From: a virus
Lineage: Duplodnaviria; Caudoviricetes
IMG/VR virus record: IMGVR_UViG_3300017761_006794
Location: 1 to 61,399 of that record
DNA length: 61,399 nucleotides
Reading direction: 5' to 3' (one strand)
Every line of letters begins with the position of its first letter. Position 1 is the first letter of the stretch. A program made the position numbers and the translations under genes. Of the stretch, positions 1 to 61,399 are shown in pieces. The notes beneath the pieces were generated by a model. That model had not been told where the DNA came from. It searched no databases and was given only the letters and a program-made list of their open reading frames with translations.

Positions 1-3000
1 CTGAACTGTGCAGAAACCTTGATCGAGGGCTTCCTCCTGAGAGCTGCCTGCCCCCTGAAGAACGAGCCTGAGGCGTAGGATCTTCCACCTATGATCTGGT
101 CAAGGACACTGGGCGTGAAGCTCGGGAGTTGTGGAGCATTCCTGTATGCCGTAGCGGGTGACTCGTTCACTCCGCTGAAGAAGAGGTCGTGGATGATCAC
201 AGTGTCGCTGCTCATCTTCACGAGCCTCCGGACGTTCGAGCCCGAGACCGTTGTCCTTGACGACCCGTCCGCGGCAACTCCTCTTGTACCGCCGAAGAAT
301 GAACCGGTGACGATATCCGCCAAGTACGTGCCGCTGAACGCGTCTCCCTCGGCGTTGTCAAACCTGTCCACGATAAAATTGTCGCCTACTGTCTGCGTGA
401 AGTCACTTGAGAAAGTTCCACGAGTGACCTGTTTACCGATGTTATCGGCAAGATACTCACCGATGAGTATGATCTCAGCCTCTCCGTGAAGGATTCGGAG
501 ATACGAGTTGCCAGAGTAATGCGGAAGAGTTTCTCGCATTATCGGAGCAACAAAGGGGGTGATGTTGGGCCGTGGAGATGGGTCAATGGGAGACGGGAAA
601 GAAGGCATAAAGCTGCCGTAATCACGGAACCACCGGCCTCTGGGTCGTCCCTCCCAACCGACTATCTTCATGAACTCGTCTATTGGTGAACCTTCAAGAT
701 TCACCAATATTTGTCCCGTTGAAGTTCCAAAATTTCCGTTAACCGCTACGGTAGTTGAACCGAGACCAGGCTCCTTGATGATGCTGATACCAGCAAGGTC
801 TCTTGTTCCACCCTGGTTCGGATTATCATCAGAGACCACCACCCCTTGTCCGCCGAGTGTAATCCCAAGATTGCTAGTGATCTTAGGAGAAGCAGAGAAT
901 GTCCTTCCTGCGCCAAGCGACAGCACACCCCCGCCAGGGCCAGATTTTGCCCCTCCGCTGAAGAGCTTGAAAGAAGAACCACCGAACAGAGGGGGAGGTT
1001 CGGGAGCCTGGTAATCCGGTCTCGGATTGCCGTACATTGGCGCAACATCAGGTGGCGGAGTCACTCCAGCATCAAGCCCGAAGACCAGTTCATCGGTCGG
1101 CATGAGAACATAGTCTCTCAGCAGTTGTTTCTCCTTGTTCTCAGAAACAGGTGAGTACCCAACAGTTAGGGAGGCAACAAGCTCAGCAACAGATGAACCA
1201 GAAAGGTTGCCGATCGTAAGTTCTGAGCCACCATAGTCTACTGTTCCTTCGTCTTCTTGATTATCAAAGTTGATGAGGTTTGAGCGTTTAATAACACCCG
1301 CTTTCCTTGGCTTCGCATTTTCTGCTAGTGTGACTGGCAAGCTTCTTCCGTCCGTTGACAGGTCGAAAGGATTCTTGAATACGTTTGATTTGTCATCAAA
1401 CAATGACAAGCCGACACGACCGACCTCAATGTCAAAGGTGGGTTCAGTGTAGCTTTCAAGAAATTTCAAGCTTTCTTCTGTAATGAAGAACTTTTCGTCT
1501 CTCTCATACTGCATGAATGGCTTAAAGCTGTAAACAGTAGAAGAATCTTCTGTAATGACACCAAGACGATTACCGAGTGGAGGAATCGACTTGCCGCTTA
1601 CACTAAAATGCGGTTGTCGAGTTCCACCGTACCAGAAATTCTGTACAATGGTTGTTATGGGCGGTCTTGCTGAGGATGATAGGTCAGAGTACGAACCAGT
1701 GTATGGATACCTGTTGTAGAGTCTGTTCAGGATTGAATTGTCGCCCTCTGACGTTGTCACGTAATATGAAGAAGAAATGTGACCGGTAGAGCTTGTGACG
1801 TGGAAGAGTGTTGAGTTCGGATAATTCCCGAGAACAACAGAGGGATAAGACACCAGCTTTATTCCGCCTTGCGCAAGATATCTTTCCGATGTTACTCCGC
1901 CCGCCCTCAGACTTGCAGACAAGCCGGCGTTAACCGCAAGCGTAGGATTGTGTATCGGAAAGCTTGTCCTGTTCAGGCCAGCTGCACTGATAGCATCGAT
2001 ATTGTTACCAGTGGTGTACGAAATGATATCTCTCAGATAAGCAGAAGTGAACAAGCCACCCTGGAAACTTTGTGACAGGGGGGTTCCGGTCCCAAACCTG
2101 TCGTAAAAGCCGTCTGATTGTGCAAGACCAAAGGAACTAGAGTTGTAGACGCATACAGATGAAGAGGCTATCAAAAATCTGACTGAAGATGAGATATCTG
2201 CAAGAGAATCTTTTGATTTGCCTAATCTTCTCTGTCTGTAGAGAAAGAAAGTGTAGTTGTCAAGATCCTTTCTGGCTGTGACATCTTTCTCCCAAAGATG
2301 TCCCGAGTCGAAGCTTGATGTCACAACGTCTTGTCTTCTGTGAAGCTGAACCGGGACCTTCACTATCATCTTTCTTAGCAGGAATGGTCTGTCTATGTAA
2401 TCGCTAAGTTTAATCGTTTCTTCATCGAAAGCGTGATACTTAGGGTGACTCGGCGCCTCAAAAGTTACGGTGGGAGTGCCGATATTCGAGTAACCAGAAG
2501 ACTCAAGATGCTCCTTATACGGAAGAAAATAACCAAGCTGTGGTGAAGAAGTGAACTGTGACAAAATTTTGTCAGTACCTGTCACAAACAACTTTGATGA
2601 AAGCCAATAACTAAGATCAACGCTGAACAAGTCGTCTATTCTTAGTCTTGCCAGATCAAACTGATTTATGTCAACACGATTACCAGCAGCGTTGGTGACT
2701 TCTTCCGCAGTGTTAATTTCTATCGCATTTGTCGACCCTGTTTCGTCCTTATCCCTCGTGTTCCCGCCAGCCCCAGTCCAGTATCGACTGTTGGATATTG
2801 AAGTCGCGTGGTCGGACCTCTTCTCGACCCACCGCTTGTAGAAGGGTGAGTAGTAGTAGAAGCCTGTTCCTGCGATGCCGGTCTCGTGACCGTTGTAGCG
2901 GTCGAAAGAGCTCGATACTCCCCTGAACGCCGAGGACAGGAAGAGGCTACCACCTGCCCAGTTCGCGGTCTTCGTGAGAGACGCCATCCTCGAGTCCGTG

Positions 3001-4979
3001 CGGCCCATGTACTGGGTGCCCTGGAGTTGGAGCTTGTAGATGGCCAGAGCTTCGTTAGCAGTGAGCGCCTTGTTCCAAAGCTCAAATGATGCTATTCTTC
3101 CTACGAAGTCATTTGTGTACTGAGTAGTCGAAACAGCTCCAACTACGAGGTCGTAAGTCGACGAATTGGGGGCAGTGAATGTGCCTGCTGAAGACTTTGA
3201 GCTATTAGAAACCGACCCATTGACGTAAATCGATATAGAACTCTGATCACTGCCGCCATAAGTCACAGTGATGTGATACCACTTGTTTGCAGAAATAGGT
3301 GAATCTGTAGTGACTGCGTTTATTGAGCTGGTCCCACCTGTTCCGTCTATTTGAAATTCAATGTTACCGCTTGAATTAATGCTGCAATAGTATTCGTTGA
3401 TCTTTGCAAAGACATATTGCGTGCCTGACAGATTTGCAGGTCTGACCCAGAAGCTGATGGTCTTACCTTTGTTTATTTCAAAATGAAAATCTTGAGAGTC
3501 TGAGACTTTCAAGTAGTCATGATTCGTGCTGTTAGTGCTGTTTCTCTCCAAGTTTAGATTTCCACGACTGGTGATGGGGCCAGGCGCGTAGTCTAGTCTA
3601 ACACTTGCGTCGCCATAGAGAGTTCCTGTGTGACCGTTACCGCTCTTGTCCTCGACCGTCCCGTTACCGGAGCCAGTGACCGGTGCCTCAAAGTTCCAGT
3701 GCGCGACAACTGAGTCCCTGAAGTCGTAGGTCGTGGGACCCAGCTGGTAGACCTCGTGAGCAGGGTCCCAGCTTGCTTTGCTCGAGATGTCGATCTTGAA
3801 GAAAGACTTTCCTTGTGTTCCGTCAGGAAGAAGGAGGTCCTGCTTCGTGATATCGTCCTTGAACTCAGGGTGTGAGATGTCCTCTGATATCTCAGGGACG
3901 TTTCGCTGTATGAGGCTCGAAAGCGTGACTGTCGAGATGTCCTGGTTCTTGTATCCGCTCACCTCGGCACTTCTTGACTGCGCTCCAGGGTAGTAGACCT
4001 GCGATCCTTCGATCACCCTTGTCGCGTCAAAGGGAGAAGTCTTGCTCACTGTGTCCGAATCGGAGAACCCGATATTCACAGGAGAGGATCTCCTCAGGAC
4101 TCTCTGCCTCGAGTTGAAGGGTGATGAACCCGATGAGTACGAGAGCCTGTCGAGGAACGCCAGCGAGTCAGTGCCGTTCTCAGTGTCCCTGAAAGTGTAG
4201 CCGTTATTCGTTGACCTGAAGTTCGAGCCGAACTTCGTGTAAGACCCTGTCGCCTTCTCGAGGACCGCTACGAATGAGTCGTCTGAGACTCTGCTCGCCA
4301 TGAGGGTCGCATCGTCACTGTCCTCGAAAGGGACAGAGAGGAGGGGCTCGTCAGGGAAGTAGGTGAACTTCGCGTCGAGGGGACGGTCGAGGTTGTCACC
4401 GAACTCCTGGTAAGCCCTTGTCTCTCCCTGGTAGCCCTCGTAGTACACTCTCTGTTCGATCGGAACGGACCTGCCGAGGAGGTCCTCGTGTGCGTTTGCC
4501 CAGGTGCCCCTCACCCTCCTTGACTCGAAAGGGGACTCGTTGTTTGTCCTCGTCGCAATGTCGCGGATCGCGAAGGGCTCGAGTACTCCGTCGTAGACTC
4601 CCGGGTCTATGGGAGAGACCGCGTCAAGGACGATCGGGTACCTCACGTCATAATTTTCGTCTGCCACGTATGTCACAGGGTCCAGCGGAGCCATCTCCTC
4701 GAAAGGAGTGTCATCGTAGTGGGTCTTTGGGACACCGAGGTCTCTCTTCTCGGCCCTGTGATTAGGTGCTCTCTCGAGCTTCTTCGATGAGATCTGTGTG
4801 GTGACTGTCTCGTCGAAGTACTCGGTGTCAGCAATGGGCTTCCCATCGAGGACGAGACTCGGAGTCGAGTTAGACAGGATTCGCGGGAGAGCCGATGCAA
4901 AGACCTGCGCGAAGCCGTTGATCTCTACGCCCTGCCTGCTGTTCTCTGCCTGGACTGACCCTGATATCGTACTTGCCAT
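1..4979 (-). CDS. Very large virion structural protein with LamG/concanavalin A-like domain (partial, >1659 aa, runs off left edge)
   Basis: ATG at 4979 overlaps the upstream stop (TGATG). Manual translation gives MASTISGSVQAENSRQG..., DSVVAHWNFEAPVTGSGNGTVEDKSGNGHTGTL (LamG-type start, ~3720-3620) and ...RKPSIKVSAQF at the window edge in the same frame. Its absence from the ORF track is consistent with no in-frame stop in the window. Confidence 0.85.
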   Translation of the reverse strand, partial: MASTISGSVQAENSRQGVEINGFAQVFASALPRILSNSTPSLVLDGKPIADTEYFDETVTTQISSKKLERAPNHRAEKRDLGVPKTHYDDTPFEEMAPLDPVTYVADENYDVRYPIVLDAVSPIDPGVYDGVLEPFAIRDIATRTNNESPFESRRVRGTWANAHEDLLGRSVPIEQRVYYEGYQGETRAYQEFGDNLDRPLDAKFTYFPDEPLLSVPFEDSDDATLMASRVSDDSFVAVLEKATGSYTKFGSNFRSTNNGYTFRDTENGTDSLAFLDRLSYSSGSSPFNSRQRVLRRSSPVNIGFSDSDTVSKTSPFDATRVIEGSQVYYPGAQSRSAEVSGYKNQDISTVTLSSLIQRNVPEISEDISHPEFKDDITKQDLLLPDGTQGKSFFKIDISSKASWDPAHEVYQLGPTTYDFRDSVVAHWNFEAPVTGSGNGTVEDKSGNGHTGTLYGDASVRLDYAPGPITSRGNLNLERNSTNSTNHDYLKVSDSQDFHFEINKGKTISFWVRPANLSGTQYVFAKINEYYCSINSSGNIEFQIDGTGGTSSINAVTTDSPISANKWYHITVTYGGSDQSSISIYVNGSVSNSSKSSAGTFTAPNSSTYDLVVGAVSTTQYTNDFVGRIASFELWNKALTANEALAIYKLQLQGTQYMGRTDSRMASLTKTANWAGGSLFLSSAFRGVSSSFDRYNGHETGIAGTGFYYYSPFYKRWVEKRSDHATSISNSRYWTGAGGNTRDKDETGSTNAIEINTAEEVTNAAGNRVDINQFDLARLRIDDLFSVDLSYWLSSKLFVTGTDKILSQFTSSPQLGYFLPYKEHLESSGYSNIGTPTVTFEAPSHPKYHAFDEETIKLSDYIDRPFLLRKMIVKVPVQLHRRQDVVTSSFDSGHLWEKDVTARKDLDNYTFFLYRQRRLGKSKDSLADISSSVRFLIASSSVCVYNSSSFGLAQSDGFYDRFGTGTPLSQSFQGGLFTSAYLRDIISYTTGNNIDAISAAGLNRTSFPIHNPTLAVNAGLSASLRAGGVTSERYLAQGGIKLVSYPSVVLGNYPNSTLFHVTSSTGHISSSYYVTTSEGDNSILNRLYNRYPYTGSYSDLSSSARPPITTIVQNFWYGGTRQPHFSVSGKSIPPLGNRLGVITEDSSTVYSFKPFMQYERDEKFFITEESLKFLESYTEPTFDIEVGRVGLSLFDDKSNVFKNPFDLSTDGRSLPVTLAENAKPRKAGVIKRSNLINFDNQEDEGTVDYGGSELTIGNLSGSSVAELVASLTVGYSPVSENKEKQLLRDYVLMPTDELVFGLDAGVTPPPDVAPMYGNPRPDYQAPEPPPLFGGSSFKLFSGGAKSGPGGGVLSLGAGRTFSASPKITSNLGITLGGQGVVVSDDNPNQGGTRDLAGISIIKEPGLGSTTVAVNGNFGTSTGQILVNLEGSPIDEFMKIVGWEGRPRGRWFRDYGSFMPSFPSPIDPSPRPNITPFVAPIMRETLPHYSGNSYLRILHGEAEIILIGEYLADNIGKQVTRGTFSSDFTQTVGDNFIVDRFDNAEGDAFSGTYLADIVTGSFFGGTRGVAADGSSRTTVSGSNVRRLVKMSSDTVIIHDLFFSGVNESPATAYRNAPQLPSFTPSVLDQIIGGRSYASGSFFRGQAALRRKPSIKVSAQF

Positions 4980-7900
4980 CAAGCCCTCTTTATGGTTGCT
5001 AGAAGCTGGTTGAGACCGATCGTGCCCCTGAGACCGACCCTATCATTCTCTCCGAGGTATAGATCTCCCCAGTGATACCGTGCGCGGTGTCTCTCAAGCA
5101 TGTGACTCTCAACAACGAAGTTTGTTCCGAAATATCTAGTGTTTGCGGGAAGAACCTGCTCGATCAAGTTGCCGATATTCTCCTCGAACCACTTTGAGAA
5201 GAGGAACACGTTCCTCATGTCTATCTTCCCCGTAAGTCGATTGAAGTAAATGTCTCTCATGTCTTCGAGCTCAGGGTAGTCCTCGTCAAAGAGATTTGTC
5301 GGGCTGCCGATGGCATTGTCGATGCTCTGGTAGTCAGAGAACATCCTGATGATGTCCTCATCAAGACCCTTCACCGTGGAGATTTCAATGCCGAACCTCA
5401 TGTCGTCATTACCCTCCTCATTCACCGGCACTTCGTAAACAGGTCCTACTTCGCCCCCGTACTTCTCGACATTTTCGTATGACCGCCAGGACCTCACTCT
5501 CACTTTAGTGTCTGCTGAACGCTCGTCAAACTTCGGCTCGAGACTGGAAAAGATTACGTCGTCGTAGTCAATGACTGTCTGGTTCGACTGGAATCCGGAC
5601 CCAGTGAGATGGAGGTTGTTCTGGGAGTAGTCGATGAACGAAATGCTCCCGCCTGATCCCGCTGTGACTGTGTCTTGGTCGAACGGGACGTCAACTCGGA
5701 GTCTCTCGAAAGACCCTGACTCGCTTGTTACGTAATTAAAATTGGTAAGTGGATTCCGCACGCCGAGAGACTCGTGATTCCTGAGGTGCTCGAACCACTC
5801 TCTTCTGTCGAGGTTCTTCGAGTAGAACCTCACGCTCGATATCTCACCGGTGAAAGATCCAGTGAGAGCTGCGGAGTAGTTTGTGGCGGTAAGGAGGGGT
5901 GAGTTATTCGAGACGCTGCTCTCTTCACCGACCACGAAGAATGACCCTGACGAGTTCAGGGTGGAAGTGACTCTTGAGAAGAGGTCGCTGCCAGCGGCAG
6001 AAGTGACCATCAGGGTTGACTCGTAAGCCTCGGATATCTCTCCGCCGTTGGTGCTTCCGAGCCTGAGAAACCACGAGCTCCTCGTATCTGTCTCTTTCTT
6101 CCTTCCGATGCTGAGCTGCCACCTCTCACCGTTGAATATGTGGGAGCCGGTGACCGAGAGGGTAAACGGGTTTGAAGAAGAGTCTGAGTACGCCCCGTAG
6201 AGGGTCACTGTTGCGAGTCCCTCTGAGTATGAACTGCTGGGGACAGCGACAACATTGAGCATTATGCTCTTCCCGGTGGACCCCGTGGAGTAGAACCTCA
6301 CCAGGGACTCCTTCGCAGACTCAGTCCTGCTATCGGGGAACCTGTAGACTCCCTCCCAGCCCCAGGAGCCTGTAGTGAAGAGACCGTCGGAAGCCACGCT
6401 AGATCCCCCAGTTCCGATAACACCCTGGGTGATCGGAAACCCGGGCTCGATCCTTGATCCCGAGAGGTAGGGTGAAGTGATGAGCCAGCTGCCAGTCACC
6501 GCAACCTTTCCTGTTGAGTCCCTGCGCTGACGGCGCCCTTCAATGAAACCGCCCCGAGCACCGCCGTACTCTCTCACTCGAAGTGAGGTGTCCGGGTTCA
6601 CTCCGAATGACCTGATTATGCTCTTCACGGAGTGTATTGTTCCCTTGCTTCGTAGGATGTCCGGTATGTTTGCGACCATCCTGCGCCAGATCTGTCCCTG
6701 AATATCTCCGAGAGTTTGCAGTCCCTCGTTGGGGTTTATCCCAATATCGTCACCGTAGACCGAGCTTCTCAGGTCCGTCGGAGTGAAGAGCTGCGGAAGC
6801 TCGAATCCGTAGCTCCTTGCCTGGAGTGGGATGAATGTACTCGCAATCGATCCTGTGGCATTGTACTCAAGGCTCTCGAATTTCGAGAAGTGATCGAGAT
6901 AGATCTTGTTCTCGTCAAACTGCTTTGCCCAGATATACAGTAGGCTTGAGAGTATCTGCGCGGGGCCGATTTTCGAGCTCCTGGGAGCGTCTCCCTCGTA
7001 AGGATACTGCTCAACAACAGGACCTTCCTCGGTCTCAAATCCCTGCGAAAGCTGCCCGAGAGCAAAGTACTGCTTAGGAACCAGCTTTGTTATGAGATTC
7101 GGGTTTGTCTCGTCATAGAGAGAAGCGCTAGTGAGGAGCTCTGTGTTTAGAGTGACTAGGGCTGGGAAGTCCGGGAACAGGATGGGGTTCTCAAGAGCCC
7201 TCTCTATGACGCTGGGACGTCCGTCTGATCCGTCCTTGAGAGAATTTGAGAAATTGCTGACGTGAGAGTGGAGACCGTTACCGCTCGTGTCCAGTACCAA
7301 CGATGACTGTGAGTATGTCCCATACGGTTCATTGAACTTGTAGTAGAGTTTCAGGTGACTAGAAGGCTCAGCGGAAGCAGAAAGAACCGACTTTATCTCG
7401 TCCTGTGTTCTTGCCCTGTGGTAGAATTTGAAGTCGTCAACAGATCCGCTGAGGGTGGACGTCGGGACAAAGTTGAAGCCTGTTGAGGCGTGACGACTAC
7501 CGCTACCAATTAGGAAGACGGTCCCCCGAGTGTCGAAATCAGAGAACTCGTATGAAGTAGACGACGATGAGACAAGCTCACCGTTCAGGTAGAGGAAGAG
7601 CCTGTTGACTCCCGGCTTCCTATTGAACTGTGCGCAGACATCGTTCCACGTTCCCTTTGAAAGGAATCCAGACGTGTTGAGGACAGCGCTCCCAGACGTT
7701 GCATAGAAATTGAGAGATGCAGAGAGAGCGGAGTTCGACTGCGAGAGGAAGAGAGAGTACCCGCTTGAACCTGACAAACGTTGGAACACCGTCGAGCTCG
7801 GATTTGACTCTCCTGGCACGAACAGCTTGAACTGCAGTGACAGAGATCCTGCTCCTGGGTCGAGGACCGCGCCACCGTCATCTCTTTTCGAGAGGAGCGG

Positions 7901-8308
7901 GAGACTTGCACCCGCTATGTCGTTCACTGAAACGTAGCTGCTGTTCCTGAAAGACAATGAGTTGAGGCTCTTTGGGAACCTCTCGTAGACTCTTCTCTCA
8001 AACCCCGTGAGAGAGTCTATGAAAGAGTTTATCTCCCCTGATGTACCATCAAACGGGAAGTTGTTGATGATCGTGTCAAAGGCAACATTGACAGAGACTT
8101 CAGCTGAGCTGAAGAAGGTGTGGTCCTCGAAACGATCCCAGTCGAGCGGAACCTGTTGCGTTGACCTGAGAGGGGATCCGGGCGGATCAAACCTGAATGA
8201 TGCTGTCGTTGAAGTGACCTCGACAAGGTCATTGCCCCTAAGACGCAGTTCGGGGGCACCTGATGCCTGCTTCAGCGGGAATCCAGCCGGTCTCTTGAAG
8301 ACAGCCAT
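4979..8308 (-). CDS. Virion/baseplate structural protein with LamG-like domains (1109 aa)
   Basis: LamG motifs (LFLYLNGELV, SGSVDDFKFY, LKLYYKFNE...VLDTSGNGLH) and the phage tail/baseplate-like motif LRSKGTIHSVKSIIRSFG; lies in the baseplate operon. Confidence 0.75.
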   Translation of the reverse strand: MAVFKRPAGFPLKQASGAPELRLRGNDLVEVTSTTASFRFDPPGSPLRSTQQVPLDWDRFEDHTFFSSAEVSVNVAFDTIINNFPFDGTSGEINSFIDSLTGFERRVYERFPKSLNSLSFRNSSYVSVNDIAGASLPLLSKRDDGGAVLDPGAGSLSLQFKLFVPGESNPSSTVFQRLSGSSGYSLFLSQSNSALSASLNFYATSGSAVLNTSGFLSKGTWNDVCAQFNRKPGVNRLFLYLNGELVSSSSTSYEFSDFDTRGTVFLIGSGSRHASTGFNFVPTSTLSGSVDDFKFYHRARTQDEIKSVLSASAEPSSHLKLYYKFNEPYGTYSQSSLVLDTSGNGLHSHVSNFSNSLKDGSDGRPSVIERALENPILFPDFPALVTLNTELLTSASLYDETNPNLITKLVPKQYFALGQLSQGFETEEGPVVEQYPYEGDAPRSSKIGPAQILSSLLYIWAKQFDENKIYLDHFSKFESLEYNATGSIASTFIPLQARSYGFELPQLFTPTDLRSSVYGDDIGINPNEGLQTLGDIQGQIWRRMVANIPDILRSKGTIHSVKSIIRSFGVNPDTSLRVREYGGARGGFIEGRRQRRDSTGKVAVTGSWLITSPYLSGSRIEPGFPITQGVIGTGGSSVASDGLFTTGSWGWEGVYRFPDSRTESAKESLVRFYSTGSTGKSIMLNVVAVPSSSYSEGLATVTLYGAYSDSSSNPFTLSVTGSHIFNGERWQLSIGRKKETDTRSSWFLRLGSTNGGEISEAYESTLMVTSAAGSDLFSRVTSTLNSSGSFFVVGEESSVSNNSPLLTATNYSAALTGSFTGEISSVRFYSKNLDRREWFEHLRNHESLGVRNPLTNFNYVTSESGSFERLRVDVPFDQDTVTAGSGGSISFIDYSQNNLHLTGSGFQSNQTVIDYDDVIFSSLEPKFDERSADTKVRVRSWRSYENVEKYGGEVGPVYEVPVNEEGNDDMRFGIEISTVKGLDEDIIRMFSDYQSIDNAIGSPTNLFDEDYPELEDMRDIYFNRLTGKIDMRNVFLFSKWFEENIGNLIEQVLPANTRYFGTNFVVESHMLERHRARYHWGDLYLGENDRVGLRGTIGLNQLLATIKRA

Positions 8309-9805
8309 TTAGTTCCTCAGGGAGAAAGTGTAACCGGGGTCCATGATGAACCTCCGAAGCCCATAGTGATCGACCCTGAACTCGAACTTCACTGGTCTTC
8401 CGTATGGAACGCTGTCACTGTAGAACTCAAAGAAATTTCCCTGGTCATCAAGCGAAAGCTTTGTCCCAGTCTCATCGAAATCGATGTAGACCTGACCGCT
8501 GTGTAGGTCCACGATCCTGTAGTGCCCAACAACTGGGTCGGGGGACCTGATAATCGAGTATTTCACTGCTCTCTCGTCCGTAAGAAGGTCGAAGAACTTG
8601 CACCTCACCAGAACCCTGGTATCAGGCGGAGAGTCGGCGGGTCCTGAGCACCTGACAGTGAGGTGTCCCTCGCGGTAGATGTTACCCTGGGCGTCATTCT
8701 TGCTGACCTTGAGGGATCCACTCCTGAATATCACGGTTCTGTCAAGAGATGACCAGACCTCATCGAACGTCACTGAGCCTGAAGCAAGGACGTGGTCCGA
8801 GAGTTTCACGGAGCCACTCACTACGGAAGAGTCGTTTGACCTGATGACAAAGGGCGAGAAGTAAGCACCAGTGACGTACTGCGAAGCGAGGTCCTGTGAT
8901 CCCGTGAAGTACTGAGAGTACGAGCCTGTGCTGAGTCTAAGCAGGAGACAATTTGCGCCTTTGATTTTTGCGAGTGAGCTGCCTGAGACCAGGTCTGACC
9001 TTGCTCCGCGAACGTAATTTGAAATGTAGAGAGTTCCCGATACGTCAAAAGTCGCGAAAGTTCTGTCATCGACCCTGCTGTCGTCAAAGAACACCTCGAT
9101 ACGCGGTCTTGCAAGGGAGTTCTTCACGTGTCTCGACGCGAAACGCTTCACGAACCTGGTGACGCCGTCTGTCTCCTGACTGCCGGTGAAAGATAACCTG
9201 AACGAGCTGCGCGGAAGAAGGCCGACTATTGAGGCCGAGACAAACTCTGTCACATCGATCTTCAAGTCCTCGTTCCCAACCTCGAAAGTCTGCTTCTTCT
9301 CGAAGCTATGAAGTCCCTCGGCGCTCCCAAAATTTCCTGACGTGTAGTAGTCAACGTCATTAGACCCGAGCAATCCGCCCTTTGTTGCACCAGTGACAAA
9401 CCACGAAGTTTCGGTGCTCGAAGAGAGGAAGTTTGCCTGATCCACGTCAGCAAATGAAACAATATCTCTTCCGAGTCCCTCGTTGAAGTCTCTAGCGAGC
9501 GGGAAGAGAGACAGCGTGAAGTTCGATGGGACAGGCTGACCAGTGCTGACACTGGTCATCTTCAGGTAGGCCTTGAAGTTATTCAGGCTCAGGGAAGATG
9601 AAGACAGGCTCCGAAGCCTCGAGTAGTCAAAATCTAGGAGAGCTCTCGAGATTTCAATTGCCCCAGTCACCGCTGTGGACTCGTCATAGAGCTTGAAGAT
9701 ATCGAGAGTGCTTGCTCTTCCGACGTTCCCTGACACGACCCTGATTGAGTCTATCAGCTTGTCGGTGATGTAAGTATCGGCGGATGCAGTGACAATGACG
9801 AACAT
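8309..9805 (-). CDS. Putative virion structural protein (ADTYIT...SRALLDFD type)
   Basis: Long ORF; likely start MFVIVTASADTYIT at 9805 just after the wedge gene stop; Ser/Gly rich; located between baseplate genes. Confidence 0.6.
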   Translation of the reverse strand: MFVIVTASADTYITDKLIDSIRVVSGNVGRASTLDIFKLYDESTAVTGAIEISRALLDFDYSRLRSLSSSSLSLNNFKAYLKMTSVSTGQPVPSNFTLSLFPLARDFNEGLGRDIVSFADVDQANFLSSSTETSWFVTGATKGGLLGSNDVDYYTSGNFGSAEGLHSFEKKQTFEVGNEDLKIDVTEFVSASIVGLLPRSSFRLSFTGSQETDGVTRFVKRFASRHVKNSLARPRIEVFFDDSRVDDRTFATFDVSGTLYISNYVRGARSDLVSGSSLAKIKGANCLLLRLSTGSYSQYFTGSQDLASQYVTGAYFSPFVIRSNDSSVVSGSVKLSDHVLASGSVTFDEVWSSLDRTVIFRSGSLKVSKNDAQGNIYREGHLTVRCSGPADSPPDTRVLVRCKFFDLLTDERAVKYSIIRSPDPVVGHYRIVDLHSGQVYIDFDETGTKLSLDDQGNFFEFYSDSVPYGRPVKFEFRVDHYGLRRFIMDPGYTFSLRN

Positions 9806-9809
9806 CTTG

Positions 9810-11642
9810 TTATCCTGTTGAGACCACGATATCGAAATTCGGATACCGCAGTTCGAAGATGGAGCCCGGTGGGCCGATGATGAGTCCCTTGATGACGTTT
9901 GCGTTGATGTCAAAGTAGACGTCAGAGTATTCTCTTCCGTCTACCTGTCCTCTCAGGCCCTGGAAGTCAAGTCTCGTGATGGACAGAACTCCCGGGACAT
10001 TTATCACCGCATTCACGATGTCAGAGATCTGGAGAGACTGGTCTATCTGGAAGTTCCTGATGCTGAGCCTCTCCTGTATTACAAGAATGACGTCCCTAAT
10101 CACGTTGTTGACATTTGCGTCAGGTGTCGGAATGATCGAAACGTTCACCGAGTAATTTATAACCCTTGCGTCGACAACGTCTATCGCGTCAGAGATAAGT
10201 CTGTACTCATTGAGATATTTCTGTATGTTTCTCTTCAGTGTGTCGGGAGACTGTATCAGCTTTCCGCTCTCATTCCGTGACATGACAAAGAGCTGCGACG
10301 CAAGAGGGTTGTTTGGGTTGGACCTCACTCCCGCTCGGAACACGCTGCCAAATTTTGAGGGCAGTGAGTACACTCTTGCTATGAGGTCGGCCTTTGTTAC
10401 CACCCTTTGCTGTGCATTCCTGGCGGCAGGTATCAGGGGTCTGAGCTGGTCTATAGTCGGGGCAGGAGCGCCACCGGTAGCTGGTGAGCTGTTCAGCACA
10501 TCGAGTGACGCTCTCACCGAGCTTGCTATCGAAGCGGCAGGAGAGTTCCTGAATTCAATCCTTATTGACCTGATCGATCTGATGGTGTTGACTCCGACAT
10601 TGTGATCGATTCCACCGCCGGCACGGTATGTCACCGTCAGCGTGGTCGATACAGGAGATATTCCAAGAGTCTTGCTTCTCAGAAGAGAGTTTGGATCGAG
10701 AGAGAACTTCGGCACTGTCCTCCTTCCGTAAGTCGGAAGAGAGAGCTTCGATGGGTCTGGGAAGACGTCATCGTCGGCAAATGTGGGATCGCCTCCGCCA
10801 AACTGGAGAGTAGTCTTCCTTGACTGTAGGTTGACATTTGTGATGAACCTTCTCGGAGCAGGAACAACCTCGAGGCTCTCTCTCACGAGATTGTTGTCAT
10901 CGTCCTTGTTGATGACTCCGAGAAACACCGTGTCCTGCGTGAGACTGTCGACCTCATACCAACTGTTTCCGTCAGTGTCGGAGCACCTGACAACCTCGCT
11001 AACGTTTGCGTTAGTGAGCTGCACTGTCCTGAAAGGCTGGTAGCTTGATGGGAAAGTGAACTGCTCCGTGTAGATCCTCCCAGAAACGGCTACCACGTTC
11101 CTGCTGAGGATGAAAGTGAGCGGTATTCCTGATGAAGAGGTCTCTCCCACCTGCACTTTTGCGAAGAGATTGCCGAACCTGTCAGAATCTGCAAAATCGA
11201 GGTCCTCTATGGTTGAGAAGCTCACTCCATTCGAAGAGTCTACCACGGTGTTCTCTAGTATCACAGGAAGAGAAGTCCTATCAGGAACTGTCCTACCCGC
11301 TGAGTTGGTCGCGGGCACCTCGATGAAGAAGGTGAGCGTCACAGTAGCGGGAGTTGCACCGATGATCTTCACTCCGTTATTGCGGAGAAGACGCTCGACA
11401 TTCTGGACCTCGACGGCCTCACTCCACGAGAGCTCCCTGAACTGGTGGTCGAGGTAGTACGACATATTGTCGCCCACAGCCGCGGCCATGTCAAGCATGA
11501 GACCGCCCACAGAAGCTTCACTAAAGTCCTGTATCTTGTCTGGAAAGAAAGTCTTCGCGTACTTCAGGAGCTCCGACCTGAAGTCGTTGTAGTCCTTGGC
11601 AAGATAAGACCTGATAGGCGATTTCTTAGTGTTTGCAGCCAT
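9810..11642 (-). CDS. Baseplate wedge subunit (T4 gp6 / baseplate J-like)
   Basis: N-terminal YLAKDYNDFRSEL...DFSEASVGGLMLDMAAAVGDNMSYYLD; YRAGGG; ATGG...QQRVVTKADL, typical of gp6/J; adjacent to gp25. Confidence 0.9.
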   Translation of the reverse strand: MAANTKKSPIRSYLAKDYNDFRSELLKYAKTFFPDKIQDFSEASVGGLMLDMAAAVGDNMSYYLDHQFRELSWSEAVEVQNVERLLRNNGVKIIGATPATVTLTFFIEVPATNSAGRTVPDRTSLPVILENTVVDSSNGVSFSTIEDLDFADSDRFGNLFAKVQVGETSSSGIPLTFILSRNVVAVSGRIYTEQFTFPSSYQPFRTVQLTNANVSEVVRCSDTDGNSWYEVDSLTQDTVFLGVINKDDDNNLVRESLEVVPAPRRFITNVNLQSRKTTLQFGGGDPTFADDDVFPDPSKLSLPTYGRRTVPKFSLDPNSLLRSKTLGISPVSTTLTVTYRAGGGIDHNVGVNTIRSIRSIRIEFRNSPAASIASSVRASLDVLNSSPATGGAPAPTIDQLRPLIPAARNAQQRVVTKADLIARVYSLPSKFGSVFRAGVRSNPNNPLASQLFVMSRNESGKLIQSPDTLKRNIQKYLNEYRLISDAIDVVDARVINYSVNVSIIPTPDANVNNVIRDVILVIQERLSIRNFQIDQSLQISDIVNAVINVPGVLSITRLDFQGLRGQVDGREYSDVYFDINANVIKGLIIGPPGSIFELRYPNFDIVVSTG

Positions 11643-12124
11643 TATCCCACCGAATAGAGGATGACTTCAATCTTCCTCTCCGTCTGATTGATTAGAGGTA
11701 TGCGATAAGAGACTCTGACCCCGACTTTTGCTACGCTGTTATCTGTGGCAAACTCATTGAAAGGTTCAAAAGTCTCTAGACTCACGTAAGGGAAGTATCT
11801 GCTCACAGACTCCCTGATTCTTGTAACCGCCTCGAGGTCGGTCTCTTCGCTGCCGAGCTCAAAGGTGAGCTCTTTCAGGTTAGCCCCGAAATTGTAATCC
11901 ATGAGACGCTCACCCTTGTTGGTGAGTATCAGGTTCCTGATGTTGTCGGAAACTGCGTCCTCGACCCGGTAAGTCATCTTCAGCAGACCGTCAGGACCGT
12001 CTCCGAGCTCAAGGGGGGTCTTTATACCAATCGGAGGGGATCTTGAAGCCTGAACGTTCCTCTCTCGAACATCCTGAGGTGTCTCACCGACAGACTTAAA
12101 GCTGTAAGTTCTCGGTGTTGACAC
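11642..12124 (-). CDS. Baseplate protein gp25/GPW-like
   Basis: NIRNLILTNKGERLMDYNFGANL motif of the GPW_gp25 family; GGAGG RBS upstream. Confidence 0.9.
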   Translation of the reverse strand: MSTPRTYSFKSVGETPQDVRERNVQASRSPPIGIKTPLELGDGPDGLLKMTYRVEDAVSDNIRNLILTNKGERLMDYNFGANLKELTFELGSEETDLEAVTRIRESVSRYFPYVSLETFEPFNEFATDNSVAKVGVRVSYRIPLINQTERKIEVILYSVG

Positions 12125-12142
12125 CCGTTCACCTCCAGCTCA

Positions 12143-12149
12143 TAACTAT
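12143..12149 (-). promoter_or_regulatory. Putative late promoter motif ATAGTTA
   Basis: Sits in the 30-bp gap upstream of gp25; the same heptamer recurs at gene boundaries 45142, 56819 and 59015. Confidence 0.5.
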
Positions 12150-12154
12150 GAACA

Positions 12155-12409
12155 TCAAGATGTTCCCGGTGAGATTGTTGAGCCGACAGTGGGTCCTGAC
12201 GTGCCGACTGTACTGACAACCTGGCCTGGGTTTATGGTGACCACTATTGACGTAACGTAAGAATCTATTGCGTTAGTGAGGTCTGACGCAAGCTGCGAGA
12301 TTATTGCGTCAGAATCAGCGTTGTCCTCACGACCCAGGTCCCTGGACTCCCTGAGAGCGTTCAGTATTGAGTTTCCGAGCGTGATTTTCCCCGGTGCTAC
12401 AACTGGCAT
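12155..12409 (-). CDS. Small baseplate-associated protein (possible spike tip/accessory)
   Basis: 84-aa ORF tightly coupled between the spike-like gene and gp25. Confidence 0.55.
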   Translation of the reverse strand: MPVVAPGKITLGNSILNALRESRDLGREDNADSDAIISQLASDLTNAIDSYVTSIVVTINPGQVVSTVGTSGPTVGSTISPGTS

Positions 12410-13912
12410 TTATTCTCCGTAGATTCTCTTGCTTCTGATATCAGGTATCTCTGACTTCCTGCTTGCGATATCGGATTTCAACGTGGTGGCAGCGTCAAGA
12501 ATCTGCACTGATGGAGCACCGTAACCCGGTGTGGTGTGAGTCTGTAGCTTTGCGCAGAAAGAGTCGATGTTGCCCAGGAAGGTCTCGAGAAGCTCTTTCA
12601 GCTGCTGGTATTTCACGTAGGGTTGGGTCTTGCCTGGTGCTTCTTCGTCTCCTTCCTCAAGTCCGCCGTCAGCTGCAGATTTCCCGATGAATATCTTTGA
12701 GCCGGTGACAATTACTGTCCCGTCCTCCAACAGAGATATTGCTGCATGGTCTCCGGTGTCGGACTTCTCTCCCTCTTTGATGATCTTTATCGAACCGTTT
12801 ATGTTATGAGCCTCGTCCTTCCTGGCCACAATCCTCACCTGGTCTGACTTAATCGCAATTCCTGAATTGTTCTGTGGAAACTCCCTGTAAGATTCCTCGC
12901 CCGGTACAACGGGCATGAAGTCTGCAAGGGACAACCTCTCGTCAAGGGGAGAAGATATTACAATGTAGATGCGTGACGCGTCCTGGTCGAAGTCGGGGTC
13001 TCCCTCGACCTGCGTCAAGCCTGGCTTCTTTCGAACGTCCTTCGAGACCTCGATGAAACCACGAGAGTTTGTCATGATATCGGGGACAGTTCGAGACTTC
13101 TCGTTGTTCGAAAGCCACCTGGAGCGACCGGCAACTATGTCAACAGCGCCAGAGAATGATCCCGGTGATTCGTGGACTTTTGATCGTGACGCTGATGGGT
13201 CCTCATCACGATTCCATCCCCTGTCAGTCGTGAGAGCAACCATGGCATTGTTGCTGCCGTGTATCACGAGATCACCGGGGCGCTTTGAGTACCTCGGGAC
13301 AGGCTCGAGCTTGTGTGGGATTGCAGTTGCTTCGTCGAGTATCTTCACGTACTCGTTCTTGCCACTTGTCTCCTGTCTCAGTGAGAAGTTCGGAAAGTCG
13401 TCTGTGGCAGGTGCATTACCGCTCGGCAGAGCCTGTGCCTTCTCCGCAGTGCCAGGGGTCTGCTTCAGCTCAGCCTTTGGGACTATGCCACGGTCATAGT
13501 GTGAGAAATTGAGATCCTCTGAGTACTCGTCACCGTGAACTCTAGTGAGCCAGTAACCAACAGTCCTGATGTCCCTGTCAAAGATGAGCCACACCGTCTC
13601 ACCGACCTTGACAGGCATCGAAACATGAGAAGAGAAGAACGGGTAGGCAATGCACAGAGACTGCCCGACAGAGTCTGCTCCGTCTGTGATCCTCCTCACG
13701 AGAAGCGTGTTTCTTGGAAGCCTATCGAGCTGGACGGCGGGGTCTATGCCCTTCACTGAGCTTGCAATGAGAGGTATCTGGGACTGGTCCAGGACAATCT
13801 TGGTGACAACGCCCTTTTCGAAAGGACTGAGACCTCTTGAGTCAGCTCCTTGAAGCTGCTTTGCCTCGCTTCGAGCTCCGAGATTGTTCGAGATAGAGTT
13901 GATATCAGCCAT
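12410..13912 (-). CDS. Baseplate hub/central spike-like protein (gp5/gpV-type N-terminal OB fold)
   Basis: AYPFFSSHVSMPVKVGETVWL...GYWL resembles the gpV/gp5 OB fold; C-terminal THTTP-like tip; canonical position upstream of gp25. Confidence 0.6.
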   Translation of the reverse strand: MADINSISNNLGARSEAKQLQGADSRGLSPFEKGVVTKIVLDQSQIPLIASSVKGIDPAVQLDRLPRNTLLVRRITDGADSVGQSLCIAYPFFSSHVSMPVKVGETVWLIFDRDIRTVGYWLTRVHGDEYSEDLNFSHYDRGIVPKAELKQTPGTAEKAQALPSGNAPATDDFPNFSLRQETSGKNEYVKILDEATAIPHKLEPVPRYSKRPGDLVIHGSNNAMVALTTDRGWNRDEDPSASRSKVHESPGSFSGAVDIVAGRSRWLSNNEKSRTVPDIMTNSRGFIEVSKDVRKKPGLTQVEGDPDFDQDASRIYIVISSPLDERLSLADFMPVVPGEESYREFPQNNSGIAIKSDQVRIVARKDEAHNINGSIKIIKEGEKSDTGDHAAISLLEDGTVIVTGSKIFIGKSAADGGLEEGDEEAPGKTQPYVKYQQLKELLETFLGNIDSFCAKLQTHTTPGYGAPSVQILDAATTLKSDIASRKSEIPDIRSKRIYGE

Positions 13913-13915
13913 TGA

Positions 13916-14275
13916 TCAGCCAGATATCTGTTCAAAGATTTCGTCAGGGGTGAGCTTCTTCTCTTCCGAAGACGAACGGATGATGTCTGCAAGCTTCAGA
14001 AGCTGTTCATTAGACTTGCTCATCCTCTCAAGGTACTTGGTGAGAGTTGCTCCAATTGTGAGGTGCTCGGAGGATGTCCCGCCCATCTGCTGATAGAGAC
14101 CAATGAAGAGAGCATGTGCGTTCTCCCTGTCTGTCACAGCATTCTGGTAGATTTCCTTCCAGAGGAACTTTCTCTTGTCGTCTACCGACTCTATTGAATC
14201 AATGAGATCGGCAAAGTCACCGACCTTCTTCTGATTCTCCTCCGCTCTCCTGATGAGATCGTCAACGCTGGCCAT
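13916..14275 (-). CDS. Hypothetical helical protein
   Basis: 119-aa ORF, start overlaps the sigma gene stop (TAATG). Confidence 0.7.
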   Translation of the reverse strand: MASVDDLIRRAEENQKKVGDFADLIDSIESVDDKRKFLWKEIYQNAVTDRENAHALFIGLYQQMGGTSSEHLTIGATLTKYLERMSKSNEQLLKLADIIRSSSEEKKLTPDEIFEQISG

Positions 14276-15000
14276 TAGAGAACTCCGTGTCCGTTCTTAA
14301 CTAAGTCTTTGTAGTGACGCCTGATCACAGACATTGCAGAAGAGAGTTGTTTCGAGTTGAGGTTCGAGATGTCTCTCACGTAGATGAAGATTGCTCTCTT
14401 ATGGAGGAGGTCGATCTCCTCCAGCTGCTCGAATACCGTGATAATTGCCTGCATGCAGGCTTTCTCATGCTCCTCAACAAGTCGGTTGGAGATCATTTCG
14501 AAGAGGTTTCTCACCTCTTCTCGCTGACGCTGCTTTATCATGATCTCGTCAGGAGACTCCACGATGGAGTGACTTGCAATTGAGTTCTTGTCCTTTGCGG
14601 AGAGTGACTCATGGTCATCAAGCGAGACATGCTTTGTGGTGAAACGAGATCTCCTCCTTGAGTGTATGATGAGCCAATTTCGAGCAATCACGTTGAAGTA
14701 CGAGAAAGCCTTCGTTCCCCTCGTCTCATCGAACTTGTGTAGGTTCTCGTAGAGGAAGCTCACGCAGTCGTTCTTCAACTCAGGTATGTTATCGGTGGAA
14801 GCAGCAAATCCGTAGATGTAGATGAGGTTCTCAACAAGCTTGTTGAGGGCTGGGACTATCCTGTCGTTATAGATCACCTCCTTCACCTTGTGGTCCGAGG
14901 AGTGCTTGAACTCCTTGATTGCTTGCTGCTGGTCAGGACCAAAGTAGAGGTCCTTCGGTGGAGTGTCTTTCGACCTCCGTATTCTCTTCTTACCGTTCAT
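14275..15000 (-). CDS. Phage late sigma factor-like protein (T4 gp55-like, region 2)
   Basis: LYENLHKFDETRGTKAFSYFNVIARNWLI resembles sigma region 2.3-2.4 (KFD...F.TY) and gp55; no clear canonical region 4 HTH. Confidence 0.7.
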   Translation of the reverse strand: MNGKKRIRRSKDTPPKDLYFGPDQQQAIKEFKHSSDHKVKEVIYNDRIVPALNKLVENLIYIYGFAASTDNIPELKNDCVSFLYENLHKFDETRGTKAFSYFNVIARNWLIIHSRRRSRFTTKHVSLDDHESLSAKDKNSIASHSIVESPDEIMIKQRQREEVRNLFEMISNRLVEEHEKACMQAIITVFEQLEEIDLLHKRAIFIYVRDISNLNSKQLSSAMSVIRRHYKDLVKNGHGVL

Positions 15001-15292
15001 TTTGAGAGACCTCTTCTTCCTCTACCTTGCTGATCACATTTGCGACGTAGAGAATCGCGTCCCTCGATGCCTTGATGTCATCATGGACTCTCTTTATCTC
15101 GGGAGAGTCGTAGAAGAGCGGTATCTGAAGAACTTTTGCTATTGAATCGTACCTCTTGTCGAGCACCTCAAGGCACTCCTCGACAGAGTCCTGCACTCTG
15201 ATAACCATGAGACCAAACTTGACTGCATGGTAAGCAGCAAACGAGAGAGCAACAGTCTCAACGGCCAAGAGAGCGGCAAGGACATAGATCAC
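14990..15292 (-). CDS. Hypothetical membrane-anchored protein
   Basis: Likely GTG start at 15292 overlapping the GT stop; N-terminal hydrophobic helix IYVLAALLAVETVALSFAAY. Confidence 0.6.
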   Translation of the reverse strand: MIYVLAALLAVETVALSFAAYHAVKFGLMVIRVQDSVEECLEVLDKRYDSIAKVLQIPLFYDSPEIKRVHDDIKASRDAILYVANVISKVEEEEVSQNER

Positions 15293-16455
15293 TCTGCCCT
15301 CCCAATCACCCTGTCGTAATGCTTGCTGATGGAATCGAAAGAGTGAGATCTCTGGACCTTTTCTCTCAAATCTTTCGCCCACTCTCTTGGGACAGACTGA
15401 CTCTCGTACATCTTCCGCATCCGCTTCTTTGCGTCTTCCTCATGTGGCATTGCCCACTGGGAGCCTTCTGCGAATATCTCTTTCCCAAGCTTTTCGTGTG
15501 GGACCTGCGCAAGGCTGTAGGAGACTTTTGAGTACTTGCCGAGTCCGAGAAATTCCGTGTGCCCTGACCAGCCGGTCGCAATGACCGGCAGCCCAGCCGC
15601 GGCGGCGTCGATGAGCGGAAGCCCAAATCCTTCTCCCCTTGTGAAACTCACCATTGACTTCACCTTGGGAGAGAGCAGGAGAGAAGCGCAGTCCTCGTTC
15701 GACATGTCACCGTTGAGGAGGTAAACTCTCGGGTAATCTCCTGTACGGACCTCCTTCACTAGAGCAGAGAACATTTGCTCAAGCTGCATCCTGTGAAAGA
15801 CGCATGAAGTGCCCAGGTTTGTCTTCACTATGAGACCGACCTGTTTGTTGTCCCTGAACTCCTCACAGAACCACTTCACGGCGTAGAGGAGATTCTTCCT
15901 GTCTGTCTCAGGTTCTCTCGATGTCACCTGACCGAACATCAAGAAGTTGAAAGGGGTTACCACCTCATCCAACTGCAAGTGTCTCAGTGTGTCCCGTGTT
16001 GCATCGAGAAGGTTGTCGGAGAAAGACTCCGGCACTACGGTGATCTTTTCGGCAGGCGCTCCTGCGGCGACAAGCCCCGACTTTGAGAACTCTGATGGGA
16101 CGATGACAAGATCCATCCTCCTAACGCATTCTGCCCAATGCTCAGGCGCCCTTGTGGTCTCGACCCCTGCAGTCACTCCCACGTTGAACTTTCCGAGATT
16201 AGGCTCCCACTCGTGAGGAAGTTGTACCTGGACGGTGAGGTCGACCCCCTTTGGGTCTCGTCCGGTCCGTCTCATCGCTTCTCCCACGAGACCATTGAGA
16301 TCCTCGGGGTTCACGTACCACGATGTCACTCCCCAGGGCGTGATGTTGCACTGGACGTCATAGCCAGCACTGAGCAGCCACTTGAACACCTGTCGACAGT
16401 GAGTCCCGTACCCTGATTTCGAGAGTATTGGTCCCCTGATAAGAGCCGTTTTCAT
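15289..16455 (-). CDS. Glycosyltransferase family 4 (GT-B)
   Basis: SGYG N-terminal motif, RKN, EGFGLPLIDAAAAGLPVIATGWSG. Confidence 0.9.
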   Translation of the reverse strand: MKTALIRGPILSKSGYGTHCRQVFKWLLSAGYDVQCNITPWGVTSWYVNPEDLNGLVGEAMRRTGRDPKGVDLTVQVQLPHEWEPNLGKFNVGVTAGVETTRAPEHWAECVRRMDLVIVPSEFSKSGLVAAGAPAEKITVVPESFSDNLLDATRDTLRHLQLDEVVTPFNFLMFGQVTSREPETDRKNLLYAVKWFCEEFRDNKQVGLIVKTNLGTSCVFHRMQLEQMFSALVKEVRTGDYPRVYLLNGDMSNEDCASLLLSPKVKSMVSFTRGEGFGLPLIDAAAAGLPVIATGWSGHTEFLGLGKYSKVSYSLAQVPHEKLGKEIFAEGSQWAMPHEEDAKKRMRKMYESQSVPREWAKDLREKVQRSHSFDSISKHYDRVIGRAE

Positions 16456-17693
16456 AGAGCCTTCACCTCCCAAGCGCAGTTTCTCTTCCAGTTATCGTGG
16501 AGATTGCATAGCGTCCTGTCCCACTCGTCAATGGTCTTCTGGTAGCTGAACTCGGACTCCACGTAGGCCCTTGCCTTCTCACCGAGCCTCTTCCTCTCGT
16601 CGGGGCCCATCTCATACAGCTTCATGTACGCTTTTGCTGTCGTGTCCGAGGAGACATAATCCTCGTAGATGTATGGGACCTGTTGTGATCCGACAAGCGA
16701 CCGCAGCTCGACATCGAGAGCAACACCGTTCTCGGTGCCGTCCCTGTGATCGACCACCTGCCTCGTGAGACCACCTGTCTTGAGAGCGACTATCGGGTTT
16801 CCTACCGTCATAGCCTCCAGGGTGGAGAGACCGAAACCCTCAGCGTATGAGATGTTGACGCAGAAGTCGCTCACGTTATGCAGGACGTTCATCTTCTCGT
16901 AGTCAACCCTCTCACTCGAAAAGACGACCCTGTTCTCGACCCCAAAATGCCTGGCAACCTCCATGAGGTTCGGACCCTCAGAGTCAAGAGGGTCCGTGTG
17001 CATGATGAGGGTTGCCTTGTCATGACCGTGCTTTGCTCTCAGGTCATCGAGGAAAATCTTCCAAGAGTGGACAACATCTGATGGGCGCTTGCGGCGGGCA
17101 TTTCGATTGATCCAGAGCCCGATGAAGTGGTCTGCCTTCTCCTGCCCAAAGAGCTTTGTCTTGTGGAACATCTTCAGGTAGCTCGGCATCGGAGAGAAGT
17201 GCTCAGGAGGGATCGCGTGTGGGATGAAGTTTGTCTTCCCTGGGTGCTTCTCGCTCACGATCTCGTACGTGAGATGAGAGTGACAGTTGATGAGGTCAGT
17301 CCCCCTGTAGTAGGGGGCATTGAAATCAGGAGACGGGTAGTTGTCCCAGACATGCCACCAAGCAATGGGACAGACCTGGTGAATCTCGTCCTCCATTTCA
17401 AAGAGCCACGTGAAGAACCGAGGGTCGGTGAAGATGAGGAGGATGTCAGGCTTCTCGGTCGCAAGCGCAACACGGATGAGGTTCCTATCACCGAAGCCGT
17501 CAATCGGCTTGATGATAAAATCCTCGTTCACCATCACCGTAGAATAGTCGGTGTGCTTTATGGCGGCACCGAACTGCCTGAAGGTGTAACCACCCTTCTT
17601 CAGGAGTCCGTTGACCAGGTGCCGAGTCTGGTTTCCAACGCCGCTTGTCGAGAGGGCGTGGTCAGACAGTATTAAGACTTTCTTCTTCTTCAC
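16452..17693 (-). CDS. Glycosyltransferase family 4 (GT-B)
   Basis: NRNARRK and EGFGLSTLEAMTVGNPIV motifs. Confidence 0.9.
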   Translation of the reverse strand: MKKKKVLILSDHALSTSGVGNQTRHLVNGLLKKGGYTFRQFGAAIKHTDYSTVMVNEDFIIKPIDGFGDRNLIRVALATEKPDILLIFTDPRFFTWLFEMEDEIHQVCPIAWWHVWDNYPSPDFNAPYYRGTDLINCHSHLTYEIVSEKHPGKTNFIPHAIPPEHFSPMPSYLKMFHKTKLFGQEKADHFIGLWINRNARRKRPSDVVHSWKIFLDDLRAKHGHDKATLIMHTDPLDSEGPNLMEVARHFGVENRVVFSSERVDYEKMNVLHNVSDFCVNISYAEGFGLSTLEAMTVGNPIVALKTGGLTRQVVDHRDGTENGVALDVELRSLVGSQQVPYIYEDYVSSDTTAKAYMKLYEMGPDERKRLGEKARAYVESEFSYQKTIDEWDRTLCNLHDNWKRNCAWEVKAL

Positions 17694-17698
17694 AGCTG

Positions 17699-17725
17699 CT
17701 CCGTGTGCGTATATTCACCACGGAG
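17699..17725 (-). promoter_or_regulatory. Hairpin (7 bp) sequestering the GGAG RBS of the GT4 gene
   Basis: CTCCGTG-N13-CACGGAG ends 5 nt before the GTG start at 17693. Confidence 0.4.
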
Positions 17726-17748
17726 TGCAAAAGCGTAAAAACTTTCGA

Positions 17749-18546
17749 CTAACGAGTGCAGAGTCCTTGCTTACCGAAGTCGCACCACTCGCAATTGTAC
17801 TTGTTCTTCAGATGCTTTCCGCGTCTGACTCCGCTGACCATGTCCTTGACGAGCTTCTCGCCCTTCTCCATGGGCTTGGGACCGACAGATATCTCATACT
17901 TTGAGATGGTGTTACCGAGCTTTGCTCCCTTCTTCAGGACCACGAATGCGCATCCCACCTCACGACTCTGCAGTTCAAGCTTTCGAAGAAGGTAACTCTT
18001 GTAGAGCCAGAGCTGGGCAAGAACAAGATCGTCCTCCAGCTTCTCCTTGCGCCAACCGTAAGCGGGACCTGTCTTCCAGTCAAGTATCCAGACCTTCCAT
18101 CTCGTCTTCTCTTCGTTGAGCGGGACACGGATAACGGAGTCCACGAATCCCTTGAACTTGATCTGGTCCTCTTCAGGGATGTCCTCATAGAGGGGAAGCT
18201 CGGCCCCGAGGAGCTCCCACCCAGGGTACTCCTTGTCAAGCCAGCCTGGGAAGTCGGTGAGGATATTCACCGCCCAGGTCTTCCACTTCTCGACATCCGG
18301 ACGATTCCTCGCTGCCCAGTCATCCTCGATGAGTTTAGTGACGGCAGGAATGTCCATTGCTCGAGTCTTCAGGTAGTTCTCCACGCCTGCGTGTACATGT
18401 TTTCCGAAGTCTGCGTGAATCCAGTCCTGCTCAGGTAGCTGGACCTTGTCAATGTAGGAGAGCTTGTGCCTCCATCCGCACCCGTGCCAACAGCTTACCT
18501 CTGAGTAAGAGACGTGGGGTTTACCAGTCGGAAAGTCAGACTCCAA
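17749..18546 (-). CDS. PD-(D/E)XK nuclease (RecB/Cas4-like, 4-Cys)
   Basis: SYSE...C, FGKHVH, E, KGFVD, ILDWKTG, QLWLY, CEWC...C; likely TTG start at 18546 behind GGAGG. Confidence 0.85.
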   Translation of the reverse strand: MESDFPTGKPHVSYSEVSCWHGCGWRHKLSYIDKVQLPEQDWIHADFGKHVHAGVENYLKTRAMDIPAVTKLIEDDWAARNRPDVEKWKTWAVNILTDFPGWLDKEYPGWELLGAELPLYEDIPEEDQIKFKGFVDSVIRVPLNEEKTRWKVWILDWKTGPAYGWRKEKLEDDLVLAQLWLYKSYLLRKLELQSREVGCAFVVLKKGAKLGNTISKYEISVGPKPMEKGEKLVKDMVSGVRRGKHLKNKYNCEWCDFGKQGLCTR

Positions 18547-19636
18547 TCTCCCTCCGGGACTTCTGCAGTGCAGAGCCGACCACTTGGTGCATGTCGTAGT
18601 ACTTGTACTCTGCAAGACGTCCGCCGAAGAGAACCCCCTCGGTGTTATCCGCAATCTCCTTGTACTTTCGATAGATCTCATTGTTCTTCTCATCATTGAT
18701 CGGATAGTAGGGAACAGCTCCTCGATGCCAATCGTCAGGGTACTCCTTCGTCCAGATCGTGTTAGAAATCTTGTGAACGTCTTGGACCTGAAAGTGTTTA
18801 TGCTCAGTGATCCTTGTGTATGGGACCGAGACATCAGAGTAGTTCATCACTGCGATTCCCTGGTAATCCCCAGCCTGGTGATGGTGTTCAAAGCGAAGAG
18901 TGCGATAATCGAGCTCACCGTGTTCATAGTTGAAGTACTCGTCAATCTTTCCAGTATAGATCACACGCTTGGCAGACTTTTCCCACTTTTCTCTATCAGC
19001 AAAGAAGTCCTCCCCGAGCGCAATGTCGCAACCCTGAAGCAGCCCTTTGAACATCTCGGTGTATCCACCGATTGGAATGCCTTGGTAAGTGTCATTGAAA
19101 TAGTTGTCATCATAGTTCATGCGAATGGGCAGTCTCTTGATGATTGCAGCAGGCAGGTCTTTCGGCTCTCTCTTCCACTGCTTCGTAGTGTAGCCGTGAA
19201 TGAAAGTCTCGTACACTTCTCTTCCCACTTGAGAGAGAATCCATTCTTCAAGATTGCGGGGATTCTCGCATGGAACTCGAACCTCATCAATCTTCCTCAT
19301 TGCTTCTTCGGGTGAAGTCACACCCCACAGCTGGTGAAGCGTCATGAGATTCACTGGGAAGGAATACACCTTCCCCTTGTAGTTGACCTTGGGTCTAGCG
19401 ACGTAGTTGTTGAAGTTCACAAACTGATTCACGAACTTCCAAACTCTATCGTCAGACGTGTGAAAGACATGAGGACCGTATACGTGAACATTCACGCCGT
19501 TTCGGTCTTCAGTGTAACAGTTGCCCCCAATATGAGGTCTCTTGTCGATCACAAGGACTGACTTTGCCTTTCGACGAGCCTCATGAGCAAAGACAGAGCC
19601 GAAAAGACCAGAGCCTACTACAAGATAGTCGTACAT
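18536..19636 (-). CDS. glf: UDP-galactopyranose mutase
   Basis: YDYLVVGSGLFG, HIGGNCY, YGPHVFHT, YTTKQW, PYYP, GRLAEYKYYDMHQ. Confidence 0.97.
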   Translation of the reverse strand: MYDYLVVGSGLFGSVFAHEARRKAKSVLVIDKRPHIGGNCYTEDRNGVNVHVYGPHVFHTSDDRVWKFVNQFVNFNNYVARPKVNYKGKVYSFPVNLMTLHQLWGVTSPEEAMRKIDEVRVPCENPRNLEEWILSQVGREVYETFIHGYTTKQWKREPKDLPAAIIKRLPIRMNYDDNYFNDTYQGIPIGGYTEMFKGLLQGCDIALGEDFFADREKWEKSAKRVIYTGKIDEYFNYEHGELDYRTLRFEHHHQAGDYQGIAVMNYSDVSVPYTRITEHKHFQVQDVHKISNTIWTKEYPDDWHRGAVPYYPINDEKNNEIYRKYKEIADNTEGVLFGGRLAEYKYYDMHQVVGSALQKSRREIGV

Positions 19637-19656
19637 GTTTGTTTCCTTCCTAACCA

Positions 19657-19685
19657 ATGATATTCAGACTGTCTCAGTTGTTCAA
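19657..19685 (-). promoter_or_regulatory. Sigma70-like promoter TTGAAC-N17-TATCAT
   Basis: Intergenic, upstream of glf; the same -35 hexamer and 17-bp spacing recur at 56487 and 60512. Confidence 0.55.
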
Positions 19686-19686
19686 G

Positions 19687-20109
19687 TTACTGCCTACCGT
19701 GTATAGAAAAGTAAACTTTTCTTTTTAGATCTGTGAGAGAGTACTCATGATTTCTGTCACAGAAATATACCGGGATCCCAACCTTTTCACCAGTGTAGCT
19801 CTTGCCCACGTAGTCTGATCCTAAGATTCTTACGTGAATCTCTTCCTTGTGAGACTCTAGAAGAGTCTGCAGCTCTCTTTCAGTGCAATACTTCCACACT
19901 TCGTCCACGTCCTTCATTGACAAAAGAACTTCAGCTCTTTCCTCCCATGTCTGCACAGGCTTACACTTGGAAGGTCTGTCTATGGTGGGATCATCCTGTA
20001 GAAGAACAATCAGCCTGTCACAGGCCTTTTCCTTTGCTTCCCTGAACATCCTAACATAACCCGGATGTATCAGGTCAAATGACCCCGCAATCACTCCGTT
20101 CTTATTCAT
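19687..20109 (-). CDS. Cytidylyltransferase (TagD/glycerol-3-phosphate cytidylyltransferase-like)
   Basis: GSFDLIHPGY (HxGH variant), EER, GSDY, RNHEYS. Confidence 0.85.
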   Translation of the reverse strand: MNKNGVIAGSFDLIHPGYVRMFREAKEKACDRLIVLLQDDPTIDRPSKCKPVQTWEERAEVLLSMKDVDEVWKYCTERELQTLLESHKEEIHVRILGSDYVGKSYTGEKVGIPVYFCDRNHEYSLTDLKRKVYFSIHGRQ

Positions 20110-21073
20110 CTCTCTTACTCACCGCTCTACCGACCTGCTTCTCCCAGTCCCTGTCCTCAGGAGGTCGAACCTCAAGATTCTTGTCCCATGCAGCTTGCAT
20201 CACTGTCGGTCTTACCCCGTACCCTCTTGCGACACTCATGAGAGCGTTAATATCCTTGGGAAAACAGTGACCCCCGAAACCTCTCACATATCGACCGTCT
20301 TGTGTCGGAACAGGACCGGGAACTGACCAATGGGTCTCACCGAGACGGTGATCAAACTTGATGTATTCAACAACCTTATCATAGTCAACGTTCAGGCCTT
20401 CTTTGTCAAGCTCCTCGCAGACTTGCGCAACCTCGTTCGCAAAAGCAACCTTCACCGCTAGAAGACAGTTTGTTGTGTACTTCACCATCTCTGCAGTGGT
20501 GGAGCTTGTCTTGATGATCGGAACTTTTGGAAATGCTCTCATGAAGATATTTCTGACAGTGTTGATATACGGTCTTGGGCCGCCAAGAACTATTCTACCC
20601 TGAGTTCGCATGTCATCAAGCGCATTTGCTTCGGTGAGAAACTCAGGATTGAAGACAATGTGAAGATCGAGATCACTGAAACGCTTGTTCCACTTCTCTG
20701 TAGAACCTGGCGGGACAGTAGACTTTAGAACCGCAATTCGTTGTGGACTGTCTGCTCCATAAGGGGCGGATGAGATGAGCTCAAGCACGTCCTCAACAAT
20801 TCTTGTGTCAGGTGAACCGTCTTCGTACATGGGCGTAGGAACACAAATGAAGTACACGCCAGAAAATCCTGAAGTTGCCTCACACTCTCTGACAAAGTCA
20901 GTGATTGAAGTCGGGGTAACAACTTCCTCGGTTAGCTGTCTTGTGAAGAAAGGTGTACCTCCCTGCGCAACCTTGCCAGCCTTGTCATACACATAGACCC
21001 TTTCACCTCTCTCTGAAAACACTGTCGTGAGGCTGCCTCCGACAAAGCCTTGTCCGATAACTGCTATGCTCAT
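20102..21073 (-). CDS. UDP-glucose/GDP-mannose dehydrogenase family protein (short form)
   Basis: GQGFVG, ICVPTP, KSTVPPG, NPEFL, GFGGHCFPKD. Confidence 0.9.
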   Translation of the reverse strand: MSIAVIGQGFVGGSLTTVFSERGERVYVYDKAGKVAQGGTPFFTRQLTEEVVTPTSITDFVRECEATSGFSGVYFICVPTPMYEDGSPDTRIVEDVLELISSAPYGADSPQRIAVLKSTVPPGSTEKWNKRFSDLDLHIVFNPEFLTEANALDDMRTQGRIVLGGPRPYINTVRNIFMRAFPKVPIIKTSSTTAEMVKYTTNCLLAVKVAFANEVAQVCEELDKEGLNVDYDKVVEYIKFDHRLGETHWSVPGPVPTQDGRYVRGFGGHCFPKDINALMSVARGYGVRPTVMQAAWDKNLEVRPPEDRDWEKQVGRAVSKRDE

Positions 21074-22044
21074 TTAATCCTCTCTGTCTCATTCTTAAAG
21101 TCTGATTCGAACATGAGTCTTGCAAGATCTTTGAAGGTAGTCTTGGGAACCCAGCCAAGCTTTTCTCTTGCTTTTGAGTAGTTTCCCTCCAGCCAAGGGA
21201 CCTCGTGAGGGCGCTTTAACCTTTCATCGATGATAAGGTGCTCGTCCACATCGAGACCCGCAATATCAAACACTTCGTTCAGGAATTCTCTGACCGTGTG
21301 GGTCTCACCAGTGGCAACAACGTAATCATCAGGTTTGTCCTGTTGGAGCATGAGCCACATTACCTCGACGTAGTCCTTAGCGTAGCCCCAATCTCGTAGA
21401 GCGTCAAGGTTGCCAAGAGCAATCTTGTTCTGAAGACCAAGTTTGATTCTGGCTGCCGCAAGTGTGATCTTTCGAGTCACAAACGTCTCGCCCCGCCGTG
21501 GACTCTCATGGTTGAACAGAATACCAGAAGACGCGTGGATTCCATAACCCTCACGATAGTTTCGAGTGAGACCGTGAGCAAAGGCCTTGGCGCAGGCATA
21601 AGGAGAGGCCGGCATGAGCCGGGTTTCCTCATTTTGTGGGTGCTCAGGGTTATCACCGTACATTTCAGAAGAAGAAGCCTGATAGAAACGACATTCAGGC
21701 TGCATTGTTCGGATGCACTCTAGAAGACGAAGAGGCCCCATTGCAACAGTGTCTACTGTCTCCTCAGGTACGTCAAATGAAACTCGGACATGCGACTGTG
21801 CTGCAAGATTGTAGACTTCGTCAAACTTCTGGTTTGCGAATAAACGATAGAAGGCTCCTGCATCATTCATGGACCCATAGACAAGTTGGAAGTTTGAATG
21901 AGAGAGGAGGTTGTCTATTCTGTCAGTCGCTAGAAGCGAAGTCCTTCTTTTTACCCCAATGACTCGATACCCTTTCTCAAGAAGAAACTCGGCAAGGTAG
22001 CTTCCGTCCTGACCGGTCACGCCGGTTATTAGAGCTGTTTTCAT
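21070..22044 (-). CDS. gmd: GDP-mannose 4,6-dehydratase
   Basis: ALITGVTGQDGSYLAE, NLAAQSHV, QASSSE, GILFNHESPRRGETFVTRKI. Confidence 0.96.
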   Translation of the reverse strand: MKTALITGVTGQDGSYLAEFLLEKGYRVIGVKRRTSLLATDRIDNLLSHSNFQLVYGSMNDAGAFYRLFANQKFDEVYNLAAQSHVRVSFDVPEETVDTVAMGPLRLLECIRTMQPECRFYQASSSEMYGDNPEHPQNEETRLMPASPYACAKAFAHGLTRNYREGYGIHASSGILFNHESPRRGETFVTRKITLAAARIKLGLQNKIALGNLDALRDWGYAKDYVEVMWLMLQQDKPDDYVVATGETHTVREFLNEVFDIAGLDVDEHLIIDERLKRPHEVPWLEGNYSKAREKLGWVPKTTFKDLARLMFESDFKNETERIK

Positions 22045-22985
22045 TTTCTAATGGTAACACCTCGAACGCGAGGGTATCTTTCGGTGAAGCTGTTTATTGT
22101 CTCTCTCAAACCAAGACGTAGTGGGGTGTACTGTCCGTCCCATCCAAGTCCTCTGAGTCTCTGGTTTGATGATGGTTTCTCATATTGTCCGTCAGGCTTT
22201 GAGGAATCAAAGCTCACAATTCCCTCGTAGCCCATCTCTTCGGCTATCATAATTGAAAGATCTTCGATAGAGACCCAATCAGGATTACCGATGTTGACTG
22301 GTTCCTCACCGTCATAGTTTTCTGCAAGCCACAGAATGATCTTGGCTGCGTCCCTGGCAAAGGTGAACTCGCGGATTGGGCGTCCAGACCCCCAGACAAC
22401 AACTTCATTCCTGCCTGTTTGCATTGCCTCGTGGAACTTACGGATGAGAGCTGGAATGACGTGACCGCTGTTGAGATCGTAGTTGTCATTGATACCGTAG
22501 AGGTTGTTCGGGATGACTGAGATGAAGTTACAACCGTACTGCTGGCGGTAAGCCCGACTCTGGACATCGAGCATCCTCTTTGCGTAAGCATACCCAAAGT
22601 TCGATAGATGCGGAGGACCCATGTGAAGCTGATCCTCTGTGAGCGGGTACTTCACGTAAGACGCGTCTGGGTAGATGCAAGTAGAGAGCACAGAGACAAG
22701 CTTCAGATTCTTCTCCCTACAAGCATTCAAGACGTTCATGTTCATCTTGACGTTGTCGTCAAAGAAGTCAGCAACATAGTCAGTATTAGCCTTCACGCCT
22801 CCGACCCTTGCAGCACAGTGAATGACCGTGTCTACTCGTCCATCTTCCAGAGTGAGGATAGCATGATTCGAATCTGTGAGATCGCATTCCTTGGAGCTGA
22901 TTCCAATTGCTGATCTTTCGAGAACAATGATCTCGCTCCCAAGTAAACCGGATGAACCAGTGACAAGCTTCTTTCTTTCAAACAC
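22041..22985 (-). CDS. fcl: GDP-L-fucose synthase-like epimerase/reductase
   Basis: HCAARVGG, STCIYP, YAYAK, HVIPALIRKF, WGSGRPIREF. Confidence 0.92.
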   Translation of the reverse strand: MFERKKLVTGSSGLLGSEIIVLERSAIGISSKECDLTDSNHAILTLEDGRVDTVIHCAARVGGVKANTDYVADFFDDNVKMNMNVLNACREKNLKLVSVLSTCIYPDASYVKYPLTEDQLHMGPPHLSNFGYAYAKRMLDVQSRAYRQQYGCNFISVIPNNLYGINDNYDLNSGHVIPALIRKFHEAMQTGRNEVVVWGSGRPIREFTFARDAAKIILWLAENYDGEEPVNIGNPDWVSIEDLSIMIAEEMGYEGIVSFDSSKPDGQYEKPSSNQRLRGLGWDGQYTPLRLGLRETINSFTERYPRVRGVTIRK

Positions 22986-23044
22986 GTTGACTCACCAGGC
23001 TACTTTTGTTTATCGACAAAGATGAGATCTCCAAGCTGCTACTT

Positions 23045-24088
23045 CTACAGTCTTTGGCTGATGTAGTCTCTCATCCACTCATAGCAATAGTACTTTTCAA
23101 GTATCGACTCTTGTTTTATTTTGCACTCTGCATAGAGGTCTTGATCATTAGCTATCTGTAGAATGTTCTCAACAAACTCTCTCGGTGTGCTCACTATGCA
23201 CTTCTCGTGAAATCCATCACCGCTCTCAAACGGGAAAACAACGTCCATCTCCTGCATTATCAAGAGAGAATCACGAGAAAGTCCCTCAAAGAATCTTCCG
23301 CATAGGTGACCGGTTCCCTTCAAGTGCAGGAAGAAACGATACTCATTGAACTGATTCAGAAACTCTTCCTGAGGAAGTCCTGACTTAATCACGAGATAAT
23401 TCTGGATCTCGACAAGAAAGTCTCTTCTATTACACCACTCATCTGGTCTTTCTGTCTGGAACCGATAGATGGGGGCACCTGACCAAAAACACCCATTGAT
23501 TCCCTTGTTCCCTTTGACTCTGTTCTCGAAGAGTCTCCAAACACTTTTCCCTTCGCTTCCACCGAAGAACGGGAAAGGGTGGACTCTCTTGTCATATTCA
23601 TACGTGTGCGTTCTTCGATACTCTCTCTTAAAGACTGCGTCAACGTGATAACCCTGTCCATCAAGCCAGTCCATCCCTCTTTTGATCAGTGGAGAGTCAT
23701 TTCCATCGAATATCGCGACCTTCTTTACTCCAAGCCTTGAGATTGTCTTGAAAATAGAATGGAAAAGATCTCTTCGACCCTCAATGTCCGATTCATTGGA
23801 AACTGTTGTCGGGGCTATGCAGTGTACTCTTGCGTCCATCCAATACCCAAGAGAATTCACGGGCCACTTGATGACAGCAAGGTCATATGGACCTGAGAGA
23901 CTTGTCTCATCAAGAATCTTCACCCCGTATGTCTCGGTAGCCTTTCCGTCGCTCATTAGACCCGATTGAACAGTCGGTATCTTGTTACCTTCCACCCAGG
24001 GACAGTAATAGTCGACATTCTTGAAAAGCTTCGTAGCTAGCGGGTAGTGCTTTTGTGGATCTACGAATAACACTCGATCATTTGACAT
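23045..24088 (-). CDS. Putative glycosyltransferase (GT-B C-terminal, exostosin/CgeB-like)
   Basis: VFKRE and FFLHLKGTGHLCGRFFE pattern; paralogous pattern to 31989..32891; inside the glycan island. Confidence 0.55.
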   Translation of the reverse strand: MSNDRVLFVDPQKHYPLATKLFKNVDYYCPWVEGNKIPTVQSGLMSDGKATETYGVKILDETSLSGPYDLAVIKWPVNSLGYWMDARVHCIAPTTVSNESDIEGRRDLFHSIFKTISRLGVKKVAIFDGNDSPLIKRGMDWLDGQGYHVDAVFKREYRRTHTYEYDKRVHPFPFFGGSEGKSVWRLFENRVKGNKGINGCFWSGAPIYRFQTERPDEWCNRRDFLVEIQNYLVIKSGLPQEEFLNQFNEYRFFLHLKGTGHLCGRFFEGLSRDSLLIMQEMDVVFPFESGDGFHEKCIVSTPREFVENILQIANDQDLYAECKIKQESILEKYYCYEWMRDYISQRL

Positions 24089-24392
24089 TCAGTTTTTTTC
24101 TCCAATCAACAGCGTTGATTCCCTTGTCGTCAATGAAGACATCAGCGTGTGGCTTTCGGTTAGTAATGAGTTCATGATACTTGAAACCCCACTCACCCAA
24201 CTGTTCGGCGGTGAATTGTGTCAAGTCTCTGCCCGAGACTGAACCCCTGGCTGTCATGAAGATGATCTTGTGTCCCTCCTCATAGAGTCTGTTCACCTCA
24301 ACAAGAACGTCAGGAAAGGGTGTAGCGTCTTGATAGTTACCGCTTTCAACTGAAGTGCAGATTGTCCCATCAATATCAAAACAATAGATCAT
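24078..24392 (-). CDS. HAD-superfamily phosphatase (capsule biosynthesis phosphatase-like)
   Basis: FDIDGTI, TARG, KP, FIDDK. Confidence 0.88.
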   Translation of the reverse strand: MIYCFDIDGTICTSVESGNYQDATPFPDVLVEVNRLYEEGHKIIFMTARGSVSGRDLTQFTAEQLGEWGFKYHELITNRKPHADVFIDDKGINAVDWRKKLNVK

Positions 24393-24398
24393 GTGATC

Positions 24399-24899
24399 TT
24401 ACGCCGGAACATGAAGAATGACCTGATGTACGCACTCTACAACACCATAGTCGTTGGAATCGACCCATATGTCAAGAGAAGAAAAGCCTGAGTATTGGGT
24501 TCTGAGTTTGTTCGACTCATTGAAACCAGTCAATATGACATACTTGATGCCCTGCTTGACGCAAAAGTCCGCACTTCTCAGAATGTTCTCAGAATTTCCT
24601 GATGACGAAATCAGGATCACGAGTGATTTCTTGTCGCTAAACTCGAACAAAAATTGTGCGTAAGCGTTCTCCATCCCATAATCATTGATGTAGCACGTCA
24701 ATCTTGAAGGGTCTGAGAAGGTGAAGGCGGTCTTTTTCAGCTTTTTCGTGTAATCTTGAGAGATGTGGCTCGCAATTGCAGAGCTCCCACCGTTACCGAG
24801 TATGATAATCTTGTCATGATTGTCGACAAGTCGGCTCAGCTCAGATGTCTTGTCAGGACTAATCTTCTTGATGCAACTAACGAGTTCATCAACTTTCAT
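24399..24899 (-). CDS. gmhA: SIS-domain phosphoheptose isomerase
   Basis: GNGGSSAIASH, ISSSGNSENIL, YGVVECVH. Confidence 0.85.
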   Translation of the reverse strand: MKVDELVSCIKKISPDKTSELSRLVDNHDKIIILGNGGSSAIASHISQDYTKKLKKTAFTFSDPSRLTCYINDYGMENAYAQFLFEFSDKKSLVILISSSGNSENILRSADFCVKQGIKYVILTGFNESNKLRTQYSGFSSLDIWVDSNDYGVVECVHQVILHVPA

Positions 24900-24902
24900 C
24901 TT

Positions 24903-25862
24903 TCACCTCATGTCAAATGCTTGTGGACCATCAGTACACACTGATACTCTAACTGCCCGTTTTCCATTTTTCATTTGAGAATCTTCAAATTTTGTGTTCT
25001 TCTCAGTGAAGACAAGGAAAAATCCCCCATTGCCTGCCCCGAGCAGTCTGTGAGCAAGAACGTCTTTGTCATTAGACAAGCTGTTGTCTAATCTTGCGAC
25101 ATTCTCGTTTTCAAGAATCTTGCCTGTCTTCTTCTTTTCTTCCCAACCAGCAGAAATAAGTTCCAGAAAAGTCTTTCTATCACTGTTTAGAATCGACTGG
25201 TGCATCCTGTCGACAATCTCAAGAAGAGGCTTACACTTATCTGTGTCTATAGACTTCAGGACATCAGTTGAGCTTCTGCTGGTGCCTGTGCTAACAAGAT
25301 ACATGTTGAAGTTATCAAGAAATTTGACTTCAAGACTTTCGGCTTCCACCTTTCCGCCACGCCAGAAGTGCAACCTGTTAAAGCCACCAGTTCCGCAGCC
25401 GTAAGGATCTTGATATCCTGTGAGACCGTTAAACTGTCTTTCTAGTCTTAGGGCAAGACTGCACAGCTCACTTTTTTCTATGTTGGTCTTCATTCCCTTG
25501 TGAACTGCTGTCAAAAGAGCTATCAGGTATGCCGTGGAAGAAGCAAGTCCAGAACCGCTGGAGTACACATCGCTCGTGAACCATAGAGTGGTGGGGTTCA
25601 CGCGGTAGTGATCAAGAACAACTCTTGCAACGTCATTCTTGATTTCTGAAACCTTATCAACAACTTCCCTGTTCATGTAGTTGATAACATACTTTTCATC
25701 AAGCCCGTTGAGACCAAGTCGATCAAAATTCAAGGCAATGTGACAGTAGATGTTTGCGGAGAAGCTCAAAACGCTACCGTACCCGTACCTTTGCAAAAAC
25801 TGATCCAGGTCGGTAGAACCTCCCGCTAGTGAAACCCTCACGGGACACCGTGAGACTATCAC
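24903..25862 (-). CDS. hddA: GHMP sugar kinase, D-glycero-alpha-D-manno-heptose 7-phosphate kinase-like
   Basis: PVRVSLAGGSTD, GSGLASS, GYQD, LLGAGNGGF; adjacent to gmhA. Confidence 0.85.
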   Translation of the reverse strand: MIVSRCPVRVSLAGGSTDLDQFLQRYGYGSVLSFSANIYCHIALNFDRLGLNGLDEKYVINYMNREVVDKVSEIKNDVARVVLDHYRVNPTTLWFTSDVYSSGSGLASSTAYLIALLTAVHKGMKTNIEKSELCSLALRLERQFNGLTGYQDPYGCGTGGFNRLHFWRGGKVEAESLEVKFLDNFNMYLVSTGTSRSSTDVLKSIDTDKCKPLLEIVDRMHQSILNSDRKTFLELISAGWEEKKKTGKILENENVARLDNSLSNDKDVLAHRLLGAGNGGFFLVFTEKNTKFEDSQMKNGKRAVRVSVCTDGPQAFDMR

Positions 25863-26509
25863 TGTTTCACCTGCGAGATTTCTAACTCAAAGATGTAAGC
25901 AGCCTTCCTTTGACCTTTTGCCGTCAGTCTATAGTTAGCGTTCTTCAGAATAAATTCTCGTTCTATCTCGTCATGGTTATACGTCTCAATATCATCAAAC
26001 ACCATGATACCACCATTGCTCATCTTGTTTTCGAAGAAAACAAACTCATCTATCACGTCTTGACGAGTGTGTTGTCCGTCAAAGTGAACCAGAGAATACT
26101 TTCCTAGAATTGACTTCTTGCCGCTTCTGTCATCATATACTGGTATACCATCGGCATACCTTCTGAAGTATTCACTTGACTCGATGAACAGGAAATTGAT
26201 GTTCCAGTTATTCTGATCTGCTATTTGAAACAATGAAGAAGCAGTCTTCCTTCTCATGTTGTTAGAATACCCACCATCATGATCACCAAGCACATCGTCA
26301 AAATAAGGAATTGACCCATACGGGTCAATCGCAACATGCTGATTTGCGAATCTCTTCTCATCGTTTGTCTGAACTTCTTGCATGATCCGAAACGAGCCAA
26401 GTCCCATTCTGACTCCTATTTCGCAAGTCAAACCTGGAACATTGTTACGAGAAATCTGCTGCGCAGCAGCAACAAGTATCTCGTACTCCAGACCATCACC
26501 TTCTATCAT
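25859..26509 (-). CDS. Class I SAM-dependent methyltransferase (Methyltransf_24/TylF-like)
   Basis: CEIGVRMG, AIDPY, VHFDGQH, VFDD. Confidence 0.8.
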   Translation of the reverse strand: MIEGDGLEYEILVAAAQQISRNNVPGLTCEIGVRMGLGSFRIMQEVQTNDEKRFANQHVAIDPYGSIPYFDDVLGDHDGGYSNNMRRKTASSLFQIADQNNWNINFLFIESSEYFRRYADGIPVYDDRSGKKSILGKYSLVHFDGQHTRQDVIDEFVFFENKMSNGGIMVFDDIETYNHDEIEREFILKNANYRLTAKGQRKAAYIFELEISQVKQ

Positions 26510-27498
26510 TTGCACTCCAAGTAGTGAGTTTTGAACTGTTTCATCACATGTTCTGGTTTGCAAAAGTTAGAGTATGCATCCCAGTTTTTAGACCGAACAA
26601 AGTCCTTGTTTATTCCAAGAAGAATTCGAACAAGCTGCTGTGGGTCAGAGTAGTGTAGACATTTTTCTCCTAACATCATGATGTGTGCTTTGTCTGCACA
26701 GTGAACAGGATTCGTAACAACAGGCTTGTTCTTGATAGAAAATTCTGCAACAGCTAGTCCGAAAGTTTCACCATCGATTCTTGAATGAATCATTGCATCG
26801 CAAGTGTTGATAAACTTTGACTTGTGCAGTAGGTCAGTAGAAGGGTCAAGAAACAGGGCTCTTTCATGCGTTGTGAATCTCGGAGTGTTCATGAAGACAA
26901 ACCATAGATCACTTCGAGCATTCAAAGCGTGTTCTATGACTTGATAGACCCATTTGCTCGGACCACCATCCCACCACGTTTCTACGCCACCATGACGACC
27001 AAACACAAAAGCTTCTTGAGGAATGCCGAGATTATCTCTGAGAGATTCTGAAGACTCAGGCAAGTGAACCATGCACGGAACAACAGGCCAGTTTGTTCCG
27101 TGCTTCAAGTTCATGTAATCGCACTGGACGGAGTAAACGTCTCCATGCGGTTCATCCGATCTAAAAACGCACTGTATTAAATTTCTACAAGCGTCTGACT
27201 GGAAACCATCAATCTCTCCGCCCTTGATGACATAGAGGGCATCAACTTTTTCTCTTTCACATATTTCAGTGATTGACCTGCGAGCAGCAATATCTTTTCT
27301 GTCGTACTTTATTGGATCGTCATAGAGAAAAACTTTGAAATGCTCATCAAACTTCGATTTTGCGTGTAGGTTCCTTGTCGAGGGGCTAATGATTATCGAC
27401 TCATGACCAAGTAGCTTCTGGTTGTAGAAGGCATAGTCAAACATAGTGATCTCGGTGCCTCTATATCCAAGCTGCATCGAATGAAAGGCTATCTTCAT
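26506..27498 (-). CDS. Glycosyltransferase (GT4-like)
   Basis: RGTE, FGRHGG, GETFGLAVAEFS. Confidence 0.8.
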   Translation of the reverse strand: MKIAFHSMQLGYRGTEITMFDYAFYNQKLLGHESIIISPSTRNLHAKSKFDEHFKVFLYDDPIKYDRKDIAARRSITEICEREKVDALYVIKGGEIDGFQSDACRNLIQCVFRSDEPHGDVYSVQCDYMNLKHGTNWPVVPCMVHLPESSESLRDNLGIPQEAFVFGRHGGVETWWDGGPSKWVYQVIEHALNARSDLWFVFMNTPRFTTHERALFLDPSTDLLHKSKFINTCDAMIHSRIDGETFGLAVAEFSIKNKPVVTNPVHCADKAHIMMLGEKCLHYSDPQQLVRILLGINKDFVRSKNWDAYSNFCKPEHVMKQFKTHYLECK

Positions 27499-27499
27499 G

Positions 27500-28834
27500 T
27501 CACTTCCTATTGATACGCATGAATTCTTGAACACATTCCTTGACATAGTCAAGCTGAGCGCTGTCTATCACTGGGGAAGTTCCTAGAAAGAAGGTGTCAA
27601 GCGTGACTTTGGTCGCTATTGGATAGTCACTCATGGCTTTCTCTCTTGGAACAAGATGCTCATAGGCTGGTTGTAGCGCAATGTTGCCAGCAAAATAAGT
27701 TCTTGTCTGAATCTTTCTGCTTTCTAGAAACCCCGTGATAGAACTTCTACTGAAATTCTTTCTATCTTTAATGGTGAGGGGAAACGCAAACCAGCTGGGG
27801 TCTGCTCCCTCAGTTGCTCTTGGCAGATGAAAGAAACTCTCATACGGCTCAAAGATCTTCATCAATCGAGAGTAGTTTTCACGACGTCTCTTCCCAATCT
27901 CTTCAAGCTTTTCAAGCTGCACAAGACCGAGTGAAGCCTGCAGGTCTATCGGTTTCAGGTTGTAGCCGATTTCTTCGTAGACATATTTGTGATCAAAGAG
28001 CTCATTTGGGAACGCCGGAACCCAGTTCGAGAACCTGACCTTGCAAGTCCCATCTCTCAGGAGGTTGGCAGACTTCCCAACACAGTAGCATCCACGCCCC
28101 CATTCCCTGAAGCTTCTAACCACGACTTCTTGTTCATGAGTTTTAGTTGCGACAAAACCGCCTTCTCCCATCGTGATATGATGCGCAGGGTAGAATGAGC
28201 AGCTTGACATTTCTCCGAAAGAACCGAGCTGGTGACCCTTGTAAGTGCTTCCGAGAGCGTCGCAAGTGTCTTCAAGGAGAATAAGGTCATACTTCTTCAC
28301 GATGGCCATGACATCGTCCATGTTCGGTGGATTTCCAAGGACGTGTGCAAAGATCACGGCTTTTGCACCCTTGACAGCGGCAGCTTCCATCTGTTCAATG
28401 TTGATGTTCAGAGTGTCAATCTCGATATCAACAAATACAGGCTCAAATCCGTTTTGTATGATTGGGTTTACCGTAGTGGGAAATCCCGCAATCGGAGTGA
28501 TGATCTTGGTTCCAGCTGGTAGAGAATACAGTCTCTTTGACTTTAGGGCAGAAACCATGACCAGATTTGAACTTGACCCGCTGTTTGTCAAGATGCCGTG
28601 ACTCTTCCCAAGATACTTCGGAAATTTCTTCTCGAATCTTATTGATTCATCACCCATTACGAGCCACTCTCCCAAAAGAGTCTTCACAGCTCTCGTGTAC
28701 TCATTGCTGTCATACAGGGGACCAGCGTACTGAACCCAGTCAACTCCTGGGTGCCAAACTCTTTCAGACTTTTTCTCGTCAATGTAGTCCTTGACAAGGG
28801 AAAGGATTTGCTGGACTTTTTCATCGTTGCTCAT
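27500..28834 (-). CDS. rfbH: CDP-4-keto-6-deoxyglucose 3-dehydrase (RfbH/DdhC, PLP/Fe-S)
   Basis: NSGSSSN, FPTTVNP, EDTCDALG, SFYPAHHITMGEGG, WGRGCYC, DHKYVY, GYNLK. Confidence 0.93.
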   Translation of the reverse strand: MSNDEKVQQILSLVKDYIDEKKSERVWHPGVDWVQYAGPLYDSNEYTRAVKTLLGEWLVMGDESIRFEKKFPKYLGKSHGILTNSGSSSNLVMVSALKSKRLYSLPAGTKIITPIAGFPTTVNPIIQNGFEPVFVDIEIDTLNINIEQMEAAAVKGAKAVIFAHVLGNPPNMDDVMAIVKKYDLILLEDTCDALGSTYKGHQLGSFGEMSSCSFYPAHHITMGEGGFVATKTHEQEVVVRSFREWGRGCYCVGKSANLLRDGTCKVRFSNWVPAFPNELFDHKYVYEEIGYNLKPIDLQASLGLVQLEKLEEIGKRRRENYSRLMKIFEPYESFFHLPRATEGADPSWFAFPLTIKDRKNFSRSSITGFLESRKIQTRTYFAGNIALQPAYEHLVPREKAMSDYPIATKVTLDTFFLGTSPVIDSAQLDYVKECVQEFMRINRK

Positions 28835-28840
28835 GAGCCC

Positions 28841-29473
28841 TCAGAAGTGTGAGAAGATGTTGACGCCTCTTTGGAAGAGTTCTCCGACAAGCCGAACCTC
28901 TTCTTCTCTCTTGTCCTGAGTGAAACGTCTTCCGTGAAACTCGACATGAAGATCCGTGATAGCCCACGCAGTGCCAGTATCAAGCAGGTCCTGTATCACT
29001 TCGTACTCAGCGCCCTCAATATCAAGTTTAAGGGCAATCGTGCATTCACCTTTCTGAAACTCGGCAACAGAGTCACGCACTTTCACGTGATTAGACATCA
29101 CGTGCATGATAAACTCACTGAGTCTGATCGTTTGGACTTTCACGTTTTCATAGTCTGTGGTTTCACTTTCAAGAAACCCGTCATTTGAGCTCATGAAAGT
29201 AGATCCACCGCCTGCAGGGAATTCATGTTCAGGTATCTTCTGAAGCTTGAACTCTACTTCAGCAGGCGATGAGGCACCGCACACAGCCCTATCGATCAAA
29301 TAGATCGGTATCTGCGGGTTTGCGCTCACTATGTTCTTGAGGATGAAGTCCTTGAGATACGGGTTCGGTTCAAAGAGGTAGATCTCCCAGTCAGGACCGA
29401 AGTGGTATCGATTGTTGAAGTGGTTTATGCCACCGCCAAGATTAGTGCCGCAGTCAATGAAAACTTTTCTCAA
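28841..29473 (-). CDS. FkbM-family methyltransferase
   Basis: FIDCGTN, FEPNP, KLDIEGAE, VEFH. Confidence 0.85.
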   Translation of the reverse strand: MRKVFIDCGTNLGGGINHFNNRYHFGPDWEIYLFEPNPYLKDFILKNIVSANPQIPIYLIDRAVCGASSPAEVEFKLQKIPEHEFPAGGGSTFMSSNDGFLESETTDYENVKVQTIRLSEFIMHVMSNHVKVRDSVAEFQKGECTIALKLDIEGAEYEVIQDLLDTGTAWAITDLHVEFHGRRFTQDKREEEVRLVGELFQRGVNIFSHF

Positions 29474-29501
29474 GATCCCTTCCTGTCTAAAGAGTAGGGA
29501 A

Positions 29502-30392
29502 CTAGAACCACTTGTATAACTTAGTTTGGGTCGGCTTCCAGCCAATATCACGAATCTTTTGGCAATCTATCGAGTATCGAGTGTCCTGGCCCCACCTGTT
29601 TTCAACAAAGACAACGGAACCCTCGACGTCTTTCCTAAACCACCCAAGCACTGTTTGAGCAACGTCAAAGTTTCTCAGCTGATTATTTGCGCCAATGTTG
29701 TAGATTTCGTTCTCTTGACCATGCGTGATTGCCCTCATGATCGCGGTGACATTGTCTTTGACATAGATCCAGTCCCTGACATAGCTACCGTCACCGTGAA
29801 GCGGTACTTTTCTGCCGCTTTTCATGCAATCCATGATTCTTGGTATGAGCTTCTCGTGGTACTGTCTCTCACCGTAATTGTTGGTGCTTCTAGTGATCAG
29901 ATATTTGACGCCATACGTTCGGTTGTACGCAAGCACCAGCATCTCTGCTGCTGCCTTGCTAGCCGAATAGGGGTTGCTGGGGGTCAGCTTGTCATTTTCA
30001 TTGAACTGACCATCCTCCCTGTCTCCATAAACTTCGTCAGTGCTGATCTGAACGAATAGAGGCCTGTCATACTCTCTTTTCCCCCTTATCAGTTCAAGAA
30101 GATTGTGGGTGCCGAGTATGTTACTCTTCACGAAAGGGACAGTGTCATTGATTGAGTTGTCGACATGACTCTCTGCCGCAAAATTTACGACAACGTCACA
30201 AATGGGAAGGTGATCGATCTCAGAGATGTCAAGCTTCAAAAGCGAGTAGTTCGGATTATTGTCCCATGGCAAAGACACGCTTGAACAGTACGAGATCTTG
30301 TCAATGTCGACAACTTCGTGACCCTCATTCAAAGCGAGCTCCACGAAATGACTTCCGATAAACCCTCTTCCTCCAGTAACAACAAACTTCAC
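29502..30392 (-). CDS. rfbB: dTDP-glucose 4,6-dehydratase
   Basis: TGGRGFIGS, NFAAESHVDNS, STDEVYG, YSASK, NNYG. Confidence 0.93.
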   Translation of the reverse strand: MKFVVTGGRGFIGSHFVELALNEGHEVVDIDKISYCSSVSLPWDNNPNYSLLKLDISEIDHLPICDVVVNFAAESHVDNSINDTVPFVKSNILGTHNLLELIRGKREYDRPLFVQISTDEVYGDREDGQFNENDKLTPSNPYSASKAAAEMLVLAYNRTYGVKYLITRSTNNYGERQYHEKLIPRIMDCMKSGRKVPLHGDGSYVRDWIYVKDNVTAIMRAITHGQENEIYNIGANNQLRNFDVAQTVLGWFRKDVEGSVVFVENRWGQDTRYSIDCQKIRDIGWKPTQTKLYKWF

Positions 30393-31225
30393 GATGACCT
30401 CGCTGTCTTTATCAACTGATCTATCCCCGCCTCAAGAGTCATTGACGGTAAAAACCCAAGATTTGAGAGCTTTGTGACGTCAAGATACATGTTTTCGACC
30501 TGCACAATTTTGTGAAAGTCCGGAGGAGAAACATCGATGAACTTGCTCTTGGATCCGACCTTGTCCTTGACATAGTTTGCAACTTCGACAATCTTGGTTG
30601 GAACCCCTGTGCCAATATTAATCACAGCGTTCTTCTCTGATTCACGAGTGACAAGGTTAATTGCTCTACACACATCATCGACATGCATGAAATCTCTTAC
30701 ATTCTCCCCGCCGTTGTACAGGTTCACATTGTTGCCGTTGACTATCTCGTTCACAATGTATTGCATTGCATTTTTCTTCTTAGAGACTTTCTTGTCACCG
30801 ACACCGTAGACATTTGCAAGACGAAGAATCCTGTAATCTATCTTGTACGTCTCACAGTAAGAAACAAACAACATCTCTGCTGCTCTCTTTGTGATAGAGT
30901 AAAACCCTCTCGGGTCACAGTGCGAACTTTCACTTGCAGGTAACTCGTTTGTCTTTCCGTACACAAACCATGAACTCACAAAATTAAAGACTAGCCCCTC
31001 TTTGCCTCTACAAGACTCCAGAACCCTGACTAGGTGCGTAAGATTGGTCTCAATGTCAATGTACGGATCTTTGAAGATGTTGTAGTTGTCAACGGTGCTA
31101 ATCAAATACAGGACATCTTTGCTGGTAGGCTCAGTGCTTTCCCTAGCGATAGGAGTCACTTCATCACTGTACATGTCACAGTATCTGCTTCCAATGAAAC
31201 CAGTTCCACCATAAACTGACATCAT
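30389..31225 (-). CDS. NAD-dependent epimerase/dehydratase (extended SDR)
   Basis: GGTGFIG, SS, YSITK (YxxxK), RDFMHVDD. Confidence 0.88.
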   Translation of the reverse strand: MMSVYGGTGFIGSRYCDMYSDEVTPIARESTEPTSKDVLYLISTVDNYNIFKDPYIDIETNLTHLVRVLESCRGKEGLVFNFVSSWFVYGKTNELPASESSHCDPRGFYSITKRAAEMLFVSYCETYKIDYRILRLANVYGVGDKKVSKKKNAMQYIVNEIVNGNNVNLYNGGENVRDFMHVDDVCRAINLVTRESEKNAVINIGTGVPTKIVEVANYVKDKVGSKSKFIDVSPPDFHKIVQVENMYLDVTKLSNLGFLPSMTLEAGIDQLIKTARSS

Positions 31226-31992
31226 ACAGAAAGAACCTTCCTGTATTCGGTTTGACAGTTTAGAAGAAACCACTGTGAACGAGAAGCGCCTGCCCCAGCA
31301 AGTCTCTTTTGAACATTGTCGTATTCAACTCCATATCTGGAGTCTTTTGAGCGCATCCACCTGCTGCTGATATCGAGCCTGGGCTCTCCTACCTGGTTGT
31401 TGTACGTATCGTACGTTTCTTCTGGTATGACTTTGGCAATGTAGTCATTCATAATGTGCCACTTACGATGAAAGTGTGGTTCAGAAGCAGCGCAGGCTGC
31501 GTGACCATCCTTTCGAGGAGGTCTCCAAGAAAAGTCATAGTTGCTATGAATGGATTCGTAGACAGCAACATCTGCAATCTTCATGCGAAGCGTGTAATCA
31601 TCGTCCTCAAAGCCACCACCGAGAAATCTCTCGTCAAACCACCCGACTCTCCGGAACAACTCCTTGGTGACAGCCATGTAGGCAATCCCCCACATGCCGG
31701 CCATTGCAAAACCGGACTCAAGAAGTTCGAAAGACTTGACTGCTTCCTCAGCTGTTGGAACAACCCTGTCACTAACAAGGAGAATCCTCTCAGTGGGTGA
31801 AGTGACAATCGACTCATTAACCATCTGAGAGTAAGAGTCATATGTCCCAGGGTGTCTATCGATCCTGTTGTTCCAGTGAACGTTGTAGATCTCTTCAAGA
31901 GGCTTGAGCCTCTCGGTATGAAATCTCACTATGTTCTCTCGGCCCTCGCCGGCGTAAAGACAGATAGTGATATCTTTCTTGTCATCGATCAT
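31222..31992 (-). CDS. Glycosyltransferase family 2-like
   Basis: VGWFDERFLGGGFEDDDY motif. Confidence 0.75.
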   Translation of the reverse strand: MIDDKKDITICLYAGEGRENIVRFHTERLKPLEEIYNVHWNNRIDRHPGTYDSYSQMVNESIVTSPTERILLVSDRVVPTAEEAVKSFELLESGFAMAGMWGIAYMAVTKELFRRVGWFDERFLGGGFEDDDYTLRMKIADVAVYESIHSNYDFSWRPPRKDGHAACAASEPHFHRKWHIMNDYIAKVIPEETYDTYNNQVGEPRLDISSRWMRSKDSRYGVEYDNVQKRLAGAGASRSQWFLLNCQTEYRKVLSV

Positions 31993-32891
31993 TGAGTCTT
32001 CTCCAGAAGAGTCTTGAGAATTTCTAGTGCTCTTGCTTCAGTTGTCCCGTGCTTTAGTAACCACTCTCTTTGCGCAAAGAGCATCTCCATGTATTCTTTT
32101 GTAGGGATGCCGTTGACAACAAGCCTGTTGATTAGACTTTCAAGTTCTTCAGGGGTGGAGTAGCTAAAACAGGGAAGGTTCTGTGGTGCACAAAGCGGGG
32201 GCTTCTTGTCATAGTCTCTGAACAACAATAGAGAACCTGCCGCCATTATCTCATAGTGACGAAGTGAATCCCATCCGCCTTTCTTACAAGAGAGTCCAAA
32301 CCAAGAGTTTTGCATGTCTTCATAGTATTCTTTCTCCTGCCTCCAAGTGTATGGATAATGAAGACGAAGATGCCCTAACGTGGGTTGTCTAAAGATAGAC
32401 TCAGCGGGAGCGGTCGATTGTACTGCTTGGGTCTTCTTGAGAGCTATCGGTCTGATCTGATAATGAGGAATTCCGAAACCTGTGGGATAGACATTCTCTT
32501 CGGCGTTGAAGAGCTCTCTCTTGAAGCACGGCTTTTTCTTGATGTCCGACGTGTCATGTCCATCAACATACCAAACATGTTGACAGAGTTTGTTGATATC
32601 AGGGTAGTCTGAGACACCGTAGGCCTCGGTCACACCGTACAAGATCACGTCTATCTTGCTCATCAACCTTTCTGATTGATCAAGATCTTGCATTGGAACT
32701 GTGTAGAGTGTGAAACCCCTACCATGCATCTCGTCCCTAGTGGTCTCAGAGAAGTCTCCGTACATGACTTTTTTACGAGGGAAATCGACAACGCCAGACC
32801 CCAAAACGCTTCTCAACCCGTGAAGCACTACGTTCTCTTGATAGTCTCCCTGTGCTCTTGGGTTCTGGGTGGTGATATAGAGAATGTTCAT
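31989..32891 (-). CDS. Putative glycosyltransferase (GT-B)
   Basis: DGHD, CFKRE, KKGGWDSLRHYEIMAAG; inside the glycan island. Confidence 0.6.
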   Translation of the reverse strand: MNILYITTQNPRAQGDYQENVVLHGLRSVLGSGVVDFPRKKVMYGDFSETTRDEMHGRGFTLYTVPMQDLDQSERLMSKIDVILYGVTEAYGVSDYPDINKLCQHVWYVDGHDTSDIKKKPCFKRELFNAEENVYPTGFGIPHYQIRPIALKKTQAVQSTAPAESIFRQPTLGHLRLHYPYTWRQEKEYYEDMQNSWFGLSCKKGGWDSLRHYEIMAAGSLLLFRDYDKKPPLCAPQNLPCFSYSTPEELESLINRLVVNGIPTKEYMEMLFAQREWLLKHGTTEARALEILKTLLEKTQ

Positions 32892-32892
32892 T

Positions 32893-33705
32893 CTACTTCC
32901 TCAAAGAAAATTGTGTAGAACACCTGAGATGGGACGGCTCAAGAGTCACTAGTGATTGTAACCCCGCGAAGTAGCTCTCATCCCAGAGCCCACCTCCTGC
33001 AAAATGCCGGAAGACTGTTTCGTTTCTGTGAGTCGGTATCATGAAGTAGTCGTTGAAGCCCTCACCAGCAACATGAGTAACATTCCATTCAGTCGGAAGT
33101 ACTTCGACATTTTCAGAAAGTTCTTCCAGCGAGTACTTAGTCCAAGAAGAAACATCAGTTCGAAATCCGAAGTTGCCCAGCTCGTTGAAAGGAATCCAGC
33201 TGTGTTGAGTTATACCAGCCAAGAAATACCAGGCTGCTTGCTCCCTGAGATTGTTTCCTGGCGGTTCTTTTGACTTCACCTCCAAGAATCGGTATAAGTC
33301 CTCGTCAAGGATATTCTTAAGAAGATCTCTAGACCACTTGTTCACAGTGATAGTGTATGCTCCCATGCAGTGGGTGTTACATGAATCAATAGCATACCCA
33401 AAAGATTTATTGGTCTGAAACGGTTCAGAGATGTCAGCAACGCATATGTCGGCGTCAATGTGCGAAACTATGTCTCCATCAGAGATCTCACCAGAACTGA
33501 TCCAATCGTCAACTATCTTGAACTTAAGCCAAGTAGGATTGTCTCTAAAAAATTTCCCATTTTGTTCTTTAGGAAGCTTTCGAATCTCTCGATATTCGAA
33601 ACCATGCTTTTCAGCGTATTCCTTGTTTCTCGGAGACATCCATTTTTCAAAGAAATCTTGTCTACCATCGGGGTAGTCAGCGATCACAAAAAGAATTTTT
33701 TTCAT
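32893..33705 (-). CDS. Putative glycosyltransferase, GT34 (GMA12/MNN10)-like
   Basis: KEYAEKHGFEY, WLK, HIDAD (DxD), EQAA. Confidence 0.65.
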   Translation of the reverse strand: MKKILFVIADYPDGRQDFFEKWMSPRNKEYAEKHGFEYREIRKLPKEQNGKFFRDNPTWLKFKIVDDWISSGEISDGDIVSHIDADICVADISEPFQTNKSFGYAIDSCNTHCMGAYTITVNKWSRDLLKNILDEDLYRFLEVKSKEPPGNNLREQAAWYFLAGITQHSWIPFNELGNFGFRTDVSSWTKYSLEELSENVEVLPTEWNVTHVAGEGFNDYFMIPTHRNETVFRHFAGGGLWDESYFAGLQSLVTLEPSHLRCSTQFSLRK

Positions 33706-34577
33706 CGAACCCTCTTGGAAATGTGCCTGCAGCTTGCTTCTACGCTGAAGAAGTCTCCCCAGAGAGACCCTAGGGTCTCCTGCATTTGTCTAACTTGTTT
33801 CCCATTCATTGAAGTAAGCCTATCATACAGCGTATCAATCTCTTGTGAGTTGACAATCACGCTGAAATCACTCCAGTCAATCTCGTCGCTCCAAGGGAGA
33901 AGGTGTCTGTCAGAAACGTAGACAGGAACAGACCCAAGCTGGATGGACTCGTAGAGCCTATAGCTTGTTGAGCCATACCCTCTTGGGCACAGACTAAACA
34001 CCGAGTGAGACGCAAGATTTTTGAACAGTGCAGCTGAATCAGGATTCACTTTCTCCTGCCACTCGCTAGCGTTTATGATCACACCGGGTTTCCCGTAAAG
34101 AGAACTCAACAATCGGTGGCGGATCGGATGCGTAACCGATCCAACGAAAGAGCAGAAGACAGTTCTCACTGGGTCAGTGATACCATGGTGAGACCCACAG
34201 GTCAGTGGTACAGCAACGTCTATCTTCTTCGCGTTTCCACCAGCTGCAAAGACTAGAGTGTCCGGCGGTAGTCTCTCTGCGGGTGCATCATCATGAGTGC
34301 ACACCACGAAGTAACTTCCACACTTATCTAGTGAGTCGAGGTATTCTTGCAACTTGACTCTCAAGTCCCTGTTGGGACTCTCACTTCCCAGTCCTTCTTT
34401 CACCCTGTGATTGTAGACTGCAGTCCAGTGAACGGGGATGAGCTTTCTTTGTCCAGAACCATTTTCGCGCCAGAACTTGACAAACGCTTCTTCAAGATGG
34501 TCGCCAGTATGATGTGGAGGATAACAAGGGTCAACTCTGTCCAGCAAGAAATCCGGCACCTCACGTGTCATGCTCAC
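33702..34577 (-). CDS. Exostosin-family (GT47-like) glycosyltransferase
   Basis: SFVGS..HPIR, SVFSLCPRGYG, RLYESIQLGSVPVYVSD, LPWSDEIDW. Confidence 0.8.
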   Translation of the reverse strand: MSMTREVPDFLLDRVDPCYPPHHTGDHLEEAFVKFWRENGSGQRKLIPVHWTAVYNHRVKEGLGSESPNRDLRVKLQEYLDSLDKCGSYFVVCTHDDAPAERLPPDTLVFAAGGNAKKIDVAVPLTCGSHHGITDPVRTVFCSFVGSVTHPIRHRLLSSLYGKPGVIINASEWQEKVNPDSAALFKNLASHSVFSLCPRGYGSTSYRLYESIQLGSVPVYVSDRHLLPWSDEIDWSDFSVIVNSQEIDTLYDRLTSMNGKQVRQMQETLGSLWGDFFSVEASCRHISKRVR

Positions 34578-35392
34578 TGTCCACCTTCCATCATCGAGAG
34601 AATCTCTGAATATGAGCGGTTGTCACACTGTTTCATTAGAGACTTTAGCCTATCAACAAGAAATTGTCCATAGTTCGTGTAGTCAAGGTTCTTTAAGGTG
34701 TGGACATGGAAGCAGACAGCAGGAAGTCCTCCAAAGGTTATCTGCTTTCCGTCATGACCAAGGAGGTCTAGTCTCCCTCTGGTATGAGGTTCATTGAACC
34801 TCCACCACCCAATGTTGTAATTGATGGGCAGGTTCACGGTGAGGTGTGGGTATGAACTGAACTGTAGGGGCTGCTGTTCATAATACAGGCCAAGTTCTTT
34901 GTGACGCCAAGACATATGAGCATGGTTCTTCAGATATGAGAGACTTCTCATTGAGAAGAACCCGACGTTAAAGTGACCGACTTGGGTCTCAAGAATCAAG
35001 TTGTTTGTCATGTGAGGACTCAAGACTGCGTCAACGCTAGGGTCTCTCATGAGAGCAAGAACTCGATCCTCTATCGGTCCGGTGAAGAAGATATCAGAGT
35101 CTATGAAAAGACCCCAGCCGTTCTCTTCGATTGCAGACTGGAGTGCGTCAAACTTGGTCATCACAAGCTCGAGGAAAAGCCTGTTTTTCACCGGGTCGTC
35201 TGTGCCATGACTACACTCATCAGTCTTCACCAAAAGCAGAGACTTGACGTTCTCAATCTCCTTGAGAATTGTGTGCGCGTACTCGTCTGTTGAAACGTAC
35301 CACATGACATCGTGATAGTTCTCAAGGGACTTCTTGAGAATCATGAACTCAGAAAGAGACTTCTTGGTGACAACGGAAGCTGCTGGTATCAA
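34574..35392 (-). CDS. Putative GT-A glycosyltransferase
   Basis: FIDSDIFF (DxD), LSPH, FNVGF, EQ, NIGWW. Confidence 0.65.
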   Translation of the reverse strand: MIPAASVVTKKSLSEFMILKKSLENYHDVMWYVSTDEYAHTILKEIENVKSLLLVKTDECSHGTDDPVKNRLFLELVMTKFDALQSAIEENGWGLFIDSDIFFTGPIEDRVLALMRDPSVDAVLSPHMTNNLILETQVGHFNVGFFSMRSLSYLKNHAHMSWRHKELGLYYEQQPLQFSSYPHLTVNLPINYNIGWWRFNEPHTRGRLDLLGHDGKQITFGGLPAVCFHVHTLKNLDYTNYGQFLVDRLKSLMKQCDNRSYSEILSMMEGGQ

Positions 35393-36309
35393 GACAGCAC
35401 CTGCACGTATTTGTCATCCCTTCTTTCAAGCTTGAACCTCTTCTTGAATCGAGATCTCTTGATAAGTTCCCAATCAGCCTCTTTCTCATCGCCTGTAAGG
35501 CTCGAAATTTTACAGACTCCCGGCACTCCAGCGTCATACTCGTATCCGTCTCTTGAAGCGCGATAGTTCAGCATATGAAAGCCGTGAGATCTCTCACCGT
35601 CTTGACCTTTCTTACCCATCTGGTTCTTGGGCAACCATGGATAGATGCACGCTCCAAAAGGGTACATTGGATCTGGTCCAATCTGTAAGTCACTCCCCGT
35701 CCAGATTGCGGAGAAAGTCCAGTCTCCGCCGTTGTTGTAGAGCCTTCTTTGCACAATCCCCTTCATCTTGGTCCCGTCTGCATGGCAACCAAGAAGAACA
35801 TGTTCGTCATCAATCACTGATGTGACATTAAAGAAATCGCAGTCAGTGAATGGATCAGACCACCTTGAAATGCGATCATAGACTCTCCACCTCACGTTCT
35901 CTTCAAGTATGACATCGTCCTCAAGAGAAACAAAGATGGAGTTTGGAAAATTCTGCTTGACAACCTGATAGGACTTCCACTGGGCTTTGGCGTGAGTCTT
36001 TGCACCAGGACGTGGAATGTGATGGTCACCTTCTCTCTTTTCGTTTGCGTTGTCATCCCAGGGATTGATCTCTCCAACTTCGACAACAGCAACGTTCTTG
36101 ATTTGATAGTCTTCAATACACTTTCTGATCTCTTCAAGAGTTCCGTCAGTGGAACCATCATCAGTGATAATCACAAAATCAAATTGTTTGTATGCCTGTT
36201 TGAGGGCCGCGTAGACAGTCAACTCACCGTTGAATGTCTTGAGACCACATACAAGTGGAAACTTTCTGCAGAGATCGTTCCAATGCCTGACCACTTCTTC
36301 TCGGGTCAT
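35389..36309 (-). CDS. Glycosyltransferase family 2
   Basis: TFN, DDGSTDGT, LEDD. Confidence 0.75.
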   Translation of the reverse strand: MTREEVVRHWNDLCRKFPLVCGLKTFNGELTVYAALKQAYKQFDFVIITDDGSTDGTLEEIRKCIEDYQIKNVAVVEVGEINPWDDNANEKREGDHHIPRPGAKTHAKAQWKSYQVVKQNFPNSIFVSLEDDVILEENVRWRVYDRISRWSDPFTDCDFFNVTSVIDDEHVLLGCHADGTKMKGIVQRRLYNNGGDWTFSAIWTGSDLQIGPDPMYPFGACIYPWLPKNQMGKKGQDGERSHGFHMLNYRASRDGYEYDAGVPGVCKISSLTGDEKEADWELIKRSRFKKRFKLERRDDKYVQVLS

Positions 36310-37163
36310 TACCACACTCCTATTGCAGACATTCTAGCATGAAGTGAACCCTGGGTAAACGAGAGGACACTGTCGGTAGAAGTTGAACCCAGCCTGTGAA
36401 CGCTTCTTTTCAAGTCTTCGAAATCTCTGAAGAATATGACGCCGGGGTTCTCTTTCAGCATTGACTCATGGCGCCTGTATTCACCCATGGTGTGTTGCAG
36501 GAGAATTCGACCAGAGTACAGGGACTCGTATGCCCTAGTGTTGAGACCTCTCAGTATCCCCACAGGGTTGAGAATGTTCCTGTGAGACATGAGATTGGAG
36601 AGATATCCGTCCCAACCAAGATCACGAGAAACATTTGAGATGACAAGCTTCTTGCCAAGCTCAGGATCCGCAGATATTGCCTGAAGAAGCTCATTCCTCA
36701 TCTGATATTCAGGTTTCCCAGCCTGTCCACTAAAAAGAAGTTTATCTGATTCGGGGAGGAGAGTCCTCTCATGGTAGAACCTTGACGAGGCCCACTGGGG
36801 GAGCCAGTCAAGACCATACTTGTCACAGTCGTCCTCATCACAAGCAAGCACTCTCTTACAGAAAGTCGAAGCAAGACCGAGAGAGTAGTGACTTTTCTGC
36901 TGCCAGGCTGGGACTATTGCGTCGATCCTCTCGAAACACCAGACCCAGTGTTCCCATTTGTCCTTGCGAGACTGCCACTTCTTGAGCTTCTCTTCGCTGT
37001 CCCAAAGGAAAAAGAGGAAGTCATGACCGATGAAAAGGAGATCGTCTTCAGTCTCAAAAACATGTTCGTATGAGCTTTCAGACACAATGACTACGTCAGT
37101 GACGCCGTAGTCTAGAATCGAAGAAGAAGTACCGCACCCGTAGTCCTGTGTGACAAGTTTCAT
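36309..37163 (-). CDS. Putative glycosyltransferase (Glyco_trans_1_2/CgeB-like)
   Basis: LFSG, LNTRAYESLYSG pattern; inside the glycan island. Confidence 0.55.
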   Translation of the reverse strand: MKLVTQDYGCGTSSSILDYGVTDVVIVSESSYEHVFETEDDLLFIGHDFLFFLWDSEEKLKKWQSRKDKWEHWVWCFERIDAIVPAWQQKSHYSLGLASTFCKRVLACDEDDCDKYGLDWLPQWASSRFYHERTLLPESDKLLFSGQAGKPEYQMRNELLQAISADPELGKKLVISNVSRDLGWDGYLSNLMSHRNILNPVGILRGLNTRAYESLYSGRILLQHTMGEYRRHESMLKENPGVIFFRDFEDLKRSVHRLGSTSTDSVLSFTQGSLHARMSAIGVW

Positions 37164-37164
37164 T

Positions 37165-37851
37165 CTACCATTCCGGTGGCCACCAGTGATATTCCACGCC
37201 CATAGAAATCAGAGCTTTCATGCTGTCTAAGTATTTTCTCTCGAATTCTCTGTGTCTCTCTGGGTAGAATGCGTCATGCCACTCAACAAAGAAACCCTTT
37301 AGACACGGGGGGATTTCGGAGTTGAACAACCTTGGAAGTATGACATACTCTCCGCCTTCAGTGTCAATCTTCATGAAGACTTCACCCTTCAGGCCTGCAA
37401 GCAACTCGAGTATGTCTATGGTTTGTATAGAGACCGGGTCTTCTAAAATGAGTCTCTCGAAGTCTGGTTCGTAGGGGTTCTTCTTGTCAGGTAGCAAAGT
37501 TGACCCATAGTCTGAAGCTCTTCCTTCACTTCGGTAGAAAGTGTTTTCACCAGTGCTGTCCCAAACTCCTGCACAGATCACAGTGACAGAAGAAGCAGTG
37601 TGTGACGCTTTCTCAGCCGCAGCGCACAAATCGTCAAAGTGGTGGGGGTCAGGCTCCAGAAGGAACATGTGACATCCCTTGAATGAGGAAACGCTACAAA
37701 TCCTTCTATCTTCCCTGACTCCCAGATTCTCATCAAAGAAGTGACCTCTCAAAAGCTCTGCTTTTCTAGCTCCGATGTCAATAAAAACCAAACCGCTTCT
37801 CTCAAGAGTCGGTTCTACTGACACCCCCCTCTCATAACACTTGATTTTCAT
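37165..37851 (-). CDS. FkbM-family methyltransferase
   Basis: FIDIGA, EPDP, KIDTEGGE, VEWH. Confidence 0.85.
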   Translation of the reverse strand: MKIKCYERGVSVEPTLERSGLVFIDIGARKAELLRGHFFDENLGVREDRRICSVSSFKGCHMFLLEPDPHHFDDLCAAAEKASHTASSVTVICAGVWDSTGENTFYRSEGRASDYGSTLLPDKKNPYEPDFERLILEDPVSIQTIDILELLAGLKGEVFMKIDTEGGEYVILPRLFNSEIPPCLKGFFVEWHDAFYPERHREFERKYLDSMKALISMGVEYHWWPPEW

Positions 37852-37852
37852 T

Positions 37853-39694
37853 TTATTCCTCAACACTCAGATGCGGAGTCCTACGGTTCCAGTCGATCTT
37901 CTCGTGAAAGATGTGACCACCAGTCTCTTCAGCTAGCCTCTTTGCAAGACTCGAGATTTCCTCGTCAGTGACCTCACTCCACGGCTTGTCAAAGAACATG
38001 TTGTTCTCTGTGGTGTCCTCCTGTCGGATATCGTAGAGGCTCTCCCAGTGCTTCTGCCAGTATCCTCGATATGTCTTGATCTTCCGTTCTATGTCGAGCC
38101 ACGAGTAGTGACGTATCGAGGGCAGGTTGTTGATGGTCTCACCGAACCACTTCACATAGTCTCTTCCTGCGTCGCGGTCTCCCCCAAGCGCAGACATCCG
38201 CATGTGGTGGTGCACCTCAGCGTAGAAAGTCGCATGCGGAATATACTGACCGGTCTTTACGTGGACATAGTCACAACCGTCAGTCCCGGGCATGGAGTAC
38301 ATCTTCCCGGCCAAGTCGTAGCGTCGCAGGTGACCAGGAATGCCGTGTGTGATGTGACCTCTGTTCCTGGAGAGTCGCCACTTCCATGGGTTCACGTCAA
38401 TGCGAGCCTTCTGCTTCGACCCCCAGTACTCGACAACCGGCAGGGCAATGAGATCAACCTCAGGCGACATCCTCTTGCAGAGCTCGGTGACCTTCGGCCA
38501 GTCGACCTCGAGGAGGACCTCGTCAGCGTCCATCTGCCAGCAGAACTCTTTAGTGCAGAGCTTTCGAGCCTCTGCTTTCATTGCTCCGTCAAAGACCGCA
38601 AACCTGCTGTCATTCCAGTCCCAGTGGACCTGCTTCGTCACAAGCTTCTCGTTCTCAGAGGCGAGCTGCTGGATCCTCTCCCAGGTGCCGTCAGTCGAAT
38701 CACCGTCGAGGACCACAACCTCATCACAGAAACCGAGAAGAGACTCGATAGACTTCTCCCAGGGATAACCCTGGGAGACGCAGTTACGAGTGGTGACGTA
38801 ACCGCTGATAGTGGGCACCCAACTCATTGCTTTCTGAACTCCATTCCAGAATGTCTCTCTTGCGGCGTAGAGGTACGACTCAGTCTCAAGCGTGTCTGGG
38901 GTGTTGAACCAGATCTCGTTCCCGTGCTCCACGTTGTCATTAAGCTGAAGTTCGCAGCCGAGAAGCTTCGCCTCGATGACCATCCGAGGACAGGTGTCAC
39001 CTCCCTTGGGAAGGTAGACAAACCCCTCCGCATGGGCCATCTCGTAGAGAACCTCACTCGGCTTCAGACCGGAGAGGACCTTGTACTTCTTCCCGTTGTC
39101 CTCGCACCACTTTACTGCGTCATCGGTACCCTTGATCCAGGAGCTGGATCCAAGGACAAGCCATCCTTCGCGCTTGCGGTCCTCTCCTCCCTCTCGAAGT
39201 GCTCTCAGCTCGATCCAGAACTCCTCTGAGAAGACCGATGAGAGAACGCTCTGGTTCCGTTCCTGGAGATCAGGATATCGCTCCAGGTACCTCTGCTGCT
39301 GCTTCTCTGACATCCACCAGAGAGAGCGTGCTCCGTAGTAGAAAGCACCGACAAGTCGACCCCAGGGCTCGTCCTGGCAGCTACATGGGGTCTTCTCTGC
39401 AAGAGAGTGCTTCTCAGGTGAGCGGTAACGACAGAACTTGTAGTCGTACTCCAGCACAGAGTAGGACATGTTTGCAATGATTGTCGGAATCAGATTGCGG
39501 TCAAGCCCAGCCCAGTTGCCGAAGATCCAGTGCAGTCCGTGGTACTGCTGCAGGAGCTCGACTGTGACCTGCCCAGAGCGCAGCTTAATTAAATTAAACG
39601 GTGACGAGTCGATCAGAGCCTGGGTCGTCAGCTCCGCTCCACCGACTAGATCCTCTTGGAAGAAGTCAGCTACTATGACAAGATTCTGTCTCAA
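37853..39694 (-). CDS. Bifunctional glycosyltransferase (N-terminal GT4-like + C-terminal GT2)
   Basis: N-terminal GGAE, KG, DTCPRMVIEAKLLGC; C-terminal DGDSTDGT, QMDADE. Confidence 0.85.
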   Translation of the reverse strand: MRQNLVIVADFFQEDLVGGAELTTQALIDSSPFNLIKLRSGQVTVELLQQYHGLHWIFGNWAGLDRNLIPTIIANMSYSVLEYDYKFCRYRSPEKHSLAEKTPCSCQDEPWGRLVGAFYYGARSLWWMSEKQQQRYLERYPDLQERNQSVLSSVFSEEFWIELRALREGGEDRKREGWLVLGSSSWIKGTDDAVKWCEDNGKKYKVLSGLKPSEVLYEMAHAEGFVYLPKGGDTCPRMVIEAKLLGCELQLNDNVEHGNEIWFNTPDTLETESYLYAARETFWNGVQKAMSWVPTISGYVTTRNCVSQGYPWEKSIESLLGFCDEVVVLDGDSTDGTWERIQQLASENEKLVTKQVHWDWNDSRFAVFDGAMKAEARKLCTKEFCWQMDADEVLLEVDWPKVTELCKRMSPEVDLIALPVVEYWGSKQKARIDVNPWKWRLSRNRGHITHGIPGHLRRYDLAGKMYSMPGTDGCDYVHVKTGQYIPHATFYAEVHHHMRMSALGGDRDAGRDYVKWFGETINNLPSIRHYSWLDIERKIKTYRGYWQKHWESLYDIRQEDTTENNMFFDKPWSEVTDEEISSLAKRLAEETGGHIFHEKIDWNRRTPHLSVEE

Positions 39695-39702
39695 TGTACC
39701 AG

Positions 39703-39728
39703 TCCCTAATTGAGTTTTAAATTAGGGA
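39703..39728 (-). promoter_or_regulatory. Intergenic hairpin (9 bp) covering the AGGGA RBS of the first glycan-island gene
   Basis: TCCCTAATT-N8-AATTAGGGA between the fibre gene and the GT fusion; overlaps a candidate CTATAC-N17-TAATTT promoter. Confidence 0.45.
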
Positions 39729-39749
39729 TCGGACTTGAGTTGTATAGTT

Positions 39750-47953: not shown

Positions 47954-49847
47954 AGGTAATGATCTCCTCGGCAGACTCTGCCGTGTAGCCGTAGTCTCTC
48001 ACCATTGTCTCGACCATCTCAGAGTACTTCTTCTGCTGCTCATTGTCCCTGCTCTTTGATTTGGTGACAATCCGAGCCATGTCCTTCACGGAAGAGATGA
48101 GGTAACTCTCGATGGCCTCACGGAGGGGCTCATAAGATTTGTAGTCAACCTTTGTCCCTCGCCTGACCTTTGCGAACATGAAGGCCGTGACGTCCGCACG
48201 GAAGCCATCCTTTGCTGATCCTGTGATTCCGATCTGCTCCTCGATGGCCTTCATGAACTTCTCGTCCGGCTCTCTGTCCTCTGAGGTGACCCGGTCCTTC
48301 ATCTTCTGTCGAGTGGTGAACGCCTCGGCGTTGTCGAGGTAATTGTCGAACAGAGACTGGGCCTGTTCCTCGTAAGCAGTGACAAATGCCTTCGCAATCT
48401 CACCCTCGAGGATCTTCAGATACTCCTCTCGGATTGTCTTCTGGAGGATTTCGAGATACCTCTTCTTGTCCTCCTCGTCAACAATCTGCTCCTTCACCTG
48501 CTTGATGAGAGTCTCAATCACCCTCATTGGAGTGATGAAACCCTTGTCAGAATCTGTGAGAGCAGAGTCGATGGACTTCGTGATGAAGCGAGTCGAGATT
48601 CCGGACATTCCCTCCTGCTTTGCCTCGTCCCGGAGGTCCTTGATGTCGACCTTCTTCGTCCTGCCCTTCTCGAGAATCTCCTGACCGTCGTAGATCTTCA
48701 TCTTGGTGAGGAGGTCACACTTCTGGGAGCCCTTGAGGCGGCTCATCACCGAGAACATTGCCGCAACCTTGATGGTGTGAGGAGCAAGGTGGAATCTGAA
48801 GTCCGACTTGCGGATCATCTTCTCGTAGATCTTCATCTCCTGGGTGAGCTCGAGAACGTATGGGACCTCAATCTTCACGACACGGTCGAGAATGGCCTCG
48901 TTGGTGTGTTCAGACTTGAATCGATTCCACTCAGCCTCGTTGCAGTGTGAGATGATGACACCGTCGAAGTAGAGCATCGAGTTCTTGCCCGGAGTCGGAA
49001 CGTTCTTCTCTTGGGTTGCCGTGAGGATTGTGTGCAGGAACTCGATCTCGTTCTTGAAGATCTCAACGAACTCCACGACTCCGCGGTTGCCGACGTTGAA
49101 GGCACCGTTGAGGTTAAGGACTCGAGGATCGTCCTCGGAGTACTTGTCAAGCTTCGAGATGTCCTCGGAACCGATGAGCGCCGAGACGTCCTGGGAGTTG
49201 GCGTCCATTGGAGGGACCACCGCAATTCCTCGACGTCCTCGCTGAGAGAATGAAGAACGGACGACTGGAAACTTCTCGTATTCACCGCCGAACTCATTCA
49301 TCAATCGGTAACGACAGACCGGACAAAGGTCACCCTCTATGTGAACGCCGATGATCTTCTCAAACTCGTCTCTGAGCGAACGCGGAAGGAGATGCAGGGG
49401 CTCCTCACGGATAGGGCAGCCCTCGAGGTGGTAGACCGGCTCTGCTGCCTTCTCGAGTGCCTTCTTTATCGCGTCAGCGAGTGCAGACTTGCCTGAACCG
49501 ACAGGTCCCATGAGGAGGAGCACCTGTCGGCTCTCCTCTCCCTTCAGAGACGCGGACTTCAGGAACCGCATGAGCTTCGCAATCACTCGCTCATGACCGT
49601 AAAAGTCGTCCCTGAAGTAGTCATAAATCTTCAGCTTGTCACTGTCAAACAGCTTGCGGCAACGTGGGTCGGCCTCATCAAGCCTCTCCACTCCGTAAGA
49701 CTCCACAGCGTCAACAAGCCTCTTTGCAGCAAGTTTCACCGTCTCGGGGTTCTTCTGGAGGACCTCAAGGTATTCAATGAAGCTGCCCTTCCACGCGTCT
49801 TTCTGAGAGTCGACTCTCTGCTTCTTGATAATGTCTAGAAAGTCCAT
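47922..49847 (-). CDS. prkA: PrkA/YeaG AAA+ ATPase / serine kinase
   Basis: LLMGPVGSGKS, GCPIREEPL, GDLCPVC, QDVSALIGS, NRGVVEFVE, GMSGISTRF. Confidence 0.95.
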   Translation of the reverse strand: MDFLDIIKKQRVDSQKDAWKGSFIEYLEVLQKNPETVKLAAKRLVDAVESYGVERLDEADPRCRKLFDSDKLKIYDYFRDDFYGHERVIAKLMRFLKSASLKGEESRQVLLLMGPVGSGKSALADAIKKALEKAAEPVYHLEGCPIREEPLHLLPRSLRDEFEKIIGVHIEGDLCPVCRYRLMNEFGGEYEKFPVVRSSFSQRGRRGIAVVPPMDANSQDVSALIGSEDISKLDKYSEDDPRVLNLNGAFNVGNRGVVEFVEIFKNEIEFLHTILTATQEKNVPTPGKNSMLYFDGVIISHCNEAEWNRFKSEHTNEAILDRVVKIEVPYVLELTQEMKIYEKMIRKSDFRFHLAPHTIKVAAMFSVMSRLKGSQKCDLLTKMKIYDGQEILEKGRTKKVDIKDLRDEAKQEGMSGISTRFITKSIDSALTDSDKGFITPMRVIETLIKQVKEQIVDEEDKKRYLEILQKTIREEYLKILEGEIAKAFVTAYEEQAQSLFDNYLDNAEAFTTRQKMKDRVTSEDREPDEKFMKAIEEQIGITGSAKDGFRADVTAFMFAKVRRGTKVDYKSYEPLREAIESYLISSVKDMARIVTKSKSRDNEQQKKYSEMVETMVRDYGYTAESAEEIITFAANNLWRDS

Positions 49848-49855
49848 CCGTCCTC

Positions 49856-51175
49856 CTACGAGATCTCAAACATTTCGTCTTCAAGCTCGGTGAAGAGTTT
49901 CACCTCGCCATGCCAGATATTAGACAAAAGCTTGACACAGTTTTCTGCATAGTCAAGCTCAAGGTCTCTGCCATCGTGTTCATGCTTCAGGATGAGGGTG
50001 TCACCCTTCATCTCATCGACATAGATAACTGGGATCATATTCCCTGCAATGCCGTCGATAACTGCAGCCCTGACTTCTCTCCAACTCTCCTCGTCCTCGA
50101 CAATCTCGTCAATCGTCCAGTCAGGGTTCTTCTTGCCCTTGGGGCTGAAGGTGAAGAGGTTGAGCTCCCTTGCCTTCTCCTCGGTGAGATACTGCATGAT
50201 GAAGTTCTCGTCATTGCAGACTTCCCTTGCAATGAAACACTCCTCGATGCCGAGCCTCTTCTCAATGTCCTTGAACATCTCAAAACCGAGATGGTACGGG
50301 TTGATCTTCAGCCCCCACGGTCTCAGCACGAGGCTGTGAGTCTTCAGGAAGGGTATGTGCATTGAGTCAGGTAGTTCAAGATCATGGAGTATTTTGTAGT
50401 GCCAGAAACTTGCCCACCCCTCATTCATCACCTTTGTACGTATCTGCGGCCAGAAGTACAGTGACTCGTCATGCACTATCGAGATGATGTCTCTCTGCCA
50501 GTCAGTTAGCTTGTGATTGTGGTCAAGCACGAACTGCATAATGTCGTACTCAGGCTCAAGCGGGACGCTTTCGAGGTCAAAGCCCTTCCACTCACCGGTC
50601 TTGTCCTCGTTGACAAGCTTCATGTACTTCTTGCGAAGATCTTTCTCTGAATGACGAGTCCTTCCTCGCCTGTCAACCTGGTAGTTCACTGCATGACAGG
50701 CGTCTATGACCTTCTCCACCGCTTCAATTCCAATCGAGGGGTCCTCAATGTATCCCTGGATCCTTTTCCTCGCGTTCCTGAAACGCATGGTGACAGTCTC
50801 TGCAGAGGTGTCTTTGAAAGTCCTGTTGTTCTTGAAGAAGTCGCTGTGGCCGACACAGTGTGCCATGATGAGGACCTGCAGGTAGAGCGGGTTCTCCAGC
50901 ATCAGGTAAGCAATCGATGGGTCCGAGTTGATGATGAGCTCGTAGGGTAGTCCTTCTGCTCCTGCGTTGTACATGAAGTGCGTCCTCTCGAACGTCTTGC
51001 CGTACGACCAGTGAGCGTAGTGAGAGGGAAGCCCGTGGTATGCCATTGCCCCGATCATCTCGTGGTAGTTGACGGTCTCGTAGGCTATTGGGTACCAGTC
51101 AAGACCGTGATTCTTTGCAATCTCACAGATCTTCTCGTCCCACTCTTCGAGGTCGGTCAGAAGGTAGTCGCTCAA
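49856..51175 (-). CDS. spoVR: SpoVR/YcgB family protein
   Basis: YAHWSYGK, YELIINSDP, AHCVGHSDFFKNN, TKVMNEGWASFWH, NPYHLG. Confidence 0.95.
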   Translation of the reverse strand: MSDYLLTDLEEWDEKICEIAKNHGLDWYPIAYETVNYHEMIGAMAYHGLPSHYAHWSYGKTFERTHFMYNAGAEGLPYELIINSDPSIAYLMLENPLYLQVLIMAHCVGHSDFFKNNRTFKDTSAETVTMRFRNARKRIQGYIEDPSIGIEAVEKVIDACHAVNYQVDRRGRTRHSEKDLRKKYMKLVNEDKTGEWKGFDLESVPLEPEYDIMQFVLDHNHKLTDWQRDIISIVHDESLYFWPQIRTKVMNEGWASFWHYKILHDLELPDSMHIPFLKTHSLVLRPWGLKINPYHLGFEMFKDIEKRLGIEECFIAREVCNDENFIMQYLTEEKARELNLFTFSPKGKKNPDWTIDEIVEDEESWREVRAAVIDGIAGNMIPVIYVDEMKGDTLILKHEHDGRDLELDYAENCVKLLSNIWHGEVKLFTELEDEMFEIS

Positions 51176-52350
51176 ATTTCACCTCCGAAGAATTTCAGGA
51201 ATGTCGGCCAGACCGATTCCTTACCGGTTAGCAACGATGTGCGAAGAGTCGGCTCAAGTGCCTTCAGGTCACTCATCAGAGCGGACTCTCCGCCCTTGTC
51301 CCAGGCAGGAGATGATCCTTTCGGCTTGATCTCACAGTACCCGACCATCTGAGATATTGAGCAGAGGTCTCGGTACTTGTCAAAAGCTTTCGCATTGTCC
51401 TCCTGCCAGTTGTCACCGTCTGTGCAGTGGAATGCGTAGACATTCCACGCGGAGGGGTGGTACCTCTGGTGCGCAATTTCTATCGCAAGATCCGGGGCGG
51501 AGGAGACATGAGTTCCACCGGAAGAGCCTCTCTTGAAGAACGAGTCCTCGTCCGTCTCAAAAGCCTCGGTCGTGTGACCGATGAAGACAATCTCCACTTT
51601 CTCGTACTTGTGACGGATGAACTGGTAGAGGAGGAAATAGAATGACCTCGCGATGAACTTGATCTCCTGGGACATTGAGCCGGAGACGTCCATCATGAAG
51701 AAGATGACGGCATTTGTCGCCTCCTTCGGTCGGGCCTTGATGTGGTGGTATCGGAGGTCGTTATCATGGAACGGAAAGACCTCGTCTCCATTCTCGTCGA
51801 CCTCAACAGTGCCTGCTCTTCTTGCGGCAGAGAGCCTCTTAATTCTCTGAACTGCAGACTCTCTCTTGTCGAGGCGGGGAGGGATTCCCTGGGGGCGTAT
51901 TCCGTGCCTTCGAGGCTTCTCTTCAAGGACAGTCCGAAGCTTCTTTCGCTCCAGGTCAGGGAGGTTCAGGGAGTTGAACAGATACTCTGCGAGCTCCTCG
52001 AGTGTGATCTCCACCTCGTAGAACTCGTCTCCCTTTTCGTTACCCGCCTTGTTACCGGAACCCTGGCCCTGCTGCTGTCCTTTTCTGACAACTTGGCCCT
52101 TCTGGATGTCGGCACCAGGAGCAGAGCCGGCCTGCTTCTTCCCCTCATTGTCCCCGTAGACAAACTGCCATTCCTTGATTCCTTTCACTGGGATCCGGAC
52201 CTTCTTCTTTCCGTCCTGCCCGATGATCGACTCTTCGGCAACAATGTCGGTGATCCCGTCCTTGATTGCCTTCTCAATCTTCTGCTTGTGTCGCGACCTG
52301 TCGGAAACCGATCGATCAGCGTTTGTCTTGTGCTCGCGAAATATCGACAT
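51172..52350 (-). CDS. yeaH: YeaH/YhbH (DUF444) vWA-domain protein
   Basis: DLRY, MMDVSGSM (MIDAS), SGGT, YAFHCTDGDNW. Confidence 0.93.
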   Translation of the reverse strand: MSIFREHKTNADRSVSDRSRHKQKIEKAIKDGITDIVAEESIIGQDGKKKVRIPVKGIKEWQFVYGDNEGKKQAGSAPGADIQKGQVVRKGQQQGQGSGNKAGNEKGDEFYEVEITLEELAEYLFNSLNLPDLERKKLRTVLEEKPRRHGIRPQGIPPRLDKRESAVQRIKRLSAARRAGTVEVDENGDEVFPFHDNDLRYHHIKARPKEATNAVIFFMMDVSGSMSQEIKFIARSFYFLLYQFIRHKYEKVEIVFIGHTTEAFETDEDSFFKRGSSGGTHVSSAPDLAIEIAHQRYHPSAWNVYAFHCTDGDNWQEDNAKAFDKYRDLCSISQMVGYCEIKPKGSSPAWDKGGESALMSDLKALEPTLRTSLLTGKESVWPTFLKFFGGEI

Positions 52351-52751
52351 CAGTCCTCCGTCACTATGTTGCAGAGAGCCTTCGCGTACCGCGCTGCAGG
52401 CTTGAGGTACGGGGAGAGAATTTCATCTGCTTCTCTCCAAGTGAGCCAACCGCACCACTCGTGCTCGATGATACCAGACTTTGGGTTCGGTCTGATAACG
52501 GGATCGCCGTCCTGCACGGCGACGTAAAAATCTACCTTGTTACAGTCATAAGGAGAGCGAGAGATGATAGAGTCTTTTCCTATCAAGATACCAGCTTCCT
52601 CATAGCACTCCCTGAGAGCGCCCTCAAGTGATCCTTCGCCGATCTCGATGACGCCTTTCGGGAGATCTCCCACCCCGTCTCTCTTGAGGACAAGGATACT
52701 CCGTAGGTCCGAAGACACTACCACGAATCCTGCTGCTCGATTCTTCCTCAT
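52350..52751 (-). CDS. NUDIX hydrolase
   Basis: Nudix box LPKGVIEIGEGSLEGALRECYEEAG. Confidence 0.9.
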   Translation of the reverse strand: MRKNRAAGFVVVSSDLRSILVLKRDGVGDLPKGVIEIGEGSLEGALRECYEEAGILIGKDSIISRSPYDCNKVDFYVAVQDGDPVIRPNPKSGIIEHEWCGWLTWREADEILSPYLKPAARYAKALCNIVTED

Positions 52752-52789
52752 ACGTTAAAATATCCAACAGCAGTGGAGCAGTAACATGC

Positions 52790-53125
52790 TCACCGAGAAT
52801 AATCGTCGTCAAGTCTCACAACGTCATCGATCTCAGGAGTAGAGACCTCCAGAAGTTGCACATCACCGTCATAAGCGCAGAATCTGTGGACTGTGCCAGG
52901 ATTCACGTGGAATGTTGATCCCTCACAGTATTTCGCATGCCAACCAGGCCCCTCACCGACCTCTATCGTGACAAGTCCGGAGAGCACTCTCACCGTCTCT
53001 TCCTTCACCCTGTGATACTGACGACTGAGACGGTGACCGCTCTTGATGAACAGGATCTTGCCAAGATAACTCGGTGTCTCAGCCCAGATTTCTTCGTGGC
53101 CCCAAGGTTTTTGCACGATTCGCAT
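52790..53125 (-). CDS. Cupin (mannose-6-phosphate isomerase-like)
   Basis: KPWG, LSRQYH..KEET, HRF, EVSTP...DVVRL.D.Y.R. Confidence 0.85.
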   Translation of the reverse strand: MRIVQKPWGHEEIWAETPSYLGKILFIKSGHRLSRQYHRVKEETVRVLSGLVTIEVGEGPGWHAKYCEGSTFHVNPGTVHRFCAYDGDVQLLEVSTPEIDDVVRLDDDYSR

Positions 53126-53546
53126 TCTTTCCTTCGTAGATCTTGTCATATCCTACAACGGCGGTGAAAGCGTTTACGAGCTGTCCAGCTGTTTTGTTTG
53201 CTTCGTCTTCCGTGTCGGACGCAAAGTGAATGTTCGACTTTTCGAAGTCGAGAAGCCCCTTCTCGAACTGGCTCAGGTGGACAAGCTCATGAGCTATGGA
53301 GCGAAGAATGTCGACAAACGCTCTGCCCTTTGCGTACACGTAGAATCTCTTCTTTCCGTAGTAGCAGATTGCAGTTGTCTCTATCCCGTGAGTCTCTCTT
53401 TCAGTTGCAAGTTCACCGACATAGTCGTCTGCAAACCTGAGAATCCTGACGCAGTAGGAAAGAAATTCTTTCAACTGAGCCTTCCTCTCTCCGCTGAAAG
53501 AGAGTTCCTTTGGGACTATGACCTTCACTGTTCCGAGTCTAGACAT
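53079..53546 (-). CDS. Putative zinc metallopeptidase (HExxH)
   Basis: LRSIAHELVH...EDEAN. Confidence 0.7.
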   Translation of the reverse strand: MSRLGTVKVIVPKELSFSGERKAQLKEFLSYCVRILRFADDYVGELATERETHGIETTAICYYGKKRFYVYAKGRAFVDILRSIAHELVHLSQFEKGLLDFEKSNIHFASDTEDEANKTAGQLVNAFTAVVGYDKIYEGKNANRAKTLGPRRNLG

Positions 53547-54027
53547 TCTTTATTGCCGCAACGAGCTCTGACGAGGACTGGATCTTGCCCCCACCGACTC
53601 CGAAAAGCACCTTTCCTCCGAGACCCTCACAGACCTCGAACTCAGGAACGTTTGTGGCAGAGTCCCTGTCTCCGCCCTTTGTGAAGATGACCGGCTTCAG
53701 GACGCTAATTGCCCCGACCACCGTCTGAGATCCGTCATCCCAGGGGACAACGTAGTCAACGCCAGCGACTCCTGCGATAATCTCCATCCTCTCTGCAAGA
53801 GGCATGAAAGCGTACCCTTTCTTGCGCATCAGGAACCCGTCACCGTTCACGATCACGGCAACGCGATGCTTCTTGCCGAGCTTCACTGCAAGCTCGACAG
53901 ACGCAAGGATGCACCTCAGGTGACCCACATGCATTGGGTCAAAACCACCTGAGGTGACAATCAGCTTCTCGTTATAGATGTCCGCTTGGGTGCGGAGGTC
54001 CTCGACAGACTTGAATATCTCACTCAT
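53539..54027 (-). CDS. Cytidylyl/adenylyltransferase (RfaE domain II-like)
   Basis: SGGFDPMHVGH, ER, KGGDR, KIQSSS. Confidence 0.88.
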   Translation of the reverse strand: MSEIFKSVEDLRTQADIYNEKLIVTSGGFDPMHVGHLRCILASVELAVKLGKKHRVAVIVNGDGFLMRKKGYAFMPLAERMEIIAGVAGVDYVVPWDDGSQTVVGAISVLKPVIFTKGGDRDSATNVPEFEVCEGLGGKVLFGVGGGKIQSSSELVAAIKNV

Positions 54028-54062
54028 ATCATAATTTATTCAGTCTGTCCACGCGGAAAGCC

Positions 54063-55694
54063 TCAGCTCTTCAGAGACTTACGGAATGTCTCTGGGAAGA
54101 GATCGCTGTTCTTATCATAGAATCGACCCCAGTCTGCGTCAAGGATGTAACTCACCGCGTGATCGTTCTGGCTTCTCACGGATCGACCGATGGACTGGAC
54201 GACCGTCTTTGCTGTCTGTAGAGGGTACCACCAGGGCCAGCGGTGCATCCGCTTCTTCACGATCTTGTCACCGAGGTACGGGTATGGTACCTTACAGATG
54301 ATCTGGAAACGAGAGAGTTCGTCCTTGAGGTCAACGCCCTCCTGCATTGACGGAGATAGCAGGACCGTCGGTTTCGAGGACGACATGTGCTCCTGCAATT
54401 TCTGGATGCGGTCCTCGCTTCCGTGAGTGATGATTCGACTAGACTTGACGTTGTTTTTCAAGAAGTTCAAAATCTTATAGGAGTGACAGTGCACAATGCC
54501 TTTGTCATTCGGATGCTGGTCGAGGATCGCTTTCACAGCCTGCGCAAGTTTCGGTAGGTCCTGGTCGATCGTACCGGCGGACATCTTCGCGATCGGATAC
54601 GCAAAGATCGGATGATTCTCGGGTGGGAACGGAGAAGGGATCGAGATGAACACGCAGTCTTCCTCGGTAATTCCGAGAGTCTTACAGAATCCTTCCTTGT
54701 TGAGAATGGTCGCAGACATCATGAGGACTCGTCGACCGTTCTTGAAAAGGATTGCGTCCGCATAACCGGAAACGTCAATAGGCTTGAACTCGAGCTTCCG
54801 CATTGACTGTCCCTCTCCCTCTGCAAGGTTGAAGACCCAGTTCTCCTCATCGTACAGCTGCATGAAGCGGTGGACCTTGCAGATGTGCTTGTCGAGCATC
54901 TCGTACTGCTTTGAGATGTGCTCAAACTCACTCTTCAGCTTCTCACCGAGGTTGAACTTCTCGATGAGGCCCTCGTAGTGCTTCACATGAGCCTTCAAGC
55001 GAGGCTCATATTCCTCGGCAATCCACCGCCACGCCTGCTTCTGGGTGGTGATGTCAGGCATGTCAATCTTCAGGGCCTGCTTCGCAAAGCGCTCGGACAT
55101 CGTGATCTCGATGAAACCGCAGAGCTCGGTGTCCGTGTTGTGGGCCTCGTCAACAACCAGCAGGCTGCGTGGAACAAGCTTCCCCGCGTAGTTTGTCTCT
55201 GCGAGGAAGTAGCTGAAGTTCGTGACAGACTCACGGGACTCGAGGAACTTGCGCTTCTCTTCCTTGTAAGTGCAGTGGTATGTGCAGTTCTTTGCAAATT
55301 TCGTGGACTTGTCCTGCTCCAGCTTCAACTGCCGGAGAGACTCTGCGCAGGTCTGTTTCTTGTGGAACTTGCACTGGTAGTTGGTGGACGACATCACTTG
55401 TCGCATGCCGTCGTCCTCCTGTCCAAAGTCTCGGATGTATTGCTCCTGCAAGATCTTCTGAGTGGTGAGGAAGTACGCTCCGCGAGAGTAACCAGAGTCC
55501 TGAGCCTCCGACAGATTCTTGTCGAGCCACCGAGCAATCGTGAGACCGATTGCTGACTTACCGACACCGGTTCCTGCCTCGAGGACCACGAAACGCTTAC
55601 CACTGGTGAAAGCGTCAAGTGCAAAGTCAATTGCCCTCGCCTGGGCCTCGCGGACCTCGCCGAACGGGAATAGACTCGCATAATCGTAGCTCAT
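54063..55694 (-). CDS. DinG/XPD-family helicase
   Basis: EAGTGVGKS, Cys cluster, DEAH, MSAT, EGVD, KVPYP, QSIGRSVRS. Confidence 0.92.
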   Translation of the reverse strand: MSYDYASLFPFGEVREAQARAIDFALDAFTSGKRFVVLEAGTGVGKSAIGLTIARWLDKNLSEAQDSGYSRGAYFLTTQKILQEQYIRDFGQEDDGMRQVMSSTNYQCKFHKKQTCAESLRQLKLEQDKSTKFAKNCTYHCTYKEEKRKFLESRESVTNFSYFLAETNYAGKLVPRSLLVVDEAHNTDTELCGFIEITMSERFAKQALKIDMPDITTQKQAWRWIAEEYEPRLKAHVKHYEGLIEKFNLGEKLKSEFEHISKQYEMLDKHICKVHRFMQLYDEENWVFNLAEGEGQSMRKLEFKPIDVSGYADAILFKNGRRVLMMSATILNKEGFCKTLGITEEDCVFISIPSPFPPENHPIFAYPIAKMSAGTIDQDLPKLAQAVKAILDQHPNDKGIVHCHSYKILNFLKNNVKSSRIITHGSEDRIQKLQEHMSSSKPTVLLSPSMQEGVDLKDELSRFQIICKVPYPYLGDKIVKKRMHRWPWWYPLQTAKTVVQSIGRSVRSQNDHAVSYILDADWGRFYDKNSDLFPETFRKSLKS

Positions 55695-56026
55695 TCAGTT
55701 TCCTTTTCTTTCTTGTTGAAGGGAATGACAAGACCGAGTTTGCTTTCTTTGGGAGCCTCTTCGTCTCTCTTCATAGAGTGAAGAACGAAATCCTTCCTCG
55801 GACAAGTGTACTCATCGCTGAATGGGTCGGACTCGACCTTGTACCTCACGTGGTAGTCAGTGATGCCGACAACTCTCACATCACCGAGTCCGGGCATGAC
55901 CCATATCTGACCCGGTATCACCGGGGCTCGCAAGACAACTTCCCTCATATGTGCCCTGACAAGAGGCGCATAGAGGAAGTCAAGAAACATTGAGAACATC
56001 AAGCTCAGGTAGCTGAGTAGTCTCAT
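55691..56026 (-). CDS. Hypothetical protein
   Basis: 111-aa ORF coupled to the helicase. Confidence 0.55.
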   Translation of the reverse strand: MRLLSYLSLMFSMFLDFLYAPLVRAHMREVVLRAPVIPGQIWVMPGLGDVRVVGITDYHVRYKVESDPFSDEYTCPRKDFVLHSMKRDEEAPKESKLGLVIPFNKKEKETE

Positions 56027-56040
56027 GTTTCACCGAAAGG

Positions 56041-56134
56041 AGAGGGGAGGTGGGAATCGAACCCACCGTCCTGATACAGGACCCCTGCTCTACCCGCAGG
56101 GAACTGGGACTTTCTCCAGAAAGCTTCTCCCCTC
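56041..56134 (-). ncRNA. tRNA-like RNA with 8-bp acceptor/5-bp T stem (tRNA-Sec-like architecture), atypical anticodon arm
   Basis: GAGGGGAG AA GCTTTC-TGGA-GAAAGT CCCAGTT CCCTGC-GGGTAGA-GCAGGG GTCCTG-TAT-CAGGAC G GTGGG-TTCGATT-CCCAC CTCCCCTC T; five paired stems, canonical T loop; fills an intergenic gap. Confidence 0.8.
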
Positions 56135-56138
56135 ATGT

Positions 56139-56444
56139 CTAATTTAGCCTCTTCCGCGGAACATGCGGCTTCTCCTTAAACACACGTTCATGGAGGAAAG
56201 TTCGCCACATCTGACGGTCAGTGTCCCATATCGAGAAAGCAATTGAACCTGAACTCTGGACAAATATCTCTTTCAGGGTTCCTGTAGAGTACTTCACTGC
56301 TGTGAGTGAAGTGTTGTAATAGACTGTGTCTCCTGGCTTGAACCCGTCAAACTCGGGGAGAGTTTCTTTCTGCGCTGGAGGAGCGCAGGTGACTCCTTCC
56401 GACTTGGAAAAGTCTCTCGGTGTCTTTGTATTCCTGCGTTTCAT
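56139..56444 (-). CDS. Hypothetical protein
   Basis: AGGTGG RBS; follows the TTGAAC-N17-TAGTAT promoter. Confidence 0.6.
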   Translation of the reverse strand: MKRRNTKTPRDFSKSEGVTCAPPAQKETLPEFDGFKPGDTVYYNTSLTAVKYSTGTLKEIFVQSSGSIAFSIWDTDRQMWRTFLHERVFKEKPHVPRKRLN

Positions 56445-56458
56445 TTTCCACCTATCGA

Positions 56459-56487
56459 ATACTAACAGGTGAATTCAGTAAGTTCAA
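56459..56487 (-). promoter_or_regulatory. Sigma70-like promoter TTGAAC-N17-TAGTAT (with TGn extension)
   Basis: At a gene boundary; would drive ORF 56444 and the tRNA-like element. Confidence 0.55.
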
Positions 56488-56819
56488 CCCCCTCGGCTTC
56501 CCTTTCCCATCGGACCAAAATCAGGCACGGACTTTATCTCACCGCTGTCAACTTTCTTCCGGTACATGTCACCCGCTTTCTGCCTTGCGTAGTGGTTCGC
56601 CTCGGTCTCTTCCTTGAAGAATTTCGAGGTGCTCTTGCCGTTGTCGTCCTCGATGTTCACTATCCATCCGTTGTGACTCGGATCAGGGGTGACAGTCACG
56701 TGGACACCGGGAAGGTTCCTCCACGTGTGCATCGAGTCCATTGTTGTCTCGAGGTCTCTACCGATCTCTTCCATGAGGAACTTACGCACGCAATCTCTAA
56801 GAAGTCTTTCCATCTTCAT
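56484..56819 (-). CDS. Hypothetical protein (possibly late; true start may be 56813)
   Basis: ATAGTTA motif at 56819-56825 overlaps the first ATG. Confidence 0.6.
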   Translation of the reverse strand: MKMERLLRDCVRKFLMEEIGRDLETTMDSMHTWRNLPGVHVTVTPDPSHNGWIVNIEDDNGKSTSKFFKEETEANHYARQKAGDMYRKKVDSGEIKSVPDFGPMGKGSRGG

Positions 56820-56825
56820 AACTAT

Positions 56826-57620
56826 TCAGCGCTTTCTCTCGCCACCGCGAAGTGCCTCACACGCCTGCCAGAAGATCTCCTCGTCCCTCTCCACGCAGAC
56901 CCACTTCCGACCCAGCTTCCTCGCGGCCCACGCTGTGGTCATGGATCCGGCAAAAGGATCGAAGACCCAATCTCCAGCGTCTGTGTTTGTCTCGATAGGA
57001 ATCCCCATCACTCTCACGGGCTTCTGGGTGGGATGGACCTTCCCCTGCATGAGTTCCGTGACGTCCATCCAGACATTCGTCCGGCGGTAGTACTCGGACT
57101 TACAGACATACGCTTTCTTTCCCGGTTTCGGAGTGTACCCCGAGTAACCCCGCTTTTCATCCAGGTAAGGCACGTTGAAAGTGGTAGGCTTCTTTATATC
57201 GCCCTTCACGAGGTACAGCAGGTCCTCGCGTGTCTGGAGGTAGTTGTGTTGGACCCCATATGCCCTCTTCTTGGACCAGGTGATGATGTTGGACATCCGC
57301 CAGGGGGTCTCTGACTCCAGGCGTGAGACGTACTCGAAGAGGGGACGGAAACCGGGTTTCCCATACCCTCCCCACACGTACATGGCGCCTCGATCCACCA
57401 CGAGTTCACCGAACCTATTGGACCAACCGATCATCCAGTCTGCGAATGACTTCTGGTCACCGTCCCACTTGTCCCATTCCTCACTGACGAGGTTACCGTA
57501 GGGTGGATCGGTGACAATGAGTTTCAGGAGACCGCAGTGATCACGGACAAAGTCAAGGACCTCCGGAGATGTGCAGTCTCCCTGGATGGCGTAGCCGTCG
57601 GGGAATTCATGTAGCAGCAT
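56826..57620 (-). CDS. DNA N6-adenine/N4-cytosine methyltransferase (beta class)
   Basis: TDPPY precedes HPTQKP and DPFAGS. Confidence 0.92.
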   Translation of the reverse strand: MLLHEFPDGYAIQGDCTSPEVLDFVRDHCGLLKLIVTDPPYGNLVSEEWDKWDGDQKSFADWMIGWSNRFGELVVDRGAMYVWGGYGKPGFRPLFEYVSRLESETPWRMSNIITWSKKRAYGVQHNYLQTREDLLYLVKGDIKKPTTFNVPYLDEKRGYSGYTPKPGKKAYVCKSEYYRRTNVWMDVTELMQGKVHPTQKPVRVMGIPIETNTDAGDWVFDPFAGSMTTAWAARKLGRKWVCVERDEEIFWQACEALRGGERKR

Positions 57621-57632
57621 CTTAAAAGGATA

Positions 57633-57666
57633 GAGGCCACGGAGTCAATGTAACCCCCGTGGCCTC
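57633..57666 (-). terminator. Putative intrinsic terminator after hsp20
   Basis: GAGGCCACGG...CCGTGGCCTC stem followed by TATCCTTTT on the minus strand. Confidence 0.55.
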
Positions 57667-57683
57667 GTTGAATGAAGTGAAGA

Positions 57684-58055
57684 TTACTCTACGGAGATGA
57701 TCCGCTTCTTGGACTTCGTCATGGGAACCTCGACGTAGAGGATACCGGCATCGTATCGGGCCGAGATTCCCTCCTGAGTGACATTATCACCGAGAGACCA
57801 GGAGCGAGTGTAGTGAGTCTTGTTCTTGCCATTCTCACGTGTGCCGGAGACGGTGAGGTAGTCATTCTCAAGACTCACCTCGATGTCGGACCGGCTGAGT
57901 CCAGGCATCTCCACGGTGATGGAGTAGCCCTTGTCGGTCTCGTCAATGTTGGCACGCGGCTGGGTGGAACCGTAATTGCGCCCGCCGCGACCGATAAAGT
58001 CCTCGAGGAAGATATCGAAGGTGTTGCTGGAATTGCGATTGGTGATGTTGAACAT
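57684..58055 (-). CDS. Hsp20/alpha-crystallin small heat-shock protein
   Basis: NIDETDKGYSITVEMPGL..DIEV, LTVSG, YTRSWSL, ARYDAGILYVEVP; GGAG RBS before ATG 58055. Confidence 0.92.
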   Translation of the reverse strand: MFNITNRNSSNTFDIFLEDFIGRGGRNYGSTQPRANIDETDKGYSITVEMPGLSRSDIEVSLENDYLTVSGTRENGKNKTHYTRSWSLGDNVTQEGISARYDAGILYVEVPMTKSKKRIISVE

Positions 58056-58137
58056 GTTACTTTGCTCTCCTGGTAGACGGGTTTCCATTCCCGTGCCGTA
58101 ATAGTAATCACCGTTTTTGACAGTGAACATATAGGGA

Positions 58138-58614
58138 TCACTTTTTCTTCTGCTTCTTCTCAATCCTCGAGACCCACCGTGACGGGTCCTCCTTCTCGTA
58201 GTCCTCTCTCCCCACGACAAGGTGCTCATGGAAAGAGCTTACGTAACCTGGTGGACACTCCGGGGAGCCTGCGAGGTAGACCCACTTGTCGTCATCAGGG
58301 TTCACTGTTCCCCTGAAACCGCCCTCCGTGACCTCGACAATTTTCACTCTCACGATAGGACCAGCGTAAGTCCTCACGTAGACTGTCTCCCCTACTTTTC
58401 GAGAGACTTTCCTAAGACTTGCTTCTCCCTTCGCTGAATCCGCGCTCGGCGGCAGGGGTCCGAAAGAGCTCCTTGCCCATCTGTCCCCTTGCCCTGGCTT
58501 TCTCAAACTTGTGACTTGGTCGCATGATCTCGGTGCAGAAGAGCTCTGTGAGCTTCTTGGATCCTTCACCGTCTTCGATTGCCTTGGTGAGCTTGGGGGA
58601 TTTCCGTACTGCAA
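58138..58614 (-). CDS. Hypothetical protein (only the ~90 C-terminal codons, below ~58410, are likely real)
   Basis: The non-overlapping part fills the gap; the start is unclear. Confidence 0.35.
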   Translation of the reverse strand: MQYGNPPSSPRQSKTVKDPRSSQSSSAPRSCDQVTSLRKPGQGDRWARSSFGPLPPSADSAKGEASLRKVSRKVGETVYVRTYAGPIVRVKIVEVTEGGFRGTVNPDDDKWVYLAGSPECPPGYVSSFHEHLVVGREDYEKEDPSRWVSRIEKKQKKK

Positions 58615-58969
58615 TTGCTACCCTCCGGACGGACGAACGCACGTCATGTTTTTCTTTATCAGTCATCCTACTTCCGAGCCCCTTCCTGTTGAGCTGGAAG
58701 ACTCCCTTGGAGTTCCCGTTGTCGCCCACTGCCTTCGGGTTGAACTTGCTCTCTGCGTATGAGTTCAACAGCGCGGCCCTGATTAGGGGATCCTTGAAAC
58801 CTTCTTCCCTGAAAGCCTGCTCAATTTCGCAGGCAACTTCTCTGTTCTCAATCTCGGTCACTATGTCATCACAGACTAGACCTTTCCTGTAGTGTTGCGT
58901 GACCTCCGGCTCTGGTCCGATGACGGACGTGAGGAGCAGGAGGAGCACGAAGTGCAGGTGCAGCATCAT
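58412..58969 (-). CDS. Lysozyme-like (phage tail lysozyme/SLT-fold) protein with N-terminal hydrophobic signal
   Basis: AALLNSYAESKFNPKAVGDNGNSKGVFQL catalytic motif; LHFVLLLLLTSV leader. Confidence 0.7.
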   Translation of the reverse strand: MMLHLHFVLLLLLTSVIGPEPEVTQHYRKGLVCDDIVTEIENREVACEIEQAFREEGFKDPLIRAALLNSYAESKFNPKAVGDNGNSKGVFQLNRKGLGSRMTDKEKHDVRSSVRRVAIAVRKSPKLTKAIEDGEGSKKLTELFCTEIMRPSHKFEKARARGQMGKELFRTPAAERGFSEGRSKS

Positions 58970-59024
58970 TCTCCGTTGTTAAGCCGTCAACGGAATAGGA
59001 CCGCGACGGAAATGTAACTATACT

Positions 59025-59279
59025 TCAAATGAAGTAGAGCGTAACTATGCCCCCACCGACAGCGAGGGCAACCGAGTTGATCAGCATGATGTAGAGCCTC
59101 TCTCGCAGAGTCTTCGCCTCGAGGAAGAGAAGCGATATAGTGAAGTTGATGATGGGCAGCACAAACCCAAGAGACACGACCCATTCAATCATCCTGTGAG
59201 CGGTCGCGTACCCAAAAGCGCATCCCACAATGTTCGTGAGTAGAGCAAGCACAAAGATGATCAGGAGCCTGAGAGACAT
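59025..59279 (-). CDS. Small 3-TM membrane protein
   Basis: Three hydrophobic segments; likely start MSLRLLII at 59279. Confidence 0.55.
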   Translation of the reverse strand: MSLRLLIIFVLALLTNIVGCAFGYATAHRMIEWVVSLGFVLPIINFTISLLFLEAKTLRERLYIMLINSVALAVGGGIVTLYFI

Positions 59280-59326
59280 CTTCTCTTCACCCTCAATCTT
59301 TGACTTCCAGCGCTCAATATCGCGGA

Positions 59327-59644
59327 TCATTCGTCGTTATCCGAAGGACACCTGTTGACATATTCGAACTCAATCTTGTACTTCACGGCTCTCTGTTTCG
59401 TGTGGAAACCAGGGTTCTTCCAACCCTTTCGCCTCACTTTCCTAACAAACTTTCGAAATTTCCGACATGCGCGTCTTCGAGCCTCGGGTTCAAGTGACTC
59501 AAGGCAACGCTGGAGGCTCCCCCGGTCATCCCAGGGGTAGTGACTCGGTGGAACCATTCCAAGCTCGACGTACGTCATTTCGAGGAGGAGTCGAAGCCTC
59601 TCAATCTCACCGGGCTCGTAAGAACGCCAGAAGCTCGATTTCAC
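59327..59644 (-). CDS. Hypothetical basic protein
   Basis: 105-aa ORF, Arg/Lys-rich. Confidence 0.5.
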   Translation of the reverse strand: MKSSFWRSYEPGEIERLRLLLEMTYVELGMVPPSHYPWDDRGSLQRCLESLEPEARRRACRKFRKFVRKVRRKGWKNPGFHTKQRAVKYKIEFEYVNRCPSDNDE

Positions 59645-59843
59645 TTCATCACCTGGAAGAGGGTGGTTACTTGAGGCTCGTGGGTCTCACCTCTTTCACC
59701 TGGCCAAAATGTCTGGTTACCAGAACCAACCCAAGACGCCCAGTACCGCGGAGAACCGGCCGAGGGAGTATTCTCTGGTCTTCTCCCCACATTTATCACG
59801 AAACGCGTTGTCACGCGTCTCACCCCGTACCGACATTGTGGTC

Positions 59844-60461
59844 TTATAAAGAAGGGGTGTCGGTAATTTCCCCTTGAGCGTCACTGGGCTTCGGTGGAAG
59901 TCCTGAGAGCTCAACGTCATTATCTATCTCTTCGCCCCAGGCGTGCCAGCCTGGGGCCTTCTCGCGAGCAAACAATTCAATCTTTTTCTGAGTGGGAAAC
60001 ATGAGATCAATCCTGCTCCTCACCTCTGCAGGTTTCGCAGAGTGGTCACCCCGCATCTCGGAGAGGAACTGTCTCACGTTACGTGCTCCGCGGGGCCGCG
60101 GAATCTTCCCCATCTTTCCGATGAGACATAGCTCGACCTGGGACATCGTGTAGAAGCCGGGATTGACCCTCTGTTTGTCCCAGACAAAACCGACTGTTGC
60201 CCAGGAGAAGCCCCAGGACTTCATCAGCGCTATTGCCTGGTCGAGATGCGGAGAAGTTGCCCACAGGAAGAGGAGACAATCCTGACTCGCTATCGCTCGG
60301 ATGTCGATACGCTTCAGCTGTTCGAGCGTGAGTGTTCCGTAGTGTGAAACTGCTCCTCCTGTCGAACCACCGCCGCCTCCGGCATGTTGCGTCTGTCCCT
60401 TGTAGTCCCAAGGGGGATCGCAGTAGATGATCTCGTATCGATTACCGGCAGTCTGTGTCAT
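59844..60461 (-). CDS. MT-A70 family adenine methyltransferase
   Basis: IYCDPPW, LFLWAT, WGF, HSAKP, IELFARE, WHAWG. Confidence 0.92.
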   Translation of the reverse strand: MTQTAGNRYEIIYCDPPWDYKGQTQHAGGGGGSTGGAVSHYGTLTLEQLKRIDIRAIASQDCLLFLWATSPHLDQAIALMKSWGFSWATVGFVWDKQRVNPGFYTMSQVELCLIGKMGKIPRPRGARNVRQFLSEMRGDHSAKPAEVRSRIDLMFPTQKKIELFAREKAPGWHAWGEEIDNDVELSGLPPKPSDAQGEITDTPSL

Positions 60462-60469
60462 AAAAGACT

Positions 60470-60512
60470 CTTGCTCCCAAGAGATTGTTGTCTCTTGGGA
60501 GCAAGTGTTCAA
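60470..60512 (-). promoter_or_regulatory. Perfect 15-bp hairpin (terminator-like) overlapping promoter TTGAAC-N17-AACAAT and RBS
   Basis: CTTGCTCCCAAGAGA-N6-TCTCTTGGGAGCAAG then AGTCTTTT-ATG on the minus strand. Confidence 0.6.
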
Positions 60513-60529
60513 CTCTTTCGAGTTTTGTT

Positions 60530-60799
60530 TTACTTCGTCTCACTCACTACAGGAGTCGCAGTGGCGGCGGCAGTATGAGCGGCCTCGGTTGCAGGAGCAA
60601 CCTCGACCACCGGAGCGGTGGGTGCAGTTGCATCGGTGGGGGCCGGAGCGGCAGGAGCCGTCTCCTCGACCTTCTGCTCCTCGACGGCGGGTGCCTCCTC
60701 CTTCTCTCCACCGAAGAGACCGGTGTAGAAAGCGGTGAGACCAGCGATGAGAGCCGCAAGGATTGCGGCCACGACCTTGTTATTCTTGATGAGATCCAT
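60530..60799 (-). CDS. Membrane-anchored Ala/Pro/Glu-rich protein
   Basis: N-terminal TM helix, low-complexity tail, GAGG RBS. Confidence 0.65.
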   Translation of the reverse strand: MDLIKNNKVVAAILAALIAGLTAFYTGLFGGEKEEAPAVEEQKVEETAPAAPAPTDATAPTAPVVEVAPATEAAHTAAATATPVVSETK

Positions 60800-60813
60800 G
60801 TTGTCCTCTGTTG

Positions 60814-60927
60814 TTACTCAGCGGCCGAATCGGCCGCAGTGTCCTTGGCACTGTCCTCGTCACCGCCGGTACATCCGACAAGACCGAGGAAGAAAAGAGC
60901 GCCAATAATCATGATGAACTTCAGCAT
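60814..60927 (-). CDS. Very small lipoprotein
   Basis: MLKFIMIIGALFFLGLVGC lipobox followed by a short acidic tail; GGAG RBS. Confidence 0.55.
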   Translation of the reverse strand: MLKFIMIIGALFFLGLVGCTGGDEDSAKDTAADSAAE

Positions 60928-61092
60928 TTGCACTTGCTCCATTCCCGTTGGGGATATTACTGTTGTATGCTTTCCTTGCGTGTATAAGATCACGCAGGGT
61001 GTAAGTATTACGATCGGTAGCAGACCTACTTTGCCTTCACCGAGCACGTTGTCTTCTTTGCAACACACGGACAGGTGATCAGGTAAAATAGA

Positions 61093-61399
61093 TCAATAGA
61101 TCTCCATCCACGCAACCGCTGCGGTTCCCATGAAAGGATCGGTCGCAACCCTGATGACCTCAACCACGGACTCGTCAGTAGTCGGATTGGCTGAGCCATA
61201 CAGGACTGTCCCATAAGAAGTCACCGTCACGCCAGAGACGTATCCTTCCTGCTCTACATACGGAGTGTCTACCGACGTAGCCTCTCCATCACCATCAGTG
61301 TCGAGTCCCGGTGAGCAGTCATCGAACCTGATGCCGTAGACCCTGCCAGTTCCCATCTCACATCGATCGGCGTTTGCGGTGTAGGTGCTGAAGTAGATC
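61093..61399 (-). CDS. C-terminus of a PilY1/PilC beta-propeller-like protein (partial)
   Basis: Frame is open to the window edge: IYFSTYTANADRCEMGTGRVYGIRFDDCSPGLDTDGDG...GYVSGVTV resembles the PilY1 C-terminal pattern (VYFTT....CxxG.GRLY, DxDGDG). Confidence 0.5.
   Translation of the reverse strand, partial: IYFSTYTANADRCEMGTGRVYGIRFDDCSPGLDTDGDGEATSVDTPYVEQEGYVSGVTVTSYGTVLYGSANPTTDESVVEVIRVATDPFMGTAAVAWMEIY

What the first reader, a model, noticed from the sequence alone, without database searches (positions are those of the whole stretch)
1..42596. Candidate virion O-glycosylation system: [S/T]-G-S motifs concentrated in structural proteins flanking an export-less glycan island
Seen: by eye the tripeptide [S/T]GS occurs about 18 times in the 948-aa fibre, about 14 times in the 1109-aa LamG protein and about 7 times in the ~500-aa protein at 8309. 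Many SAS/TAS/SSS/SGx variants also occur, usually after a hydrophobic residue (VSGS, LTGS, FTGS). It is nearly absent from PrkA, PhoH, DinG and the baseplate J wedge. The motifs are dispersed through unrelated folds rather than tandemly repeated. These genes flank ~24 kb of sugar synthesis and transfer genes. Inference: [S/T]-[G/A/S]-S is an acceptor sequon for a phage glycosyltransferase that builds a glycan shield on exposed virion proteins. I know of no defined sequon for phage virion glycosylation, but cannot confirm novelty without a literature search.
Basis: partly seen in the sequence, partly recalled or inferred. Interest (0 to 1): 0.85.

Follow-up and report, generated by a model that had tools for sequence, protein, structure and literature searches.

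The report
Ser-Gly-Ser tag on phage tail proteins
The outer tail proteins of this uncultured large phage and its many relatives carry the short motif Ser/Thr-Gly-Ser far more often than chance, next to a conserved pair of sugar-transferring enzymes, so the motif is probably, though not provably from sequence, a tag for coating the tail with sugars.

Summary
[ST]GS occurs 18, 14, 7 and 10 times in the fibre, the two LamG proteins and the 499-aa protein, 3-6 times what composition predicts. The excess survives local shuffling. It is coded by many different codons and sits in unrelated sequence contexts.

The same 4-6-fold excess holds in the orthologues of 80 related viral contigs. The inner baseplate proteins there are depleted. 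The excess is specific: hydroxyl residue, then Gly (less often Ala), then Ser (less often Thr).

Two cultured distant relatives, Flavobacterium phage immuto and Microcystis phage Mel-JY01, show the excess only in distal tail proteins and the sheath. T4, S-PM2, KVP40, phiKZ and a related huge phage do not show it.

All motif-positive lineages share two adjacent GT4 glycosyltransferases. These are predicted to form a heterodimer. In this family they sit between a variable sugar island without export genes and the baseplate genes.

Best reading (about 45%): the motif is an acceptor site for phage-encoded O-glycosylation of exposed tail proteins. Main rival (about 30%): a lineage-specific structural motif. 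No modification has been shown. Mass spectrometry of immuto virions would decide.

The parts
3..4982 (-). Protein A: LamG-domain distal tail protein, over 1660 aa, C-terminus cut by the window edge. It has 10 [ST]GS motifs.
   Evidence: Pfam Laminin_G_3, 87.6 bits. 10 motifs vs 3.5 expected. Orthologue group: 221 vs 58.0.
4979..8308 (-). Protein B: 1109-aa distal baseplate/tail protein with two LamG/pentraxin-like sandwiches. It has 14 [ST]GS motifs, about ten of them at positions conserved across the family.
8309..9808 (-). Protein C: 499-aa beta-sandwich protein directly after the J-like wedge gene. It has 7 [ST]GS motifs.
   Evidence: 7 vs 1.0-1.2 expected. Orthologues: 481 vs 79.7. Model pLDDT 84, with motifs in several kinds of structural context. 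Fold matches are to CBM/Ig-like sandwiches.
9810..11642 (-). Baseplate J (gp6)-like wedge protein. It is motif-free here and depleted across relatives, so it serves as the internal contrast.
   Evidence: Pfam/PHROG matches. 0 motifs. 7 vs 47.6 expected in 80 orthologues.
11642..12124 (-). gp25-like baseplate wedge protein, motif-free.
   Evidence: Pfam GPW_gp25. 0 vs 7.7 expected in 78 orthologues.
15289..16455 (-). GT4a: GT4-type glycosyltransferase (388 aa from the ATG). It is conserved next to the tail genes in relatives. It is present in every motif-positive lineage and absent from every motif-negative phage tested.
16452..17693 (-). GT4b: GT4 glycosyltransferase with an intact EX7E motif, predicted partner of GT4a.
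17749..18834 (-). PD-(D/E)XK exonuclease-like gene. It is the conserved upstream neighbour of the GT4 pair, also in immuto and Mel-JY01. Its role in this context is unknown.
18536..39694 (-). Lineage-variable sugar island. Sugar-nucleotide synthesis: Glf, nucleotidyltransferase, NDP-sugar dehydrogenase, Gmd, Fcl-like, GmhA/HddA-like/HAD heptose genes, RfbH, dehydratase/epimerase SDRs. Also three methyltransferases. Transferases: GT7C-like, GT47-like and two GT2. No membrane or export protein.
   Evidence: Relatives carry different sugar genes at the same place.
39750..42596 (-). Fibre F: 948 aa, Ser/Gly-rich, 18 [ST]GS motifs.
   Evidence: 18 vs 6.0 expected. 120 homologues: 2028 vs 592.8. Internal repeats such as VFGGDVxVSG and GSLTxLxxGTxYLIAGSN.

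Best explanation
[S/T]-G-S, with Ala tolerated in the middle and Thr at the end, is the acceptor motif of a phage-encoded cytoplasmic protein O-glycosylation system. The system decorates the outward-facing parts of the tail: peripheral baseplate proteins, fibres and spikes, and in relatives the sheath.

Proposed mechanism (inferred, not shown):
1. The two conserved GT4 enzymes (16452-17693 and 15289-16455) form a heterodimer.
2. This heterodimer puts the first sugar on a Ser/Thr hydroxyl of the motif, which is displayed on turns and edges of folded or folding beta-rich domains.
3. The soluble transferases of the adjacent island extend the glycan. They use nucleotide sugars made by the island itself (fucose/6-deoxyhexose, heptose, galactofuranose, dideoxyhexose, methylated sugars).

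The island differs between related phages, so the glycan would be strain-variable, like an O-antigen carried on the virion. Inner baseplate proteins avoid the motif.
For: **Shown by sequence analysis**
1. The excess is real, lies at the protein level and is context-independent.
2. It is a family property. B homologues: 1332 motifs vs 249.1 expected in 120 proteins down to 38% identity. Orthologue groups in up to 81 loci: C 481/79.7, B 782/149.2, A 221/58.0. In contrast: J-like 7/47.6, gp25 0/7.7, the 500-aa protein 42/35.1, GT4a 6/9.0, GT4b 1/4.5.
3. It is chemically specific. X-G-S is enriched only for X = S (5.1x) or T (5.2x); all other X give 0.3-1.7x, including N 0.5 and D 1.3. [ST]-G-Z peaks at Z = S (5.1-5.2x). 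At 14 conserved sites of B, position 1 is S or T in 84% and N or D in 3%. Position 3 is S or T in 81.5%.
4. The sites occupy several structural contexts: two-residue hairpins, mid-strand positions and helix N-termini.
5. It is lineage-specific. 0 of 879 ORFs reach p<1e-3 in T4, S-PM2, KVP40 and phiKZ, against 6 of 158 in immuto and 8 of 199 in Mel-JY01. In those two phages the rest of the proteome is neutral (35 vs 31.5; 26 vs 24.8). The enriched immuto proteins include the annotated tail spikes, a tail fibre and the tail sheath.
6. It tracks GT4a. A GT4a profile hits immuto (8e-76) and Mel-JY01 (7e-77). It hits none of T4, S-PM2, KVP40 and phiKZ (0 of 4), and not the related 484-kb phage LR756508. 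LR756508 has no ORF at p<0.002 among 476.
7. Gene order. GT4b-GT4a lie directly upstream of the tail/baseplate genes. GT4a is seen in 47 and GT4b in 37 of 81 loci, and the remaining loci end before that point.
8. Catalytic motif. Both families keep EX7E.
9. Predicted GT4b-GT4a binding: score 0.87, best of 3 controls 0.00. That mark was reached by 116 of 157 solved complexes and 2 of 215 mismatched pairs. The runs agree in at least 94% of contacts and the partner's pLDDT is at least 91. My own alignments were used, so the calibration counts hold only roughly.
10. Sugar genes. 5 of 5 long relatives carry NDP-sugar epimerase/dehydratase genes directly upstream of the GT4 block. The island has no membrane protein.
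11. DNA is not the target in immuto. Its DNA gave canonical dA, dC and dT plus formyl-preQ1 in place of dG, and no glycosylated nucleoside (bioRxiv 10.1101/2023.04.13.536721, passages).

**Precedent from passages read**
- Mycobacteriophage capsid and tail-tube glycosylation, as cited in PMC12619734.
- Two virion glycoproteins in phage XacN1, PMC5852040.
- Two-protein priming transferase plus a variable set of extending transferases acting on alternating serines in the cytoplasm, PMC6973325.
Against: - No modification has been observed. Everything here is correlation.
- The three positive lineages share ancestry, so the joint presence of motif and GT4a may reflect a single event.
- Most of the excess in B sits in 14 positionally conserved columns (947 of 1281 motifs) with a nearly invariant Gly. 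A structural element would look the same.
- Some sites coincide with canonical LamG sequence features: 'xGx-D-D/E-hydrophobic-R-hydrophobic-Y' at 287 and 816, and 'NEPSGS...DSSGNG' at 329 in relatives. That these features are canonical is my recollection.
- G-S in a two-residue hairpin is a common type II' turn (recalled textbook knowledge).
- Motifs outside the conserved columns are only about 1.4x the composition expectation (334 vs about 244).
- The fibre family has the bias throughout (116 of 120 above 2x). I could not see whether all those homologues sit in GT4-bearing phages.
- Non-structural proteins do not avoid the motif.
- The complex prediction may pass by likeness to solved GT-B heterodimers.
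- GT4 enzymes commonly act on lipid-linked or soluble acceptors.
Confidence: 0.45

Rival explanations
1. The motif is a lineage-specific structural element: a Gly-centred tight turn or bulge capped by Ser/Thr hydroxyls. It would have been inherited and reused in the beta-rich distal tail proteins of this clade and would carry no covalent modification. On this reading the GT4 pair and the sugar island serve another target, such as host surface polysaccharide or a small molecule.
For: - Positional conservation, with Gly invariant at several sites (G270, G788 and G865 are invariant in A1; columns).
- Several motifs lie exactly at two-residue hairpins: B 179-181 and 205-207, C 294-296.
- Some overlap canonical LamG sequence features.
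- The excess outside conserved columns is small.
- The fibre's excess is partly tied to the repeats HVS/VSG/GSL.
Against: - Generic turn formers are not enriched: NGS 0.5x, DGS 1.3x, GGS 0.7x.
- Both flanking positions exchange S with T but hardly ever with N or D.
- The contexts differ (hairpin, mid-strand, helix start) and share no sequence similarity.
- The motif occurs in unrelated folds: LamG, other sandwiches, fibre, and sheath and spikes in immuto.
- Beta-rich tail proteins of T4, S-PM2, KVP40, phiKZ and LR756508 lack it.
- This reading leaves the conserved placement of two transferases inside the tail module unexplained.
Confidence: 0.3
2. The motif is recognised by something other than a glycosyltransferase. 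One possibility is Ser/Thr phosphorylation or another acylation; the window encodes PrkA. Others are a tail-assembly chaperone or a host ligand.
For: - Hydroxyl-specific conservation fits any O-linked modification.
- PrkA, SpoVR and DUF444 genes lie in the window.
Against: - tblastn found no PrkA, SpoVR or DUF444 homologue in immuto or Mel-JY01, although both show the motif excess (one search lists no hit for w47922, w49856 or w51172).
- The only conserved enzymes next to the tail genes are the two GT4.
- No candidate chaperone was identified.
Confidence: 0.1
3. The sugar island and the GT4 pair glycosylate phage DNA, or remodel host lipopolysaccharide or capsule during infection. The motif would then be unrelated to them.
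For: - Phage transferases are known to modify DNA and host serotypes (passage in PMC12619734).
- A nuclease gene is the conserved neighbour of the GT4 pair.
- GT-B enzymes acting on undecaprenyl-linked sugars also lack membrane helices (recalled).
Against: - Nucleoside analysis of immuto DNA shows no glycosylated base, although immuto has the orthologous pair.
- The island has no initiating transferase, flippase, polymerase or exporter.
- This reading does not explain the motif.
Confidence: 0.1
4. The excess is a by-product of Ser/Gly-rich composition or of multiple testing.
For: The four proteins are Ser-rich (12-16%), and the fibre is also Gly-rich (16%).
Against: Global shuffles, local shuffles and the Markov expectation are all exceeded. 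The excess is replicated in hundreds of homologues. Other proteomes are neutral.
Confidence: 0.02

Closest known systems
GtfA-GtfB priming of serine-rich repeat adhesins in Gram-positive bacteria (review PMC6973325, passages read)
   Same: - Cytoplasmic O-glycosylation of Ser/Thr.
- Started by a two-protein complex of GT-B-type proteins.
- The acceptor has serines alternating with small residues.
- The conserved priming pair is accompanied by a species-variable set of extending transferases.
   Different: - No DUF1975 domain was detected in GT4a or GT4b.
- Both partners keep the EX7E motif, whereas in that system one partner is a chaperone.
- The acceptors here are dispersed single motifs in folded virion proteins, not long disordered repeats.
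- There is no accessory Sec export.
Mycobacteriophage virion glycosylation (Freeman et al. 2023, seen only as cited in PMC12619734; the paper itself is not held)
   Same: Phage-encoded transferases put O-linked glycans on virion proteins, which form a surface shield.
   Different: - There the glycans sit on C-terminal tails of capsid and tail-tube subunits.
- Here the candidate sites are a defined tripeptide spread over baseplate periphery, fibres, spikes and sheath.
- This clade consists of large aquatic myoviruses with their own nucleotide-sugar pathways.
Autonomous glycosylation by large DNA viruses of algae and amoebae (chlorovirus Vp54; mentioned in PMC5852040; details recalled)
   Same: - Virus-encoded soluble transferases and sugar-nucleotide enzymes build glycans on structural proteins in the cytoplasm without host export machinery.
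- A chlorovirus transferase (B736L, PDB 3oy2) is among the best solved-structure matches of GT4b (E 6.4e-6).
   Different: - The hosts are eukaryotes.
- The glycans are N-linked at atypical sequons on the capsid (recalled).
- No homology of the acceptors.
   Same: A short Ser/Thr motif over-represented in outer tail proteins, read as a glycosylation tag.
   Different: - The motif is different. Asp is not favoured before the Ser here.
- The candidate enzyme is different.
- The Bacteroidota system is periplasmic.

Membership tests
GT4 glycosyltransferases (Pfam Glycos_transf_1 and relatives; retaining GT-B) | Match to the C-terminal GT-B domain model above the curated cut-off | tested here: met
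   GT4b: PF00534, 43.7 bits vs cut-off 26.4. GT4a: PF00534, 27.2 vs 26.4, and PF13692, 30.5 vs 27. Both match PHROG 2170 'glycosyltransferase' at 1e-18.
GT4 glycosyltransferases (Pfam Glycos_transf_1 and relatives; retaining GT-B) | EX7E motif in the C-terminal domain (definition recalled) | tested here: met
   GT4b has EGFGLSTLE, conserved at 90% or more in 30 sequences. The GT4a family consensus is EGxGLP+LE in 41 sequences; the window's copy has Asp at the second acidic position.
GtfA/GtfB priming complex of serine-rich repeat proteins | DUF1975 insertion domain that mediates the GtfA-GtfB and acceptor contacts (PMC6973325) | tested here: not met
   No such Pfam family is listed for either protein at E<=0.001.
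GtfA/GtfB priming complex of serine-rich repeat proteins | Two GT-B proteins that bind each other | tested here: inconclusive
   The model supports binding: score 0.87, best control 0.00. The mark was reached by 116 of 157 solved complexes and 2 of 215 mismatched pairs. Contacts agree in at least 94% and the partner's pLDDT is at least 91. This is a prediction only and may reflect likeness to solved GT-B pairs.
Mycobacteriophage-type virion glycosylation | Glycan mass on virion proteins shown by mass spectrometry | not testable with these tools
   No proteomic data exist for this contig or its relatives. Searches found none.
Bacteroidota general O-glycosylation substrates | Sequon D-(S/T)-(A/I/L/V/M/T) on exported proteins | tested here: not met
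   Residue -1 of the motif is mostly L, F, T, S, V or I. Asp is not among the six commonest there, and DGS is only 1.3x. None of the sugar-island proteins shows a membrane-type hydrophobic segment.
Wzx/Wzy- or ABC-dependent surface polysaccharide loci | Initiating phosphoglycosyltransferase, flippase or ABC exporter, polymerase (integral membrane proteins) | tested here: not met
   No such Pfam family in 15.3-39.7 kb. No segment with Kyte-Doolittle average >=1.8 over 19 residues in any island protein. Six island proteins have no Pfam match at all.
Laminin_G_3 / concanavalin-A-like domain proteins (proteins A and B) | Pfam match above cut-off and a beta-sandwich fold | tested here: met
   PF13385: 87.6 bits (A) and 56.2 bits (B) vs cut-off 27.6. 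The model of B matches neurexin, laminin LG and pentraxin domains, E down to 3e-9.

The most novel reading that the evidence does not exclude
A widespread clade of large aquatic phages covers the whole exterior of its tail with strain-variable glycans. The clade has more than 515 viral contigs and includes cultured phages of Flavobacterium and Microcystis. The covered parts would be the sheath, outer baseplate, spikes and fibres. A heterodimeric GT4 priming enzyme would read a three-residue sequon, [S/T]-G-S, displayed on folded beta-rich domains. A hypervariable cytoplasmic sugar island, placed like an O-antigen locus beside the tail genes, would extend the glycan. This would be the first defined sequon for virion glycosylation in a phage.
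Probability: 0.35. Interest if true: 0.85.

Novelty: new variant of a known kind. Interest (0 to 1): 0.7.

Why it matters
Virion glycosylation in phages is known from very few cases, and none has a defined acceptor motif. If this motif is a sequon, glycosylated tail proteins could be predicted from sequence in hundreds of environmental phage genomes.

The variable sugar islands long noted in large aquatic phages would gain a concrete target, the virion itself rather than the host surface or the DNA.

A compact two-enzyme system that recognises a tripeptide on folded proteins would also interest glyco-engineers.

Cultured hosts exist for two members, so the question can be tested directly.

Tried and rejected
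**Searches that gave little**
- Megablast of the fibre against the phage collection found nothing.
- tblastn of protein B found one weak hit.
- The 'whole genome' held for this window is the window itself, so capsid, sheath and other virion genes of this phage could not be examined.
- Single-protein scans of viral contigs gave only 2 loci and 1 locus. The alignment-based scan was needed.

**Leads not pursued**
- Distant GT4a-like genes in about 100 Streptomyces phage records. In phage Jay2Jay the gene lies beside ribonucleotide reductase, outside the tail genes.

**Explanations rejected**
- A DNA-level cause for the motif: codons are diverse.
- Internal repeats or paralogy as the cause: contexts are unrelated.
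- A single type of beta-turn as the cause: contexts in protein C are mixed.
- Composition.

- In one search protein C was translated out of frame.
- In one search the expectation for SGS in the X-G-S table was counted twice. The totals 2028 vs 592.8 are unaffected.

**Other empty or partial results**
- Earlier notes of this scan by place and by sequence returned nothing.
- No paper on Mel-JY01 was found.
- The Freeman 2023 paper is not held.
- Locus L078 has a rearranged module and ends before the expected GT4 position, so it is undetermined.
Full report
**What the window is.** The 61.4-kb window is the whole record held for this virus. All genes lie on the minus strand. Read in the direction of transcription it holds the following:
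- A replication/auxiliary block with DNA methylases, a DinG-like helicase, PrkA-SpoVR-DUF444 and PIN-PhoH.
- A 948-aa fibre (F, 39750-42596).
- About 21 kb of sugar-nucleotide synthesis and transferase genes (18.5-39.7 kb).
- A PD-(D/E)XK nuclease, then two GT4 glycosyltransferases (GT4b 16452-17693, GT4a 15289-16455).
- Tail and baseplate genes: four small or unknown proteins, gp25-like, and baseplate J-like.
- Three large distal proteins: C (8309-9808, 499 aa), B (4979-8308, 1109 aa, LamG) and A (3-4982, over 1660 aa, LamG, cut by the window edge).

**Check of the observation.**

| Protein | [ST]GS observed | Expected, composition-preserving shuffles | z | Expected, shuffling within 40-residue blocks |
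|---|---|---|---|---|
| F | 18 | 6.0 | 5.1 | 6.0 (p<=5e-4) |
| B | 14 | 2.6 | 7.3 | 3.1 (p<=5e-4) |
| C | 7 | 1.2 | 5.4 | 1.0 (p<=5e-4) |
| A | 10 | 3.5 | 3.5 | 4.1 (p=0.006) |

The remaining 61 of 65 ORFs have at most one motif.
- The counts stay 1.5-2.1 times a first-order Markov expectation.
- TGS and SGS are the two most over-represented tripeptides in the four proteins together (protein C was out of frame in that call, my slip).
- The 49 motifs use 43 different 9-mers and all six Ser codons, so selection acts on the protein.
- Their flanks are no more similar to each other than flanks of random Ser/Thr residues: -19.0 against -19.7 +/- 0.9. The only clear repeat pair is fibre 207/573.

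**The bias is a property of a large phage family.**
- Protein B has at least 275 homologues. The best 120 (38-99% identity) carry 1332 motifs against 249.1 expected, with a 5th-percentile ratio of 3.4.
- An alignment-based scan of viral contigs found more than 515 relatives, of which 80 loci were kept.
- These loci share the gene order nuclease, GT4b, GT4a, four small genes, gp25, J, C, B, A.

Motif counts by orthologue group:

| Orthologue group | Observed | Expected | Ratio |
|---|---|---|---|
| C | 481 | 79.7 | 6.0x |
| B | 782 | 149.2 | 5.2x |
| A | 221 | 58.0 | 3.8x |
| J-like wedge | 7 | 47.6 | 0.15x |
| gp25-like | 0 | 7.7 | 0 |
| 500-aa protein | 42 | 35.1 | 1.2x |
| GT4a | 6 | 9.0 | 0.67x |
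| GT4b | 1 | 4.5 | 0.22x |

The fibre's 120 best homologues give 2028 against 592.8, and 116 of 120 are above 2x.

**The motif is chemically specific.**
- In the A, B and C families, X-G-S is enriched only when X is Ser (5.1x) or Thr (5.2x). All other residues give 0.3-1.7x, including the usual turn formers Asn (0.5) and Asp (1.3).
- [ST]-G-Z peaks at Ser (5.1-5.2x), followed by Thr (1.9-2.4x).
- In the middle position Gly gives 5.1x, Ala 2.8x and Ser about 1.5x.
- In the control proteins SGS and TGS are at 0.5-0.6x.
- In B, 947 of 1281 motifs fall in 14 alignment columns. At these sites position 1 is Ser or Thr in 84% and Asn or Asp in 3%. Position 3 is Ser or Thr in 81.5%.
- The selected feature is therefore two hydroxyl side chains around a very small residue.

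**Structure.**
- The model of B (mean pLDDT 72) has two LamG/pentraxin-like sandwiches. The model of C (pLDDT 84) is made of CBM/Ig-like sandwiches.
- Several motifs form two-residue hairpins: B 179-181 and 205-207, C 294-296.
- Others lie in mid-strand (C 302, 363), at helix starts (C 208) or in loops.
- These positions are compatible with exposure, but the tools return no coordinates, so accessibility was not measured.
- The variety of contexts argues against a single structural role. The hairpin cases and the overlap with canonical LamG sequence features (B 287 and 816, and the 'NEPSGS' site of relatives) argue for one.

**Lineage specificity and the link to the transferases.**

| Phage | GT4a | ORFs of >=100 aa scanned | [ST]GS observed / expected | ORFs with p<1e-3 |
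|---|---|---|---|---|
| T4 | no | 177 | 19 / 27.3 | 0 |
| S-PM2 | no | 144 | 92 / 60.7 | 0 |
| KVP40 | no | 266 | 45 / 36.0 | 0 |
| phiKZ | no | 292 | 30 / 35.6 | 0 |
| LR756508 (related 484-kb phage) | no | 476 | 111 / 80.1 | 0 (none at p<0.002) |
| Flavobacterium phage immuto | yes | 158 | 117 / 46.5 | 6 |
| Microcystis phage Mel-JY01 | yes | 199 | 140 / 55.7 | 8 |

- Nineteen T4 structural proteins taken alone total 7 motifs.
- The only cultured relatives found through the J-like protein are immuto and Mel-JY01 (about 32% identity).
- In both, the enriched proteins are the block downstream of the wedge gene plus a few others. In immuto these include annotated tail spikes, a tail fibre and the tail sheath. 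The rest of the proteome is neutral: 35 vs 31.5 and 26 vs 24.8.
- Both phages carry orthologues of the nuclease-GT4b-GT4a trio elsewhere in the genome. A GT4a profile scores 8e-76 and 7e-77 there.
- LR756508 shares the J-like protein at the same distance and has a GT4b-like gene but no GT4a.
- Motif excess and GT4a thus coincide in 3 of 3 positive and 0 of 5 negative genomes. The three positives are one clade, so this is at most one or a few independent events.

**The enzymes and the island.**
- Both GT4 families keep the EX7E motif; the window's GT4a has Asp at the second position.
- The pair is predicted to bind: score 0.87, best of three controls 0.00. That mark was reached by 116 of 157 solved complexes and 2 of 215 mismatched pairs. 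The runs agree in at least 94% of contacts and the partner's pLDDT is at least 91.
- My own alignments were used, and solved GT-B heterodimers exist. The pass may therefore show likeness rather than binding.
- The island encodes the following:
  - Glf.
  - Gmd (434 bits, cut-off 415).
  - An Fcl-like reductase.
  - RfbH (474 bits, cut-off 423).
  - GmhA/HddA-like/HAD heptose genes and nucleotidyltransferases.
  - An NDP-sugar dehydrogenase.
  - Further dehydratases/epimerases.
  - Three methyltransferases.
  - GT7C-like, GT47-like and two GT2 transferases.
- No island protein has a membrane-type hydrophobic segment.
- In 5 of 5 long relatives, NDP-sugar epimerase/dehydratase genes lie directly upstream of the GT4 block. 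Immuto has a DegT-like gene and an SDR gene after its pair.
- None of the window's own island genes beyond the nuclease recurs in the 80 loci, except single hits for Glf and Gmd. The flanks of those loci are too short to judge.
- The picture is a conserved priming pair next to a variable sugar cassette.

**Interpretation.**
- The best single explanation is that [ST]-G-S marks acceptor sites for phage-encoded O-glycosylation of exposed tail proteins. The GT4 heterodimer would prime and the island enzymes would extend.
- The alternative target, DNA, is unlikely for the orthologous pair. Immuto DNA yields canonical dA, dC and dT and formyl-preQ1 in place of dG (bioRxiv 10.1101/2023.04.13.536721, passages).
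- Remodelling of host polysaccharide cannot be excluded, but it explains neither the motif nor the placement of the pair in the tail module.
- The main rival is a purely structural, clade-specific turn motif. Positional conservation and the nearly invariant Gly favour it. The hydroxyl specificity, the mixed contexts, the unrelated folds and the absence from other phages' beta-rich tail proteins count against it.
- I put the glycosylation reading at about 0.45, the structural reading at about 0.30, and other recognition or modification at about 0.10.

**Comparison with what is known.**
- The closest working analogy is the GtfA-GtfB system of serine-rich repeat adhesins. It has a two-protein priming complex, alternating serines as acceptors and a variable set of extending transferases (PMC6973325, passages).
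- Membership fails: there is no DUF1975 domain, both partners look catalytic, and the acceptors are folded virion proteins.
- Phage virion glycosylation is established for mycobacteriophages, on C-terminal tails of capsid and tail tube (seen only as cited in PMC12619734; the paper itself is not held). It is suggested for phage XacN1 (PMC5852040, passage).
- I found no paper that defines a sequon for phage virion glycosylation:
  - 'phage', 'O-glycosylation', 'tail fiber', 'sequon': 0 papers.
  - 'virion glycosylation', 'bacteriophage', 'glycosyltransferase': 11 papers, of which I read the listing and one paper's passages.
  - A six-term search for glycosylated virion proteins: 7 papers, listing only.
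- Subscription journals are largely outside that library.
- An earlier unchecked note of this scan (e1-5836339) proposes a different motif, Asp-Ser, for a marine T4-like phage. It is a parallel idea, not evidence.

**Verdict.**
- It is best classed as a possible new variant of a known kind of system, phage-encoded virion glycosylation.
- It can be tested directly on two cultured phages.

Noticed in passing
window 47922-52350 (-): A complete PrkA / SpoVR / DUF444 (YeaH-like) gene trio, each with a very strong Pfam match (475, 395 and 350 bits). tblastn found no homologue of these three in phages immuto or Mel-JY01.
   Followed up: partly
window 56039-56134 (-): The only tRNA is tRNA-Gly(CCC). 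It is reported as 96 nt long, well above the usual 72-76 nt, which may point to an intron or an unusual arm.
   Followed up: no
window 31222-31992 and 33702-34577 (-): Transferase families typical of eukaryotes sit in a phage sugar island. One is a Glyco_transf_7C (beta-4-galactosyltransferase-like) match. The other is an Exostosin GT47 / RXYLT1_C match (75.5 bits vs cut-off 33.4).
   Followed up: no
window 9810-12124 (-) and orthologues in L001-L082: The inner baseplate proteins are not merely neutral but depleted of [ST]GS: J-like 7 vs 47.6 expected, gp25-like 0 vs 7.7. This could mean selection against the motif there, or it could reflect shared ancestry of the sequences.
   Followed up: partly
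window 17749-18834 (-); immuto about 48.0 kb; Mel-JY01 about 81.4 kb: A PD-(D/E)XK exonuclease-like gene is the conserved upstream neighbour of the GT4 pair, even where the pair is not next to the tail genes. I have no explanation for this.
   Followed up: partly
window 45145-45351 (-): A 68-aa protein matching the chlamydial histone H1-like protein Hc1 (41.7 bits vs cut-off 23.5).
   Followed up: no
window 43208-44515 (-): A PIN domain fused to PhoH (435 aa). The PhoH part has homologues in immuto and Mel-JY01.
   Followed up: no
MW353176.1 135031-136152 (immuto35A_214): A 373-aa hypothetical protein in the head/neck gene region of immuto has 12 [ST]GS motifs against 1.26 expected, the densest in that genome. 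The annotated major capsid protein was not flagged.
   Followed up: no
window 56826-57620 and 59844-60512 (-): Two DNA methyltransferases (N6_N4_Mtase and MT-A70) and an Hsp20 gene (57684-58229) lie in the early/auxiliary block.
   Followed up: no
L043 and L078 (viral contigs): In two relatives the block holding the small tail genes (and, in L043, the GT4 pair) is inverted and moved downstream of the distal tail genes. The module is therefore not strictly fixed in place.
   Followed up: no
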